Positions 1 to 64,000 of a DNA stretch of 64,000 bases are shown piece by piece (positions within the stretch are counted from its first letter, which is position 1; each line of letters starts with the position of its first letter). Under the pieces are notes generated by a model, which made no database searches, had not been told where the DNA came from, and saw nothing but the letters and a program-made list of their open reading frames with translations. The translations under genes were made by a program, and so were the position numbers. This DNA is from an uncultured delta proteobacterium (GTDB lineage: Bacteria > Desulfobacterota > RBG-13-43-22). The stretch is from assembly GCA_963790475.1 (NCBI GenBank), contig CAWBOS010000015.1, positions 384,001 to 448,000 of the forward strand. The letters are read 5' to 3'.

Positions 1-951
1 ATAGACTTCCATCTGACGGCGTAATACCGGTTTGAGTTCCTCCGGCATATCCTCCCAGGCCGGGATCTCGATCGGACGTTTGGTGAGTCGGGCTTCCGCA
101 GGGATCACCCCCAGCTCTTTCTGCCGGACAAAGGTGCGCTCCCGCAGCTTATCCCAGCCGTCATCAAACTGCCCCCGGTACTTGTCAGCCCATTCCTTTG
201 GAACGTGGTGAGGGGCATGGGTAGCCCCGGGTGCAAAGTAAATAAAAAAGGGTTTGTCCGGGGCCAGAGACTTCTGGGCATTGACCCACTGAATGGCTTT
301 ATCGGTCATGTCGGCCATGAAGTGGTACTCGGGATCGTCGGAAGTGGCAACAGGCGTAATCCCATCGTATATTTCGGGATACCACTGGTTATTTTCTCCG
401 GCCAGAAAGCCATAGAACTTTTCGAAGCCGTTGCCTGTGGGCCAATGTTCAAAGGGGCCGACCGGGCTGGTCTCCCAGACGGGCACTTCATGGCACTTAC
501 CAAACTGGGCTGTCGAGTAACCGTTATACTTGAGGACCTTGGCGATACTGGCCGCCGTGTTGGGAATCGAGGAAGTCGAACCGGGGAGTGCGGTGGCCAT
601 CTCGGTTATCCCGGCCATACCCACGCTATGGTGGTTGCGCCCGGTCAACAGCGCGGCACGGGTGGGAGAGCAAAGGGCGGTGGTATGAAAGCGGTTGTAC
701 TTCAAGCCGCCGTCGGATAACTTCTCGGCGGTCGGTGTCTGACAGGGTCCGCCGAAGGCACTCGAAGCGCCAAAGCCGACATCGTCCAGAAGGATGATGA
801 GCACGTTTGGCGCCCCCTCGGGTGGTCGAACCGATTCGATGGGTGGAAATTTCGCCTCCGGGTCCTTGGCATCATAAAGGACCGTCCCCTGGTACGGACG
901 ATGAGGGATGGGCAGGATTGTGCGTTGAACAGCGTCGTGTTTGGTTGTCAT
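1..951 (-). CDS. Arylsulfatase (formylglycine-dependent sulfatase), 3' end outside the window
   Basis: Absent from the ORF track because it has no stop in the window. Manual translation from ATG 951 (RBS GGAGG): MTTKHDAVQRTILPIP...PNVLIILLDDVGFG...FHTTALCSPTRAALLTGRNHH...GKCH...ATHAPHH, which contains the CxPxR sulfatase signature. Confidence 0.93.
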   Translation of the reverse strand, partial: MTTKHDAVQRTILPIPHRPYQGTVLYDAKDPEAKFPPIESVRPPEGAPNVLIILLDDVGFGASSAFGGPCQTPTAEKLSDGGLKYNRFHTTALCSPTRAALLTGRNHHSVGMAGITEMATALPGSTSSIPNTAASIAKVLKYNGYSTAQFGKCHEVPVWETSPVGPFEHWPTGNGFEKFYGFLAGENNQWYPEIYDGITPVATSDDPEYHFMADMTDKAIQWVNAQKSLAPDKPFFIYFAPGATHAPHHVPKEWADKYRGQFDDGWDKLRERTFVRQKELGVIPAEARLTKRPIEIPAWEDMPEELKPVLRRQMEVY

Positions 952-1057
952 TTTGACCTCCTATGTTCGAGAAACTCAGATAAAAATTTCCTGATAGATA
1001 ATGAGTGGCGAAGTACGATGACTCGGACATCCAAATTTCGGATCATGAGCTTTTCCG

Positions 1058-1630
1058 CTATTCAACAATGATATCCTCCAATGGACGTTTGGGCACATGA
1101 TGCACTCCCTTGCCGTCCCGCCAGTAATTGGTTTGGTTATCCTTACCGACGGTCTCCAGTACAACCTCTTCGTTCGGCTTGCCCAGAGCGATTACCAGGA
1201 GAACCGCATATTTTTCCGGAATTTGAATGGCCTCCCGCAGACCTTTTACATTAATGGCCCCCAGCATACATCCGCCAAGGCCTTTTTCAACGGCGCCGAG
1301 CAGGATACTCTGCGCGGCGATTCCATGGTCGACCCCGAAGGTCTCGCTGATCTCTTTGTCCCCGAGAATGATGATATAAGACGATGGCCGCTCCCCTACG
1401 GTAGGGCCGTCCCAGTCTTTAAGAGCCGCCGCCCAGAAAAGGTTGGGAAAGATTTTGGCGTTCTTTTCCCTTTCCCAGGAAAGGAGGTATTTAAGAGGCT
1501 GCCGGTTGGCCCCCGAGGCCGAACATCTGGCCAGGTCCACTAATTCCTTTAATGTTTCTTTTTCAATGGCTACCTCTTCCTGAAAACGGCGCCGACTCCT
1601 ATTCTTCAATACTAATTCTTTTATCATCAT
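1058..1630 (-). CDS. Nitroreductase family protein
   Basis: NRSRRRF N-terminus, ARCSASGANRQP, DHGIAAQSILLGAVEKGLGGC, C-terminal PKRPLEDI; RBS AGGAGG. Confidence 0.9.
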   Translation of the reverse strand: MMIKELVLKNRSRRRFQEEVAIEKETLKELVDLARCSASGANRQPLKYLLSWEREKNAKIFPNLFWAAALKDWDGPTVGERPSSYIIILGDKEISETFGVDHGIAAQSILLGAVEKGLGGCMLGAINVKGLREAIQIPEKYAVLLVIALGKPNEEVVLETVGKDNQTNYWRDGKGVHHVPKRPLEDIIVE

Positions 1631-2126
1631 GCTCCTCCTTTAAACTTTTCTTTGGGAAAGATTTTATGAAAACAGATGGACGCCATTGAAGCACCCCAAC
1701 CGAGTCCATAGCAGTTGAAATTTTGACCTTAGGTCTTCTTTATCATAACCTTGATAATATTTCAGTTAAAAAGGAACAGATGTAATGGGCATTAAATTTT
1801 TCCAGGGAGACTGGGAATCCTTCTCCGATTTTTTATTTCCTTGACAACCCAAAAAGATTTTCCTAATAACTCTTCGATGAATTGGCACTGAATCATTATC
1901 CTTTGCCCCTCTCCCCTTCCTAACCCCCTCTGTGAGAGAAGAGTGTGGGAAAGACAATTTTCGTATTTTGTAGTGCCCGCAGGCACAAGTGGGTTTAAAT
2001 GGAAACCACCCAGAAAGAGCCTCTTAGAAATATATGAAAACAAAATCCATGCGCATGAAAGGCGATATGCCCGAAACCGGCTCAAGCTTCTCATGTCGAT
2101 TTACCGGTGATCCCAGAGGAATAGTT

Positions 2127-3770
2127 ATGTATTTTATTGGGAAATCCGGCAAACTATTTTCTTGGATATCTCTGCTCTTATTATGCACCGGTGTTTACGC
2201 AGGAGGCAAGGAGATGACCCTTCCGAACCCTGAAATATCAAAACCCATTAAGATCACCTCCGGTCTAATTACCGGCCAATCTGTGGAGAAGATGGAGGAC
2301 ATACAGGTCTATAAAGGCATTCCTTATGCCGCTCCACCGGTTGGACCGCTTCGCTGGAAACCCCCTCAGCCGGTCGGCCCCTGGGCAGGCGTTCGATCCT
2401 GTACCCAATATGGTCCCCCTTGCCCTCAAAGAAAACTGCCCCCGCCCTTTGACCGGGATTATGGGAAAACCAGTGAAGACTGCCTCTTCCTCAATGTCTG
2501 GAGCGGAGCGCGGGATCCGGATGAAAGACGTCCGGTTATGGTCTGGATCCATGGTGGAGGATTCTACGGAGGCAGCGCCTCCCAACCGGACTTCGACGGA
2601 AGGGTGCTGGCCCGGGAAGGGGTGGTGGTAGTCACCATCAATTATCGGCTCGGCGTCTTTGGCTTTTTGGCCCATCCGGAACTGACCAGCGAATCCGAAC
2701 ATCAGGTCTCCGGTAATTACGGGCTCCTGGACCAGATAGCCGCACTCAGTTGGGTAAAGGAAAATATCGCCGCCTTTGGTGGAGACCCGAATCGGGTCAC
2801 CATTTTCGGGGAATCCGGAGGCGCCAGGAGTGTCTGCTTTTTGATGGTTTCCCCTTTGGCCAAAGGTCTTTTCCATCGGGCCATTGTCCAGAGCGGTTCC
2901 CTCTACCGTGGAATCGGTCACCTGAAGAAATCCCATGACGGACTTCCTCCTATGGAAAAGGAAGGGCTGCGGATTGCCAAACAACTGGGCTGTAATACCC
3001 TCAAAGAACTTCGTCAGAAGAAGGCTGAAGAGATTATTCAGGCCCTGAATTCAACCACAGCTCCCCTGCTCTCTCCGCCCAACGATTTGTCCATACCCAA
3101 TGGGATTTTCATCTCCGGCCCGGTCATTGACGGTTGGGCAGTCCCTGAAGATCCGGTTAACCAGTTTGAAAATGGGAAACAGGCCGATGTCCCTCTGATT
3201 ATCGGGTCGAATCAGGATGAGGCCGGCCTGTTCCTCCGGGCCTTTCAGACCCCAGAAAAAACGCTGGCCTCCTCAGTTTCCCAATTCTTCCCCGGTCATG
3301 GAAAAGAGATCCTCAAACTCTATACAGAATATAAAGAGTTCCCGATGGCCCTGAACCGTTTCGCCACGGATGCGGTATGGACCAGACCCGCCCGGGCCAC
3401 GGCCAGGACCATGGAAAAAGTGCGCTCCAAAGTCTATCTGTACCAATTTACCCACCGCCGACTCGGGAGTCTGTACAACTTCGGGGCCTTTCATGGCGCC
3501 GAAATCCGATTCGTCTTTGGACATGACATCGGTGCCAATAATCCCTTTACCGAAATCGATCACCGGATTTCCAAAAGGATGAGAGCCTACTGGATAAACT
3601 TCGCGGCCACCGGAAATCCCAATGGACCTGGCCTGCCCAAATGGCCGGCTTACAGCCGGTCCACCGACAAAAGCCTGGAGATCGGCAGTGAAATTAAGGT
3701 CCAGACCCATCTTCGAAAGGACGCTTGTGACCTCTTTGACAAAATCGATAAAGAAATGAGAGGCGATTGA
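2127..3770 (+). CDS. Carboxylesterase type B (para-nitrobenzyl esterase-like), probably exported
   Basis: GIPYAAPPVGPLRWKPP, SEDCLFLNVW, WIHGGG, GESGG nucleophile elbow, FHGAEI. Start chosen at ATG 2127 (RBS GAGGA), followed by a hydrophobic signal-like segment. Confidence 0.92.
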   Translation: MYFIGKSGKLFSWISLLLLCTGVYAGGKEMTLPNPEISKPIKITSGLITGQSVEKMEDIQVYKGIPYAAPPVGPLRWKPPQPVGPWAGVRSCTQYGPPCPQRKLPPPFDRDYGKTSEDCLFLNVWSGARDPDERRPVMVWIHGGGFYGGSASQPDFDGRVLAREGVVVVTINYRLGVFGFLAHPELTSESEHQVSGNYGLLDQIAALSWVKENIAAFGGDPNRVTIFGESGGARSVCFLMVSPLAKGLFHRAIVQSGSLYRGIGHLKKSHDGLPPMEKEGLRIAKQLGCNTLKELRQKKAEEIIQALNSTTAPLLSPPNDLSIPNGIFISGPVIDGWAVPEDPVNQFENGKQADVPLIIGSNQDEAGLFLRAFQTPEKTLASSVSQFFPGHGKEILKLYTEYKEFPMALNRFATDAVWTRPARATARTMEKVRSKVYLYQFTHRRLGSLYNFGAFHGAEIRFVFGHDIGANNPFTEIDHRISKRMRAYWINFAATGNPNGPGLPKWPAYSRSTDKSLEIGSEIKVQTHLRKDACDLFDKIDKEMRGD

Positions 3771-3813
3771 GAAAATGTTTGATTGCCATGAATATCACTA
3801 AGGGGTAAAAAGC

Positions 3814-4122
3814 ATGAGAAGACTGGAAAGAAAACCAACTCACCCGGGGAGAATTGTCAAAGAAGATTATTTAAAACCGCTATCCATAACGATCAATGAA
3901 TTGGCCTCAACCCTCGATGTTTCGAGAAAGACATTATCTAAAATTATAAACGAGAGAGGTTCGGTTACTCCTGATATGGCCCTTCGTTTATCCCGTGCCT
4001 TTGGGACTACCCCTGACCTCTGGCTTAACTTGCAGAAAAATTACGATTTGTGGCAGGCAGAAAACGCTTCCAAAGAATGGCAAAGGGTAAAACCGTTTTC
4101 TTCACAACTGCTTCACTCTTAA
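3814..4122 (+). CDS. higA: HigA-family antitoxin (XRE HTH)
   Basis: PTHPGRIVKEDYL...LSKIINERGSVTPDMALRLSRAFGTTPDLWLNLQKNYDL, the classic HigA pattern. Confidence 0.9.
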   Translation: MRRLERKPTHPGRIVKEDYLKPLSITINELASTLDVSRKTLSKIINERGSVTPDMALRLSRAFGTTPDLWLNLQKNYDLWQAENASKEWQRVKPFSSQLLHS

Positions 4123-4376
4123 TAATAAAAAATCCGCCGGATCAGGTGATAACGAAGGGCCGTTATCCAAAATCCAAAAGATGGAAACGAAAAAGAGAAC
4201 TGAATGGATTGAACCCGTCCCCTCGATCTATTTCTGTATATCCTGAAAAATGATATGATATCCGTAAGGAATAAAGTCGACTGAAAATAAAGTCAATGAA
4301 AAGATTATTAGTTTTCTATAATGAGTTAAATGTGATCCGGTTTGGGGGAACGTTTTCGGGCAACTAATTTAATTAA

Positions 4377-5515
4377 CTGAAGTTTTGCATTTTTCAAACG
4401 CATAATTGTTCGAGGTAAGTATCGAGAATATTTTGTTTAAAGGAAATTTTCATATTTTTCAAAGTAACCGAGATTAATTCGATCAAAACGAATTTCCGTA
4501 CCTGAAAGGCCAGTAAACGGATAGAAAGATTTAAAGGTGTTTTTTTATCCCCAAGCCACTGGAAGACCTTGAGGACCGTCAAAACGAAATAAGCGATCAG
4601 GGATAAAGCGGCGTGACGCAGGATAGCCTGAAAGCAAATCACCGAAACCTAATCGGTGTTTAAGATCTTTGATCATCTGTTCGATCTTCCATCGTTTGGC
4701 ATAATAACAGAGCACATCCAAAGCAGAAAGATGGATAGTAGTCGAGATTAAAAATCGAGGGTTTTTTCGTTTCTCTTGAACAATAACCAGGGCCACTTTC
4801 CGAAGCCCTTTTTTTCACCCAGTACTTTTTTAATTTTCAGGGTTGTATTTTCCCCATAAAGGGGCAAAGTCAATTCGCGGTATAAAGACCGTTGGGCGGC
4901 TAATTTCTTGGCCTGAATCGATTTTCCCCCTACCAGGAGCGTCGCATTGGATTTAAGTTGCGAGATCATATGACACCCCTGTTGACGGCAAACTTTAGCC
5001 AAGTCTTTAGACCAAAACCAGGCATCGGCCAGAAGATAAACTTTACAGGGTACGGGGAATTGAAGTTTTCCCAAGATCTTTTTGACCATCGCCGTTTTGG
5101 TTTGAAACTGCCACATCCTTTGGTCCCTTTCGGATGATAGACGTCTTCCCAAAGGGGAAAGAGGAAGTCCTTATAAAGCAGAGCCGAAAGGACCCATTGA
5201 TGGCCAAAGATATTGGCCAAGTTATGGGCATGGTCTTTATGCCATCCGCACCCGGGGATCTTTTTTCCAGTCTTTGGGGACAGGGTATCATCGGCCAGGA
5301 TAAAAAGAACCGAGCCGGTTTTAATCTTAAGGGTGTAAAAAAACCGATCCACAGCCGCCCTAACCAGTTTCTCATGATCCCAGATATAATCAGCCAGAAA
5401 TCGAGTAAAACTGGAATGGGATCTCTCCCAGTAGATTGGATGCCCTAAGCAGTCTGAGTGTGACTGACTTTTGCCAGGACCGCCGGATTAATCGCCAGAG
5501 ATAAAAGCACCCATC
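4377..5515 (-). pseudogene. Degenerate IS701/IS4-like DDE transposase remnant
   Basis: Fragments in several frames: LADDTLSPKTGKKIPGCGWHKDH..FGHQWV, YLLADAWF, YAKRWKIEQMIKDLK. At least 3 frameshifts plus a disrupted 5' part. One end-like sequence CTGAAGTTTTGCA at ~4377; no matching other end seen. Confidence 0.8.
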
Positions 5516-5573
5516 GATTTTTCAGACTCCGGACATAGGAGTTCCTACCGCTATTCCTAAGCTTAATCTTATT

Positions 5574-5602
5574 TTGACAAAAGGCAGACATTAGCCTATA
5601 TT
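5574..5602 (+). promoter_or_regulatory. Sigma70 promoter, likely giving a leaderless mRNA for the toxin gene
   Basis: TTGACA(5574-79)-N17-TATATT(5597-5602). The ATG at 5609 falls at the expected +1 and there is no SD sequence. Confidence 0.65.
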
Positions 5603-5608
5603 GTTAAC

Positions 5609-5878
5609 ATGAAATATCTAAATTGGAGTTATGATAAAAACGAATTATTAAAAGTTAAGCGAGGGATTTCCTTCGAGGAAATTGCTTTCTTAATCGAGTC
5701 AGGTAAAATGCTCGGTATTGAAGAAAATCCAAGACGACCGGATCAAAAAATATATATTCTGGAAGTTGAGGGTTACGCTGTTATTGTACCTTTTGTGGAA
5801 AATGATAATGAAATTTATCTTAAAACGGCCTTTCCGAGTCAGAAATATACCAAGCGTTATGGCTTAAAGGGGGAATAA
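5609..5878 (+). CDS. BrnT-like type II toxin
   Basis: WSYDKNELLKVKRGISFEEI...YAVIVPFVEND..IYLKTAFPSQKYTK; overlaps the next gene by TAATG coupling. Confidence 0.8.
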   Translation: MKYLNWSYDKNELLKVKRGISFEEIAFLIESGKMLGIEENPRRPDQKIYILEVEGYAVIVPFVENDNEIYLKTAFPSQKYTKRYGLKGE

Positions 5879-6174
5879 TGAATAAAATAAAAAGGAAGGC
5901 ATTTGAACCGATTGATAAAGAAGAAAGAGATTTGATGGAGTCAATAGACAAGGACGAATGGAGTCCTGTTAAAAATATCAAGCAGGAAAAAGAAAAAGCC
6001 ATTATGGCAGCCCGAAACACTCTGAAAAAAGAAAAGCGAATCAATCTTCGTTTGTCTCAAAAAGATTATCATCAGATTCAGATAAAGGCTATAGAAGAAG
6101 GAATTCCATATCAAACATTTATTTCAAGTATTATTCATAAATATTTAAATGGTTCCCTGACTTCAAGAACATAG
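5878..6174 (+). CDS. Antitoxin (CopG/BrnA-like ribbon-helix-helix C-terminus)
   Basis: KKEKRINLRLSQKDYHQIQIKAIEEGIPYQTFISSIIHKY; translationally coupled to the toxin. Confidence 0.8.
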   Translation: MNKIKRKAFEPIDKEERDLMESIDKDEWSPVKNIKQEKEKAIMAARNTLKKEKRINLRLSQKDYHQIQIKAIEEGIPYQTFISSIIHKYLNGSLTSRT

Positions 6175-6180
6175 ATTGGA

Positions 6181-6236
6181 ACAGAACCTGTTATTCCACC
6201 AGACCGCTGATGCCTCCAGTGAATTCTACGTTATGT
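6181..6236 (+). mobile_element. attC-like integron cassette recombination site
   Basis: R'' ACAGAAC, 5-nt spacer, L'' ATTCCAC ... L' GTGAAT, 5-nt spacer, R' GTTATGT. R boxes are 6/7 complementary and L'' has one extra (extrahelical) C. It lies 6 nt after the antitoxin stop. Confidence 0.6.
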
Positions 6237-6299
6237 CTGAAGAAGAAACCTGATGAATTCCTTAGCCATTAACCTACACCAATTAAGGGGAGAACTCTA

Positions 6300-6917
6300 A
6301 TGATTACCTATGAACTTCTGAGAATCAAAGATACCAATAGTAATGGCATCCTCAATATGATTAAAACAGTCAACACCCGAATTTTACCCGAGGCCAAGGC
6401 TCCAGGGTATTCGCTTTACGGAATCTTCTTCGGTCTTTTTGGCCTGGCCACCAACGAGCTTTATCTGATTGCCACGCGAGAAGATATCGGACCATCCTCA
6501 GATGGAACCACCCCTTTATCCAAACTGATTACAGAAAATAATTTCAGCCTCCGGGAGAGTTACCTGCTTACCCCAACCATAAGACCGACTGAGCACGCCA
6601 CACGCACCAAGGGCGGCATCTATGTCTTCCGCTGGTTTGATGTCTACAACCGCGATGTAGAGGAAATTGTCAAGCTGTCCGATGAGGCCTGGGTTTCGTT
6701 TGAAGGGGATTTCGACAGCGAGGTCCAAGGTTTATTTGCCGAACGGGATCACAGCCGGGAACAGGGCAAGATGCTTCTGCTCACCTGGTATCGGGGCCTC
6801 AGCGTTTGGGAAACCTCACGGAAGCCTTCGCCAGAGGCCAGGGAAAGATTTCTTAAACGACACAAATTGACCATTGAAACTATGGCCATCGCTACCCGTC
6901 TTTACCATACTCAATAG
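6300..6917 (+). CDS. Hypothetical protein (possibly NIPSNAP-like dimeric alpha/beta barrel)
   Basis: 205-aa ORF with RBS GGGGAG. The C-half pattern (YVFRWF..FVELS-like..W..FE..LLLTWY..LSVWETSR) is only suggestive of the fold. Confidence 0.6.
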   Translation: MITYELLRIKDTNSNGILNMIKTVNTRILPEAKAPGYSLYGIFFGLFGLATNELYLIATREDIGPSSDGTTPLSKLITENNFSLRESYLLTPTIRPTEHATRTKGGIYVFRWFDVYNRDVEEIVKLSDEAWVSFEGDFDSEVQGLFAERDHSREQGKMLLLTWYRGLSVWETSRKPSPEARERFLKRHKLTIETMAIATRLYHTQ

Positions 6918-7338
6918 ACCGGAATACTAAAAGAGGGTTGATCCAGGTCACCTGATTTATTTTCTCTGAAAAAATTCGGGACAAAGTGTATTGGATTCGG
7001 ATTTCCGACCCATATGGTGCTCGACGTTATTAAGGCCATAGTCCGGGGGATATTGACTATGCGGATCTATCGAGTACAGAAAGGAAATCTTGCCGACCAT
7101 GCCTATCGCTGGCAGGATTTTTCAAGAATTCGTAGTATCCCGCCACCTGCAGGACTTCGCCTTTGAGGCCCTGGATCTGAAGCCTCCCCGGTTTGTAACA
7201 TCATGGTTTTGATATCAGAACATTGAATTAAAAAGGTATTTTTTTCTTGACAATACCTAAATTCGATATAAAAATAGCACAAATATTTCTTATGAGAATG
7301 AATTATAGGTATAAATAAGAAGGATCCGGAACCAAAGT

Positions 7339-8112
7339 ATGCTTGAGAAGGGACCTGTCAACCAAGGGAAACCATCCAAAGCCCTGTATCGAGTCCTGTC
7401 CGATCAACTCCAAGGATATATTCAGAGCGGGTATTGGAAGGTGGGGAATATTATCCCGACCGAGAGCCAAATCTGCGAACAGTTCTCAGTGAGCCGTTCC
7501 ACGGTCAGAAAAACTCTGGAGCACCTGACCCGGAACGGATATCTGGAACGGAGGGCGGGAAAAGGGACCTGGGCGGTGGATTATTACCAGGCGAAAGAAA
7601 TCTGGGTCGTCGACGGCATCAGCCTCCCTTACCCTTATCCGGATCTTATCCATGTGGAAATATTTTACCACGAAACCCTGGTCAATGACCGATCGAATCC
7701 CATTCTCGCCGCCTTTGAATCGGAAAAGGTTTTAAGCCGAGTTAAAATGACCCGCTGGCTCGAACAAACACCCATAACTTTAGTCCACAGTTACATGAGG
7801 CCTCCGGATGCCGAAAAAGTCCTTGCCGGGTTTAACCCTCAAACCGATATTTATTTATATCAAATACTCGAACGAATCACCGGAAGGACCGTTGATTTTG
7901 TAAAAGAAACCTATGAGGCCATTCTGGCAGTGGGTGAAATTGCAGACCGCCTGAAAATCCCCCCCGGGAGCCCTCTGATGTTCGCAAATCGACTGGTTAC
8001 GGACGAGCAAGGGGTACTTTTGCTGGGGGCAAGTGTTTATATGCGAACGGATATCCAGAAAATGGAAATGTCCCGTAAACGAACCATGACCCCTAAGAGG
8101 CTTCGCCCTTGA
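7339..8112 (+). CDS. GntR family regulator, HutC/UTRA subfamily
   Basis: N-terminal wHTH IPTESQICEQFSVSRSTVRKTL..RRAGKGTW; UTRA-like C-terminal domain. Confidence 0.88.
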   Translation: MLEKGPVNQGKPSKALYRVLSDQLQGYIQSGYWKVGNIIPTESQICEQFSVSRSTVRKTLEHLTRNGYLERRAGKGTWAVDYYQAKEIWVVDGISLPYPYPDLIHVEIFYHETLVNDRSNPILAAFESEKVLSRVKMTRWLEQTPITLVHSYMRPPDAEKVLAGFNPQTDIYLYQILERITGRTVDFVKETYEAILAVGEIADRLKIPPGSPLMFANRLVTDEQGVLLLGASVYMRTDIQKMEMSRKRTMTPKRLRP

Positions 8113-8197
8113 AGTTTTATGACAGGAAACCATTTAGAGATTCTTAATTTAAACCAGGCTGTTTGTCGGCCTGAATTTTTTGTTAGAGGAGGAAGAC

Positions 8198-9514
8198 ATG
8201 AACAAAAATAAATTTTTCAGGATAGGGTTTCCGATCCTGATGCTGGCGCTTTTTGTTTTTGGGTCTCTGGCCCAAGCTGCGGAATTCAACTGGCGTAAAT
8301 ATGAAGGCACAACGATCAGAGTCGTCCTATCCAAAAGCGCCTTTACCCCCATGGGCCAGGAATATATTAAGGAATTTGAAAAAAAGACCGGCATTAAGGT
8401 GATCGATGAAAATTACGGATCCGCACCATTGCGCCGCAAGCTGACCATGGAGCTGGCGGCCAAGAACAAGGACCTGGATGTCTTTGCGGGAATGATGAAG
8501 ACCAACCTGGAGTTTTACCGGGCCGGTTGGTTGTTCCCTTTGGATGATTTCCTGAAAAATCCGGCCTTGACCAGCCCTGACTATGACTATAATGATATTT
8601 TCCCCAAGGTGCGGTCCATTGTCGAGGGCAAGACCATCGGCATTACCACCAGCATGAATCCCCAGGTCCTGATGTATCGAAAGGACCTCTTTGAGAAGTA
8701 CAAGGTCAAAGTGCCTACCAATTGGAAGGAACTCGAGGAAGCAGCCAAGAAGCTGACCCTGGATACGGACGGCGATGGGAAAACGGACGTCTATGGCTGG
8801 ATTGCCAGGATGAATGAAGAAAACTCGGCGACTTTTTCCAATTTCCTTTGGTCAAATGGAGCCAGTTGGCTTGATAAAAAGAATAAGCCTGTCTTCAATT
8901 CCCCCAAGGCGGTTGAAGCCCTGAAATTTTATGGACATCTGCTCAAGGCCTATGGACCTCCGGGGGGCAGCACCCTCGGATGGCAGGAGGTCATCGGGGC
9001 CATGGCCCAGGGCAAAGCAGCCATGACTGTGGAAATATCCATTTTTGCCGACATGGTGCTCGAAAATCCCAAGCAATCTAAGGTCGCCGGCAAAATCGGT
9101 TACGCCTTTTTCCCGCCGGCCAAGCCGCAGTATCTGACCATGCTGCTGCCTACCAACTGCTACCACATCAGTGCCTATTCTCAGAAAAAAGAAGCCGCCT
9201 GGTTGTTCGTACAATTCATGACCGATAAAGCCCGTACCTTGCCTTACCAGCTTAAAATGTTGCCCACCTCCAGAAAATCGGCCTGGCTGGACCCCAAATT
9301 CAAGGCGGAGGATAAGTACCCCGAGTTGACCAAGATCCAGTACGAGGGCATCGAGCATGGGATCGTTGATTTTGAATTGACCATCCCCGCCTTTGACGAG
9401 GCCCGTCCATACCTGTCGCGGATGATATTCACCGCCTATGAAGGAGGGGATGTCCAGAAGGCGGCTAATGAGACCGTGAAACGGGTTGAAGAGATTATGA
9501 GGCAAACCAAATAA
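8198..9514 (+). CDS. Carbohydrate ABC transporter substrate-binding protein (CUT1)
   Basis: Signal peptide (AQA-A), LMYRKDLFEK..VPTNWKEL, KKEAAWLFVQF; RBS AGGAGG before ATG 8198. Confidence 0.9.
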   Translation: MNKNKFFRIGFPILMLALFVFGSLAQAAEFNWRKYEGTTIRVVLSKSAFTPMGQEYIKEFEKKTGIKVIDENYGSAPLRRKLTMELAAKNKDLDVFAGMMKTNLEFYRAGWLFPLDDFLKNPALTSPDYDYNDIFPKVRSIVEGKTIGITTSMNPQVLMYRKDLFEKYKVKVPTNWKELEEAAKKLTLDTDGDGKTDVYGWIARMNEENSATFSNFLWSNGASWLDKKNKPVFNSPKAVEALKFYGHLLKAYGPPGGSTLGWQEVIGAMAQGKAAMTVEISIFADMVLENPKQSKVAGKIGYAFFPPAKPQYLTMLLPTNCYHISAYSQKKEAAWLFVQFMTDKARTLPYQLKMLPTSRKSAWLDPKFKAEDKYPELTKIQYEGIEHGIVDFELTIPAFDEARPYLSRMIFTAYEGGDVQKAANETVKRVEEIMRQTK

Positions 9515-9525
9515 AACTCAGTTGA

Positions 9526-9555
9526 CCGGGGAGCCTTATTGCTGAAGCTCCCCGG
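9526..9555 (+). other. Intercistronic hairpin after the binding-protein gene (possible mRNA stabiliser/attenuator)
   Basis: CCGGGGAGC-N12-GCTCCCCGG perfect 9-bp stem. Confidence 0.5.
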
Positions 9556-9567
9556 AAAAAGAAGGAT

Positions 9568-10518
9568 ATGGCTGATTCCACTGCCTACAAATCGATAATG
9601 GGCCAGGAAACCGGGGAGGGTGAATCCCTGTTCACCAAAATCCTGGAAACCTTTGATCGGAATATCCGGTTTCTTTTTCCCCTGCCGGCCCTGATCATCG
9701 CCCTGGCGCTTTTTGTTTATCCCCTTTTTGAGTTGTTTTATCTCAGCCTGACCCGCTGGAGTCTTATCTCCCAGGAACCGAGGACCTTTATCGGCCTGGC
9801 CAATTTCGCCCGCGCCTTTTTTGAAGACGACCATTTCTGGAAGGCGGTCTGGCTGATGCTCTATTTTGCCCTGGCGGGTCTGTCCGGTCAGTTTATCCTC
9901 GGTTTCGCCCTGGCCATGCTGCTGAACAGGGAGTTCAGAGGCGAATCGGTGGTTAGAATGCTTCTCCTGTTCCCCATCATCGCAACACCGGTGGCTATGT
10001 CCATGGTCTGGTCCATGATGCTTAATCCCATGATGGGCATCATGAATTACTTGCTTTCCTTGGTCGGCCTGCCGCCAAGCGATTGGGTCTCGAGCCCGAC
10101 CGCGGTTATGCCCACCCTGATTATGGTCGATATCTGGCACTGGGCTCCATTTATGATGTTGGTCCTTTTGGCCGGACTGAAAAACCTGCCCAAGGACCCC
10201 TACGAAGCGGCCATGATCGACGGCGCTTCTCGGGTTCAAGTCTTTTTCAAGATCACCCTGCCGCTGATGCAACCCTATATTGTTTTGGTGGTCATCCTCC
10301 GTTTGATCCAAAACCTCAAAGTATTTGATGAGATATTCGTCATTTCCGGAGGCGGGCCCATGAGGGCCTCGGAGACCCTGAATCTGATGATCTATCACCA
10401 GGCCTTCACCGCTATGAACTACGGCTACGGCTGCGCCCTGGGCCTATTCCTGCTTCTGGTCATCCTGGCCATCAGCCTGGCAGTTTTCAGATATCGGGAA
10501 AGGAGTTGGAGCTATTGA
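9568..10518 (+). CDS. Carbohydrate ABC transporter permease (MalF/UgpA-like)
   Basis: EAA loop YEAAMIDGASRVQVFFKITLPLM; multiple TM helices. Confidence 0.92.
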   Translation: MADSTAYKSIMGQETGEGESLFTKILETFDRNIRFLFPLPALIIALALFVYPLFELFYLSLTRWSLISQEPRTFIGLANFARAFFEDDHFWKAVWLMLYFALAGLSGQFILGFALAMLLNREFRGESVVRMLLLFPIIATPVAMSMVWSMMLNPMMGIMNYLLSLVGLPPSDWVSSPTAVMPTLIMVDIWHWAPFMMLVLLAGLKNLPKDPYEAAMIDGASRVQVFFKITLPLMQPYIVLVVILRLIQNLKVFDEIFVISGGGPMRASETLNLMIYHQAFTAMNYGYGCALGLFLLLVILAISLAVFRYRERSWSY

Positions 10519-11342
10519 TGAGCTTATTTCTACTAAAAAAAATTACTGCCAAAACGTTTTTTTGGATAGCCTGTCTCCTGTCCATATTGTTTTTTATTTT
10601 TCCTTTTTTGTGGGTGGTGATGATGTCTCTGAAGGACCCCGGGGCGGCCCAATCCATGCCCCCCAAGCTTATTTTTTCCCCCACCTTCGATAACTACAAG
10701 CAGGTATTTGCTGCCGGAGACTTCATAAACGCATTCAAAAACAGCACCATCGTCGTCCTGTTTACCCTGGCGGCCAACCTGATCGTATCGCTGCCGGCCG
10801 CCTACATTATCGCCCGGGGGAAGCAGAAATGGCTTTCCTTTACCATCCTTTTCACTCAGATGGCCCCCTGGATCGTCTTTCTGCTGCCCTGGTATATCAT
10901 CTTCAAACGCCTGGGGCTTTACGACACCTATATCGGGCTGGTCCTTTCCAACCTGACCTATCTGGTCCCTTTTACGGTCTGGCTGATGCTCGGTTTTTTC
11001 GAGGACGTGCCTAAGGAAATCGAGGAGGCGGCCTGGCTGGACGGTTGTACCCGCACCGGTGCCTTTATCCGTATGGTCATCCCCCTGGTTAAAGGCGGAG
11101 TCATCACCGTCAGCACTCTGGCCTTTTTGTTTACCTGGAATATCTTTATCTTTCCCCTGGTCCTCTCGGGCTATCGTTCCAAGACCCTCCCGGTGACCGT
11201 CTATAACTTCCTGAACGACAACAGTCTGGATTTCGGTCCTTTGTCCGCTGCCGCGGTGTTGATCACCCTTCCGGTCATCCTGTTTATTCTTATTAACCAG
11301 AAATATTTTTCCCGAGGTATAGCCCTGGGAGGCAGGAAGTAG
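10518..11342 (+). CDS. Carbohydrate ABC transporter permease (MalG/UgpE-like)
   Basis: EIEEAAWLDGCTRTGAFIRMVIPL; TGATG coupling at 10516-10520. Confidence 0.92.
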   Translation: MSLFLLKKITAKTFFWIACLLSILFFIFPFLWVVMMSLKDPGAAQSMPPKLIFSPTFDNYKQVFAAGDFINAFKNSTIVVLFTLAANLIVSLPAAYIIARGKQKWLSFTILFTQMAPWIVFLLPWYIIFKRLGLYDTYIGLVLSNLTYLVPFTVWLMLGFFEDVPKEIEEAAWLDGCTRTGAFIRMVIPLVKGGVITVSTLAFLFTWNIFIFPLVLSGYRSKTLPVTVYNFLNDNSLDFGPLSAAAVLITLPVILFILINQKYFSRGIALGGRK

Positions 11343-11351
11343 GTTTAGCCC

Positions 11352-12455
11352 ATGTCTGAAGTGAAAATAAAAAACGTCAGTAAACTGTTTGGCGAATTCG
11401 AAGCGGTAAAGGACTTCTCGCTCGATATCCAAGACGGTGAATTCATAATCCTGGTTGGTCCCTCGGGGTGCGGCAAAACAACGATTCTAAGAAGCATAGC
11501 CGGTCTGGAGACCATCACCTCGGGCGAGATTTTCATCGATGGCCGACCGGTGAGCAAGGTGGCCCCCAAAAAACGGGACATCGCCATGGTCTTCCAGAAT
11601 TACGCCTTGTATCCCCACATGAACGTCCGGAACAACATGGCCTTTTCCCTGAAGCTGAGAAAGATCCCCAAAAGGGAAATCAATGAGATCGTGGAACACA
11701 CCGCGGATTTGTTGGGGATGCGGCCATTGCTGGACCGGAAGCCGAATGAGCTTTCCGGCGGCCAGCGTCAGAGGGTGGCCCTGGGCCGGGCTATTGTCCG
11801 CAACCCCAAGGTGTTCCTGTTTGACGAACCCCTCTCCAACCTGGACGCCAAACTCAGGATCAGCATGAGGGCCGAGTTGCTTGGTCTACACCAGAGGCTT
11901 AAGACCACCACTATCTATGTGACCCATGACCAACTGGAAGCCATGACCATGGGGGACCGGATCGTGGTCATGAACAACGGGGTCATCCAGCAGGTGGATC
12001 CGCCCCAGAAGGTTTACGATCATCCGGCGAATAAATATGTGGCCGGGTTCATCGGTTCTCCGGCCATGAATTTTGTTGATTGTCAAATCAGCCTGGATAA
12101 CGGTGAATTATATGCCGTGTCTCCAGGCCTGAAACTAAAGATCCCGGCCGACAAGACCGAACGAATTAAAGAACGGGTGGGTCAGGAGGTCTCCCTGGGC
12201 CTGAGACCGGAACACATTATTCACAGGGACCTGGTGGATCAATATGATCCCGAGCTCTCCTTCAAAGGATCGGTCTGGGTCATCGAACCCCTGGGCTCGG
12301 AAAAGCTGGTTTATATCCGTCCGGAAAGCCAGGATACACTGATCGCCCGCGTCGATCCCCGTGTCAATATAAAACTTGGAGACGTAGCCGATTTTACCGT
12401 CCGGATGAACCTGGCCCATATGTTTGAAAAAGATGACGGCCGGATTATTTTCTGA
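11352..12455 (+). CDS. ABC transporter ATP-binding protein (MalK/UgpC-like)
   Basis: GPSGCGKTT, VFQNYALYPHM, LSGGQRQRVALGRA, FLFDEPLSNLDA, C-terminal TOBE region. Confidence 0.95.
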   Translation: MSEVKIKNVSKLFGEFEAVKDFSLDIQDGEFIILVGPSGCGKTTILRSIAGLETITSGEIFIDGRPVSKVAPKKRDIAMVFQNYALYPHMNVRNNMAFSLKLRKIPKREINEIVEHTADLLGMRPLLDRKPNELSGGQRQRVALGRAIVRNPKVFLFDEPLSNLDAKLRISMRAELLGLHQRLKTTTIYVTHDQLEAMTMGDRIVVMNNGVIQQVDPPQKVYDHPANKYVAGFIGSPAMNFVDCQISLDNGELYAVSPGLKLKIPADKTERIKERVGQEVSLGLRPEHIIHRDLVDQYDPELSFKGSVWVIEPLGSEKLVYIRPESQDTLIARVDPRVNIKLGDVADFTVRMNLAHMFEKDDGRIIF

Positions 12456-12544
12456 TCGCAATTTGCATCATCAGAATAACAGCATCTTGAGAGTAGCATA
12501 AACATGAGACCTTTGAAAAATTGGGTCTTGAAGGAAGGCTGGTT

Positions 12545-13456
12545 ATGAACGAGAAAGTTCAACAATTTTTAACCGACTTATTTCTAACCAACGAATTGAA
12601 TCGGCTGCCCGAACAGTTTGGGGGTGATCGGATATTTGATCCTCCCCTGATCGGCGTTTCCCGGGGAGATGACCCCATCTTCAACAAGTTTAAAGAGGTG
12701 GTGGCCCCGGAACATCTGACCCCTCTTGAGATGTGGACCTCCGACGGACTGAGGAGACCGGAGGACACGGCCGACCGTCTGCGTATTCTCTCGATCATCT
12801 TTCCTTACGTGAAGCGAATACGGGATGAGAGCAGGAAGGCCACGACCATGCCCGCCGACATCTATTGCCTGGGACGAAATTATGCCAATGAATTCATGAA
12901 GGATGTTCTGCGCAAAACCATGGCCTTCTTTCGAGACCAGGGATTCAGGGCCACCGCCGGAATGCTCAGCCCGGCCTTTCGCCTCCGACTGCAGGAAAAG
13001 CCTCCGCAATTTTACTCCCTCTGGTCCGAACGTCATATGGCCTTTGCCGCCGGTTTGGGCACTTTTAGTCTCCATGAGGGGCTGATCACCGAGGCCGGTT
13101 GTAATATCCGGGTTACCTCGGTGATTACTGATGCCCCCCTGACCGTAACACCCCGAAGGAGTGACGAACCTTATGCCAATTGCCTCTATTATGCAAAGGG
13201 GGAATGCCGTGAGTGCGAGAAGCGCTGTCCCGGAGAAGCCATCACGGCCGAAGGGCATGACAAGCTCAAATGCAGACAATACGGGGTGAAAGTATCTAAA
13301 GAGATGAACAAGAAGTTCGGTCCCTTGCTGAAACCTCATGAACGCAATGTCGAAGGTACGGTTATTGTATCTCACCCGGTGGGCTGCGCCTTCTGTCAGT
13401 TCAAGGTTCCCTGCATGGACAGAAACCCCATGGCCAAGGCGCAGAAGACGTCATGA
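12545..13456 (+). CDS. QueG-like (epoxyqueuosine reductase/reductive dehalogenase-related) 2x[4Fe-4S] protein
   Basis: WSERHMAFAAGLGTFSLHEGLITEAGCNIRVTSVIT, C..CRECEKRCP..AI, HDKLKC, GCAFCQFKVPC. Confidence 0.75.
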   Translation: MNEKVQQFLTDLFLTNELNRLPEQFGGDRIFDPPLIGVSRGDDPIFNKFKEVVAPEHLTPLEMWTSDGLRRPEDTADRLRILSIIFPYVKRIRDESRKATTMPADIYCLGRNYANEFMKDVLRKTMAFFRDQGFRATAGMLSPAFRLRLQEKPPQFYSLWSERHMAFAAGLGTFSLHEGLITEAGCNIRVTSVITDAPLTVTPRRSDEPYANCLYYAKGECRECEKRCPGEAITAEGHDKLKCRQYGVKVSKEMNKKFGPLLKPHERNVEGTVIVSHPVGCAFCQFKVPCMDRNPMAKAQKTS

Positions 13457-13633
13457 TATTTTCACTCGGGTCTTCCTTTTATTTAATGCAAAAATAGGAT
13501 TCCAGGACCCAATGGTCGAAAAAGCTGGTATGAGGTGTAGGGTATAAGGTTTTCCTTTTTTTGAACCGCGGACCTTAGACCTTGGACCTTCAATCCCTTG
13601 ATCCCTTTTTGAATTAAACGGATAGGAGAAGCT

Positions 13634-14830
13634 ATGTCCAAACCCCCCTTAGACGGTATTGCAGTCATTGATTTCGCCACCATATTGGCCGCCCCCGTAG
13701 CCGCAACGTTTTTGGGTGATTTCGGGGCTTATGTGATCAAGGTGGAGCAACCCCAGGTCGGTGATCCCACGAGGGGACTGCCGTTTATCGAAGATGGAAG
13801 ATCTCCCGGATGGCTTAACGAAGGCCGCAATAAAAAAACCATGACCCTGAACCTGAAGATGCCCGAGGGTGTAACACTGGCCCATAAACTGGCGGAAAAG
13901 GCCGATGTGGTCCTCCTGAATTTTCGGCCCGGAAAGGCCGAGGCCTTGGGAATCGGTCCCGAAGACTTCCACCGAACCAACCCGAATCTGATAATCTCCC
14001 TGGTGTCGGCCTATGGGCAAACCGGAACCTACCGTGCCAAAGGGGGATTCGACCGCACAGCCAGTGCCTTCGCCGGAATGACTTATGTCACCGGCTACCC
14101 GGAACAGCCTCCGGTCCGTTCCGGTTACGCCATGGTCGATTACATGACCGCCTATTTGAATGCCTTCGGGATCATGATGGCCCTCTATAACCGAGAAGTG
14201 AACAACAGCGGCGGGGAGGTGATTGATGTCAGCCTGGCTGAAGCCGCCTTCCGATCTTCTGAGTCTGCTCTTACGGATTATAGTCTGACCGGAAAAATAA
14301 GGGAACGTTCCGGCAATCGTAACGCCGGATTTGTACCGGCAGAAGATTTTGAAACGCGGGATGGAAAGATCCTGGTGATCAATGCCGGCACGGACCCCCT
14401 TTTTGAAAAGCTGGTCCAGGTTATGGGTAAACCGGAGCTCCTTCAGGACCCCCTTTTTTCAACACGCTTCGCCAGAATTGTGAATCAGAAAAAACTTTAT
14501 GGAATCATCGCCGAATGGGTAAAGGGGATAACGGCCGTTGAGGGGCTTAATCTTCTTGATGAGGCGGGGGTTCCGGCGGACCTGGTGCGGAATATCGCTG
14601 AACTGGCTCAGGACCCCCACATGCTGGAGCGGGAGGCGGTCCTGGCCTTCCAGGACCCGGAAAAAGGAAAAGTGCTGATCCCGGGAATTTTTCCCAAGCT
14701 GGCCAAGTCACCGGGACGGGTGGAATTTCTCGGCGCCCGGCTGGGTGAACACAACCGGGAAATTTATAGCGATTTTTTAGGGCTTTCTGCGGAAGAGATC
14801 GATGCCCTGGAAGAAAAAAATGTGATTTGA
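13634..14830 (+). CDS. Family III CoA-transferase (CaiB/BaiF)
   Basis: PLDGIAVIDF..LAAP..LGDFGAYVIKVE, GRNKK, NFRPG, catalytic GFD motif, LGEHN. Confidence 0.92.
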   Translation: MSKPPLDGIAVIDFATILAAPVAATFLGDFGAYVIKVEQPQVGDPTRGLPFIEDGRSPGWLNEGRNKKTMTLNLKMPEGVTLAHKLAEKADVVLLNFRPGKAEALGIGPEDFHRTNPNLIISLVSAYGQTGTYRAKGGFDRTASAFAGMTYVTGYPEQPPVRSGYAMVDYMTAYLNAFGIMMALYNREVNNSGGEVIDVSLAEAAFRSSESALTDYSLTGKIRERSGNRNAGFVPAEDFETRDGKILVINAGTDPLFEKLVQVMGKPELLQDPLFSTRFARIVNQKKLYGIIAEWVKGITAVEGLNLLDEAGVPADLVRNIAELAQDPHMLEREAVLAFQDPEKGKVLIPGIFPKLAKSPGRVEFLGARLGEHNREIYSDFLGLSAEEIDALEEKNVI

Positions 14831-14849
14831 AAACGATGGAGAATTTTGG

Positions 14850-15872
14850 TTAGACTTCAGAAAGTCCAAATCCCGGACCTTCCGGCAAAAGGACCTGACC
14901 CTCGATTATCTTCAGCGGTTTAAAATTGGCCGGGAATGAAATACCCTCCGGCAACAACGGGACTTCCATCCAGTCCATATTATGCTGCGACAAGGCCCAA
15001 TGAACATTGGCATAGGCGCCCGGACCGATCCTGAAAGAATGAGGGCAAACCGGGAGGTTATAAAGCTCGGCCAGGACCGAGATCTTCCTGGCCATGGTCA
15101 TCCCTCCTATCTTGGTGATTTCCGGTTGGACAAAATCGATCGCCCCACATTTCATCAAACGATCAAAGGCCTTTAGGGTATATTCGTTTTCACCGGAGGC
15201 AAAAGGCAATTTCACCCGCCGGCGCACCCTGGCCATGGCTTCTTGGTCTTGCATGGGCCAGAGAGGTTCTTCCAGCCAGAGAATGTTCCAATCCTCCAGG
15301 CGGCGGGCATTCTCCTCCGCCTCCAAAACACTCCACTGCCCATTGACATCGAGCATAATCGGATAATCGTCCCCTGCGGTATCCCGGGCAGCGGCAACCA
15401 GAGAAAGGTCCACCTCATGAAGTTTGATGCCGGCGAATCCTAAATCGATAGCTCGCTTAACTTCCCGGAGAAGCGGTTTTTGATTGTGAAAAGGCGGAAA
15501 ACTGGCGTAGGCTTTTATTCTATCTCGAACCACTCCCCCCAATAGCTGGACCACCGGACTGTTCAAGCGTTTACCCATGAGGTCCCACAAGGCCAGGTCA
15601 AGACCGCTGAGGCCGCACAAGATCACCCCTTCAGTACCGTAGCGATAGGCGTAACGGTGCATCTTGTTCCAAAGGAATTCGATCCGGGAACTGTCCTCAT
15701 TTAACAGAAGTGGCGCCAGAACATCCTCTATCGCGCTTTGAACAGGTTTTATGGGAAGCCCATACCAGGATTCCCCTATCCCGGTCAATCCTTCGTCGGT
15801 AACGATCCTGACCAATAACTGAGATAACCGGTCAGCCTCATAAGGTACGGTTTCTATCTTCACTATTTTCAT
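14850..15872 (-). CDS. Mandelate racemase/muconate lactonizing (enolase superfamily) enzyme
   Basis: SGLDLALWDLMGK, MLDVN, WLEEP, ASGEN, CPH, PEGPGFG. Confidence 0.9.
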   Translation of the reverse strand: MKIVKIETVPYEADRLSQLLVRIVTDEGLTGIGESWYGLPIKPVQSAIEDVLAPLLLNEDSSRIEFLWNKMHRYAYRYGTEGVILCGLSGLDLALWDLMGKRLNSPVVQLLGGVVRDRIKAYASFPPFHNQKPLLREVKRAIDLGFAGIKLHEVDLSLVAAARDTAGDDYPIMLDVNGQWSVLEAEENARRLEDWNILWLEEPLWPMQDQEAMARVRRRVKLPFASGENEYTLKAFDRLMKCGAIDFVQPEITKIGGMTMARKISVLAELYNLPVCPHSFRIGPGAYANVHWALSQHNMDWMEVPLLPEGISFPANFKPLKIIEGQVLLPEGPGFGLSEV

Positions 15873-16223
15873 AATTCACCTAATTTCATTCTTTTTGGTT
15901 TTTACTTTACCGCCCCTATTTCTGGAATATCGGGATTATATTTGCAAGCCTAAGGAATAAATTTAAATCGAGATGGTCCTGCGCCAAATGGAATCAAAAA
16001 AGATTTCAATAAAACGAGTTTACACCATCGCATGGGACATCAACAAGAGGATAATATTTTATGTTCTTAAAATAATTTTCGGATAGGGGTGAATAACGGC
16101 AATAGTCTTCGGTAAGAAATTATTATCACACATTTTAACCCCCTTATTAGGTGATTGTAAAAAACGGATTCGATCCGTATAATTGTTCACAAATTTTAAG
16201 AAATCCAATCTAGGAAAAGGACC

Positions 16224-17486
16224 ATGGACGATCTATCCAGACGTCATTTTCTAAACTTAGGGATAGCCTCGGGTATTCTGGCTTTGGGATTTCCTGCCGG
16301 CAGTTGCCTGGGGTTGGACAATTCTTCGTTAAAGCAAAAACAGGAGATATCCCCAACCACCAATCAAAAGAAAAAGTCAGGGGAAAAAATTAATCCTGCG
16401 AAGATAAATGAGCTTACTCTTTTGTTTGAGAAGATGATCAAAGACGGTCTTCATCCCGGTGCCCAGTTATTCGTCTATCACCGGGGTGAACCGATGATTG
16501 AATTGGCCGGGGGCCTGGACTCACCTTCCGGGCGGCCGGTGACCACCCAAACCCTTTACCAGATACGCTCAACGACCAAGGCCCTGGCCACAATCGCCAT
16601 GCTCATGCTTTATGAAAAGCATCGCTTTGCCTTCGAAGACCCGGTGGCCAAACATTGGCCCGAATTCGGAACCAAGGGGAAACAATCCATTACCATCGCT
16701 CAGGTTATGAGCCATAGTGCGGGAATCCCGGACGGCCCCCTGATCCCGCCTGATAAAATGGAGGACCGTGGCGCTGTCGCCGAGGCAGTTGAGGCCATGG
16801 AACCGATCTGGACACCCGGAACAGCCAACGGATACCACTCGGCTACTTTCGGATGGATCCTGGATGAGCTTGTTCATCGCTGGGAGGGGCGAAACATAAG
16901 CCGGTTTATGGACGAGGAGGTCATAAAAACGCTTGGTCTGAAGAATATCTTTATCGGACTGCCGCCCCGCGAATTTCCAAGGATGGCCAGGATGTTCGTT
17001 CAGGAAGGCGTTCGTGAACGGCAGGATACCCGGGCCCGTTTCAGCGATTTTCTGAATACACCAGCGGGCATGAGCCTGCCTCTGGCCTGGGTGGGAGGGG
17101 TGGCTAATGCCAGGGACCTGGCCTGCTTGATGAATATCCTGGCCTATGAGGGAACTTTCGCTTCCACCACATTCTTCAGTAAACAGACCCAGGAGAAAGC
17201 CACCCGGCCCCTTAATCAACAGGACACGATCGACCGTCGCCTGCAACTTCCCATCCGCTGGGGACTGGGCTTCATGTTGGGATCGACCCCCCGCATTTAT
17301 GGAGATCGCCTAAACCCGCGTGTAGTGGGACACGCCGGAGGCAGTGCCTGCATCGCCTGGGCGGACCCGGACGAAAAGCTATCCGTGGCCTTCCTGACCA
17401 ACCAGATGACGGACATGAATACCGCCTGGGAACGTTTCCGGCTTATAGGAAATAAAGTATATGAGTGTCTGGAAACTCAAGGATAG
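16224..17486 (+). CDS. Tat-exported serine hydrolase (beta-lactamase class C/EstB-like)
   Basis: SRRHFL twin-arginine signal; STTK (SxxK), VMSHSAG, GYHS, VGHAGG, WADPD. Confidence 0.88.
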   Translation: MDDLSRRHFLNLGIASGILALGFPAGSCLGLDNSSLKQKQEISPTTNQKKKSGEKINPAKINELTLLFEKMIKDGLHPGAQLFVYHRGEPMIELAGGLDSPSGRPVTTQTLYQIRSTTKALATIAMLMLYEKHRFAFEDPVAKHWPEFGTKGKQSITIAQVMSHSAGIPDGPLIPPDKMEDRGAVAEAVEAMEPIWTPGTANGYHSATFGWILDELVHRWEGRNISRFMDEEVIKTLGLKNIFIGLPPREFPRMARMFVQEGVRERQDTRARFSDFLNTPAGMSLPLAWVGGVANARDLACLMNILAYEGTFASTTFFSKQTQEKATRPLNQQDTIDRRLQLPIRWGLGFMLGSTPRIYGDRLNPRVVGHAGGSACIAWADPDEKLSVAFLTNQMTDMNTAWERFRLIGNKVYECLETQG

Positions 17487-17584
17487 AAAAAAGAAAAAAA
17501 TATTGAAAAGTCACTATTTTTTTCTCCCTTCGGTCCCCCATTCAGCCTGTTGAGAATTGGCCCTGCTTATGAATAATTTTGCAA

Positions 17585-20482
17585 CTACTCGTATTCCTCC
17601 AAAAGTTTCTCTAGTTCAGAAATACTAGGGTCGCCCATAGCCTTCCCCACATCGAGGGCTTGTCTCAGGAGGGGTATTCCCTCCTCTTTTTTGCCCTCTC
17701 GGCAGAGCAACAGGCCGAAATCGCGACCTATATTAAAAAGCCCTGCTCCGCTGTTCGTTTCCCTGGCCAGTTGGAGGGCCTCGGTGAATCCCTCAAGGGC
17801 CTCCTTGACCTGTCCATTCTGTAAATGGATGTGGGCCATATTGTGTAAGGTTGCTATCATGCCCGCCCGGTTGCCAATCTCTCGACTGATCTCAAGGCTC
17901 TTCTGGAGGTAGTCGAGGGCCGTCACATAGTCCCCTTGGGCATCGTAGATCTGGCTCATGTTGTTGAGGGTTGTGCCTTCGCCTACCCGGACGCCGATCT
18001 CCCGATAGATCTCGAGGCTCTTCTGGAGGTAGTCGAGGGCCGTCACATAGTCCCCTTGGGCATCGTAGATCTGGCTCATGTTGTTGACTGTAGTACCTTC
18101 GCCTTCCCGGTTGCCGATCTCCAGATGGATCTCCAGGCTCTTCTGGAGGTATTCAAGGGCCGTAGCGTAATCCCCACGGGCTTTGTAGATATGGCTGATG
18201 TTGTTGAGTGTAGTACCTTCGCCCGCCCGGTCACCGATCTCCCGTCTGATCTCCAGGCTCTTCTGGAGGTATTCGAGGGCCGTCACATAATCCCCTCGGG
18301 CATCGCAGATCTGGCTGATGTTGTTGAGGGTTATGCCTTCACCTTCCCGGTTGTCAATCTCCAGATAGATCTCCTGGCTTTTTTGGAGGTAATCGAGGGC
18401 CGTGGCGTAGTCCCCTCGGGCAGAATAGATTTGGCTCATGTTGTTTAGTGTAGCACCTTCGCCTTCCCGGTTGCCGATCCCCCGACTGATCTCCAGGCTC
18501 TTCTGAAGGTAGTCGAGGGCCGTGGGGTAGTCCCCTCGAGCAGAGTAGATCTGGCTCATGTTGTTGAGTGTAGTACCTTCGCCTTCCCGGTTGCCGATCT
18601 CCAGATGGATCTCCAGGCTCTTCTGGAGGTATTCAAGGGCCGTAGCGTAATCCCCACGGGCTTTGTAGATATGGCTGATGTTGTTGAGTGTAGCACCTTC
18701 GCCTTTCCGGTTGCCGATCTCCCGATAGATTTTAAGGGCCTGTTCTAAGGAAACTCGTGCCACATCGAGCTGGCCGTCCATTTGTAGGCTTCTGGCCATA
18801 TCGAATAGAAGACTGCATTTTTGTTGAGGATTCGTGCTGTGGTCTAAGGCATCGGTGAGCAGCTCGATCCGGATTTTGTGGAGTCCTCGTCCGGAGAGAT
18901 CCTGCCCCAGCTTGTGGGCAATCTCCACCGCCTTTTCAAAATCACCTGACCTCTGGGTCCTCCAATAATCGATCATCTCATCCAGCCATTGCCGAACATT
19001 CAATTCGAGGTTATCTTTAGCCCATCGGTCGGCCTGTTCCCTCATCCATATGAAGGTCAGGTTCTTCGAGGCAATCGATTCGGCTTCTTTCAGAAATGCG
19101 CTCGCTTCCGGGGCCTGCCCTTCTTTCAGCTTATGAACGGCCAACTCTAACTTGGTCTGACTTCGTTCTTTATTGTCACCCAGGTCGGAAAGATATTCCA
19201 ACAGCTCCGTATTATTTTTTTTCTCTTTGAATGCTTCTTTTTCTGTTTCAAGTTTTTGCCATAACTCTTTTCTTTTTCTTTCTCTTTCACCCCGGTCGCT
19301 AAAATAGACCTCGAAAAACTCAACCAGATAAACCAGACGTTTTCTTTGTATCCGAGACTCGCTCATGGCCAGCCAGAGATCAAAAAATCCCTCTTTGATG
19401 CGGTAGATTCTGGACCGTTTGTCCTGAGGATTATCGGAAGCAGTTAAGTAACCGGCCTTGGTCATGCGCTGCAACAAGGAAGAAATCTGTTGCGGGGATT
19501 TTCTGAGATGCTTGGCGATATTGGCCGGGGTCCGAGGTTCGGAGCGTTGAAGGGCAATAATCTCCAACAAGGCCCTTTCCTGGGGGGGAAGATCTTTAAG
19601 GCGATCCTGATAAAAGGGGGAGATCTGATCCAGCAACTTCTGAAGCTGCATTTTAACATCCTGTAGATTGTCGTGAGCGATTAATTCATAAAGCATCATA
19701 ATAAGTCGCGGGTTTCCTCCGGTCATAGTATGGATGGCCTGAATTTTTGGCGTTAAAGATTCAAGGTTCTCCAGAATAGGGTAGCACTGCTCCCATTCCA
19801 GATTTTTTCGGATCATTTCCAGGGTCTGTTCTTCGGTCAGGTCTTCCAATACCTGAGTGTCAAAAAATTCATAGAGCGGGCTTTTTTGATTATAGAGGGA
19901 AGGGAAATAAACCGGCGAGGTCCCTATCAGGGTGGCACAGGGGGAATCCATTAGAAAACTTCTCAGGCGATGGATATCCTGTTCTTGTTTAATCTGTTCC
20001 GTTAACAGGGTATCGAGATTCTCAAGAAAAATCAGAAGGGTTTTGCCGGTTTTCTTATGGTAGCTTTTCAATCTGGGAACGATAGTATCAATAATATCAT
20101 CGTCCCTTTCATTCTCGGAAGCGGATTGATGAAGCTGGCGCCAACTTCCATCATCGGTTACCTCCCCGAGAATCTCGGTGATACCCAGGAGTATATCTGC
20201 AAAAGAGAGCAGCCGATTGTTCTCTTCCGGAAACCTAATGACAGTGTAACGTTTTTTCAGATTCTTTTTCGTGTTCACTGCATTTTCGATTAGGGTTAGA
20301 AAATGGGTTTTCCCGATCCCCCTGGGGCCGATAAATAAATAATGCTGCCCCCCTTTTTTCCCGGCCTGTCGTTCAAGCTTTTCGACCAGATCCTCCAACA
20401 TCTCTTTTCTACCAACCGTGATTTCCAACACCCGGTCAAGGGGGGTGATATTAGCCCTGAATAAACCTACAGGCGAATCCAT
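17585..20482 (-). CDS. STAND-like P-loop ATPase with winged helix and C-terminal TPR array
   Basis: Walker A GPRGIGKT, Walker B-like LIFLENLD, TGGNPR motif, wHTH (ANIAKHL..ISSLLQRMTKAGYL), about nine 40-aa TPR units (EGTTLNNISQIYDARGDYVTALEYLQKSLEI). Start ATG 20482 has a GGAGG RBS and sits 1 nt after the upstream stop. Confidence 0.85.
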   Translation of the reverse strand: MDSPVGLFRANITPLDRVLEITVGRKEMLEDLVEKLERQAGKKGGQHYLFIGPRGIGKTHFLTLIENAVNTKKNLKKRYTVIRFPEENNRLLSFADILLGITEILGEVTDDGSWRQLHQSASENERDDDIIDTIVPRLKSYHKKTGKTLLIFLENLDTLLTEQIKQEQDIHRLRSFLMDSPCATLIGTSPVYFPSLYNQKSPLYEFFDTQVLEDLTEEQTLEMIRKNLEWEQCYPILENLESLTPKIQAIHTMTGGNPRLIMMLYELIAHDNLQDVKMQLQKLLDQISPFYQDRLKDLPPQERALLEIIALQRSEPRTPANIAKHLRKSPQQISSLLQRMTKAGYLTASDNPQDKRSRIYRIKEGFFDLWLAMSESRIQRKRLVYLVEFFEVYFSDRGERERKRKELWQKLETEKEAFKEKKNNTELLEYLSDLGDNKERSQTKLELAVHKLKEGQAPEASAFLKEAESIASKNLTFIWMREQADRWAKDNLELNVRQWLDEMIDYWRTQRSGDFEKAVEIAHKLGQDLSGRGLHKIRIELLTDALDHSTNPQQKCSLLFDMARSLQMDGQLDVARVSLEQALKIYREIGNRKGEGATLNNISHIYKARGDYATALEYLQKSLEIHLEIGNREGEGTTLNNMSQIYSARGDYPTALDYLQKSLEISRGIGNREGEGATLNNMSQIYSARGDYATALDYLQKSQEIYLEIDNREGEGITLNNISQICDARGDYVTALEYLQKSLEIRREIGDRAGEGTTLNNISHIYKARGDYATALEYLQKSLEIHLEIGNREGEGTTVNNMSQIYDAQGDYVTALDYLQKSLEIYREIGVRVGEGTTLNNMSQIYDAQGDYVTALDYLQKSLEISREIGNRAGMIATLHNMAHIHLQNGQVKEALEGFTEALQLARETNSGAGLFNIGRDFGLLLCREGKKEEGIPLLRQALDVGKAMGDPSISELEKLLEEYE
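17865..18730. repeat. About 7 tandem copies of a 120-bp unit encoding TPRs
   Basis: Lines 17881, 18001, 18121, 18241, 18361, 18481 and 18601 align with period 120; 18089-18213 is essentially identical to 18569-18693. Confidence 0.92.
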
Positions 20483-20483
20483 G

Positions 20484-21716
20484 TTATTGACCTCCGTTTT
20501 CGTAACCATAATATTTCTTCCACCAGGTTTTCAGCAAACGGCTGGAAAAATCGTATTGGCCTTCCTTGACCTCTTCGATATAGAAATCACTTTGAAGGTA
20601 CAAGATAAGACGCTGAAAGGCCTGATTCAGGAAATGGCCCGTTCGTCCCCCTGATTTTTTTTCCTCCACCTGCCGATAGAGGTCTCTGAGCGTCTCCCGG
20701 GAAATGCCGTCAGCACTTAAAGAAAGTCTATTTAATAGATAACAGGCCGCTTCTCGGTCTTCAGGCGGATAATGGCAGTCTATGCGTGAACGGTAATGCT
20801 GGAGTTTGTCCCTGGCCATCTCGCCGAGCAGGGTCTTGTTGAAAACATCCGTTACGGTGCCCATTGAAATCGGCTCAGACCGGTTTCGTTTCCATTGGCG
20901 GTATAACTCCTGGGTAAGCATTTGCAGAAAGAGAGGAATCGGGGAACCGAGTAATTCGATAATGCGAGGCACCACCGTTTCATCAAACCGAACCTTGTTT
21001 TTCTTGAACATGCCGGTAACAAATTTTTCCACTTCAATCGGGCTGAACGGCAAGAGAGGTTCGATTTTGAGATCATTGATCAGCTTCACCTTTCCCTGTT
21101 GGTCAAGGGAGGCTGTTAGATTAACGGATCCGCCGATAAGCCAGCGGACATTGGCTTCTAAAGACCTTTCTCTGATTTTCCTGAACCAGTGCAGAAAAGT
21201 TTCATATTCCGCGGCGGAATGAGCCAGCATACCAGAGAGCATATCGGGGAGTTCATCGATAATGAACAGGATCTTGCGGTTTGAATCGATGACCCGGTCT
21301 ACCAATTGGGTGGCCCGTTCCTTCCATTTTTCATTCAGATCTTCACTCTTGCGCAGTTCAATTTTAAAATCGGATACTTCAATTTTTTGGATTTTTGAAA
21401 AAACCCTAGAGAGATAATCCCAGCCTTTTGCTAGAGTATCCCGCAAGTATTCCGGTTGATGTTCCTGTATAGCGTCTACTAAGGTGATGAAAAAATCACC
21501 GGGTGTTTTAAGGTCCTCCACGTTGAGGTGAACAACCAGCCATCCCTTTTTGGGGCAGTCCAACATCCTGTACATCACACTGGTCTTTCCTATCCTCCGG
21601 GGGGCTAACAAGAGAACATTGTGTTTTTTTAATGAGCTCCATAAATTTTCAAGTAGTTCCCTTCGAAATAAGAAATCCCCTTCCCTGGCAACGCTTCCAA
21701 CAATGAAATCAGCCAT
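20484..21716 (-). CDS. STAND-like/archaeal-ATPase-type P-loop protein with C-terminal winged helix
   Basis: FLFRRE N-terminal motif, Walker A APRRIGKTS, Walker B LFIIDELP, GGS sensor, GSPIPLFLQ, C-terminal LQSDFYI..YDFSSRLLKTWWKK. Confidence 0.85.
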   Translation of the reverse strand: MADFIVGSVAREGDFLFRRELLENLWSSLKKHNVLLLAPRRIGKTSVMYRMLDCPKKGWLVVHLNVEDLKTPGDFFITLVDAIQEHQPEYLRDTLAKGWDYLSRVFSKIQKIEVSDFKIELRKSEDLNEKWKERATQLVDRVIDSNRKILFIIDELPDMLSGMLAHSAAEYETFLHWFRKIRERSLEANVRWLIGGSVNLTASLDQQGKVKLINDLKIEPLLPFSPIEVEKFVTGMFKKNKVRFDETVVPRIIELLGSPIPLFLQMLTQELYRQWKRNRSEPISMGTVTDVFNKTLLGEMARDKLQHYRSRIDCHYPPEDREAACYLLNRLSLSADGISRETLRDLYRQVEEKKSGGRTGHFLNQAFQRLILYLQSDFYIEEVKEGQYDFSSRLLKTWWKKYYGYENGGQ

Positions 21717-21763
21717 GGAGCCCTCCTTATTTATAAAACTTATTTGTTGTACAACTTAACAGT

Positions 21764-21791
21764 ATTATAATTAACAGGAAATTTATGTCAA
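21764..21791 (-). promoter_or_regulatory. Near-consensus sigma70 promoter of the ATPase pair
   Basis: Minus strand TTGACA(21791-86)-N16-TATAAT(21769-64); flanked by TTGTTGTA(C/A)AAC elements at ~21744 and ~21811. Confidence 0.6.
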
Positions 21792-21928
21792 TAAAAAAAA
21801 TAAAACAATATTGTTGTAAAACAATTTAGACTTATATTTATTTTGATTTGGCTTAAAAGATAATAAACTGTAGGAGTTATATCAGGTTAGCTTATGTTGG
21901 GTTGGGTATGAGATCAATCCATCTTGGC

Positions 21929-21973
21929 AAAAAAAATCCCCTGTCTCTCCAAAATCGGAGGGACAGGGGATTT
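21929..21973 (-). terminator. Rho-independent terminator of the dnaK operon
   Basis: Stem AAATCCCCTGTCTCTCC / GGAGGGACAGGGGATTT followed by a U-tract on the minus strand. Confidence 0.8.
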
Positions 21974-22000
21974 AACTGATTAACGGTTACTCAGAATTAT

Positions 22001-23908
22001 TTATTTCACTTCTTCAAAGTCAGCATCGACCACGTCGTCATCAGGCTTCTTTCCGCCGGATGGACCGGCTTCGGGCCCCGGACCGGCGCCAGGTCCTTGC
22101 TGACTGGCCTGGGAATACATCTTTTCGGCCAGCTTGTGCGAGGTCTGGGTCAGTTCATCGGTCAGCCTCTGGATCTCTCCGGCATCGCTGCCTTCCATGG
22201 CTTTCTTCAAGCGCTCAATGACTGAGTCGATATCCGATTTCAGGGAACTCTCCACCTTGTCCCCCAGATCCTTGACGGTTTTTTCCGTCGAATAGATCAG
22301 GGTATCGGCATGGTTTCGGGCTTCAGCCAGTTCCTTTTTCTTTTTATCTTCTTCCGAGTGCATCTCGGCATCCTTGACCAGACGTTTGATCTCTTCTTCG
22401 CTCAAGCCGCTGGAGGCCGTGATCTTGATGGACTGCTCCTTGCCGGTCCCCAGATCCTTGGCCGAAACATGGACGATCCCGTTGGCATCGATATCAAAAG
22501 TAACCTCGATCTGCGGCAGGCCCCGGGGGGCCGGCGGAATACCGGTCAATTCGAAGCGGCCGAGGGTCTTGTTGTCGGCCGCCATTTCCCGTTCGCCCTG
22601 GAGGACATGGATGGAAACGGCCGGCTGATTATCGGCGGCTGTGGAAAAGGTCTGGCTTTTCCGGGTCGGGATGGTGGTGTTCTTCTCAATCAGTTTGGTA
22701 TGAACACCGCCCAGGGTCTCGATCCCCAGAGACAAGGGGGTCACGTCCAAAAGCAGAACGTCTTTCACGTCCCCTTTTAATACCCCGGCCTGAATACCGG
22801 CCCCGATGGCCACCACTTCATCGGGATTCACGCCCTTGTGCGGTTCACGTCCGAAGAGCTCCTTGACCTTTTGTTGGACCTTCGGCATCCGGGTCATTCC
22901 GCCTACCAGGATGACTTCCTGGATCTGATCAATCGACAATCCGGCGTCTTTTAAAGCCATTCGGCAGGGACCGGCCACTTTTTCCACCAGGTCTTCCACC
23001 AGCATTTCCAGCTTGGCCCGGGACAGCTTGATGTTCAGATGCTTGGGACCGCTGGCATCGGCGGTGATAAAGGGCAGGTTGATATCTGTTTCCATGGCCG
23101 TGGACAGCTCCATCTTGGCCTTTTCCGCTGCCTCTTTCAGGCGCTGGAGGGCCATTTTGTCGCTCCGCAAATCGATGCCCTGGTCCTTGCGGAACTCCGC
23201 CGCCAGATAATCAATGACCCGCAAGTCGAAATCTTCCCCACCCAGGTGGGTATCCCCATTGGTGGATTTGACTTCAAAAACCCCTTCTCCGATTTCAAGA
23301 ATGGAAATATCAAAAGTTCCGCCGCCCAAATCAAAGACGGCGATCTTCTCGTCCTTCTTTTTATCCAGGCCATAAGCCAGGGCGGCCGCCGTCGGTTCGT
23401 TAATGATCCGCTGGACATTCAATCCGGCAATGCGGCCGGCGTCCTTGGTGGCCTGCCGCTGGCTGTCATTAAAATAGGCCGGCACGGTGATTACAGCGTC
23501 GGTGACCTTTTCACCCAGATATTCTTCCGCCGTTTGCTTCATCTTGACCAGGATCATGGAAGAAATCTCGGCCGGGCTGTATTCCTTGCCTTGAATCATG
23601 ATGTGGGCATCGCCGTTGGCGGCCTTAACGATCTTGTAGGGAAGGATATGGATATCGCCCTGGACTTCCGGGGTATCATATTTACGCCCGATCAGCCGCT
23701 TAACGGCATAGACCGTGTTGGTCGGATTGGTTATGGCCTGCCGTTTGGCGACCTGACCGACCAGCCGTTCGTTGTTGTCCGTTACGGAAACCACCGAAGG
23801 GGTTGTGCGGCTCCCTTCCACGTTCGCAATTACCTTCGGGTCTCCACCCTCCATGATAGCCACACACGAATTGGTGGTCCCCAAATCAATTCCAATAATT
23901 TTACTCAT
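22001..23908 (-). CDS. dnaK: Molecular chaperone DnaK
   Basis: [51 protein letters not shown]-terminus. Confidence 0.99.
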
Positions 23909-24036
23909 AATCTCCTCCTTATAATTTTATCAATCTACTAAATATCTAAACAGGGAGACAAAAATCTGTTGTTTTTCAATCATCCTGTATGTTTTGCCTT
24001 TTTTATACCCGGTCAGGCCCGACCTCTTTTTTAAGA

Positions 24037-24624
24037 TCAGGATTCGGGATCTTCATCAGGGTTCAGTTCCGGTTTTTTGGAAACAACCACCATAGCCGGA
24101 CGAACTAAACGGTTATGTAAACGGTAACCGATTTGCAACTGAGAAATAACCTGGCCGGCCGGTTTTTGGGCATCCTCCTGAACCATGACCGCCTCATGAT
24201 GGTTGGGGTCAAATTCTTCCCCCATAGCCTCGATGCGGGTGATTCCGTATTTTTCCAGGACCGTCCAAAATGATTTGTGGGTCAATTCGACCCCATCGAG
24301 AAGGGCCTTGAGGTTCCCGGATTCCCGGCCGTGCTCCAGAGCCCGTTCCAGATTGTCCAGCACCGGCAGCAGGTCTTTCAATATATTTTCATTGGCGAAT
24401 TTGTAAGTCTCACCTTTTTCTTTTTCCACCCTCTTTTTATAATTTTCCAACTCGGCGGAAAGTCGAAGATAGCGGTCATAATTTTCCTGGGCTTCTTTTT
24501 CTTTTTCCTTAAACCTGGCTTCCCAATCGGTTTTTTCTTCTTTTCCGGCCTTGGGTTTTATTTCCTCATCGGCCCCTGAAGATTTGGGCCGGGAATGTTC
24601 TTCTGTCACTTTAATATGGGTCAA
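24037..24624 (-). CDS. grpE: Nucleotide exchange factor GrpE
   Basis: YLRLSAELENYKKR, LLPVLDNLERAL, FDPNHHEAV, GYRLHNRLVRPAMVVV; TTG start. Confidence 0.97.
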   Translation of the reverse strand: MTHIKVTEEHSRPKSSGADEEIKPKAGKEEKTDWEARFKEKEKEAQENYDRYLRLSAELENYKKRVEKEKGETYKFANENILKDLLPVLDNLERALEHGRESGNLKALLDGVELTHKSFWTVLEKYGITRIEAMGEEFDPNHHEAVMVQEDAQKPAGQVISQLQIGYRLHNRLVRPAMVVVSKKPELNPDEDPES

Positions 24625-24698
24625 ATGGTTTACCTCTCTACTATAAATATTTTCCTAATTTAAGCAGCCTAATCATTCGCGGAATTCGCTGTTAATAA

Positions 24699-25736
24699 TC
24701 AAATCTTGTTTTCCAGGATCCGGCTGATGACCCTGGCCGTATAGTCTACGATCGGTATCACCCGATCGTAGTTCATCCGGGTCGGACCGATCACGCCCAG
24801 AGTGCCGATAGGATATTCCCCTTTGGTGTAGGCAGAGGTAATCACGCTGCACCCCTCCATTTCATTGATCTGGGTTTCCGAGCCGATAAAAATCTGAATT
24901 CCGATGGCGTTGATGCTTTTTTCCAATAAGCGTATTAATATATTTTTCTCTTCAAAGGCCCTGAAAAGGTCCCGTAATATTTTGATCTGACTGAATTCCG
25001 GATACTGCATCAGGTTGGTCCGGCCTTCGATATACACTTCCCCAATCGATTCTTCTTGGAAGGCCTGGTTGGAAATTTCCAGGGCCCTGGACAACAAGGC
25101 ATCAAAGTCATCCTTGTCTTTTTTCATTTCCTCCAGGACCTTTTGTTTGAGCTGATCCAGGGTCAGGTCACAAAGTAATTCATTGAGATACTGGGTCAGC
25201 CGGTCCAGTTCAACCTGAGAAAGGTTGTCTTCGATTTCAATGAGTTTATTCTGAACCAGTCCTGCCTGGGTAACCAGGACCATTAAAACCAGATTTTCCC
25301 TCAATCGAATGAATTCTATATGTTTAAAAATCGTAACCGAGGACTTGGGCCGGGAAACAATCGCCGCCTGTTCGGTGACCACGGCCAGCATCCGGGAAGT
25401 GGTTTTTAACAGTTCCTCCACTTCTTGGCTGCTTTCCAATAAGTAATTTTCGATCCTTCGCTTTTCCGAATCGGCTAAAGGACGCAACTCCAGGATAGAG
25501 TTGACATAAAAGCGCAGTCCATTCTCCGTCGGCACTCTGCCGGCTGATACATGGGGTTGAGTGATCAACCCAATGTCTTCCAGATCGGACATAATATTTC
25601 TTATAGTGGCCGGACTTAGATGGATATCGCTTCTTTTGGATATCGCCCGGGACCCAACCGGTTCGGCTGTTTCTATATAATCCCTGACAATGGCATCCAA
25701 AATAGTCCGGTTTCTTTGGTTCAGGACTATGCTCAT
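24699..25736 (-). CDS. hrcA: Heat-inducible transcription repressor HrcA
   Basis: YIETAEPVGSRAI, LSPATIRNIMSDLE, QPHVSAGRVPT, GVIGPTRMNY. Confidence 0.97.
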   Translation of the reverse strand: MSIVLNQRNRTILDAIVRDYIETAEPVGSRAISKRSDIHLSPATIRNIMSDLEDIGLITQPHVSAGRVPTENGLRFYVNSILELRPLADSEKRRIENYLLESSQEVEELLKTTSRMLAVVTEQAAIVSRPKSSVTIFKHIEFIRLRENLVLMVLVTQAGLVQNKLIEIEDNLSQVELDRLTQYLNELLCDLTLDQLKQKVLEEMKKDKDDFDALLSRALEISNQAFQEESIGEVYIEGRTNLMQYPEFSQIKILRDLFRAFEEKNILIRLLEKSINAIGIQIFIGSETQINEMEGCSVITSAYTKGEYPIGTLGVIGPTRMNYDRVIPIVDYTARVISRILENKI

Positions 25737-25794
25737 ATATAAACAGGTATTATCCCTGAAAATTATTCAATTATTGAGGTAAAAGTGTAACCTA

Positions 25795-25823
25795 AATCTA
25801 ATTACCGCTTGAGCCTTTGTCAA
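25795..25823 (-). promoter_or_regulatory. Sigma70 promoter of hrcA-grpE-dnaK
   Basis: Minus strand TTGACA(25823-18)-N17-TAGATT(25800-795). Confidence 0.6.
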
Positions 25824-25900
25824 GCCAAACGGATTAAAAATAGGGGAATTAGGAGGCTCCCGGCCGTTTTTCTAGTAGGGCTTTTTCCGGGCCCTGGGGA

Positions 25901-26653
25901 TTATATGGTTGACCCTCCATCAACGGCCAGGACCTGGCCGGTGACATAACTGGAAGCATCCGAGGCCAGGAAAATAACGGCCCCCACCATTTCTTCCGGA
26001 TCGGCTATCCGTCCCATCGGATTTCTGCCGGTCACCGCCTTCAGGATTTCCGGATTACTCCAAAGGGGTTGGCTGAAGCCGGTTTTGGTCATGCCCGGGG
26101 CTACGACGTTGGCCCGGATATTATAGGGAGCCCATTGCTGAGCCATGACCTTGGTGGCCATGATCACCCCGGCCTTACTGATGGAGTATATCGGCAATAT
26201 ATCAGGGCTGATTCCGGCAATGGAGGCAATATTGATGATTTTGCCCCCACCCTTTTCCTTCATTACCCTGGCCACTGCCTGGCTAAGGAAAAACAAACCC
26301 TTAAGATTCAGATTCATAACCGAATCCCAGGCCCGGTCATCTACGTCCAGGGCAGAAGCCATGGTGGGATTCGTGGCGGCATTGTTCACCAGGATATCAA
26401 TCTTCCCAAACTCTTCCTGGACCCTTTTGACCAGATTGTTGATTTCCTCAATCCGGCCTACATGAGCTGCAGTCGGAAGGCATTTTCGTCCTGTTTTTCT
26501 GATCTCCTCGGCCGCTTTTTCCAGATCAGGAAGTTTCCGGCTGGCGATGGCCAGGTCGGCCCCGGCCTCGGCCAATCCCAGGGCAATCGCTTTGCCGATT
26601 CCCCGGCCGGCACCGGTGACCAGGGCAACTTTATTCTTCAATGAAAAATCCAT
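25901..26653 (-). CDS. Short-chain dehydrogenase/reductase (SDR)
   Basis: TGAGRGIG, NNAA, YSISK (YxxxK). Confidence 0.93.
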   Translation of the reverse strand: MDFSLKNKVALVTGAGRGIGKAIALGLAEAGADLAIASRKLPDLEKAAEEIRKTGRKCLPTAAHVGRIEEINNLVKRVQEEFGKIDILVNNAATNPTMASALDVDDRAWDSVMNLNLKGLFFLSQAVARVMKEKGGGKIINIASIAGISPDILPIYSISKAGVIMATKVMAQQWAPYNIRANVVAPGMTKTGFSQPLWSNPEILKAVTGRNPMGRIADPEEMVGAVIFLASDASSYVTGQVLAVDGGSTI

Positions 26654-26918
26654 TTTTCTTACCTCCCTTGAAGGAATTTCCCTTTTTAAAAGAAAGGAGT
26701 ATAAAACAAAAAAGAAACAGGGGTCAAGGAGAATAAAAGAACTGGCCCCTTCACTTTTCTCCTGCTATCAAAACCAAGAGGAACTTCTTACGAGTTGCCA
26801 ACCCTCAGACTCCAGACAACTTTTTTGGAAGGAATTTTTTTTAAACATTTTTTTCTTGCTAATTTATTCTCAGGACATAGAATTCGGATAAAATAAAAAA
26901 ATCTTTGGAGGTTTGACC

Positions 26919-27728
26919 ATGTTTGATCTATCCAGGTTTTCACTAACAGGTAAAACGGCGATTGTGACCGGCGGCAGTCGCGGCATCGGCAAAGCCATTG
27001 CCCAGGGGTTTGCCAAGGCCGGGGCCAGGGTTGCCGTCACCAGCCGTAAGATTAACGATCTGGAAACGACCGCTGCGGAAATTAAGGCCTTTGGAGGAGA
27101 GGCCTTCCCCATTCAGGCCCATCTGGGCAAGATAGAAGAAATCAATAAAATGGTCGACACCGTGATGGGTAAGTTCGGAAGAATCGATATCCTGGTCAAC
27201 AATGCCGGGGCCAGCCCGGCCATGGGTAGTGTGCTGGAATCTGATGAGCGCCTCTGGGACACCATCATGAACCTGAACATGAAAGGTCTTTATTTCACCA
27301 GCCAGGCGGTGGCCAGGGTCATGAAGAAACAAGGGGGTGGAAAAATCATCAACTTCGCTTCCATCGACGGCTTCAGCCCGGAACGCAATGTGAGCGTTTA
27401 TAGTATTTCCAAAGCGGGCGTCCGCATGATAACCAAGGCCTTTGCCTTGGAATTGGCCCCCTTTAATATCCAGGTGAATGCCATCGCTCCCGGACCGATC
27501 AGCACCAAGATGTTAAATTCCCATTGGTTCCACCTCCCCCCGGAAGAGGCCAAAAAGGGGCAGGAGGCCATGGCCAGGATGACCCCCATGGGACGTATCG
27601 GCCAACCGGACGAAATAGTCGGAGCGGCGGTTTACCTGGCTTCCGATGCTTCCAGCTACACTACCGGGACTGAAATTGTTATCGACGGCGGGGTGTTGCA
27701 AGGCAAAGGCCTGGAGCCTACCGGTTGA
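26919..27728 (+). CDS. Short-chain dehydrogenase/reductase (SDR), paralog of the divergent neighbour
   Basis: TGGSRGIG, NNAG, YSISK; RBS GGAGG before ATG 26919. Confidence 0.93.
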   Translation: MFDLSRFSLTGKTAIVTGGSRGIGKAIAQGFAKAGARVAVTSRKINDLETTAAEIKAFGGEAFPIQAHLGKIEEINKMVDTVMGKFGRIDILVNNAGASPAMGSVLESDERLWDTIMNLNMKGLYFTSQAVARVMKKQGGGKIINFASIDGFSPERNVSVYSISKAGVRMITKAFALELAPFNIQVNAIAPGPISTKMLNSHWFHLPPEEAKKGQEAMARMTPMGRIGQPDEIVGAAVYLASDASSYTTGTEIVIDGGVLQGKGLEPTG

Positions 27729-27931
27729 TCAAAGCTTACGCCATTAAGGGTTTAATAAACGTCTTGTCAGGCAAATTAAGGACTTGCACCAGATGAGGCC
27801 GGGAGTGGTTTTTCGGAGGATGTCCACCTTCCAGCCATAGACTTCTTCAATGTCGAGGATTATGTTGGGATTGACTATCGCCTTGTCCTTCGATATTATT
27901 ATGAATATTTTCACCAGGAAAGCCAAGTCCT

Positions 27932-28630
27932 TTGTCCTTAATTCTTTCAAATTCTCATGTTATCCTGAACAAAACCTCCGTCTCCTGGATAGGGATCGAG
28001 CCGCTTCAAGAAACTTGTCTGGGTATTGTGATTCTCGAGATAGGAGCCCTCTCCCACAGCGAAGGCCATTTATTCACCCCCCGTGAATTGGAAAAATTCT
28101 TAAAGATGGGACCGCGAAGACAGAGGAGTTTCACCGCCTCCAGAATATCCCTAAAGAATCTTTCCCGCCTCCTTGGTCTGGTCGAAGACAACAGGCTAGA
28201 CCGCACCATTGAAACTCTTGGCCCTGATGGGCAGAGGCCCTGTCTGGTAGACAGCGGGTTAAACTGCTCGGTCTCCCATAATTCCCGATTCGTTGTAGCG
28301 GTCGCCCACCAGCATCCGGTTGGTGTGGATATCGAGGGGGTTTCCGACAGGATCCAAAGGATTCAGCATATTTTTCTATCCCCCGGGGAAAAGCAATTGC
28401 TTTTACGATCAGGTCTTGATTTTCAACTCGCCGCGACCCGGGTCTGGTCAACCAAGGAGGCAGCGGCCAAGGCCTTGGGACTCCATCTTTTTCAGGCTGT
28501 CCGTGAGGTGAAGGTAGTCAAAATTAAAAAAGAAGAAAGTTCAATAAGGGTCCAAGAAAAAACTTACCTGGCCAGGTATAGCCAGGGAGATGGCCAGGTG
28601 ATCGCTCTGGTCACCTGTGATGACCTTTGA
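27932..28630 (+). CDS. 4'-phosphopantetheinyl transferase (Sfp-type)
   Basis: SVSHN, VGVDIE, WSTKEAAAKALG; start uncertain. Confidence 0.82.
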   Translation: MSLILSNSHVILNKTSVSWIGIEPLQETCLGIVILEIGALSHSEGHLFTPRELEKFLKMGPRRQRSFTASRISLKNLSRLLGLVEDNRLDRTIETLGPDGQRPCLVDSGLNCSVSHNSRFVVAVAHQHPVGVDIEGVSDRIQRIQHIFLSPGEKQLLLRSGLDFQLAATRVWSTKEAAAKALGLHLFQAVREVKVVKIKKEESSIRVQEKTYLARYSQGDGQVIALVTCDDL

Positions 28631-28638
28631 GAATCGAC

Positions 28639-30381
28639 TCAGCCATTCGAATCAAAGGCTTGGGGGCTTGAAGGAAGAAAAGCTATGCCCCAGGAACCCG
28701 GACCCATGTGGGCCGCAGAGGTGAGAGAGAGGAGTTGCAAAGAGATTTCCGCCAGAGGAAACCGGCGCTGAATCTCCGGTTTGATCTCCTTTTCCAGCCA
28801 GTCACGATTGTCCGAGTATTCGAGAAGCAGGGTGGATTTCCGATCTTTGGGAAGCTCCTTTTCCAGAGACCGAAGGGCGAATTTCACCTGATCCTGGAGG
28901 CTTCTCACCACTCCCAACTTTCGCGCCCCATCCGGAAAGGGGCTGATAATCGGTTTGATGTTCAGTACATCCCCAAAGAAGGCCCCGGTCTTGGACATGC
29001 GTCCGCCGGCGGCCAGGAAATGCAACTTGTCCAGGAAGATGTATTCCTGCACCTGTTGAATAGCGTTTTTGGCAAAAGCGACAACTTCCTCAGGGTCATT
29101 GACCACCAGGGCCATTTCAGCTGCGGCTTTGGCGACCAGTCCGAGTTTCCCCGAGGCCACCCCCGTATCAATCACCGTCATCCGGTCTTCGGGGTCATTC
29201 TCGGACTTCCATTTCGTGACCGCCTCATAATTCCCGGTATAAAAGGAGCCTACACAAAGATAAAGGACCCGGTTGTGGACTTTCATGACCTTATGATAGC
29301 ATTCCCTCCGCTCCGCGTCCGAGGCCTGGCTTGTGGAAACCTTAGCACCGCCCCTCATGGCCATAAAGAGCTGGGATGAATCCACATAGGTTTCAGGGAG
29401 GCAGAGAAGATCCATGGTGATGTAACTATTAAGGAGCGTGATTCCCAGGTCTTGGGCCAGGTCCCGGGTTAGGGAACCGGCGGCATCGGTCATGATGTGG
29501 ATGCACTGGTCCTTCCGGGGTTCAATGAACCGCAAGGTCTGTTGGGATAGATCGTCCTCGGACCAGCTGACGATGGACCCCAGGGCGGCCAGTTCCTGTC
29601 TGGCCCTTTCGCGATCTGAGGCGTGGAGATGTATTTTTAGCCAATCCCCTCCGGGCAGGGCCACCAATGATTCACCCACCTCCGACATTTGCTTCATTAC
29701 CTCTTGGTCCTCCCCTTCAACCTTGAGCACCACATCCAGACAGTAGCCCTGGTAGGGCCGTTCCTGCCAGGTGGAAGAAAAATCGACGGCATCCTTCAGT
29801 TCGTCAATGAAAAGGGAGTGCTCTACCGGCCGGCCGGCCAGGGTATTGAGTAAGGGATCGAGGAAAACCAGCATGCCCAGGGCCCCGGCATCAACCACCC
29901 CGGCTTCCTTAAGTTCGGGCAATTGTTCGGTGGTGGCTCTTACTGTCTCTTCCAAATCGGAAACGACCCCTCTCACCCAGACGCCTGAATCTTCAGGAGG
30001 GGTTTTCTTCAAGGAGGTCACCAGGGTGTCAAAAAGAGAGAGCATGGTCCCCGGTTGAGGATGGGAAACAGCTTGGTAGGCCATATCACGGCCAGTCTCG
30101 GCTGCCGCGCCCAGGGAACCAAGGTCGTTAGTTTGGAGAAAACCGGCCAGGAATCGAGCGGCGATGTTTCCGGAATTGCCTCTGGCCGAAAGCAGGATTT
30201 CATGGATTATCAGATCAGGAGAAGAGGGATTATTCCGTAAGGGGCCCAGGGTGATTACCATATTACGACCCGTATCACCATCGGGCACTGGGTAGACATT
30301 GATCCGGTCCAGGGTATCAGCCCAGGCCACAATCTTTTCATAGCCGGCAGCCAGGGCCTTCATTAGAAAATTATCCGACAT
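28639..30381 (-). CDS. DAK2 (FakA-like) - DegV (FakB-like) fusion, putative fatty acid kinase
   Basis: INVYPVPDGDTGRNM, ARGNSGNI, GVVDAGALG, KIHLHA (FakA-like), then IMTDAAG..VSTSQAS..GGRMSK..AHMGPG (DegV). Confidence 0.88.
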   Translation of the reverse strand: MSDNFLMKALAAGYEKIVAWADTLDRINVYPVPDGDTGRNMVITLGPLRNNPSSPDLIIHEILLSARGNSGNIAARFLAGFLQTNDLGSLGAAAETGRDMAYQAVSHPQPGTMLSLFDTLVTSLKKTPPEDSGVWVRGVVSDLEETVRATTEQLPELKEAGVVDAGALGMLVFLDPLLNTLAGRPVEHSLFIDELKDAVDFSSTWQERPYQGYCLDVVLKVEGEDQEVMKQMSEVGESLVALPGGDWLKIHLHASDRERARQELAALGSIVSWSEDDLSQQTLRFIEPRKDQCIHIMTDAAGSLTRDLAQDLGITLLNSYITMDLLCLPETYVDSSQLFMAMRGGAKVSTSQASDAERRECYHKVMKVHNRVLYLCVGSFYTGNYEAVTKWKSENDPEDRMTVIDTGVASGKLGLVAKAAAEMALVVNDPEEVVAFAKNAIQQVQEYIFLDKLHFLAAGGRMSKTGAFFGDVLNIKPIISPFPDGARKLGVVRSLQDQVKFALRSLEKELPKDRKSTLLLEYSDNRDWLEKEIKPEIQRRFPLAEISLQLLSLTSAAHMGPGSWGIAFLPSSPQAFDSNG

Positions 30382-30391
30382 GATCAACTCG

Positions 30392-31333
30392 TTAACTCCT
30401 GTCTCCTCCGGAATTCGATATCGAAAGGCGGGAAGCGGCCTTTCCTGTACCTGCCGGCTCGGATTGAAAAAAAGGCTCAAAGATGTACCACTGAAAAGGA
30501 TATCGGCGTACCATCTCCTCCAGGGCTTCTGCGTAGCCCTGGGCGCTTTCCTGAAGGGCCTTGTCCCTTCCGGAACGGGAAGAGGTCTTCACCTGTCTGG
30601 GAGGGAGGACAATGACCTGGTGTCTTCCTCTTTTTATCCGAAAGGTAAAAAGAATGAAGAGAGGCGCTCCGGTGATCAGGGCCAGAAGATAGGGACCTGA
30701 GGCCAGGGCCACCTCCCGGCCAAAGAATGTTACCGGCAAAAGAGAGCGCTGTTCGGTCCAGACCAAATCCCCGGCTATGGAGACGAATCCCCCTTCCCGG
30801 ATAAACTTGATCGCCTCCAACCCGCCCCAGAGAGAATCTTTTTCTCCCATGGCCACCTGAATGGTGATTCCCCGCTCCTGGAGGGTCTCCCGCTGATCGC
30901 GGGCCACCAGCCTGGCCTCCTTTTCACCCATCATCAGTAAAAATTTAAGTCCATATTTTTGAAAGGCGCGGGCCGCAACCTCGTAACTGCCCAAATGGGA
31001 CATGAGGAGGATTCCACCGGTCCCTTTTTCATTGGCCTCTAATATCCCTTCCTTCCCTTGTGTAGTTGCGAGTTCCCCCTTCTTTCTCTCCACGTCGATC
31101 CGGTCGCCGAAGGTAGCTGCGAAGGAATGAAACTGACGCCAAGCGCAATAGAGATGATACCATCCCCGGCGATCAGGAAAGATGACCTGATAGAGTCGGA
31201 CACTATTTCTCCTCCTGGCGGGAAGAAAAAAGAAATATCCGGTGGACACCCACCAGGAAAAAAAACGGATGGGCCAGGAGCCCAGAAAAAAGAAACCCTG
31301 GGAAGCCTTCTTTATAAAGGAAGCCTTAGTCAT
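30392..31333 (-). CDS. LpxL/HtrB-like lipid acyltransferase
   Basis: LLMSHLGSYE (HxGxxE), IAGD, VTFFG..ASGP, YPFQWYIF. Confidence 0.85.
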   Translation of the reverse strand: MTKASFIKKASQGFFFLGSWPIRFFSWWVSTGYFFFLPARRRNSVRLYQVIFPDRRGWYHLYCAWRQFHSFAATFGDRIDVERKKGELATTQGKEGILEANEKGTGGILLMSHLGSYEVAARAFQKYGLKFLLMMGEKEARLVARDQRETLQERGITIQVAMGEKDSLWGGLEAIKFIREGGFVSIAGDLVWTEQRSLLPVTFFGREVALASGPYLLALITGAPLFILFTFRIKRGRHQVIVLPPRQVKTSSRSGRDKALQESAQGYAEALEEMVRRYPFQWYIFEPFFQSEPAGTGKAASRLSISNSGGDRS

Positions 31334-31339
31334 GCTCTC

Positions 31340-32979
31340 TTATTCGGCCTGGACCTCCTGCCTCAAGACCTTCTTCTGGATCTTCCCGGCCGGGTTCCTG
31401 GGGATCTCCCGGCGGAAAAGGATGGCCTTGGGAACCCGATAATCGGGCATGTTTTCTCGGCAGTATTTGAGAATCTCCTCTCGACTCCCTTTCAGGCCTT
31501 CTTTCAGAGAGATCACCGCTACAACGGCCTGGCCCTTTATCCGGTCAGGGATACCGATCACGGCAACATCCTTGATCTTGGGGTGCTTTTCCAGGACGGC
31601 CTCGATTTGGCTGGGGTAGATGTTGAAACCACTGGAGAGGATCAGATCGTCTTTGCGGTCCACCAGGTAAAAATAGCCTTCTTCGTCCATTCGGGCCAGG
31701 TCCTTGGTGTAAAGCCAACCGTCTCGCAAAGCCGACAAGGTGAGTTCCGGATTATTCCAATAGCCTTGCATGATCTGAGGCCCTTTCACCACCATTTCGC
31801 CGATCTCACCCGGGGCACATTCTTCCCGACCGGTTTCCATGTCCATGATTCGGACATCCGTGTCCGGTGAGGGAAGGCCGATGGAGCCTCGGGGTCCTCC
31901 GTGGGGGGAAGGTAAGAAATGGGTGGCCCCGGAGGCCTCGGAAAGCCCGTAGGCCTCGATAATCTTCCGGCCGGTGAGTTCTTCGTAACGTTCATGAGCC
32001 CAGGCAGGCAGGGGTGCCCCTCCGCTGGTGGCCACCTGAACGGAAGAGAGTTGGGGTCCGGCAATCTCGGCCGGAAGGGACAGGATGGCCGCCCACAGGC
32101 TGGGTACGACCGGGAAGGAAATCGGCCGGTAAGTCTCATTGATTTTCAGCAAGGAAAGGATATCCAGGGGGTCGATCCTGGGCAGGAGGACCATCCGGTA
32201 TCCCTTTAGTACGGAAACAAGAAGACAAGCCGATAACCCGAAAACATGGAAAAAAGGAATCACGCACAGAGCCGCGGCATTGCCGGCATTCTGTTCTCCC
32301 ATCCAGGCATCGGACTGGAGCACACTGGCAATAAGATTGGCGTGGGTCAGGACAGCGGCCTTGGGGATCCCGGTGGAACCGCTTGTAAACTGCAAGCACG
32401 GCCACATCTTCGGGAGAGACCTGAACCGGCGGTTCTTCCGCACTTGAGGCCGAGGCGGTTACTTCCTGGAATATTTGAGGTTGCGGGTCTCCTGCTTCCA
32501 AAGGAATTTTCTTTTCCAACCCGAATATGGAGTGAAGGATAACGGTTTTCACCCCGGTTTTTTTAATCACCTGATAGATATTCTGGGCAAACAGATCCAG
32601 GGTGATAACCATCCCGGCCCCGGAGTCGTTGAGGCAGCGGGCCAGTTCTTCTCCCTGAATCCCCACACTTATATTGACCACAATGGCCCCGAGTTTCATA
32701 ACGGCAAAAAAGGCGATCACATAGGTCGGGGAGTTAACTAGAATAAAAGCGATCCGGTCTCCCTTTTTCAACCCCCTGCTCCCGAAGGGCCTGGGCGAAC
32801 CGGTTTACTCTCTCATTCAGTTCCCGGTAGGTCAGGTGGGTTTCATTAAAGGAGAGGGCGGTATAGTCCGGGTGGTTGGTCGCCGTGTCCGTCAGGAAAC
32901 GTTGGAGGGGAATCGGCGGATAAGTTAGGGAATGGGGAACATGTCCCTCATAGTGCTTGAGCCACGGTTTTTCTTTCAT
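31340..32979 (-). CDS. Long-chain fatty acid-CoA/ACP ligase (AMP-binding), split by two single-base indels
   Basis: Three overlapping ORFs join into KPWLKHY..KGDRIA..VAVLQFTSGSTGIPK..EAYGLSE..YLVDRKDD..GKIQK. Indels at ~32770 (G5 run) and ~32394. Confidence 0.88.
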
Positions 32980-33049
32980 CGACTCTCCAATATTTTGAAA
33001 CCTGTTTTCCGAATAACAATGAAAAAGTTCAAAAACGCCCGTGGCCCTT

Positions 33050-33322
33050 CTACCCATTTTTCCGGTTGGCCTCAATATAGTCCGCCAGGGAGGAAAGGGT
33101 AATAAAGACTTTCTCGCCCAGATCCTTACTGAAGATCTCCACCCCGTAATCTCTTTCTACCAGGACTACCAGGACCAAAAGGTCCACGGAAGCCAGACCG
33201 AGGCCTCCATCAAAGAAAGGGGTGTCGTCTGCCAATTCATTGGGGTCCATATCTTCGAGTTGGAGTTCTTCTACGATTTTTTCTTTTAATTCTTGCAGGA
33301 GTTGTTTCATAGTTGATCCCAT
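33050..33322 (-). CDS. Acyl carrier protein with atypical GLASVD attachment motif
   Basis: LKEKIVEELQLEDMDPNELADDTPFFDGGLGLASVDLLVLVVLVERDYGV, the ACP pattern seen in non-canonical FAS II clusters. Confidence 0.82.
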   Translation of the reverse strand: MGSTMKQLLQELKEKIVEELQLEDMDPNELADDTPFFDGGLGLASVDLLVLVVLVERDYGVEIFSKDLGEKVFITLSSLADYIEANRKNG

Positions 33323-33515
33323 ATTGAGCGCCCTCTATCCGGAAGTTTTTTGCTTTCTGCTTCAAATTCCCCATCATTTTCCTATCCCCTTTTATTAGAG
33401 AAATAGAGGACTTTAAGATTTTAGGCGTAGAGATTGCCGGGGAAAAAACGCCTTTGTTTTTCTAACATAACAAGGGTTAATGTCAATATCAAATAAATGT
33501 TTCCCATAATTTTCC

Positions 33516-33545
33516 TTGACCCCGGTTCCTTTTTCCATTTATAAT
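33516..33545 (+). promoter_or_regulatory. Promoter of the acp-rSAM-rSAM-fabF-fabF-TE-DH unit (divergent region)
   Basis: TTGACC-N18-TATAAT; an opposite-strand TTGACA at 33486-33481 could serve the leftward unit. Confidence 0.5.
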
Positions 33546-33661
33546 TATTAGAATAATTTAAAAGGTCCTGATAAAGATGATTTTCTTTGAGAAACTAATT
33601 TTCCTGCACTCTTTTCTTAAAGAACCCCGAAGAACAAATACTTAAGTCAACAAGGAGGATA

Positions 33662-33937
33662 ATGATGCCTAAAGGCCATGATATTAAAGGCATTATTGAA
33701 AAGGTAGCCCAAATCATCATTTCTGAACTCAAGCTGGAAGACGTTACGCTTGAGACGTTCAATCCTGATTTGGATCTGATTGATGAACTGGGAATTGACA
33801 GTATGGATTTGGCTACTATCGCTTTGGTTTTGCAGGACGAATACAAGATTATGATTGACGAAGACGATTATCCCAAATTAAAGACCATTCGACTGATCGC
33901 GGAATATGTCGGGGAAAAAATTTCAGCCCGGGGTTAA
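33662..33937 (+). CDS. Acyl carrier protein
   Basis: DLIDELGIDSMDLATIALVLQDEY with canonical DS motif; RBS AGGAGG. Confidence 0.9.
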   Translation: MMPKGHDIKGIIEKVAQIIISELKLEDVTLETFNPDLDLIDELGIDSMDLATIALVLQDEYKIMIDEDDYPKLKTIRLIAEYVGEKISARG

Positions 33938-33996
33938 TATTCCTGCAGCTCAATCCCGGTATTGGGAACAATCAACTTAAGAGGAACACATTGGCT

Positions 33997-35067
33997 ATGA
34001 CCATCAACCATCAGGCATCCCTGGAACCGGAAAAACCGAAGTTTTCCGATCTCCTCGCCCATCCGGAAGTCAGGCAACGCTGGGAAAAAGTCAAGAAATA
34101 TTTTTTTCTGCGGGAATCCACCTACGACATGAGCAACCGTTGCAACCTCCGCTGCGACGGCTGTTATTATTTTGAAGGCGAAAAGCAGTTTGCCGTGGAA
34201 AATACCCAAGTGGAAGCTTGGCGCGAGCTTATGCAATCCGAAAAAAAACGGGGCATCACCTATGTGGTTCTGGCCGGGGCCGAGCCTTCGCTCGTCCCCG
34301 AGCTGTTGGAGGTTTGTTTTCAAGAACTGCCGCTGGGCAGCATAGCGACCAACGGTTTTAAAAAAATACCGGAATCGGTGGGTTATAAAATCCATATTTC
34401 CGTTTGGGGGAATGATGAAACCAGCCTCCGAATACGGAAGGCCAAAGATCTCTTAAAAAAACAAATTGAAAATTATCGCAATGATCCACGGGCCGTTTTT
34501 GTCTATACCTTTACCCGGGAAAATATGGAAGAAGTCTCTGAAGTGGCCAAGCGGCTCGTTTCCGAAAACTGTAAACTGACTTTTAATGTCTTTTCTTCTC
34601 CGTTAGGATATAATGGAGCGTTGCGCCACGATAGGGAGTCGTTGGCGAGGGCTCGAACCTCCATGATTGAGCTCTTGGAGAAATATCCAAAACATGTCCT
34701 TTTTTCGGTTTATAATGCCGTGGCTCATACCCATCAAGGCAGTTTGCACGATCTTTTCTCCTGCTTGTATCCCCGGCAAAACCCTTCCCAGGATCTTGGC
34801 CTGGGGCGGTCTTTTCGCCAATACCGGACCGACTTGAAATGGGATCGATCAGCGGCCTGCTGTGTGCCAGACACCGACTGCGCCGACTGCCGACATTACG
34901 CATCGGGTTCGGCTATTGTCACCGCTCGCCTTTTTCGCCATGCCGATAAGTTGGAAACCTTTCAGGCCTGGTTGGATTACGTGGACACCTATTTGGCGGT
35001 TTGGGTGATGGGGTATCCCAAAGGGGAGAATCTTTGCTCGACTCCGGTCAACCCCCCACTGGCTTAA
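33997..35067 (+). CDS. Radical SAM protein 1 (no B12 domain; C-terminal Cys cluster)
   Basis: CNLRCDGC (CxxxCxxC), LAGAEP, IATNG; C-terminal C..CCVPDTDCADC. Confidence 0.9.
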   Translation: MTINHQASLEPEKPKFSDLLAHPEVRQRWEKVKKYFFLRESTYDMSNRCNLRCDGCYYFEGEKQFAVENTQVEAWRELMQSEKKRGITYVVLAGAEPSLVPELLEVCFQELPLGSIATNGFKKIPESVGYKIHISVWGNDETSLRIRKAKDLLKKQIENYRNDPRAVFVYTFTRENMEEVSEVAKRLVSENCKLTFNVFSSPLGYNGALRHDRESLARARTSMIELLEKYPKHVLFSVYNAVAHTHQGSLHDLFSCLYPRQNPSQDLGLGRSFRQYRTDLKWDRSAACCVPDTDCADCRHYASGSAIVTARLFRHADKLETFQAWLDYVDTYLAVWVMGYPKGENLCSTPVNPPLA

Positions 35068-35116
35068 TAGTCGAACGGGAAACAGATAATCATATGGGTC
35101 TCAAAGGATCGGCTTC

Positions 35117-36115
35117 ATGATCACCGTTAGTTCATTACTGGATCAACCTTGGTACGAACGCTACAAACGGATATCCAATCTGAATATCCGCAGTTCCATT
35201 TATGACGTCACCAACCAGTGCAATTTACGCTGCAAGGGTTGTTTCTTCTTTTCTTCCAACGAACACCAGGCGGCCCGGGAAGAAATGGATCTCCAAAAGT
35301 GGGAAGCGTTTATCGACCGGGAAAAAGAACGAGGGGTCAATCTGGCCATATTGATCGGCGGCGAGCCGACTCTTTACCTGGATCGGGTCGAGGCCTTTTA
35401 CCGGCGTCTGCCGTCCTATTGCGCGACCAACGGGTTAATTAAAATTCCGCGGGACCGCTTTCCCGACATGATGGTCGGGATCTCGCTCTGGGGCAGTCCC
35501 GAAGACGAAAAAGTCCTCCGGGGACGGGACACCTTTGCCATCTCCAGTAAGAGTTATGCCGGCGATCCTTTTACCTATTATTTGTTCACCATCACCCCGC
35601 GGCAGGTGGGAAAGATCGAGCCGGTCATTCAAAGAATTGCGGATGTGGGATTGAAGGTCCATCTTCAGCTTTTGTCAAATGACGAACATGTGGACGGCTT
35701 TTCCTGGCAGGAGAACGAACTGAAAGACTTGTGTAGTGAAATGGATGCCATGCTGGACCGGTATCCCCAGACGGTCATCTCCAGTAAATATTACCATCAG
35801 ATCATCACCACCGGAATCATGATGGGCCGTCCCTTCGGCTGGAACGAATGTCCATCGGTTACCGAGTCCTTAGATGACCGGGACCCCCAGCCCCGCCGCC
35901 TGATCCATTTTATCCGCTGGGCTTCCGATTTAAAGACGGTCCATCGCTGTTGTACTTCGGCCACACGGGATTGCTCCACCTGCAAGGACGGCGCGGCCCA
36001 CATGAGCTGGGCTATGGTCAATAAGCGGGAGCATATCCGGACAACCGAAGATTTACAAAACTGGATCGAAGTCTATGAAATGTTTGCCAAGCTCTATCGC
36101 TTTATCCCCTGGTAA
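35117..36115 (+). CDS. Radical SAM protein 2 (paralog of protein 1)
   Basis: CNLRCKGC, IGGEP, ATNG; C-terminal C..CCTSATRDCSTC. Confidence 0.9.
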   Translation: MITVSSLLDQPWYERYKRISNLNIRSSIYDVTNQCNLRCKGCFFFSSNEHQAAREEMDLQKWEAFIDREKERGVNLAILIGGEPTLYLDRVEAFYRRLPSYCATNGLIKIPRDRFPDMMVGISLWGSPEDEKVLRGRDTFAISSKSYAGDPFTYYLFTITPRQVGKIEPVIQRIADVGLKVHLQLLSNDEHVDGFSWQENELKDLCSEMDAMLDRYPQTVISSKYYHQIITTGIMMGRPFGWNECPSVTESLDDRDPQPRRLIHFIRWASDLKTVHRCCTSATRDCSTCKDGAAHMSWAMVNKREHIRTTEDLQNWIEVYEMFAKLYRFIPW

Positions 36116-36264
36116 CCCCAGGCGGCCCTCAGGCAACCAGCCTTTGCCGGCACTTCATCGGCTTCTACGATAAAGTCAACGTCCCTGCTGCAAAAGTCTC
36201 GGACCTCCAGCATTCCCGGCTTTGGCGTCATCAGGATTAATATTAAAGCGGACTATTATCCACT

Positions 36265-37515
36265 ATGGTTTCAAGAAAAGCAGTCATTTTAGGGTATGAT
36301 GCTGTTTCTCCCTTAGGCACGGATTGGGAAACCCAATGGGAACGTGCCGTTCGCGGGGATTCGGGCATAGGACCTTTAACCCGGTTCCCGTTGAGCGCCG
36401 AATTTCCGGTTCGGGTAGCCGGTGAAGTTCCCCCTTTCGACCCCCGTCCCTTTTCTTTTTTACAGCCTCGGGAGATGGCCCATTGGACCTCGCCCATTTT
36501 TAAATACGCCCTTTTGGTTGTGCACCGCGCGCTGTTAAAAAGTGGGCTGGTGATTACGCCCGAGATCGCCCCCCGCGTGGCGGTCACTTTCAGCACCGCC
36601 GTCGGCGGATTGGATGCGGTTTTAGAGGCCGATCGTCTGATGGTATCTCAACAAAAGATGCCTCCTCCCTTTACCAATCCCAATTCCTGTATCAACATGG
36701 TCGGCGGCCGGGTTTCTGTATTCACCGGGGCCAGCGGGCCTATCTGTTCAACCATAACGGCCTGCGCCACCGGAGTCACTTCCTTGATCATGGGTGAGCT
36801 GCTCCTGCAGCGCGGCCTGGCCGATGTAGTCATCGGCGGCGCCGTCGATTTTCCATTGGTCGAACCGATCGTAGCCGGATTTGCCACTATGAATGGGGCC
36901 TATCGTCCCAAGGAAGGTCAACCTCTGGTGCCGCCGGAAAAAACCAGCCGGCCTTTTTCAGCCAACCGCAGGGGGTTTGTGGTTTCCGAAGGGGCCGGCT
37001 GCATTATTTTGACCACGGCGGATTTTGCCAAAGCCCACGGGCTCCAGGCGCCTATTGAACTGGCCGGCTATGGAATGACCTCAGATGCCACCCACTTTGT
37101 TGCCCCCAATCTGGAAACGGTTCAAAGATGCATCAGTCAGGCTATTGCCGACGCGGGCCTGCAGCCTTCGGATATCCATGCCGTGAATGCCCACGCCACT
37201 TCCACAAAAGTGGGAGACAAAGTGGAAGCCGATGCGCTGCATAATATCTTCGGCACAAATCTCCCCCCGGTAACGGCCAATAAATCGCAATTGGGTCATG
37301 CCATGGGGGCCTCCAGCGCCATCGAGGCCATTTTGGCCATGGATGGCTTGCTTAAAGAGACCTTGCTTCCCACGATTAATTATCTCCCTGATCCGGAGAT
37401 TGAGTTGGATTGCGTGGCTGAGGGGGCCAGAAAATTCAAAGGGGAATTTGTGCTGAAAAATGCCCTGGGGTTTGGCGGATGCAATTCCTGTCTGATTCTA
37501 CGCCGGCTAATTTAG
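36265..37515 (+). CDS. fabF: Beta-ketoacyl-ACP synthase II-like (KS1)
   Basis: TACATG (Cys), NAHATST (His), KSQLGHAMGA (His), GFGGCN. Confidence 0.9.
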   Translation: MVSRKAVILGYDAVSPLGTDWETQWERAVRGDSGIGPLTRFPLSAEFPVRVAGEVPPFDPRPFSFLQPREMAHWTSPIFKYALLVVHRALLKSGLVITPEIAPRVAVTFSTAVGGLDAVLEADRLMVSQQKMPPPFTNPNSCINMVGGRVSVFTGASGPICSTITACATGVTSLIMGELLLQRGLADVVIGGAVDFPLVEPIVAGFATMNGAYRPKEGQPLVPPEKTSRPFSANRRGFVVSEGAGCIILTTADFAKAHGLQAPIELAGYGMTSDATHFVAPNLETVQRCISQAIADAGLQPSDIHAVNAHATSTKVGDKVEADALHNIFGTNLPPVTANKSQLGHAMGASSAIEAILAMDGLLKETLLPTINYLPDPEIELDCVAEGARKFKGEFVLKNALGFGGCNSCLILRRLI

Positions 37516-37581
37516 TCGAAACACCCCATCGGATCAATATTAGAATGGAAGGTTAAGATTACAAAGGATGTGCGGTAAGCC

Positions 37582-38846
37582 ATGAAGGCACCTAAAAACA
37601 GAAAAGTATTTGTCGTCGGTTACGGGACGGCTACCCCCCTGGGGAGTACCTTTGAAAAGACCTGGAAGCGCGCCGTTAAAGGGGAAGCCGGTTTCCGGAA
37701 AGTGACCCGCTGTCAGGTGGAATCCGCTTGCAACATTGTCGGTGAGATCCCGGACTGGAATCCTCTGGATCTTGATTTTATCGATGCCAAAGAAATGTAC
37801 AACTGGAATGCCGCTTTTGTTATCCTGACTATGGCCGTCTGCCGGGAGGCCCTGGAAAATGCCGGGATTACCATGGATGACCGGATTGCCCCGCGCATGG
37901 CCTGTCTGATCGGTTCGGCCCTGAATGGGCCGGATGCCTTCCGAGTAGCGATGCAGGATTTGGAACACCGCGGCCCGCTCCGGGTAAGCCCTTATTTACT
38001 GCCCAATTTGTGCGCCAATGTCCCGGCCGGGAAAGCCGGTATGCTTCTGAAATTTACCGGTCCTATCTTTTCCCCCAGGGGGCCTGCGCCTCGGGCAACC
38101 ATGCCATCGGCCTGGGGGCCAGAATGATCCGGGATGGGGATTGCGATTTCGTACTGGCCGGCGGGGCCGATGCCCCCATCCTGCCGGAATTGATTCACGG
38201 CTTTGCCAATATGAATGCCACCATCAAGGTCCATCCCGAGGATCGCGCTTATTCCGATCCGGCTCAGGCTTCCCGTCCTTTCAGTTTCGACCGCAAAGGA
38301 TTTGTCCTTTCGGAAGGGGCAGGAGTAGTCGTCCTGGCGGCGGAAGAGCTGATAAAGGCCTATGGTCTTAAGGCCAGGGCTGAGGTTTTAGGGGTTGGAT
38401 GGACTTCGGATGCTTATCATTACACCAGCCCCAACCCCACCACCATTATCCGGGCCATCAGGGAAACCATTGAGGATGCCGGTCTGAAACCGGCGGACAT
38501 TGAATACATCAATGCCCATGGAACGTCCACACCCAAGGGCGACCGGACGGAAGTAAAATGTCTGCGAGAAGTTTTTGGGAAAACAATAGAACGTATTCCG
38601 GTATCTTCAAACAAGTCCCAGTTGGGACATACCCTGGGCGCGACCGCGGCCATTGAGGCCGCTTTGACCATTGAGGCCATGGGTAGGGGGCTTATTTTGC
38701 CGACCATTAATCATCTTCCCGATCCCGATTTTCCCGATATCGATGTCGTGGCCAATGTGGTCCGCAAAAAAAATTATGAAATTGCGCTTTCCAATGCCTT
38801 CGGTTTTGGCGGAACGAACTGCTGTATCATTTTTAGGGGGGTGTAA
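37582..38846 (+). CDS. fabF: Beta-ketoacyl-ACP synthase II-like (KS2), one frameshift in a C-run
   Basis: ORFs 37582-38127 and 38010-38846 join if the C5 run at 38072-38076 is C6: GPIFSPQGACASG, NAHGTST, KSQLGHTLGA, FGFGGTN. Confidence 0.88.
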
Positions 38847-38848
38847 AT

Positions 38849-39328
38849 ATGCGGCCCAAACCATTTCGGCCTGAGGTATTCAATAACGATCAAAAATTCG
38901 TCCGCGATCGCTCGACGGGATTGATCTGGCATCGTTCCACCTATAGAACCTTATATGCCGACACGGACCGCTCGGAAGTGGTCTATCATGCCAACTACCT
39001 GCGTTTTTTCGAATTCGGGCGAACCTCCTTGATGCGCGATTTTGGTTACCCCTACAAGGAAATAGAAGCCAGCGGTTTTGTCTATCCTATCATTGATTTG
39101 AAGATCGGTTTTTATTCCCCGTTGTATTATGATGATTTGATGTATATCCATACCCGGCCGACCCACCTGGAGCGGGTGCGTTTGCAGTTCGACTACCTGA
39201 TCACCCAGGCTGAGAACGGTAGGATCGTCTGCGTCGGTTTTACCAAACATTGCGCCTTGAATGCCAAGAGCCTTCCCGTGGCCGTCGATCCCAAAACGGT
39301 TGAGCTCTGGAAATCGTTCCCCGGTTAG
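38849..39328 (+). CDS. Hotdog-fold acyl-CoA/ACP thioesterase (YbgC/4HBT family)
   Basis: YADTDRSEVVYHANYLRFFEFGR. Confidence 0.9.
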   Translation: MRPKPFRPEVFNNDQKFVRDRSTGLIWHRSTYRTLYADTDRSEVVYHANYLRFFEFGRTSLMRDFGYPYKEIEASGFVYPIIDLKIGFYSPLYYDDLMYIHTRPTHLERVRLQFDYLITQAENGRIVCVGFTKHCALNAKSLPVAVDPKTVELWKSFPG

Positions 39329-39336
39329 ATCAACCA

Positions 39337-40179
39337 ATGCGTTACCCTTTGGAAATCGAAGTCAGTGATTATCTCTATGATCATCACTTCGAAGGCCGGT
39401 TTGTGTTACCAGCCGTTGAAGCACTGATCATCCTGGCCAAGGCCGTTCAAGACCATTTTCCCAACGTGGATGTGTGTTGTTTGAATAAGGCCCGCTTCCC
39501 CCGCTTTTTAGTTATTCCCCCGGGAACACACCGTCTCCCGGTCTTAGTAGAAGTAGAGGAAACACCAGACGGGGCTATTTCCGCTCTGCTGATGACCTCG
39601 GTCAGATCAAAAACCGGAGGCATAGGCCGCAACTTGGAGCATGCCCGGGTAGAATTTTCCTTGGCCGATTCTCCTCCAAATTCTTTCCCTCCCTTAGCTG
39701 ACGCAGATAATCCTGAAGAATCGGGCATCATAGTACCGGCTGAATCGATTTACCCTGGATTGATCCCTTTCGGGAGGGCCTTTCAAAATATCATCAGCCC
39801 GGTCTCTCTTTGGCCCGGAGGGGCAGCGGCTTCTCTCTCAGGCGCGGACCAGGGAACAGAGGATGATTGGCTCGGCTCCCCCTTCCCCTTTGATGCCGCT
39901 ATTCAAGTGGCTTGTGTCTGGGGGCAACGTTTTACCGAGTATATTCTCTTTCCGGTTGGTTTTGAAAAAAGGATCATTCACCAAAAAACAAAAAAAGGCG
40001 GAATCTATCTTGGCCGTATCACGCCAGTGGCCATTGGACAGAACCCATTTTTATTTGATGCCCTGATTTTTGATTCTCAAGGGACGGTCTGTGAAGAAAT
40101 CCGAAGTATTCAAATGCAGGATGTATCCCAGGGCCGCCTCCGCCCGCCATTATGGATCAAGGAGTTGCGACCGGCTTGA
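39337..40179 (+). CDS. Stand-alone PKS-type (double hotdog) dehydratase
   Basis: YLYDHHFEGRFVLPAV (HxxxGxxxxP), FGRAFQNI, PFPFDAAIQ (DxxxQ). Confidence 0.78.
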   Translation: MRYPLEIEVSDYLYDHHFEGRFVLPAVEALIILAKAVQDHFPNVDVCCLNKARFPRFLVIPPGTHRLPVLVEVEETPDGAISALLMTSVRSKTGGIGRNLEHARVEFSLADSPPNSFPPLADADNPEESGIIVPAESIYPGLIPFGRAFQNIISPVSLWPGGAAASLSGADQGTEDDWLGSPFPFDAAIQVACVWGQRFTEYILFPVGFEKRIIHQKTKKGGIYLGRITPVAIGQNPFLFDALIFDSQGTVCEEIRSIQMQDVSQGRLRPPLWIKELRPA

Positions 40180-40549
40180 TAACCTGAAAATTCACTTCAA
40201 CCTTTAAGTTCAGCAGACGGGAATTTCGGTTCTGGTCAGGCATTGCGAGGAGTTGATGAATATGAACTCTCCCGTTTTACTCGAAATGACGAATTGAGGA
40301 AAGTTGTATCACCTGACCAAATGGTTTCGAACCGTCAGTCCGGGAAAACGGCTAAAATCCCTGTCTGCGCTCCACAACATATTTACCCCGTAAGGAAAGG
40401 GGGACAAACACAAGGCGTTGCCACTCTTCAGGTAATTATTTGGCCAAAGGCCAGAGTCCCGCCTTGGAGGGATTCAATCCAGCCCCTCACGGGATTGAAA
40501 AAAAGATTCTCTCAGCGTCCTTTGCGTCTGGCGGTGAAAAATAATTCCT

Positions 40550-41809
40550 TTACATCCCCACCCGGCCGAACTTCCGGTCGGCCTTGGTCTGCCATCGGCG
40601 GAAGGTGCCGTCGGCCATTTCCTTGGCGATAACTCTTTTGAAAAGTTCGAACATCCGGTAGGATTGTGGCTTTTCGCGGTAGAAGGTTTCCCAGGACTCG
40701 TCGTATAATTCCTGAAGACGCTCCACACTCATGTGTTTCGGCTGGAAGATGACTTTGTCGCAGGTATAGTCATTCCAATCGTAGGACAGAATCCGCCCTT
40801 CCTGTTGCAGGTCGGTGAAGGCCCGCGTGTGGGGAAAGGGGGTCAGGACGGTGAATTCCGCCAGATCCAGTTCGACCTCCAGGAGAAAATCGAAGAGGCG
40901 GCGGATATAATCTTCGGTGTGGTGGTCGAGACCGAGGAGGATGGTCCCCTCGACCCCGATCCCAAAATCATGGTAGTGTTTGATCCGGTTGCGGATTAAG
41001 TCCGAGGTATCGAAAACCGCCTGATAGACATACCAGGCCCCGGCCTGGGCCGCCAGATCCAGCACCTCTTCATCATCCTCGATAGGGTGGGAGCACCACT
41101 TTTTTTTCAGAGGAATCATCTCCCGGAATAGTTGCTTTTCCCAGGCCTTGTCCTGGGCCAAGGAATTGTCCACAATGAAAAGACGATTATTTTCTATGGC
41201 GGCCAGTTCCTCCACAACCTTGTCCATGGGGCGGGGCCGGAACTGACGTCCCCCCAGAAAACTGACACAGCAGGGATAGCAGTTAAATCGGCATCCCCGC
41301 GAGGCGTGGAAAAGATCGACCATCTGGACGCCCTTGTAGTTGTAAAGCTCCCGTTTAAGGAGGTCCCGTCGGGCCGTGCCGACCGAGGCGATGGGTGGAA
41401 AATCGGTCAGGTAGTCGTAGACGTTTTGAAGCCGGTTATTCTGGAAATCATCCAAAACCTGCTCCATACGTCCTTCCGCTTCCCCCAGGAAGACCGCGTC
41501 GGCATGAAGGGAAGTCTCTTCGGCATGGAGCATAGTGGCAATGCCGCCGCAGATGACCGGCAGACCTCTCCTCCGGTATTCATCGGCAATTTCCCAGCCC
41601 CTTTTCACCTGGCTGGTCAGCATCATGGAGATCCCCACCAAGTCCGCTTGGTCATCGAAATCAATGGTCTCCAGATTTTCATCGACGAAATCTATTTCCA
41701 CATCTTGGGGCAGGGCGGCGGCGAAGACAACGGGGCCATGCGGGGGGAGATGGAACTCGGTCTGGCCTTTGAGCTTTTTCCACTTGGGATAGATGAGTTT
41801 AAATTTCAT
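40550..41809 (-). CDS. Cobalamin-binding radical SAM protein
   Basis: B12-binding domain (PPHGP..DLVGIS..VICGG), SRGCRFNCYPC, LTPFPHT. Confidence 0.9.
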   Translation of the reverse strand: MKFKLIYPKWKKLKGQTEFHLPPHGPVVFAAALPQDVEIDFVDENLETIDFDDQADLVGISMMLTSQVKRGWEIADEYRRRGLPVICGGIATMLHAEETSLHADAVFLGEAEGRMEQVLDDFQNNRLQNVYDYLTDFPPIASVGTARRDLLKRELYNYKGVQMVDLFHASRGCRFNCYPCCVSFLGGRQFRPRPMDKVVEELAAIENNRLFIVDNSLAQDKAWEKQLFREMIPLKKKWCSHPIEDDEEVLDLAAQAGAWYVYQAVFDTSDLIRNRIKHYHDFGIGVEGTILLGLDHHTEDYIRRLFDFLLEVELDLAEFTVLTPFPHTRAFTDLQQEGRILSYDWNDYTCDKVIFQPKHMSVERLQELYDESWETFYREKPQSYRMFELFKRVIAKEMADGTFRRWQTKADRKFGRVGM

Positions 41810-41955
41810 GAGGAAAAAATATCATACCTGACAAGGAAGGTCAATTATTTAGAGCCAGTCAAGTAAAGCACAGACTAACTACCAAAGTTGTCTAAGAATA
41901 AAAAACAGGACCAATAAGATTAACGAGTTCGAAAAAATCATTGAAGATCGTTAAA

Positions 41956-42178
41956 GTCATTCCGTCGGAGAGACTGTGTCACGATTACATTTATGTCATT
42001 CCGTGCAAGCAAAGCGCGACACGGAATCCAGTTTTTCCGATAAGTTCTGGATACCGGCTTTCGCCGGTATGACGACTTTGATGGCGCTTTAAGTAATTAC
42101 GAAACCGCCTCGGAAGCCTGAGTCCAGTATTCTAAAGTGGAAAAAATTATCCTGGACCCCGGTTTTCTCCGGGGTGAC
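41956..42178. mobile_element. Nested palindromic elements: REP/RPE-like element interrupted by a 142-bp MITE that contains another REP-like element
   Basis: Outer GTCATTCCGTC-GGA|...|GGA-AGCCTGAGTCCAG...CTGGACCCCGGTTTTCTCCGGGGTGAC. Inner 41970-42111 has imperfect TIRs GAGACTGTGTCACGATTAC / GTAATTACGAAACCGCCTC and a GGA duplication. Innermost GTCATTCCGTG..ACGGAATCCAG..CTGGATACCGGCTTTCGCCGGTATGAC. Confidence 0.7.
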
Positions 42179-42194
42179 GACTATTATCGATTCT

Positions 42195-42791
42195 TCAATT
42201 CTGAGAAGTTGGAATTATTTTTTCGGATTTCTTTTTATAAGCCGCAATATTGGATTTATGGGCCCAAAAGATCAGAGCCATAGTCAAAGCCACCGCTATA
42301 ATCACCGGCCAATCCCGGGCATAACGGATCATGGTCCCCACTCCCAAAAAAGCGATCATAAAAAAAGACCCGACAAAGGGTATACGAAACACCCCGTAAG
42401 CCAGAACCCAGGCCAGGCAGGAAATCCCGGCCACGACCGGAGACAAAAAAGCAGTGAACCCCAGATAACCGGCTACGCCTTTACCCCCTCGGAACCCATG
42501 AAACAGCGGTTTTTGATTCCCGATCACCAGGACCAGCCCCAAGACAGGTACCAATGGAGCAGGCAAAAACCAAACCCCGACTTGGGCGATGACTACGGCA
42601 CGACCCAGGTCCAGCAAGAGGACCACCGCCCCCCAGAATTTGCCGAGCTGCCTGGAGACGTTAGTAGTCCCGGCATTGCCGCTGAAACGGTCCCTCGGGT
42701 CACCCTGGCCAAGTATTTTAAACAGGATAATGGAAAAATTGATCGAGGCGGCAATATAAGTTGACAGCCCCAATAACAATAAGGTCCCCAA
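42195..42791 (-). CDS. plsY: PlsY-family acyl-phosphate:glycerol-3-phosphate acyltransferase (variant)
   Basis: SGNAGTTNVSR (motif 1), FRGGKGVA (motif 2), AHKSNI (motif 3); TTG start abuts the upstream stop. Confidence 0.85.
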   Translation of the reverse strand: MGTLLLLGLSTYIAASINFSIILFKILGQGDPRDRFSGNAGTTNVSRQLGKFWGAVVLLLDLGRAVVIAQVGVWFLPAPLVPVLGLVLVIGNQKPLFHGFRGGKGVAGYLGFTAFLSPVVAGISCLAWVLAYGVFRIPFVGSFFMIAFLGVGTMIRYARDWPVIIAVALTMALIFWAHKSNIAAYKKKSEKIIPTSQN

Positions 42792-44276
42792 CTAATCCTC
42801 CGCTGCCCCTGGTTCCTTTCCAGGGTCTGCAATCCGACTGTCGGTCCTGACAAAACGGAGGAACCCTCCGAGATTGGACAGGAACCTCTTCCAACTGTCG
42901 GGGGAGCGCCAGATCATGGTCAGGTAGCCGAGGAGCATTTTGGGCCGCATAAAGTGTTTCCGGTAGAACCTGATGAAAAGTTTTTCCAGAAGCTCGGCCG
43001 TCATCCCCCGGGGAACGAAGAGGAAATGCATACAGTCCATTTTTTCCCAGTCTTCTTCAAAGGTCCCCAGCTCGTGGGCCTTTTCATAGAGGGGCGTACC
43101 CGGGAAGGGGGTAAATTTGGAGACATTGATGTCATCAATGGGCAAAGAAAAGACATAATCCATGCTTTTTTGGATACTCGATTCGGTTTCACCGGGCAAA
43201 CCTACCATGAGCAGTCCCTTGACCCGGATACCGACTTTATGGATCAGATGTATTTTTTCGGCCAGCATCTCCAGGTTGGGGTTTTTGCGGTGCTGGGCCA
43301 GAAGGTCCTCATCCCCGGTTTCCACACCAAGACTGATCATCCAGCATCCGGCCTCTTTCATCATCCGGGCCAGAGCGAGATCAATATGCTCGGCCCGGAC
43401 GGCACAGTTAAAGGTCATCCCCAGCGGCTTATCAATCATCATCCGGGCGAAGGCCTCGACCCTTTTACGATTAAAAGTGAACTGGTCATCATAGAAGTTG
43501 ATGTGCCGGATATGAAAACGATCGTTGAGATATTTCAGATGTTCATAAAGGTAGTCGGCGGAATTGTACCGGAAACTGCTCCCGAACACGGAACGGTCAC
43601 AGTAACTGCAGGCATAGGGGCATCCCCGGCTGGATATGCAGCTGGTATTGGGGACCGTCGGATAATTGAAAATGGGCAGCTTGTAGGTTTGAGGATAACC
43701 GTCCAATTTTTCATAGGCGGGAAAAGGCAGACTGTCGAGATCGATGCCTTTGGCCCGGTAGCCGATAAAATGCGGGATCCCTTCCGGGCCGCGCCAGACT
43801 ACGCCGGGAATCGGGGACGCCGCATTAATTTCTCCATTGCAGGACACAAGCTCGGCCAGGGTCTGTTCGCCCTCACCGACCACGGCAAAATCAACCTCCG
43901 GAAAATCGGCCAGGCTCTTGGTTTTCAGGGCCGAGACATGAGGGCCCCCAAAAACCGTTTGTATGCCCGGCAAATCCTTTTTTGCCATCCTGGCGATGCG
44001 GACTCCATCCAGAAAGCTCGACGTGGTGCAACTGAAGCCGATGAAAGCCGGCTTCTTTTCGATCAGATAATCCTTGATGAAACCATCGGAAAAAGGCTTG
44101 GCAAAATAATCGACGATATCAGCTTGAATATTCTCCTTTTCCAGATAGGCTGCCATGCTGGCCAGGCCCAGGGGGGGCATGATATTGGCTATACGCGAAA
44201 CATCCTGCCCCGACCTTTCCACCTTGTAACCCAGGGGATGGACGAGGAGGATTCTATTCTTCTGTAAAACGGGCAT
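42792..44276 (-). CDS. Cobalamin-binding radical SAM protein (BchE/class B methylase-like)
   Basis: MPPLGLASMAAYL..FIGFS..VFGGPHVS, SSRGCPYACSYC, FYDDQF, LGVETG, FTPFPGTPLY. Confidence 0.92.
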   Translation of the reverse strand: MPVLQKNRILLVHPLGYKVERSGQDVSRIANIMPPLGLASMAAYLEKENIQADIVDYFAKPFSDGFIKDYLIEKKPAFIGFSCTTSSFLDGVRIARMAKKDLPGIQTVFGGPHVSALKTKSLADFPEVDFAVVGEGEQTLAELVSCNGEINAASPIPGVVWRGPEGIPHFIGYRAKGIDLDSLPFPAYEKLDGYPQTYKLPIFNYPTVPNTSCISSRGCPYACSYCDRSVFGSSFRYNSADYLYEHLKYLNDRFHIRHINFYDDQFTFNRKRVEAFARMMIDKPLGMTFNCAVRAEHIDLALARMMKEAGCWMISLGVETGDEDLLAQHRKNPNLEMLAEKIHLIHKVGIRVKGLLMVGLPGETESSIQKSMDYVFSLPIDDINVSKFTPFPGTPLYEKAHELGTFEEDWEKMDCMHFLFVPRGMTAELLEKLFIRFYRKHFMRPKMLLGYLTMIWRSPDSWKRFLSNLGGFLRFVRTDSRIADPGKEPGAAED

Positions 44277-44441
44277 ATTCTAACCTTGTTTGGTGGATGG
44301 GGTGAGTATAAAATATGGCACAGACAGGGTCAAGAAAGAAAAAAGGCTTTCCCCCCTTCATTTTTAACCTGTTCAGCCGTTTCAACTTCAATCAGAGGGG
44401 AGGGGACTTTTTTTACTTATTTTAATAAAAAAATTTAAATC

Positions 44442-44455
44442 TTGACTTAAGTCAA
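44442..44455 (+). promoter_or_regulatory. FNR/HcpR-like operator upstream of hcp
   Basis: Perfect palindrome TTGACTTAAGTCAA, centred about -41.5 relative to a start predicted from -10 TATATT (44478-83). Confidence 0.7.
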
Positions 44456-44538
44456 TGGAATTTCCGGCCAAAGTGATTATATTGTATCTCAGCAAGCTGA
44501 TCTAACGAAAATATTCAATTATTAGAAAGGAGAATAAT

Positions 44539-46168
44539 ATGTTTTGTTATCAATGTGAACAAACCGCCAAAGGAGAAGGTTGTACTAAAATCGGGGTCTG
44601 CGGAAAGCAGCCGGAGGTCGCGGCCCTGCAGGATCTGGTGGTTTACACCATGAGGGGGTTATCCCAGGTGGCAGTAGAGGGCCGGAAAGTAGGTATCAGC
44701 GACCCAGAGGTAAATGCTTTCACTGCGGAAGCCATGTTTTCCACCTTGACCAACGTGGATTTTGACCCGAACGGTTCAGACCCATTCTTCAAAAAATCGT
44801 CGGCTTAAGGGAAAAGCTGAAGGCCAAAGTCAAAGCCGCCGGGGGCAAGGTCGATTTTCCGGAAGGGCCGGCCAATTTGGCCCTGGCCGACAGTCTGGAA
44901 GGACTGACCGCCCAGGGAGAAAAGGTCGGTATCAAAGCAGATACTACAACGGATAGAGACATTCATGCCCTGATCTGGACCGTTACCTTCGGCATTAAAG
45001 GAATTGCCGCCTACGCCGATCATGCCCGGATCCTCGGTCAGGAAGACGAGGCCATTTACGCCTTCATGCATGAGGGACTGGCGGCCACCTTGAACAAGGA
45101 CCTGACCCTGAACGACTGGATCGGCCTGACCATGAAAGCGGCGAGATCAATCTGAGGACCATGGAAATCCTGGACGCCGCCAACACCGAAACTTATGGCC
45201 ATCCCGTACCTACCAAGGTCCCCTTGGGCCATAAAAAAGGCAAGGCCATCCTGGTTTCCGGCCACGACCTGAAGGATATGGAACTGATCCTGAAGCAGAC
45301 CGAGGGGAAAGGGATTACCGTCTATACCCACGGGGAGATGCTGCCCGCTGCACGGCTATCCCGAACTGAAGAAATATGCCCATTTTTACGGTCATTACGG
45401 AACCGCCTGGCAGAACCAGGGCAAAGGAATTCGCCGAATTCCCCGGGGCCATCCTCATGACCACCAACTGCATCCAGAAACCGAAGGAGTCCTATCAGGC
45501 CAATATCTTCACTACCGGTCTGGTCGGCTGGCCCGGGGTCACCCACATTGCCGATAAAAATTTTACTCCGGCCATTGAAAAGGCCCTGGCCCTGCCCGGT
45601 TTTGCTGAAGACAGCGACGGGAAAACGGTTACCGTGCGGTTTTGGCCGGAATACCGTGATGGGCGTGGCCGGAACGGTCATCGAGGCGGTCAAGAACAAG
45701 GCCATCCGTCATTTCTTCCTGGTGGCCGGCTGTGACGGGGCCAAACCGGGCCGCAATTATTATACCGAGTTTGTGGAAAAGGCGCCGAAGGATACGGTCA
45801 TCCTCACCCTGGCCTGCGGCAAGTTCCGGTTCTTTGACAAGGAATTGGGAGATATCGGCGGTATCCCCCGTCTGTTGGATGTAGGTCAATGCAATGACGC
45901 CTATTCGGCGGTCCAGATCGCCGTGGCCCTGTCCAAGGCCTTTAATGTGGGGGTAAACGATCTGCCTTTATCCATGATCCTGTCCTGGTATGAACAGAAG
46001 GCCGTGGCTATTCTCCTGACCCTGCTTTACCTGGGGATTAAAAATATCCGCCTGGGGCCATCTCTGCCGGCTTTCATCACCCCTAACGTGCTGGATTTTC
46101 TGGTCAAGAATTTCAACATCATGCCCATCAGCACCCCGGAGGCGGATTTGAAGGCGATATTAGGTTAA
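44539..46168 (+). CDS. hcp: Hybrid cluster protein (hydroxylamine/NO reductase), about 5 single-base indels
   Basis: [75 protein letters not shown]. Frame breaks near 44770, 45138, 45350, 45420 and 45636. Confidence 0.93.
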
Positions 46169-46173
46169 AAACT

Positions 46174-46262
46174 GGTCTAAGGTCCAAGGTGTAGGGTGTA
46201 AGGAAAAGCGATAAACCTACACCATTTCCTTGAAATAACCTTACACCTTATACCTTATACCC
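46174..46262. repeat. Inverted heptamer-repeat element (GGTNTAR ... ACCTTAY)
   Basis: ggtctaa ggtccaa ggtgtag ggtgtaa ... accttac accttat accttat; a similar element occurs at 13527-13590. Confidence 0.6.
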
Positions 46263-46279
46263 CCGAAGGGAGTTTTGTT

Positions 46280-47009
46280 ATGAAATGCCCCGGTCAAGAC
46301 AGCCGTTATTGGAAACCCGGTTCCATCTTTGAGGCCAATTGTCCCCAATGCGGACAGGAGATGGAGTTCTTTAAAGACGATACCACCCGCCGCTGTAAAA
46401 GTTGCGGGCATCGCCTCCTGAACCCTAAAATGGATTTCGGCTGCGCCTCATATTGTCAATATGCCGAACAATGTCTTGGGGATTTACCCCCGGAGTTGAT
46501 AGCCCAGAAAGAAGACCTGTTAAAAGACCGGGTGGCCATCGAGATGAAAAAGTATTTCGGAAAAGATTTCCGCCGCATCGGACACGCCACCAAGGTGGCC
46601 CGCTATGCCGAACAGATCGGGAAAGAGGAAAAAGGCAATCTGGCCGTGATCCTGCCGGTGTCCTATCTCCACGATATCGGCATCCAGGAGGCGGAAAGAA
46701 GGTACCAGAGCACGGCTGCCCGCTATCAGGAGGAATTAGGTCCGCCCATCGCCCGGGATATCCTGGTCAAATTGGGCGCCCGGGAAGAATTGATCGAAGA
46801 GGTCTGCGATATCGTCGGCCATCACCATCATCCCCGGGATGAGGAAACGCTCAATTTTAAGGCTCTTATATGATGCCGACCTGATCGTCAACCTGGAAGA
46901 GGCTCATAAGGAAAAACCTTCCACACCGGAGCGGATGGAAGAAATCATAGGAAAATCCTTTTTGACCGAAAGCGGCAGGAAACTGGCCCGGGAAGTTTTA
47001 AGACCATAA
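46280..47009 (+). CDS. Zn-ribbon + HD-domain phosphohydrolase, one indel near the 3' end
   Basis: MKCPGQD..CPQCG..CKSCG..C..C..C, HATKV, YLHDIG, GHHH; the expected LYDADLIVN continues in another frame after ~46868 to TAA 47009. Confidence 0.82.
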
Positions 47010-47169
47010 CAAACGCATAGCGCGAGGAGCAAAGGGCCAAGAGTAAAAAGCAAAGCGCACAGAACACAGCGACAAGAGTATCGGAAGTCATTTCCTCATT
47101 TTCCACCATGTCTTATCTCAAACTCTACGCGCTATGCCCTTTGCCCCATGCCCATAAAAGGAGAATGAC

Positions 47170-47904
47170 ATGAAAATAAATCGAAAAATAATCAAAATCG
47201 ATCCGGACCGTTGTGATGGCTGCGGGTTATGCGTACCGTCCTGTGCCGAAGGGGCCATTCAGGTGATTGATGGCAAGGCCCGATTGGCGGCCGAAAAATA
47301 TTGCGATGGATTGGGGGCCTGTCTGGGAGAATGCCCCAACGATGCCCTCCGGATTATCGAGCGGGAGGCCGAAGATTTTGACGAAGCGGCCGTGGAAGAG
47401 CACCTCAAGGGAACGGAAGAAAAAACCGGTTCGTCAGGATCCGTTTTGCCTTGCGGTTGTCCATCCACCCAACTGCAGAGTCTTTCCCCGGCCGATTCCT
47501 GCCGGCAGGCCAATCAGCCTCAAATGCAGGTCGGACAGACATCGGCCCTTGGTCATTGGCCGGTCCAGATCAAACTGGTTCCCCCGACAGCCCCATTTCT
47601 AAAAGGGGCCGATCTGCTGGTGGTGGCCGACTGCACCCCCCTGGCCTATCCCAATTTTCATCGGGATCTCTTGAAAGGCAAGGTGGTCATGATGGGTTGT
47701 CCCAAATTTGACGATGTCCAGGAATATATCGCCAAGTTCACCGATATTTTCAAGACAGCGGGAATCAAGAGCATCACCACGGCGGTGATGGAAGTGCCCT
47801 GTTGTTCCGGGCTGCCCTTCATCGTCAAAAAGGCCCTGGCAGCTTCCGGAAAAAAGATCCCTCTGGAGGAGAAGGTGATAAGCATCAGAGGAGAGCTGAT
47901 GTAA
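47170..47904 (+). CDS. 4Fe-4S dicluster ferredoxin-like protein (hcp-associated type)
   Basis: CDGCGLCVPSC, CDGLGACLGECP, CGCP, WPVQIKLV, ADC, GCPKFD, MEVPCC. Confidence 0.88.
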   Translation: MKINRKIIKIDPDRCDGCGLCVPSCAEGAIQVIDGKARLAAEKYCDGLGACLGECPNDALRIIEREAEDFDEAAVEEHLKGTEEKTGSSGSVLPCGCPSTQLQSLSPADSCRQANQPQMQVGQTSALGHWPVQIKLVPPTAPFLKGADLLVVADCTPLAYPNFHRDLLKGKVVMMGCPKFDDVQEYIAKFTDIFKTAGIKSITTAVMEVPCCSGLPFIVKKALAASGKKIPLEEKVISIRGELM

Positions 47905-48042
47905 CAGGAAAAGATTAAATTGGTGTGGTGGCTTTTGATTAATAGGTGGGAGAAAGAAGGTAAGGGATTGAATGCTCGAGGATGCAATCCAGCCGTTGGC
48001 GGAATTGGTCCTGGGTACCGGGAGCTTCTTGAATTCAATAAA

Positions 48043-48573
48043 TTACAAATTATCCCGAATGGTCTTAATCAGCCTTTGAATCTCCACAGGGCTTAATTTT
48101 CCCTCTTTTTTGAAAATTAGGTTCCCTTTTTTATCAAAGACAAGCACATCACTATTGTCATCGGCAATTTTCCAGGTTTTTACCAGTACTTTCTTGTAGT
48201 CCCGCACATAAGTGACCTTGGGATACCGGTCCTGTTTTTCTTTAAGGGCCATATTAAGAGCGAAATTGGGCATCCAGGTTGCCGCCATGTTGATGATTCC
48301 GTAAGAATGAAATTTATCTTCGGGGAACTTTTCCTTGTCTATGGCATCGCTTGCCGGATTATTGGTATCCTTTTCGTCGGGATCGACATAAAAAAGGACA
48401 TGGACCTTCCCCCGTAATTCCTCACTACTCCAGGGCTTTCCATCCAGCCTTCCCCCTAACTTTTCCTTCAACTCCACTTTGGGGGGAACTTCACCGATCT
48501 CCAAGGCCTGGGCTATGGGGTTGATTAGAAAGATCCCCAAAACAACCAAAATGATTTTATTGAATAACTTCAT
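48043..48573 (-). CDS. YtfJ-family exported protein
   Basis: Signal peptide (AQA-L), PWSSEELRGKVHVLFY, IINMAATW, VLVFDKKG..KEGKLS. Confidence 0.72.
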   Translation of the reverse strand: MKLFNKIILVVLGIFLINPIAQALEIGEVPPKVELKEKLGGRLDGKPWSSEELRGKVHVLFYVDPDEKDTNNPASDAIDKEKFPEDKFHSYGIINMAATWMPNFALNMALKEKQDRYPKVTYVRDYKKVLVKTWKIADDNSDVLVFDKKGNLIFKKEGKLSPVEIQRLIKTIRDNL

Positions 48574-48708
48574 ATTCCGCCTCCTCATAGTTATGACGAA
48601 TAGAAAGGCACCTTGGTTCCCAAGGGGAATGTTGACAAGTGAAAACGTCTCCTATCCGAAGCTTTTTAGAAGCCATCGATATTTTGCCTTGTTATGACCT
48701 TGAACGCC

Positions 48709-49053
48709 TTATTTGCCACAACATTTTTTATATTTATTCCCGCTTCCACAGGGACAGGGCTCGTTGCGCCCAAATTTTTTCCCGGCAATCAACGGCTTTA
48801 AGGGGGTCAGCAATCTTTCTAAATCGGCAATATCCTCTGGCTGATCCGGTTCCAATCCAATGGTATATTTCCAATTGTTTTCTTCAAATAGGGTTGCCAC
48901 TTCTTTCATTCTTTCATCAGTTTGGACATGTACTACAGCCGGATTTTTTTGAGTCCCTAATTTGGCCGTTTTCTTAATGGCAAAAATTCTTGCCCTCCTT
49001 TCCCCATCGAATGTTTTTGCTTTCTTCGTACCATCAACAAATACCTTCCCCAT
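48709..49053 (-). CDS. SEC-C metal-binding motif protein
   Basis: [40 protein letters not shown]. Confidence 0.85.
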
Positions 49054-49355
49054 TTTTTCCCCTTTACAAGTATTATCGGATTCTTACATTAGATCATCTG
49101 AGAATTTATCTCTAACATTTTATCTACAGGTCGTAGAGGGTCTTGTCTCCGGGGGTTGTCCACCCCATCCCGCCGTGGGCGGGACCATGCCGGACCAAGT
49201 ACTTAATCTATTTCGGAGAAAGACCTTCATCCCACCAGAGGCAGGACTCGGACGGTTGGGAACATCTACTTACCCTTTGGGGACAATCCCCAACAATAAG
49301 CACCCCATGGCCATCCTAAATTTTCAAACAGGTTTGGTTAGGATTCAACTACCGT

Positions 49356-49466
49356 TCAAGGTTTTCTTTTCGGCTGCTTGGCCAGCTTATTTTTTGCTTT
49401 TTGGTCCTGTTTGTTGGTCTTCTGTTTCTGACCCTTGTCCTTATCCTTCTTGCCTTTGTCTCCCAT
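49356..49466 (-). CDS. Putative 36-aa lysine-rich small protein
   Basis: Strong RBS AAGGAG before ATG 49466: MGDKGKKDKDKGQKQKTNKQDQKAKNKLAKQPKRKP. Confidence 0.5.
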   Translation of the reverse strand: MGDKGKKDKDKGQKQKTNKQDQKAKNKLAKQPKRKP

Positions 49467-49845
49467 TGGGTATCTCCTTTCCCTGTTGTCATTCATCTTT
49501 TCATCGCCAGGGCCCGGAGGCACAGGCCCGATTGCTTTTGATTCAATACGGTTAATATACTCCCTTTTATCATCGATCACAAAACAAAAGATATAAGGGG
49601 AAGGAACCTTTGGATCCAAGGTGTCCATCGAGACCTTCTGAAATGGAGTCCCCCATATTTAAATTACCGTTGAATAGAGGGACTCCAATTTTGTTGCTTT
49701 CCTATGTCCCCTATTTTAGGTATAATGTAAACTAAAATTTGTAACCTGGCTAGTCAGGAACAAAACCTACTTTCGAACAGCTCAGCCTCCGCCCTAATCG
49801 CCGGTCCTTACGCTGGCTGACCGGTTCATTATTATGTACAAAATT

Positions 49846-51468
49846 ATGTACAAAGAATATTTCGGTCTTAGAGAAAACCCCTTTTCAATTGCGCCCGATC
49901 CTCATTATTTTTACCTGAGCGAGGGCCATCGGGAAGCACTTGCCCACCTTGTTTATGGCATTAATAGCGAGGGCGGCTTTGTCTTGCTCACCGGCGAGGT
50001 TGGAACCGGTAAAACAACGGTCTGCCGCTGTCTTCTTGAACAATTGCCCGAGAATACGGAGATTGCCTTTATCCTCAACCCCAAATTGACTGTCGAGGAA
50101 CTGCTGGCTACGGTTTGCGATGAATTCGGTATCGGCTACCCCGAAGGAAACAGAAGTAACAAGGTCTTGGTCTCGGCCATCTATGAATACCTTCTCCATA
50201 TTCCGGAAAAAGGACGCCGGGCCATTCTGATTATTGAAGAGGCGCAGCTCCTTAGCATGGAAGTACTGGAACAGGTACGGCTTTTAACAAATCTCGAGAC
50301 AAGCCAACGGAAGCTCCTCCAGATTATCCTCCTCGGCCAACCGGAACTCCGGGAGATGTTGGCCCAACCTCAATTTCGGCAACTCTCACAGAGAGTTACT
50401 GCAAGATATCACCTCGGTCCGCTGTCGAAAGATGAGACGTCCGCCTACGTCAATCACCGTTTATCGGTAGCCGGACTCCCCCAAAGAAAGTTGTTTTCCA
50501 AAGGAACACTGAAACTTCTCTATCGGTTAACCGGAGGCATACCCAGACGGATCAACGTGATATGTGACCGGGCAATGCTCGGAGCTTATGTCCAGGGTAA
50601 AGACCAGGTAGACCGGAATACGCTGATGACGGCCACACGTGAAGTATCCGGCAAGAAAGACCGTCATTCGATGATTAAAACAGCGCATCCGGGACTATGG
50701 GCCTTCGCTATCCTTATATTTTTTGCAGCCCTCACGGCGGGTTATTATAACTGGGGAACCCAACCCATTTTGATTTCTGTGCCAAAGGCCATATCTCAAA
50801 AACAGGTTGCGGTCACACCCATCCAGAAACGCCCTTCTGCAGACCTCGAAAAGCCCGATGGCGGCACTCGGGCCGGCGCAAGGGATTTAGCCTACCAGGC
50901 GCTTTTCGGCCAATGGGGGATCCCGGTAAACCCGAAAAACAAGAGAGCCCCCTGTCAACAGGCCTCAGAAAAAGGTTTGCAGTGTCTTAATGAAAAAGGG
51001 GGGCTCCGTGACCTTCAACGTCTGAACAAGCCGGCGGTACTCACCTTGGTTGATGAAAAAGGCGATGAATATTTCGCGGCCATACTATCGATACAGGACC
51101 AGACCGCCACCTTCGCTATCGGCAATGAGACCAGAAAAGTCAATATCAACAGAATAGCCTCCTGGTGGTTGGGTGAGTTCACGCTCTTCTGGAAAGCACC
51201 CTCCAGTTATAAAGGAAAACCGGATCAGGGAAGCCGCGGCCCCCTTGTGGCCTGGATTGATCAGCAATTATCGATCGTTCAAAGACGGGGCGTCAAACCT
51301 GATGAAAAACCAACCTACAATGAACCGATGAAAAAAGAGATCAGAGCATTTCAGATAACCACCGGTCTTGTGCCGGATGGCATCATAGGCCCCAAGACCA
51401 TCATCTGCCTGGCCAATGCAACAAACAGCGGGGGACCGACCCTCACCAGTAAGAAAAGAGACCATTAG
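49846..51468 (+). CDS. exeA: ExeA/GspA AAA ATPase with C-terminal peptidoglycan-binding domain
   Basis: MYKEYFGLRENPFSIAPDP, GEVGTGKTT, IIEEAQ, RLLTNLET, GGIPRRINVICDRA, TM helix, FQ..GLVPDGIIGPKT. Confidence 0.92.
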   Translation: MYKEYFGLRENPFSIAPDPHYFYLSEGHREALAHLVYGINSEGGFVLLTGEVGTGKTTVCRCLLEQLPENTEIAFILNPKLTVEELLATVCDEFGIGYPEGNRSNKVLVSAIYEYLLHIPEKGRRAILIIEEAQLLSMEVLEQVRLLTNLETSQRKLLQIILLGQPELREMLAQPQFRQLSQRVTARYHLGPLSKDETSAYVNHRLSVAGLPQRKLFSKGTLKLLYRLTGGIPRRINVICDRAMLGAYVQGKDQVDRNTLMTATREVSGKKDRHSMIKTAHPGLWAFAILIFFAALTAGYYNWGTQPILISVPKAISQKQVAVTPIQKRPSADLEKPDGGTRAGARDLAYQALFGQWGIPVNPKNKRAPCQQASEKGLQCLNEKGGLRDLQRLNKPAVLTLVDEKGDEYFAAILSIQDQTATFAIGNETRKVNINRIASWWLGEFTLFWKAPSSYKGKPDQGSRGPLVAWIDQQLSIVQRRGVKPDEKPTYNEPMKKEIRAFQITTGLVPDGIIGPKTIICLANATNSGGPTLTSKKRDH

Positions 51469-51469
51469 G

Positions 51470-52168
51470 ATGTCCTACATTCTTGAGGGTTTAAAGAAAC
51501 TCGAGCAGAAACGCAGACAGGAAGAGAGAGCACCCGGTCTCCTGACTTTCGAGGAAGAAAAAACACCCCACTCTGAAAGACCGAACCTATGGCCTTTCCT
51601 CATCTTTCTCGCTCTGTTTCTCAATGTCGGAACCATCATCTGGTGGATCGGTCCCTGGCATTCATGGGAACGCTCCGCCCGGCCGCATCCGACAGTCCCT
51701 GGCCCTACGGCAAAGGCGGCCACCTCAATTCCGGTTGAAAAGATGAAACAGCACCCGCCGGTCCTGAGGGGGGAACTCCCGCCCCCCAAAATGGTCAACG
51801 AACTCCCTAAGAGCCCGGCTGTGGAAAAAACAAAAAAGATCTCGGCTCCGGTAGCGGAAAAAACCCCGCCGCCTAAAAAAACCGCCGAATCCCAGTCCTC
51901 GGTAATAAGTAAAGTTGTGCCGGAAGGGCGCACTGTAAAACTAAGCGACCTGCCGGCCGAGATCAAAAAAAGCCTCCCTGTTTTGAAAATGTCTGTTCAC
52001 TATTACAGCCCGGACAAACAGGCCCGCTTTGCGACGATCAACGACCGGACCCTCCATGAAGGAGAGGCCCTCAGCGAAGGTCTCCGGGTGGTAGAAATCA
52101 ATCCTGACGGAACAGTGTTGCTTTACCGGGGCCATCGTTTTCTGATAAGCGTTAATGAAAACTTTTGA
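51470..52168 (+). CDS. exeB: ExeB/GspB type II secretion accessory protein
   Basis: MSYILEGLKKLEQ, TM helix, Pro-rich linker, LPVLKMSVHYYS..RFATIN..LHEG. Confidence 0.88.
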   Translation: MSYILEGLKKLEQKRRQEERAPGLLTFEEEKTPHSERPNLWPFLIFLALFLNVGTIIWWIGPWHSWERSARPHPTVPGPTAKAATSIPVEKMKQHPPVLRGELPPPKMVNELPKSPAVEKTKKISAPVAEKTPPPKKTAESQSSVISKVVPEGRTVKLSDLPAEIKKSLPVLKMSVHYYSPDKQARFATINDRTLHEGEALSEGLRVVEINPDGTVLLYRGHRFLISVNENF

Positions 52169-52273
52169 CGCCGGATATCGTATCAGGCTTTCATTTTAAC
52201 TACTAAGATGTAAGATGAGACACTGGTCCACATACAACGGGAAATTAATCAAACATCTTTGTGAATAAACAGG

Positions 52274-53197
52274 CTACAACCGGATGGATTTTAGGCTTTC
52301 GGCGGTTTCAATCGCTTCATTCCAACTCGGAATCCCCTTTCTCCCGCCATATTCTCTGCAGGATAAAGAAGCCACCGCTACGGAAAATTTAACAGCCCGA
52401 AGCAGATCAAAACCTTTACTGAGTGCCAGAGCAAAAGCAGCATGAAAATTGTCGCCGGCTCCGATGGTATCGACAATATTTATCAGCGGCGGCAAAACCT
52501 GACAAAGCTTGTTGTTCATGATATAGTAGGCCCCGTTTTCCCCATCGGTCACGACCAGATCACCCCCGACCATACCCTTTAATCGAAAAATTCGTTCCTT
52601 CAACGATAAGCCGTCGAAATGTAATTCTTCTGATTTAAAAAAATCCGATGAAGGGATAAAATAATCCGCTATGGCCATAATATCTTCAATCCCTTCCTGC
52701 CAGCGCTCGCAGTCATATACGATTTTAATTTTTCGATCCGTTTGCTTTTTCAATACTTTCCCGAAATAGGTCGCCTCGGGATCCAGCAATAGTACCGCTG
52801 ATCGATGCAAGAGCGTGTCGATGGCCGGGTACTTTTGAATTTTAGGGAGGGTGCTGCCTTCGTAAATGATCGTCCGATAACCGTTGCGTTTTGTGACAAA
52901 AATGAAGGCAACCGCTGTTTTTCCGCCCGGTATGATCTCGATAAATTTGGTGCTCACACCAAAATCCTGCAAGCGCTTCAGGCAAAACCGGCCTTCCGGG
53001 TCATCACCGAGTTTCCCGACATAGGCCACTTGCCCACCCAATATTGAAATGCAGCAAGAGGCTGTACCGCCCTGTCCGCCGCCTTCCGTCAACCGGAACT
53101 CCAAGGTGGTTTTCTGGTTTTCCTTGGGAAAGCGGTCCACAACAGCAATGTAATCCAAGCAACTGCGCCCGATGACCAGTACATCGATATTTTTCAT
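52274..53197 (-). CDS. PfkB-family carbohydrate kinase
   Basis: GGGQGGTA, VGKLGDD, VTDGENG, VDTIGAGDNFHA. Confidence 0.9.
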   Translation of the reverse strand: MKNIDVLVIGRSCLDYIAVVDRFPKENQKTTLEFRLTEGGGQGGTASCCISILGGQVAYVGKLGDDPEGRFCLKRLQDFGVSTKFIEIIPGGKTAVAFIFVTKRNGYRTIIYEGSTLPKIQKYPAIDTLLHRSAVLLLDPEATYFGKVLKKQTDRKIKIVYDCERWQEGIEDIMAIADYFIPSSDFFKSEELHFDGLSLKERIFRLKGMVGGDLVVTDGENGAYYIMNNKLCQVLPPLINIVDTIGAGDNFHAAFALALSKGFDLLRAVKFSVAVASLSCREYGGRKGIPSWNEAIETAESLKSIRL

Positions 53198-53272
53198 TTT
53201 TTTATGATTACTTTTGGCTTCAACAGGAAAAGGAGATATTGGGTCTAAGATGTATCGAAGCCCGAGGTCCGG

Positions 53273-53339
53273 GGGTCAGGTTTATTCGCTCGGCTTTGAG
53301 AATCCGGATAAAAAATATTTACAGAAATAAACCTGACCC
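53273..53339. repeat. Short inverted-repeat element (REP/MITE-like)
   Basis: GGGTCAGGTTTATT ... AATAAACCTGACCC, 14-bp perfect inverted repeat. Confidence 0.6.
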
Positions 53340-53357
53340 TGTTTGAATGCCTATGGA

Positions 53358-54329
53358 TTATTTAAAAAGGCTGTCCATCCTCTTTTTCACTTCCACAGCC
53401 TCATCAATGATCCGCTGCATCAACTCGGCTACGGTCGGAATATCATGGATGCGGCCGACAACCTGTCCACCGGGATACATCCCCTTATCGAATGTCCCCT
53501 CCTTCCAACCTCCGGCCGAGGTTCTTCCGCTGATATAGGGAGCGAGTTCTTGCAGTGAGGCCCCTTTGGCCTCCAATTCCAGAATTTTTTCCGAGCCCGG
53601 TGTCTTCAAGACGCGGCTGGGATTCATTAAGGTCTTCATCACCAGAACGGTTTCCGTCTCCTGAGTTTCGATCAGTTTCTTTTTAAAATCAGGATGGATC
53701 GGGCACTCCTGGGTGGCCATAAAGCGCGTGCCCATGTTCACACCGGCTGCGCCGAAGGCCAAAGCGGCCATCAGCCCTTTGCCGTCGGCAAAGCCTCCGC
53801 CGGCTATCAAAGGTTTCTTGATCCTGTCGAGTGTCGCGGGTATTAAAACAAGGGTCGTTACTTCTTCCATGCTCGGATGCCCGCCGCATTCCGTTCCCAC
53901 GATGGAAACCATATCCACACCCAGACCATCCACTTTGACCGCATCGCGCACACGGGCGCATTTGTGGATGTGAATCAGTCCTCCTTTAACAATCTGTTCT
54001 CGGTGAGGTGCCGGACTGCGCCCGGCGGTTTCCAGTATTTTCACGCCCGATTCTATCACCCAGCCGATCCTTTCTTCCGCGGTAACGGTGGCCGTCATTT
54101 CGGGAAACAGGCCCACGTTGACCCCAAAAGGCTTATCGGTCATGTCCCTGGTCTTTTTGACCTCATCCATAAAGGCCTGTTTGGTTTGAAAGGCGGCGGC
54201 AGGCAGGCAACAAAAACCGCCGGCATTGGCCACCGGCGCCACCAGCGCGGCCATCGAAATAGCCTGCATGGTCCCGCACTGGATAGGATACTTGATCCCC
54301 AATATTTCCGTCATTTTCGTTTGCAGCAT
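53358..54329 (-). CDS. Nitronate monooxygenase/FabK-like FMN oxidoreductase
   Basis: LGIKYPIQCGTM, TDKPFGVN, ECGGHP, LIAGGGFADG, MGTRFMATQE. Confidence 0.9.
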   Translation of the reverse strand: MLQTKMTEILGIKYPIQCGTMQAISMAALVAPVANAGGFCCLPAAAFQTKQAFMDEVKKTRDMTDKPFGVNVGLFPEMTATVTAEERIGWVIESGVKILETAGRSPAPHREQIVKGGLIHIHKCARVRDAVKVDGLGVDMVSIVGTECGGHPSMEEVTTLVLIPATLDRIKKPLIAGGGFADGKGLMAALAFGAAGVNMGTRFMATQECPIHPDFKKKLIETQETETVLVMKTLMNPSRVLKTPGSEKILELEAKGASLQELAPYISGRTSAGGWKEGTFDKGMYPGGQVVGRIHDIPTVAELMQRIIDEAVEVKKRMDSLFK

Positions 54330-54671
54330 ACATTTCCCCCTTTATTTTTTTAATTTTTTTTGAGACTGCCTACTAACCCACTTCGTTTCCTGAAGAGGAT
54401 TATCTATTAAAAAAAACTAAATATCAAATAAAAGATGCCGGTTCGGAATTTAAGTTAATAGGGGTCTCATAATCTTGAATAAAAGGACCGATGGGGTCAT
54501 ATTTTTTGGGGATTGTCCAAATGGTAACTTATCGCCCAATCCCGGCCAGTCCAGTCCCGCCTTGGCGGGATTAAATAATTTTCCCGACAAAGAAGCTTCC
54601 AGGTTCAGGGTGGACAACGCCCAAAAATATGGCCCCATCGGTCCCCTTCATTTCAGACTATTATGAGACCA

Positions 54672-55928
54672 TTAATAAATGTTGACCCCCTTCGATTTCA
54701 GAAACTCCTTGTCTTTATCAATAAAATAGACCCAGGAGTTCCTTGACATCAGGCAGGAGTCTTCTTCGCCCAGGATTTCCAGCAGCTCGATCCTCAACTT
54801 CCGGGCTTCGAGATTCTCGGGATCAGCGCCGATCAGCACATCGAGCACTTGCAGCCCCAGTTGGGCTTTTCCCTGTTGTTTCAATTCCCGGGTTTTGTCC
54901 AATACCCTTTCCGGATCACCGATCAGTTCCAGCAGGGCAGCCTTCACTTCTTTTTCCGGTCTGGGGAGTAGATTGGCGGGGTTGCCGTCAAAATATCCGT
55001 GATACCAATGATAGACGTTATAAACAAAAAACTCCGTCCTGGAATAGGATGAGAGGAGATAGGGGCTGTCCTTCAAATGATCGGGGATTTTGACCTCATG
55101 AATCATCTCGGTGATATGCTTTTTTCGGTTGATGCCATCCACTACCTTATCATGAAGATTCCGGATGACTTCGATATGGTCATCTAACGCTTCCCTGGCT
55201 TGATGCCCTTGATAGAGGGTTCCGGCTCCGTTGCAGAAGAGATATTCCGGATTAAGGGCGCGGACTTTTTCCAGGGTTTTGGCCCAGTCCAGGGCAAAAC
55301 GAGTCGGCTTCCAGGGATTGCCGATATTGGGAAACGACCCGATCATCAGGTCCCCGATGAAAGCTGAACTAATTTCCGGGACCCAGACCCAGCAGGCGTC
55401 ATCGGTCTCCGCCCGGGCCGTATGCAGTTCAAAGGTCTTGCCACCCAATTGAATGGTCAGGTCTCCCTGAAAGGTCTGGGTCGGATAAACCGTCCTTTCC
55501 AGACTCTCAAGGGTTTTTTCCGGTCTATCCGGAATATTGAACTGTTGGGCGCTGATGCGCGCCCGATGCCGATATAGCATTTTATAACGGTCCAACCGGT
55601 CGGATAGATACTGATTGGCGATGATGATCGGATTATCTTTGATAAAGGCAGCGGTCCCCGAAACATGATCCGAATGACCGTGGGTATAGATGATGTATTT
55701 TATCTGCCCTTTGATCCTTTCCGCAGTCTGGATTGCCGCCTGGTAGCTGATCAGAGTATCGATCAACACCACACCTTCTTCGGTATCGATCCAGGCGCAT
55801 CCGGCAATGGGCAAAGAGGCCACGTGAACATCGGGCAACGGATCGGAAAAAACAACTTCCTGTCCGGCTAAGATTTGTTGAGCTTTTACCTTATCAGTTT
55901 TGCTTCCTTCTGTTGGTTTATCAGTCAT
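54672..55928 (-). CDS. Metallo-beta-lactamase, alkyl sulfatase (BDS1/SdsA1)-like
   Basis: YTHGHSDH, AETDD, FPNIGNP, YHGYFDGNPANL, C-terminal dimerisation helices. Confidence 0.85.
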   Translation of the reverse strand: MTDKPTEGSKTDKVKAQQILAGQEVVFSDPLPDVHVASLPIAGCAWIDTEEGVVLIDTLISYQAAIQTAERIKGQIKYIIYTHGHSDHVSGTAAFIKDNPIIIANQYLSDRLDRYKMLYRHRARISAQQFNIPDRPEKTLESLERTVYPTQTFQGDLTIQLGGKTFELHTARAETDDACWVWVPEISSAFIGDLMIGSFPNIGNPWKPTRFALDWAKTLEKVRALNPEYLFCNGAGTLYQGHQAREALDDHIEVIRNLHDKVVDGINRKKHITEMIHEVKIPDHLKDSPYLLSSYSRTEFFVYNVYHWYHGYFDGNPANLLPRPEKEVKAALLELIGDPERVLDKTRELKQQGKAQLGLQVLDVLIGADPENLEARKLRIELLEILGEEDSCLMSRNSWVYFIDKDKEFLKSKGVNIY

Positions 55929-56530
55929 GGTTCTCCTTTTGATGCGGGTTAACGATTAATTTAACGAAAGGGGCTTAATAATTTTTCTTTTTAAGTTGAC
56001 TCTAATTTTCATCACGTATTGATTTTTTTGTCAACATTCGTCCACAAATAATTTCTCCCTGAGGTTATCACCCTTCTTACCCGCCCTTTTCCAGACAATG
56101 AAAGACAAAACGCTTTTTTTCTCCTTGACCCTGTATTTTTCCTGTCCTACACTTATCCCAAAAAATCAACTTCCATATACAATTTGCCATAAAGCATCCC
56201 AAATTGATCTTCGTTTTTAAACAGTACGGGAAGAACTTCGGATTTAAACAAATGCGCCCAGGAAGATTCTATACGGCTGCGTAATGAAGGGGATAACTGA
56301 GTTCCTACACCGAACAATTTTTGTTAAGGGGATGTTTTCTTATACATGATTATCTTTAGCATGGTCCGTAGTTGATAACAAGAGTTACTTCTCAGGAATC
56401 AATAAGTAATTAATTCAATCCAATAGACTATAATTAAACTCTTTAGAGATAGTTTCGCCTCTTCGGACAGCATACACAACTCCTGGAGTCGTTACATTCA
56501 ATCGCCTGGCAAGTTCCACCAAAGGTAGGC

Positions 56531-57508
56531 TTACTTGGTTACCGAGTGCCAATACTCGGCGATGCCATACCCTTCTTGCCCGTCCAGGTTGAACTGGGCA
56601 AAGCCCTCATTGATAAAGGTGGCCCCGGCCGGCATGGCGATCTTCGTCGGACAAATCCCCAGAACCCGGCCGATGACACTCCGCCTCTTTCCGTCCTCGG
56701 TTGTCCAGGTCAGTTGCATGGCGCGGTGGAGGATCGAACCGCTCCTGTATTCGCTTTCAACGATTATGTCCCCTAAGGGCTGATTCTTCCCCTCGAACTG
56801 AAGCCATCCAGAGCCTCTCATGGTTCCGTCGGACTGCCGGAAGCACGAACATCCAAAGGCCCTATCCCGTCCGAAGTTACCAGAAAACCAGGTGACGAAA
56901 GGCGCCGGCAGGTGGTCACCCTCTTGAGGACCGGCCATAGCCGGGATCATCCCCGGTTTCCAATCCCTTGGACCCCAGGATTTGTCCCGGACACCCCAAC
57001 CCATGACGGTCCAGTTCTCGGATCCCAGACGGATTTTCCCTGAGGCATTCCCAGTCTGCTCGAAGTGTCCCCTTGGGCCAGTGAAATCGTAAAACGGATC
57101 GGTCCGAGATTGGAATTCCAGCTGCATGTCCAGCTCTGCCGGATGATACCAGCCCTCCGGCCTCTCTTTACTACGGATCATAAGGATGGAGCCGTCGGGA
57201 ATGTCCTGGGCCAACCCTTTGTAGCGGACCATCCAGTGTTTAAAAGGTTTCAGGCATTCGAGCCCCAGCCCAGCGACCTGCAGGAGTTCGTCTCCCCGTT
57301 TCAGTTCGCGCCGGCCGTAGGTAAAGGCCAGGCGATCCCCGCCCAGGAACAGAACATGGAGCCCGTCGGCCCAACCTTCATTAGCCCGGAAGCCCATGCG
57401 GGTGAACAGGCCTATTTTTTTATCCGGATCAACAAAATTGAAATAATAGCTTTCGCTCCAGGCCCTTTCTTCTCCTGCTGGATGCATGAATTCATCGTTT
57501 TTATCCAT
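56531..57508 (-). CDS. Hypothetical protein (tocopherol-cyclase/lipocalin-like beta-rich family)
   Basis: WSESYYFNF, HFEQTG, VRDKSWGPRDW, GYGIAEY; RBS GAGGAG before ATG 57508. Confidence 0.65.
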   Translation of the reverse strand: MDKNDEFMHPAGEERAWSESYYFNFVDPDKKIGLFTRMGFRANEGWADGLHVLFLGGDRLAFTYGRRELKRGDELLQVAGLGLECLKPFKHWMVRYKGLAQDIPDGSILMIRSKERPEGWYHPAELDMQLEFQSRTDPFYDFTGPRGHFEQTGNASGKIRLGSENWTVMGWGVRDKSWGPRDWKPGMIPAMAGPQEGDHLPAPFVTWFSGNFGRDRAFGCSCFRQSDGTMRGSGWLQFEGKNQPLGDIIVESEYRSGSILHRAMQLTWTTEDGKRRSVIGRVLGICPTKIAMPAGATFINEGFAQFNLDGQEGYGIAEYWHSVTK

Positions 57509-57555
57509 CGAATCTTTCTCCTCAGGTTTCCCTTGATAGGTAAAATGCAAGGTTC

Positions 57556-58626
57556 TTAGCGGCCGGATCTGACCATGACCTTTTGCGCCGAACCGATCAG
57601 CAAATGAGAGGTGGATTTAAACATTTCAAACCTCTGATCTTTCGAGAACCCATAGTAATAGCGGTAGTAAATCTGTTGCAGCAGTCCGGCCAGCCGGAAC
57701 ATATTTAACACATAATAATAGTCCGGATTTGGAATGGAAGATCCCGAAAATTTCTGGTAATCCTCGAGAAGATCTTCCCGGCTGATGGACTCTCTTAGGA
57801 TGGCCGGCAGGATAGCTGAGATTCCCAGGGTATCCTGTTCCGCTTTTTCATTGAAATAGATCATGGTGTAGGTTGCATCCATGATAGGGTCTCCAATCGT
57901 GGCCATTTCCCAGTCCAGCACCCCGATGATTTTTGTGGGATCTTCATAATCCAGTACAATATTGTCCGGTTTCCAGTCTCCGTGCACAATAGCCGGATAG
58001 TCCACGTCCGGGGGCCTTTTGGCTTCCAGCCAGGCCATGACATCCTCGCCATCCGGAACATCCGGTGTACGGGCGTCCCGATACCGACCGATCCACCCCT
58101 GAACCTGCCGCTTGATATAGCCCTGAGGTTTCCCGAAATCCTCCAGGCCGATTTTTCGGTAATCCAAAGAGTGCAGCTGGGATAATACCTTCATGAGGTT
58201 ACGACCTAAGTGGCGTGCTGCAGCGGGGGACAGACTGACTCCCGACGGCAGGTGCTGCCGAATGATCTTACCCGGCAATCGCTCCATCACATAAAAGGGA
58301 CAACCGATGATGGCGGTGTCTTCGGTATAGGTAAGCGGTCTGGGGACGTAGGGAAATACCGGAATGAGGGCTTTGAGTACGGTGTATTCCCGCTTCATAT
58401 CGTGGGCCCCCTTGACCTTGCTTCCCAAGGGGGGGCGCCTCAATACCATTTCCCGGTTGCTGAAGGTCAGTAAATAGGTGAGGTTTGAATGTCCCCCCGG
58501 GAACTGCATGAGGGTCAGTTTTCCCTCGATCCCGGGAAGGCTATCCTTCAGGAATTCTTCCAATCTCGCTGTATCCAGTTCCTCGCCCTTCCGGACTTTT
58601 TCTGAAGCATCGTTGCCTTCTGCCAT
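57556..58626 (-). CDS. Aminoglycoside-phosphotransferase-like kinase (ACAD10/11 N-domain type)
   Basis: QFPGGHSNLTY, VLRRPP, AHDMKRE, PFYVME, IVHGDWKPDN, VLDWEMATIGDP. Confidence 0.9.
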   Translation of the reverse strand: MAEGNDASEKVRKGEELDTARLEEFLKDSLPGIEGKLTLMQFPGGHSNLTYLLTFSNREMVLRRPPLGSKVKGAHDMKREYTVLKALIPVFPYVPRPLTYTEDTAIIGCPFYVMERLPGKIIRQHLPSGVSLSPAAARHLGRNLMKVLSQLHSLDYRKIGLEDFGKPQGYIKRQVQGWIGRYRDARTPDVPDGEDVMAWLEAKRPPDVDYPAIVHGDWKPDNIVLDYEDPTKIIGVLDWEMATIGDPIMDATYTMIYFNEKAEQDTLGISAILPAILRESISREDLLEDYQKFSGSSIPNPDYYYVLNMFRLAGLLQQIYYRYYYGFSKDQRFEMFKSTSHLLIGSAQKVMVRSGR

Positions 58627-59130
58627 AAATTTTTTATCCTAAAAGAAAGATGACCTCAGCGTTAGGCAAGTCCCCGGAATCCAATGGAGAGGGGCTGGCC
58701 TCGAGCCAAAAGGGAGGTGAAGGTTGATACGCTTGGCGATTGAATGAAAAGAATATAGAATAAGGGAAAATGAAGATCAAGGAGAAAAAAAAGAAGAAGC
58801 AATCACCAAAAAACATGAAAAAGGGTCAGGGGTCCAAGGACCAAGGATTTAAGTGAAAGGCATGGAAGGTATATCCCTTAACCCGTTGAACCTATGAACC
58901 CCATTTTCGTAAAAAATGAATGGGCTTTTATTTTAAATGAAGGGCCTATTATATTGAAGGCTCAGGCGGCTTTTAGAACGGGATCGGCGGAAATGAGCAG
59001 GCGGTCCAGGGCTGCTTCTCAAGGGATTCAATATCATTAAGGTCTCTAATTGGTATAGTGTACCTCGTTGTTCTCATCCTGATCCTTCGATCTTAAATAT
59101 TTTATATTGGTATAACAGGAGCACTCATTT

Positions 59131-59462
59131 TTAATGGACCGCGGCATACAGTATCATTGTCTCGGTTGCCTCAGCCGCCTTGAATTCCTCAACGATACGC
59201 CCCTGACGGGAAACGAGAATGCGGTCCGATAAATGTAGAATTTCCGGCAAATAGGAAGAGATGACTACCACTGGAAGACCATCATCGGCCAGTTTGTTGA
59301 TAATTTGGTGAATTTCAGCTATGGCTCCGACGTCTACTCCGCGAGTAGGTTCATCGAAAATGATCAGCTTGGGACGTTGAGCCAGCGCCAATCACTACCC
59401 TCTGCTGATTACCCCCGGACAACTCGATAACCCGGGCATTGCTGTCCGTTGCCCTGATGTTG
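59131..59462 (-). pseudogene. 3' fragment of a CUT2 (RbsA-like) sugar ABC ATPase
   Basis: ELSGGNQQRVVIG / LAQRPKLIIFDEPTRGVDVGAIAEIH. Frameshift at ~59392; no 5' part; sequence ends at an inverted-repeat element. Confidence 0.8.
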
Positions 59463-59475
59463 GTCGGAAATTACG

Positions 59476-59530
59476 GGGACAGTATACTTAATTCTTTAAA
59501 TCAGAAAAAATAAATAAGCATACTGTCCCC
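59476..59530. repeat. Short inverted-repeat element at the truncation point
   Basis: GGGGACAGTATACTTA ... TAAGCATACTGTCCCC. Confidence 0.6.
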
Positions 59531-59543
59531 CGAATTCTCCTTT

Positions 59544-59954
59544 TTATTTTTTACGATTAGGATGGCAGTTGCCACATTTATTAAAGGTTCGAAGGTGATG
59601 ACAGGAAACATAACAGTTTTCCACCTCTACCTTGGACAGATCGACTTTTTCCTGGGGCGGATTCGGATGTGTGGTGTGGCAGTCGAGACAGTTAGGCACA
59701 TTCTCGGCCTTCTTTTCATTATGCGGTATGAACTGGTGCGGATTAACAAGAAGTCCGCTTTCGGTTTTGAAGCTCGGCTTTTTATCTACCAGTTTATCAA
59801 ACGATCCCTCGTGGCAGGATAGGCAAAGGGCAGATCCTTGTGGCTCCTTGTCCACGGCAACAGCCACTTTTGCGGCATCAAACAGATAAAAAGCCATTAT
59901 CGGGGTTAAAAGAAGAAATCCTAACAAGGTCATCCTTTTTTGTTTTGGCTTCAT
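59544..59954 (-). CDS. Small tetraheme c-type cytochrome
   Basis: Signal/anchor, then CLSCH, NPH, CLDCH, CYVSCH (CX3CH), CGNCH. Confidence 0.85.
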   Translation of the reverse strand: MKPKQKRMTLLGFLLLTPIMAFYLFDAAKVAVAVDKEPQGSALCLSCHEGSFDKLVDKKPSFKTESGLLVNPHQFIPHNEKKAENVPNCLDCHTTHPNPPQEKVDLSKVEVENCYVSCHHLRTFNKCGNCHPNRKK

Positions 59955-60103
59955 AATTTCAAGGTTTTTATCTGTGATGAGAGCTTGGTTTTCGTGGGGC
60001 GGACGTTATGCTAAACCCGTCCGCCCATGCACTCTCTCAACTTCCATGGTGCTCTATGAAACAAAAACGTGAGGTCAAAGGTAAAGAATGACATCTGATG
60101 AAC

Positions 60104-61297
60104 CTAAACAATCTTCCACGGCTTTTCTGCCGCAGCATTCCGGCCGGCAGCGCGTCCGAAAAATATCGCAGAACTGAGGTAGATTCCGCAGTGCGGATAC
60201 TGCGCGTTCACGATACCGCCAGTGGCCCGACCCCCTGCGTACAGCCGGGGTATCGGCTTGCCATAGACATCGAGCACCTGAGCCTTGGGATTGATCTTTA
60301 GCCCTTCGTTGTACCCCGCGGCCATGAAGGCCAAATCACCACCCAAGGCCTGGGCCGCTATTATTCCGTCGCCTTGACTCGGGGCCGAAAGTTTGTTGGT
60401 AAAGAAGCCGCCCCAGCCGCCGAAAAAATTGGGGTCCTTGATGTTCTGGAGCAAATGGTTCCGGACCATATTGACGTTAGTCAACCAGTGGCCTGTCCCG
60501 ATCACCACGCCGCGCTTGGCTTTGATCAGCAGCGTCTTGTCTCCGCGCAGGGCTTTAAGACCCACCACTTCTCGATTGGCATTAACGATCAGTTCGCTCA
60601 GGCCGGTCTGCATTAAGGTCTTGATGTTGCGTTTCTTGATGTTGTCGTCGAAGGTCTTGAAGACACCGGTCCCACCAGGACTGGGCCAGCCATCCCGAAA
60701 AACCTCCTTCTGGGTTCCAGTGAACCAGTGGCTCCGAACAGCCTTGGGCATTTTGTATTTGTCGAAAAAGACCGGTGTTCCGCTGACATTCAGGCCCGGC
60801 CCGGGGTGCATCTCCTTTGGGGCGAGATTCCACTCGGAGACGGCTTGTCCGCCAAGGTGTTGGATCACCCAATCAACATTGTCGTTCTTGGAAAAGGGGA
60901 GTAGGAGGTCCGGATCGACATAGCCTTCACCGCAGGCCATCATATAATCGAAAAAGGCCTGTTGGCTGTCCTGGATTCCAAGGGTTTTCTGGACGATACT
61001 CCCCGCCTGAGCAATGGCGCCACCGCACCGGCGCATGTCACCACCCGCCCAATCATTCTTGTCGATGATCAGCACCTTGGCCCCGGCATCGTGGGCTTCA
61101 ATGGCAGCGGGCAGACCCGTGCTGCCATAGCCCGCGATTACCACATCGGCCTCTTCATCCCACTTGGTCGGGACCGGCCCTTTAGCACTCTTGGCTTGGA
61201 GGGGAGAGGAAACCATCCCGACGCCGGCGATGGCGGCCGCGCCGATGGCCGCATCCTTGATAAAATCTCTTCTGGAAAATTTGTTCTCGTCCGCCAT
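60104..61297 (-). CDS. Tat-exported FAD-binding protein of the flavocytochrome c/fumarate reductase superfamily (short)
   Basis: SRRDFIK, WDEEADVVIAGYGSTG, IKAKRGVVIGTG, GDGIIAAQALG, GLKINPKAQVLD..PIPRLYAGG, AIFFGRAAG. Confidence 0.88.
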   Translation of the reverse strand: MADENKFSRRDFIKDAAIGAAAIAGVGMVSSPLQAKSAKGPVPTKWDEEADVVIAGYGSTGLPAAIEAHDAGAKVLIIDKNDWAGGDMRRCGGAIAQAGSIVQKTLGIQDSQQAFFDYMMACGEGYVDPDLLLPFSKNDNVDWVIQHLGGQAVSEWNLAPKEMHPGPGLNVSGTPVFFDKYKMPKAVRSHWFTGTQKEVFRDGWPSPGGTGVFKTFDDNIKKRNIKTLMQTGLSELIVNANREVVGLKALRGDKTLLIKAKRGVVIGTGHWLTNVNMVRNHLLQNIKDPNFFGGWGGFFTNKLSAPSQGDGIIAAQALGGDLAFMAAGYNEGLKINPKAQVLDVYGKPIPRLYAGGRATGGIVNAQYPHCGIYLSSAIFFGRAAGRNAAAEKPWKIV

Positions 61298-61456
61298 TTC
61301 AATTACTCCTTTCTGTGAGATAATCAGTGTAAAATCCAAAGACAGCGTGCTAGGCTGTATAATAGCTTATACCTACTATTCAAAGGCAAATCATAGTGGC
61401 AAAACAATAATGGCCGGCAAAAGATACCTTCAAGGGAAATCTTTAGGTACTGAGTC

Positions 61457-62500
61457 TTATTTCTTCCCTGGCACAAAGTCCTTAATTCTAATGGCCACAA
61501 CTGTCTTTAACCTTTGCTCATATGGTAACCCATACGCCAAATTCGCAACATAAAGGATACCATCCCTAAACGCGGAGCCAGTGGGACCCTGGAACAAGGA
61601 GCTGTCAATAGTTATTCGGTTTGGGTATCCCGATGGGGGAATAATAACGATCTCGTTTGCTCCGGGCATGGAACCATAGACGTAACCCTCATCATCAATC
61701 GATATACCATCGAACCAGGTATGTCCCCGCGAGTAAGGTTGTGCTTTATCAGCGCTCCCGTCAGCTTTGATTGGAATTTTGACGATCTTTCCATCCAGGG
61801 TGGTAGTGTCGCAGTAAATGTTTTTCTGGTCTTTATCAATGGTGATAGCATTTACACCCAAAGGTAAGGTAGGATCCGACTGCCAGCCCAAAAGGGGATC
61901 ATCGGACCACATCGTGACTTTTTTACCATCCGGTGAAATCTTCCAAATGCCGGGGTAGGTCAGATCAGTGAGGTAAATATTCCCAGCATTATCGATCGCA
62001 ACGTCGTCTGGAAAACAAAAGGGCCATCCATCCCCCCTGGTGGCTACGGCCGTCACTTGACGGGTCTTGGCGTCAATTTTATAGACTCCGCTCCGTGTAA
62101 CCCTTACATCGTGGCAAGCTGGATGATTAACGTTCGGTATATCTTTGTGAATATCAAGGTACTTAGAATGTTGGAGATAGGCAACGTAAAGGTTGTCATC
62201 CTTGTCTGCTTTGATTCCATAAATTTCTCCCTGACGGGCGTCCCCCTCTGCCTTAGAGGGCACCCAAGCCACGTGCTCAAAAGAACCATCGTCCTTCAGC
62301 ATTACAACTTCACCCGTGTTATGCAGGGTGGTATAAAGTTTCTTGTTAGAGTCGATACAGACACTCTCCGGGGCGGCCGGTAGCTTGGCATAGACCCAGA
62401 TCTTTGGCTCTTCTGCCGAGGTAAGGCGAGGGGATAGGAAACCCATAAACATTATTGTTGTGACTAGGGTGATTACTATAATTTTAATTGAGTTCCTCAT
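61457..62500 (-). CDS. Exported SMP-30/gluconolactonase-like beta-propeller
   Basis: Signal peptide, PESVCID, FPDDVAIDNAGNIYLTD, GVNAI, FDGISIDDEG, GPTGSAF. Confidence 0.85.
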   Translation of the reverse strand: MRNSIKIIVITLVTTIMFMGFLSPRLTSAEEPKIWVYAKLPAAPESVCIDSNKKLYTTLHNTGEVVMLKDDGSFEHVAWVPSKAEGDARQGEIYGIKADKDDNLYVAYLQHSKYLDIHKDIPNVNHPACHDVRVTRSGVYKIDAKTRQVTAVATRGDGWPFCFPDDVAIDNAGNIYLTDLTYPGIWKISPDGKKVTMWSDDPLLGWQSDPTLPLGVNAITIDKDQKNIYCDTTTLDGKIVKIPIKADGSADKAQPYSRGHTWFDGISIDDEGYVYGSMPGANEIVIIPPSGYPNRITIDSSLFQGPTGSAFRDGILYVANLAYGLPYEQRLKTVVAIRIKDFVPGKK

Positions 62501-63074
62501 TTTTCGTCCCTCCTTTAAATTTTATCATTTTTTGAGCATCCCAACTAACACCTTTTTGACCCCCCTTTCTGTCCAGATTTTACTGAAACACCATACTTTG
62601 GTTAAGATAAGAACGGGATATCTTCATGTTACCTCTTTAACGAAAAAGAATTATTTTATTAAGTTATTAAAAAGCATTTGCTCTTTTGAGATCTTTGAAT
62701 AAATTAGTTAAAATGTAATTTTATATCAAATTTGAACACCATTCTTGCCTCTCAGTGCATATTTTTTTGTTATTTAGCGCAATGCAAGGGATAAAACGGA
62801 GGACCTAAAATCCGTTACCCTATAAGAGAAGGCAAAGTGGATTTGTGGAGTTGGGCAATGGGACCTATTTCCTTGACGACATCGAAGTGGGGAAGTGGCC
62901 TTAAAAGGGGGGGCCGGTTCCGGCTTTTGCCCCTTGAACGGTGGCAATCATCGGGTTGCTTAAGGTCGTTAAAACATTGAGGAACGGTCTATTGGTGAGA
63001 CTGAAACTCTACTTTAACCGTTTATGAAATAGGCCTGTCCGGCAGTTAAGCCATAGCCATTGTTTTTAATGGCC

Positions 63075-63785
63075 TCAGTCAACCTGCTTGGCTTTTTGCC
63101 GAATATATCGAGGTGGCCTACCAAATTTTTGTTTGAATAGATGGGTGAAATGAGAAGAGCTATTGAATCCCAAGGAGAAGGCTATGTCGGTGATTGAATC
63201 CTCATCGAACTTGGCGCTGGTGAGCTTCTGGTGACATTTTTCTAGTCTCTGTTCGCGAACCCATTCAGATACCGACTTACCGGTACCCTTGAACAGGTAA
63301 TGCAGATAGCGCACGGAAATCCTGTTATCTTTGGCGATCATCTCAGGAGATAGATCCGGATCATCAAGCCTACTCTCAATATATGATTTCAACGATTGAA
63401 GACGGAATTTATTGGACAGGCTTTCGCCGGCAGGTTTGTGGTCAAGTTCAGCATTAATACATAGAGCTAAAAGATCTGCAATTTCCATAGCCACTTTCGG
63501 GGATAGGTCGTTCCCTATCGACTCCGCTTCGAAGGCGACTAACTTACAGAATTCGGCTACAGCCCACCCCAACCCATCGGCAAAATTCAAAGCGGGGACA
63601 CTCTCGAGCTTGTCGATCGGACATCTATCGATTAAAATCGACCGTGGCATTTCAACATACATCGACTGAGTATTATCGCGGCAACGCAATCGATAGGGCA
63701 CTGCGGCATCAAATAACACCGCCGTCCCTGGCGTGGAAACCTGCTGCTTCCCGGCCTGCTCTACAAGAAGCGATCCTTTAGAAGG
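63075..63785 (-). CDS. AraC/XylS regulator (FeaR-like), 3' exon; 5' part lies beyond the intron
   Basis: PSKGSLLVEQAGKQ..LFDAAVPY (ligand domain), LDDPDLSPEMIA..ISVRYLHYLF..ITDIAFSLGFNSSSHFTHLFKQKFG. The first 43 aa of the track ORF are translated intron RNA. Confidence 0.88.
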   Translation of the reverse strand, partial: PSKGSLLVEQAGKQQVSTPGTAVLFDAAVPYRLRCRDNTQSMYVEMPRSILIDRCPIDKLESVPALNFADGLGWAVAEFCKLVAFEAESIGNDLSPKVAMEIADLLALCINAELDHKPAGESLSNKFRLQSLKSYIESRLDDPDLSPEMIAKDNRISVRYLHYLFKGTGKSVSEWVREQRLEKCHQKLTSAKFDEDSITDIAFSLGFNSSSHFTHLFKQKFGRPPRYIRQKAKQVD

Positions 63786-64000
63786 GTAGAGTAGAGAGCT
63801 GGAACCTGACTGGTGCCACTTTTGGTCTTTCCGATGCACGCATCTACTACGAGCTATAGTGGTCAGCCGGGGCCAGCCCTCCCTCATCAAACCGTGCATG
63901 CGGTTTTCCCGCACACGGCTTTCCGATGTCCTTCACCGCAGGGCATGCGCTTTGTCCAGCCCGCCGAAGTCGGCACCTTGTAGAGACCGTACTTCTCGTA
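63786..64000 (-). mobile_element. 3' end of a group II intron (end of RT/maturase ORF, domains V and VI); continues beyond the window
   Basis: Domain V AAGCCGTGTGCGGGAAAACCGCATGCACGGTTT (63921-63889) with AGC triad and 2-nt bulge. Domain VI GAGGGAGGGCTGG...CCAGCTCTCTACTC with bulged A, ending CTCTAC at 63786. Upstream YEKYGLYKVPTSAGW resembles a maturase C-terminus. Confidence 0.92.

Follow-up and report, generated by a model that had tools for sequence, protein, structure and literature searches.

The window, i.e. the entire 64-kb stretch of DNA that was analysed, contains a region of about 16 kb in which carrier-protein, ketosynthase, acyltransferase and radical SAM genes stand side by side. 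A sequence-only reading had named 14 gene types in it, and all 14 were recovered at the positions assigned to them, as revealed by the ORF list, Pfam and NCBIfam. The inventory stands, with corrections: the ligase gene consists of three ORF pieces and KS2 of two, and two short-chain dehydrogenase (SDR) genes lie beyond the start given for the cluster. The features are as follows.

25901-26653 (-): SDR_a, generic short-chain dehydrogenase, outside the originally proposed range (Pfam adh_short_C2, 217.8 bits)
26913-27728 (+): SDR_b, generic short-chain dehydrogenase on the strand of the PPTase gene, which follows after 204 bp
27932-28630 (+): Sfp-type 4'-phosphopantetheinyl transferase, PPTase (Pfam ACPS 57.9 bits, 4PPT_N 24.3 bits)
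28639-30480 (-): fusion of the N-terminal and middle domains of FakA with a DegV/FakB domain (Pfam Dak2, FakA-like_M, DegV)
30392-31333 (-): LpxL/lysophospholipid-acyltransferase family protein (Pfam Lip_A_acyltrans, 52.4 bits)
31340-33075 (-): FadD-like AMP-forming acyl ligase, in three frames with two frameshifts
33050-33322 (-): ACP1, PRK09184-type carrier protein (NF006617, 73.1 bits, cut-off 70)
33323-33661: divergent intergenic region with the best promoter-like site of the scanned stretch
33662-33937 (+): ACP2, carrier protein of the core operon (Pfam PP-binding, 38.2 bits)
33991-35067 (+): rSAM1, radical SAM protein with an N-terminal CxxxCxxC and a C-terminal CC...DC..C cysteine group
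35117-36115 (+): rSAM2, radical SAM protein, paralogue of rSAM1
36265-37515 (+): KS1, FabF-like ketosynthase with an intact Cys-His-His triad
37582-38846 (+): KS2, second FabF-like ketosynthase, in two frames with a one-base frameshift
38849-39328 (+): TE, YbgC/4HBT hotdog thioesterase (TIGR00051, 82.5 bits, cut-off 68.7)
39337-40179 (+): DH, free-standing PKS-type double-hotdog dehydratase (Pfam PS-DH, 28 bits)
40550-41809 (-): B12a, B12-binding radical SAM protein of no named family (Pfam B12-binding 33.2 bits, CxxxCxxC motif)
42195-42791 (-): PlsY-type acyl-phosphate:glycerol-3-phosphate acyltransferase (Pfam G3P_acyltransf, 114.6 bits)
42792-44276 (-): B12b, B12-binding radical SAM protein resembling HpnJ and BchE

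A 129-aa ORF at 40243-40632, which overlaps the 3' end of the B12a gene and matched no family in Pfam or NCBIfam, is taken as spurious. The promoter-like site between ACP1 and ACP2, TTGACC-18-TATAAT at 33516-33545 (+) with 11/12 matches, is weak evidence because the total of such sites in the scanned stretch (21) was not above that in shuffles (16.4 +/- 3.8). To call the cluster self-contained was too strong, as FabD, FabZ and an enoyl reductase are all absent from it according to Pfam and NCBIfam. A FabK-like gene (53358-54329) is located 9 kb away, and the two generic SDRs are the only FabG-like reductases near the cluster. Both are possible ketoreductases, the membership of SDR_a in the cluster being uncertain. 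FabG models scored SDR_a at about 205 bits, below their cut-off of 297, and a relative of SDR_a was seen in only 2 of the 80 related loci kept for comparison, 37 of which have full 10-kb flanks. An SDR with 32-38% identity to SDR_b is positioned divergently upstream of the cluster in 13 of the 80 loci, which could reflect generic likeness.

The 16 kb do not form one conserved unit; only part of the stretch is conserved. A 6.5-kb operon, ACP2-rSAM1-rSAM2-KS1-KS2-TE-DH, recurs in order in 31-37 of the 37 fully flanked loci, with ACP2 present in 36, rSAM1 in 37, KS1 in 35, the two pieces of KS2 in 34 and 33, TE in 32 and DH in 31, and with order and strand unchanged. PlsY often comes after it (23/37). 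In the same 37 loci neither the FakA-FakB fusion nor the ligase was found, the acyltransferase occurred in 2 and the two B12 radical SAMs in 3 and 5. The loci with the core come from Syntrophales, Desulfobacterales and Spirochaetota genome bins; by label, 65 of the 80 are of Desulfobacterota type, 14 are Spirochaetota or Leptospirales and one is a Gammaproteobacteria bin. The window groups with the loci L001 and L002 with a support of 100, and dN/dS relative to L001, its closest relative, is 0.03-0.19 for every core gene, indicative of purifying selection. It is this seven-gene operon that is the unit under selection. Co-occurrence of the genes in other genomes had been expected from the first description of the region and was found for the core, in order, so that in this respect the proposal was not refuted. 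Since the order is kept in other genomes, the arrangement is far beyond chance.

The most conserved gene of the cluster is rSAM2, which shows 77-92% identity in all 80 kept loci, a mean column identity of 86% across phyla and a dN/dS of 0.055 relative to L001; the mean column identity of rSAM1 is 78% (28 sequences). The two proteins are paralogous (27% identity, E 1e-33), and no characterised relative of either was found in NCBIfam or by sequence and fold comparisons. The structure model of rSAM2 (pLDDT 93) has SkfB, CteB, anSME and BlsE as its nearest folds, weak matches that point to a class of enzyme and not to a reaction. This class, the SPASM/twitch enzymes (SkfB, CteB, anSME, BlsE, SuiB, DesII, MoaA), provides the best structural matches of rSAM2 together with weak sequence matches, and rSAM2 resembles it in combining a radical SAM core with a group of C-terminal cysteines, a possible site for an additional Fe-S cluster. 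The TM-scores, however, are only about 0.5, identity is 13-18%, and every NCBIfam score lies between 18 and 34 bits, with cut-offs of 180-650. The cysteine pattern of rSAM2, CC-x6-C-x2-C (C278, C279, C286, C289), presumably differs from the canonical SPASM motif. Moreover, the gene context of the pair is fatty-acid synthesis, in contrast to the peptides or sugars of the SPASM/twitch enzymes. Distant radical SAM relatives on Burkholderia and Alteromonas plasmids adjoin genes for hotdog thioesterases or dehydratases, neighbourhoods that are compatible with a radical SAM family acting on acyl thioesters.

In keeping with the original proposal, both ketosynthases score below the FabF equivalog cut-off of 494 bits in NCBIfam (KS1 327 bits, the KS2 pieces 89 and 283 bits). 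The nearest PDB sequence to KS1 is FabF of B. subtilis (4ls5, E 7e-79), and KS1 and KS2 of L001 are 38% identical. The cysteine motif is retained in 67/67 orthologues of KS1 and in 53/54 of KS2, the histidine motifs are mostly retained, and in the window KS1 and KS2 both keep Cys-His-His. Both are predicted to be catalytically intact, active-type enzymes. The model of the dehydratase (pLDDT 90) matched DH domains of trans-AT PKS (5j6o, 7zmf) in Foldseek with TM-scores of 0.70-0.74, and His16 and Asp186 are invariant in 47/47 sequences.

The accessory genes are tied to the core mainly by proximity. A PPTase gene comes after the core in 8 of 80 loci, and in L030 it is fused to the dehydratase gene (18237-19739). 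The FakA-FakB fusion, a relative of which was found in none of the 80 loci, is a predicted single-chain fatty acid kinase; residues 43-317 match FakA (7w7h_A, 8vip) and residues 327-602 match DegV/FakB (1pzx, 2dt8) among PDB sequences, and its true start is probably the ATG at 30381, as judged by eye. Fak produces the acyl phosphate for PlsY. The FakA kinase and middle domains, the DegV/FakB domain and the PlsY family of this Gram-positive route are all present in the window. Here, however, FakA and FakB form one chain in which the DegV domain replaces the FakA C-terminal domain, the equivalog scores are far below the cut-offs (FakA 96 of 975 bits, FakB1 46 of 350, PlsY, by TIGR00023, 91 of 137), and the genes sit in a specialised cluster of a Desulfobacterota-type genome. 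For the acyltransferase, a member of the LpxL family, in which acyl-ACP is the donor, every NCBIfam match was below the cut-off; 4 of 80 loci have a relative close to the core, with 60-61% identity in L013 and L019. The ligase ORF pieces cover positions 2-47, 44-167 and 166-384 of the AMP-binding profile and the C-terminal domain. An orthologous piece was found only in L002 (84% identity over 31 aa, at the contig edge), which has the same ligase-ACP1 arrangement as the window.

On the other side of the core, the two B12 radical SAM genes flank PlsY, which abuts B12b in the same direction of transcription. The best NCBIfam match of B12a (53 bits) is below the cut-off, and its orthologues (71-86% identity) occur near the core in 7 of 80 loci, as do relatives of B12b (43-46% identity). 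B12b scores 195.7 bits with the HpnJ model (cut-off 577.6). PlsY at 40-59% identity comes after the dehydratase in 34 of 80 loci, which fits the earlier proposal that the chain is installed in a glycerolipid. The PlsY of the window may not be an orthologue of the others, as the identity is only 40-59% and the gene is on the opposite strand.

These distributions bear on the possibility that the 6.5-kb core alone is the system and that its neighbours (ACP1 with the ligase, the acyltransferase, the PPTase, the FakA-FakB fusion, PlsY and both B12 radical SAMs) are ordinary or unrelated lipid genes that stand there by chance and do not handle its product. In L001, the nearest relative, the core is bare, and none of the accessory genes of the window lies within 10 kb of it. 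Apart from the edge of L002, no other locus has the fusion or the ligase, the remaining accessory genes are rare, and the accessory genes are in separate transcription units on the opposite strand. Arguing against this possibility is that eight of eight neighbours are lipid or carrier-protein genes, which is unlikely for random neighbours, and that the same kinds of genes recur by the core elsewhere, among them ACP1-like genes in 30/37 loci and PlsY, PPTase and B12a at the frequencies given above. We consider it rather unlikely that the core alone is the system.

In most relatives the core directly follows a module composed of ACP1, KS-CLF, a true TIGR04072 B12 radical SAM, a deacetylase and a FabZ-like gene. 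The TIGR04072-type gene is directly upstream of the core in 29 of the 37 fully flanked loci, and two of these B12 genes, when scanned with the profile, scored 408 and 397 bits, both above the cut-off of 360. The ACP1-like genes of the 30 loci, 39-51% identical to that of the window, are located upstream of the core beside KS-CLF or TIGR04072 genes. Of this module the window retains only ACP1, there beside the ligase, the acyltransferase and the FakA-FakB fusion; no KS-CLF, TIGR04072, deacetylase or FabZ-like gene was found in its whole 64 kb, nor was a phytoene-desaturase-like gene. L001 likewise lacks the module. The label "ladderane-type" is unfit for the window, whose B12 radical SAMs reach 46 and 96 bits (95.5 for B12b) with TIGR04072. 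It does fit the relatives, because of the 29 loci with the TIGR04072-type gene.

Ladderane-type clusters (K. stuttgartiensis kuste3335-3352, Cluster I kuste3603-3608 and the D. psychrophila loci) are, together with TIGR04072 cassettes and antiSMASH "ladderane" calls in non-anammox genomes, the closest known systems. Like the window, these clusters belong to strict anaerobes and combine radical SAM and B12 radical SAM genes with carrier proteins and ketosynthases of type II. The genes kuste3342 and kuste3343 (PMC4790861) also encode radical SAM proteins and adjoin each other, an arrangement like that of rSAM1 and rSAM2. According to PMC9902471, clusters of this kind have been reported in Desulfobacterota and other phyla, with their function not known. 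Synthesis of a ladderane or a ladderane precursor, as proposed for the anammox clusters, would accord with the TIGR04072-type neighbours of the core in the relatives and with kuste3335-3352, where two adjacent radical SAMs occur with ACPs, a deacetylase-like gene and copies of FabF (PMC2649909, PMC4790861). The window, however, has no TIGR04072 member, FabZ, phytoene-desaturase-like gene, SAM methyltransferase, MMPL-like membrane protein or KS/CLF-like inactive ketosynthase. Both of its ketosynthases are of the active type, in contrast to the anammox KS/CLF-like pair, which is described without Cys-His-His in a preprint (10.64898/2026.05.19.726425). Furthermore, D. psychrophila carries a similar cluster yet no ladderanes were found in it (PMC2649909), and in three protein searches no anammox organism is among the matches listed with a source name, most matches being without one. 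Ladderane synthesis can be given hardly any credence.

The minus-strand operon recalls aryl-polyene (APE) clusters such as apeA-R of E. coli CFT073. The E. coli cluster (PMC8253772) has genes for two ACPs and an acyl-ACP synthetase, for a thioesterase and a lysophospholipid acyltransferase, and for ketosynthases and dehydratases, kinds of genes that match those of the window: a carrier protein with a synthetase-like ligase and a lysophospholipid-type acyltransferase on the minus strand, and a thioesterase, extra ketosynthases and a dehydratase. An aryl-polyene-like or other polyunsaturated specialised lipid, a pigment or protectant and not a bulk membrane fatty acid, would then be the product; the ligase would load an aromatic or unusual starter on ACP1 (cf. 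ApeH), and the acyltransferase would anchor the product to an envelope lipid (cf. ApeD). ACP1 passes the PRK09184 model, which we take to represent an APE-type ACP, the cluster has a dehydratase and no enoyl reductase, and the relatives have KS-CLF fusions and an ApeI-like dehydratase. Against this, KS1 and KS2 are nearest to FabF and reach only 174 and 185 bits with the APE-type model PRK09185 (cut-off 407), the window lacks a KS-CLF pair as well as any gene for RND- or Lol-like export, for a methyltransferase or for a glycosyltransferase, and the PlsY linkage points to ordinary glycerolipid assembly. The four radical SAM genes and PlsY of the window are also unlisted in the E. coli gene table (PMC8253772). 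A product of this type seems very improbable.

The genes can fairly be read as a dedicated acyl-chain pathway that works without oxygen and has carrier proteins of its own. Of the original interpretation, the dedicated pathway, the co-occurrence of the core and the link to PlsY hold, whereas the single 16-kb unit, the ladderane-type label and self-containment do not. We tentatively favour, at slightly below even confidence, the view that anaerobic bacteria share a widespread system for assembling and modifying acyl chains and that the region is its version in one lineage. In this view a dedicated line would build an acyl chain, modify it by radical chemistry and install it in a glycerolipid, and the product would be a modified membrane glycerolipid and not a ladderane.

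In the favoured pathway, the PPTase would activate ACP1 and ACP2. The ligase would load a free acid on ACP1 as the starter, in place of the starter that other genomes may build with the TIGR04072 module, an idea based on gene neighbourhood. KS1 and KS2 would then extend the chain on ACP2 with malonyl units, the missing steps being supplied by housekeeping FabD, FabG and enoyl reductase or by the neighbouring SDRs, and the PKS-type dehydratase would take out water. rSAM1 and rSAM2, which have one additional group of cysteines apiece, would perform radical chemistry on the carrier-bound chain, whether by forming a C-C bond, by desaturation or by some other functionalisation of C-H. The thioesterase would free the acid, the FakA-FakB fusion would convert it to acyl phosphate, and PlsY would transfer it to glycerol 3-phosphate; the LpxL-family acyltransferase would attach a chain carried by an ACP to a lipid acceptor. 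B12a and B12b may modify the chain further, with methylation as the likeliest reaction.

Should the three frameshifts be genuine, neither the ligase nor KS2 would be functional in this genome, and the cluster would be decaying here, with the pathway broken or reduced whatever its role in other genomes. The ligase shifts are located near 32765 and 32390 and the one-base shift of KS2 near 38076, just before the active-site cysteine, all three inside a 6-kb part of the cluster. The frameshifts seen in the window affect only four genes (those of the ligase, KS2, hcp and a transposase); no break was seen in others such as dnaK and the TPR-ATPase gene, which would favour decay. Nevertheless, at least two of the three shifts are in or beside homopolymer runs (at the KS2 site the window has a run of 5 C, L001 one of 6 C), and every piece retains full coverage of the family profile without in-frame stops. 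In addition, KS2 shares 96% identity with its intact counterpart in L001, and dN/dS relative to L001 is 0.028 on one side of the shift and 0.051 on the other. Decay is unlikely. In hcp, a neighbouring gene, the frame shifts about five times while every piece stays conserved, a pattern that looks more like assembly indel error than decay.

All gene types named in the sequence-only reading are present in the window where it had placed them, as revealed by the ORF listing and by Pfam and NCBIfam scans. The core, ACP2-rSAM1-rSAM2-KS1-KS2-thioesterase-dehydratase, forms the plus-strand unit among the following genes.

Features of the cluster (coordinates, strand, description)
27932-28630, plus strand: PPTase, converging on the end of the fusion gene
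28639-30480, minus strand: Dak2/FakA-middle/DegV fusion, last gene of the minus-strand unit
30392-31333, minus strand: LpxL-family acyltransferase, following the ligase in the minus-strand unit
31340-33075, minus strand: FadD-like ligase, following ACP1 in the minus-strand unit
33050-33322, minus strand: ACP1, first gene of the minus-strand unit; passes NF006617
33662-33937, plus strand: ACP2, first gene of the plus-strand unit
33991-35067, plus strand: rSAM1, radical SAM
35117-36115, plus strand: rSAM2, radical SAM
36265-37515, plus strand: KS1, FabF-like ketosynthase
37582-38846, plus strand: KS2, FabF-like ketosynthase
38849-39328, plus strand: thioesterase, YbgC-type
39337-40179, plus strand: dehydratase, PKS-type; weak Pfam match (28 bits)
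40550-41809, minus strand: B12a, B12-binding radical SAM of the second minus-strand group, after a 386-bp gap with short repeats
42195-42791, minus strand: PlsY, second minus-strand group
42792-44276, minus strand: B12b, B12-binding radical SAM of the second minus-strand group, abutting PlsY

The description of the cluster as self-contained proved too strong because FabD, FabZ and an enoyl reductase are all missing from it. Neither fabD nor fabZ was found in the window, and two generic SDR genes directly upstream of the PPTase gene score under the FabG cut-offs. Against the FabF equivalog TIGR03150 (cut-off 494), KS1 reaches 327 bits and the two pieces of KS2 reach 89 and 283 bits. The cluster thus differs from a housekeeping type II FAS in its ketosynthases, in having no fabD or fabZ beside them and in its SDR genes. 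A 129-aa ORF (40243-40632) overlapping B12a has no family match in Pfam or NCBIfam. The gap between PlsY and B12a (41810-42194) contains short repeated GC-rich hairpin-like elements as well as a direct repeat of 15 nt (41951 and 41990); these may be REP-like. Promoter and terminator scans yielded no excess over shuffled sequences and carry little weight.

A scan for relatives, with one genome per species and a seven-sequence alignment as seed, confirmed at least 553, a number that may take in more distant subfamilies. The best 80 loci were kept, all of them 77-92% identical to rSAM2; by taxon label, 65 are Desulfobacterota-type, 14 belong to Spirochaetota or Leptospirales and one is a Gammaproteobacteria bin. 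Genes were located in these loci by tblastn with the window proteins and seven proteins from two of the relatives, L014 and L076, at a minimum of 30% identity over at least half of the query, and were counted in the 37 loci of the best 80 that have full 10-kb flanks. The core recurs throughout: rSAM1 in 37 of 37 loci, ACP2 in 36, KS1 in 35, the two pieces of KS2 in 34 and 33, the thioesterase in 32 and the dehydratase in 31. Genes upstream of the core in most relatives, which we refer to as the TIGR04072 module, are also frequent: FabZ-like in 34/37, polysaccharide-deacetylase-like in 32/37, ACP1-like in 30/37, a TIGR04072-type B12 radical SAM in 29/37 and a KS-CLF fusion in 16/37; FabA was found in 8/37. 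Strong purifying selection acts on the core operon, which is a conserved unit. The mean column identity of rSAM2 is 86% across two phyla.

The FakA-FakB fusion and the ligase (each 0/37), the acyltransferase (2/37), B12a (3/37) and B12b (5/37) set the window's version apart; the PPTase occurs in 6/37 and PlsY in 23/37 loci. Among all 80 loci, B12a orthologues (at least 50% identity) and B12b-like genes (at least 40%) were each present in 7, the acyltransferase in 4 and the PPTase in 8; outside the window the ligase appeared as just one piece, at the edge of L002. Beside these counts stands the reading that the core alone is the system and that its neighbours are ordinary lipid genes, which we consider rather unlikely; PlsY follows the dehydratase in 34 of the 80 loci. 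In a tree of rSAM1 plus rSAM2, the window clusters with L001 and L002 (support 100) beside a Smithella clade (99). The tree was built by a quick method from the window and 27 of the 80 loci, its deep branches are unresolved and it gives no answer on a transfer of the cluster into Spirochaetota. L001 likewise is without the upstream TIGR04072 module, and the ligase-ACP1 arrangement is common to the window and L002; loss or replacement of the module is therefore a trait of a small lineage. Other versions of the cluster vary in their own ways. In the Spirochaetota version L030, a PKS-type dehydratase is fused to a PPTase (18237-19739) and a deacetylase to a SAM methyltransferase with weak likeness to BioC and UbiG (6514-7983). 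In L076 (15485-17913), PlsY precedes a B12 radical SAM resembling HpnR (249 bits, below cut-off) and an acyltransferase resembling BtrH/DarH, a pair also present in L064.

The ladderane-type label applied by the sequence-only reading holds for the relatives and fails for the window. The TIGR04072 cut-off of 360 bits is passed by proteins of L030 (408 bits) and L014 (397 bits), in which the TIGR04072 B12 radical SAM lies upstream of the core together with a deacetylase, an ACP and KS-CLF fusions. From these scores and neighbours it was concluded that the cluster family owning this core is of the ladderane-type kind. Such clusters have been reported from D. psychrophila and Geobacter (PMC2649909), from K. 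stuttgartiensis as kuste3335-3352 (PMC4790861) and, by antiSMASH, across many phyla with no function known (PMC9902471). In the window, B12a and B12b reach just 45.9 and 95.5 bits, and tblastn with a true TIGR04072 member revealed no further B12 radical SAM in the 64 kb. TIGR04072-type, KS-CLF, deacetylase, FabA and FabZ-like genes were found nowhere in the 64 kb by tblastn, the L014 FabZ-like and FabA proteins as queries included, and the cluster ORFs and the other scanned window ORFs gave no matches to the FabZ/FabA or amine-oxidase families. The window itself lacks the defining ladderane-type features.

A comparison with anammox bacteria points in the same direction. Anammox Cluster I (kuste3603-3608) encodes a KS/CLF-like pair, one partner of which, a FabF homologue, is without Cys-His-His and inactive (10.64898/2026.05.19.726425). 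Both ketosynthases of the window, in contrast, keep Cys-His-His, and the dedicated FabZ and the phytoene-desaturase-like flavoprotein of Cluster I were not found in the window cluster. A second region of K. stuttgartiensis, kuste3335-3352, includes two adjacent radical SAM genes, kuste3342 and kuste3343 (PMC4790861). The window too has two adjacent radical SAM genes, paralogous to each other. True ladderane synthesis is extremely improbable for this cluster.

The cysteine motif and both histidine motifs are intact in each of the two ketosynthases, and the cysteine motif is kept in 67/67 KS1 and 53/54 KS2 orthologues. In a search of PDB sequences, the nearest relative of KS1 was B. subtilis FabF (E 7e-79). 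KS1 also matched 9s5h_B (E 2e-49) and 9s5h_C (E 5e-39), which are annotated merely as 3-oxoacyl-ACP synthases and which we suspect to be the anammox ketosynthase pair. PKS-type dehydratases have a double hotdog fold; their catalytic His belongs to an HxxxGxxxxP motif, and the second hotdog supplies an Asp. The window dehydratase, modeled with a pLDDT of 90, aligns in Foldseek with trans-AT PKS DH domains at TM 0.70-0.74, and His16, Pro25 and Asp186 are invariant in 47/47 sequences (the window and 46 loci; L001 was left out owing to a stop codon in its matched stretch). The model thus agrees with a PKS-type double hotdog dehydratase.

An aryl-polyene-like specialised lipid was considered as the product. 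The ligase, ACP1 and the LpxL-family acyltransferase are adjacent on the same strand, and the logic of this minus-strand operon resembles that of ApeH, ApeE/F and ApeD of aryl polyene clusters (PMC8253772), with a putative loading of ACP1 by the ligase. Aryl polyene clusters differ in possessing a KS-CLF heterodimer of the ApeO/ApeC type, whereas the window has just two active FabF-like ketosynthases; the KS-CLF fusion of L076 as tblastn query revealed no extra locus in the window. Lol-like and RND export genes, a further point of difference, were not found among the Pfam matches, which covered 19 ORFs of the cluster and 36 from the rest of the window. An aryl-polyene-like product is quite improbable.

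The hallmark of the radical SAM superfamily is CxxxCxxC in a partial TIM barrel. The motif is present in all four radical SAM proteins and the fold is seen in the rSAM2 model, with Pfam Radical_SAM scores (cut-off 29.5 bits) above the cut-off for rSAM1 (31.3), rSAM2 (34.4) and B12b (85.5) and below it for B12a (21.7). rSAM1 and rSAM2 are paralogues (27% identity, E 1e-33), both with a C-terminal cysteine group. Their top NCBIfam models are PapB, Tes, ScmE and NirJ at 18-34 bits, none near its cut-off, and their PDB sequence matches are marginal. The rSAM2 model (pLDDT 93) finds its best folds in SkfB, CteB, anSME, BlsE, SuiB and DesII at a TM of just about 0.5, which places the protein in a SPASM/twitch-like class with one extra cysteine group, an assignment of class that implies no reaction. 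In the available part of a review of lipid-modifying radical SAM enzymes, which covers Tes, Mss, Gms, Grs, Gmm, Cds, HpnH/J/P/R, Jaw5 and the unsolved ladderane case, there is no counterpart of the pair (PMC13459092).

Among 1.84 billion representative proteins, 619 matched rSAM2 at E ≤0.001. The full-length orthologues form one 50%-identity cluster, the next full-length relatives being 30-38% identical, and close relatives carry the labels Smithella, Syntrophaceae and Deltaproteobacteria. An Atlas query with the homologue P0121 returned just unnamed "radical SAM" clusters of Thermodesulfobacteriota. No anammox organism occurs among the listed protein-search matches that carry a source name; most matches are unnamed, so this counts for little. 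Profile searches uncovered two distant subfamilies of unnamed "radical SAM protein" entries, the first from Streptomyces, Sorangium and Tistrella, the second from alphaproteobacteria and Comamonas. Members of the first subfamily also occur on plasmids of Burkholderia and Alteromonas, where they are flanked by a PaaA-like gene on one side and by a hotdog thioesterase or MaoC dehydratase on the other, a neighbourhood that agrees with a family acting on acyl thioesters. Two such three-gene units (L081, 7213-9610; L082, 7156-9511) combine a radical SAM about 35% identical to rSAM2 with a PaaA-like "phenylacetic acid catabolic protein" and the thioesterase or dehydratase; the Alteromonas copy adjoins a Tn3 transposase.

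In the window the ligase is split over three frames and KS2 over two, and at least two of the three frameshifts sit in or beside homopolymer runs. Five C at the KS2 shift in the window correspond to six in L001. These frameshifts could be real, and possibly very recent, in a decaying copy, which would be compatible with any other reading of the cluster. Arguing against decay, which is improbable, is the finding that the ligase and KS2 pieces each retain full profile coverage and have no in-frame stops. KS2, moreover, shares 96% identity with its intact counterpart in L001, with dN/dS values of 0.028 and 0.051 on either side of the shift. The neighbouring hcp gene (hybrid-cluster protein, Prismane family; 44539-46168) consists of about five frame segments, each of which looks conserved, and is likelier to contain indel assembly errors than to be a pseudogene. 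On these three grounds we think that the frameshifts of the ligase and KS2 are assembly errors and not decay.

The core comprises two active ketosynthases, a dehydratase that looks active, a thioesterase and an ACP of its own, and PlsY often comes after it. In the fusion protein, residues 43-317 match FakA and residues 327-602 match DegV/FakB (PDB sequence matches), and the Pfam scores of the fusion (Dak2 61.8, FakA-like_M 31.1, DegV 136.2 bits) and of PlsY (G3P_acyltransf 114.6 bits) are all above gathering. All parts of a putative acyl-phosphate pathway, from FakA kinase and fatty-acid-binding FakB (DegV) domains to an acyltransferase of the PlsY family, are thus predicted in the window; they are divergent members of their families because the equivalog cut-offs are not reached. 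In the scheme that we propose, an acyl chain would be assembled on ACP2 and altered by rSAM1 and rSAM2 while bound to the carrier. The thioesterase would free the altered chain, and the acid would be converted to an acyl phosphate and transferred by PlsY into a glycerolipid. Three further steps would apply in this genome. Acyl phosphate would come from the FakA-FakB fusion, and the ligase would load free acid onto ACP1; the ACP1-bound acid might then serve as a starter in place of that provided by the TIGR04072 module in other genomes, or as donor for the LpxL-family acyltransferase. B12a and B12b may introduce further changes, most likely methyl groups. The scheme as a whole, from chain building to installation with these accessory steps, is offered tentatively, at somewhat less than an even chance; it is weakest on the starter swap and on what the B12 enzymes would do.

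In a bolder proposal, to which we assign a low probability, rSAM1 and rSAM2 would be a new ACP-directed radical enzyme pair that changes the carbon skeleton (for instance by a ring, cross-link or mid-chain branch) while the chain is being elongated. Syntrophales, Desulfobacterales and anaerobic Spirochaetota would then share a membrane lipid, the product of the pathway, for which lipid surveys have so far named no gene, and the pair would represent the shared, non-anammox-specific half of "ladderane-type" pathways. If so, the window would show this half running without the TIGR04072 enzyme, on a simple starter loaded by the ligase.

Clusters combining FAS and radical SAM genes have been called "ladderane-like" in non-anammox bacteria since 2009, with no product assigned in the text available from these sources (PMC2649909; PMC9902471; PMC13459092). 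The general kind of cluster is thus already published as unsolved; in the literature searched, no paper was found on the ACP2-rSAM1-rSAM2-KS-KS-TE-DH core, on its extreme conservation or on the variant lacking TIGR04072. The present analysis splits a very strongly selected seven-gene core from the variable parts, and with the window as a natural variant without the TIGR04072 enzyme the question narrows to the action of rSAM1 and rSAM2 on the ACP-bound chain. Desulfosudis oleivorans is a cultured species, and a genome bin titled with its name that contains the cluster (L076) offers a workable entry point. Should the product be a real membrane lipid of these widespread sediment and digester anaerobes, it could become a new biomarker and provide a handle on oxygen-independent lipid tailoring.

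Elsewhere in the window, a 974-aa AAA-ATPase/MarR-HTH/TPR protein is followed by a 410-aa ORF without Pfam or NCBIfam match (17585-21716, minus strand). A low-GC stretch (0.40) at 3814-6174 appears by eye to be a small mobile or toxin-antitoxin island, with a HigA-like HTH gene (3814-4122), a transposase broken across several frames (about 4394-5375, minus strand) and a BrnT/BrnA-like toxin-antitoxin pair (5609-5878 and 5878-6174). Near the other end, an Rfam match to the group II intron catalytic domain (RF00029, 50.7 bits; gathering score 40) at 63786-63923 on the minus strand overlaps an AraC-family ORF (63075-63914) in its 5' part.
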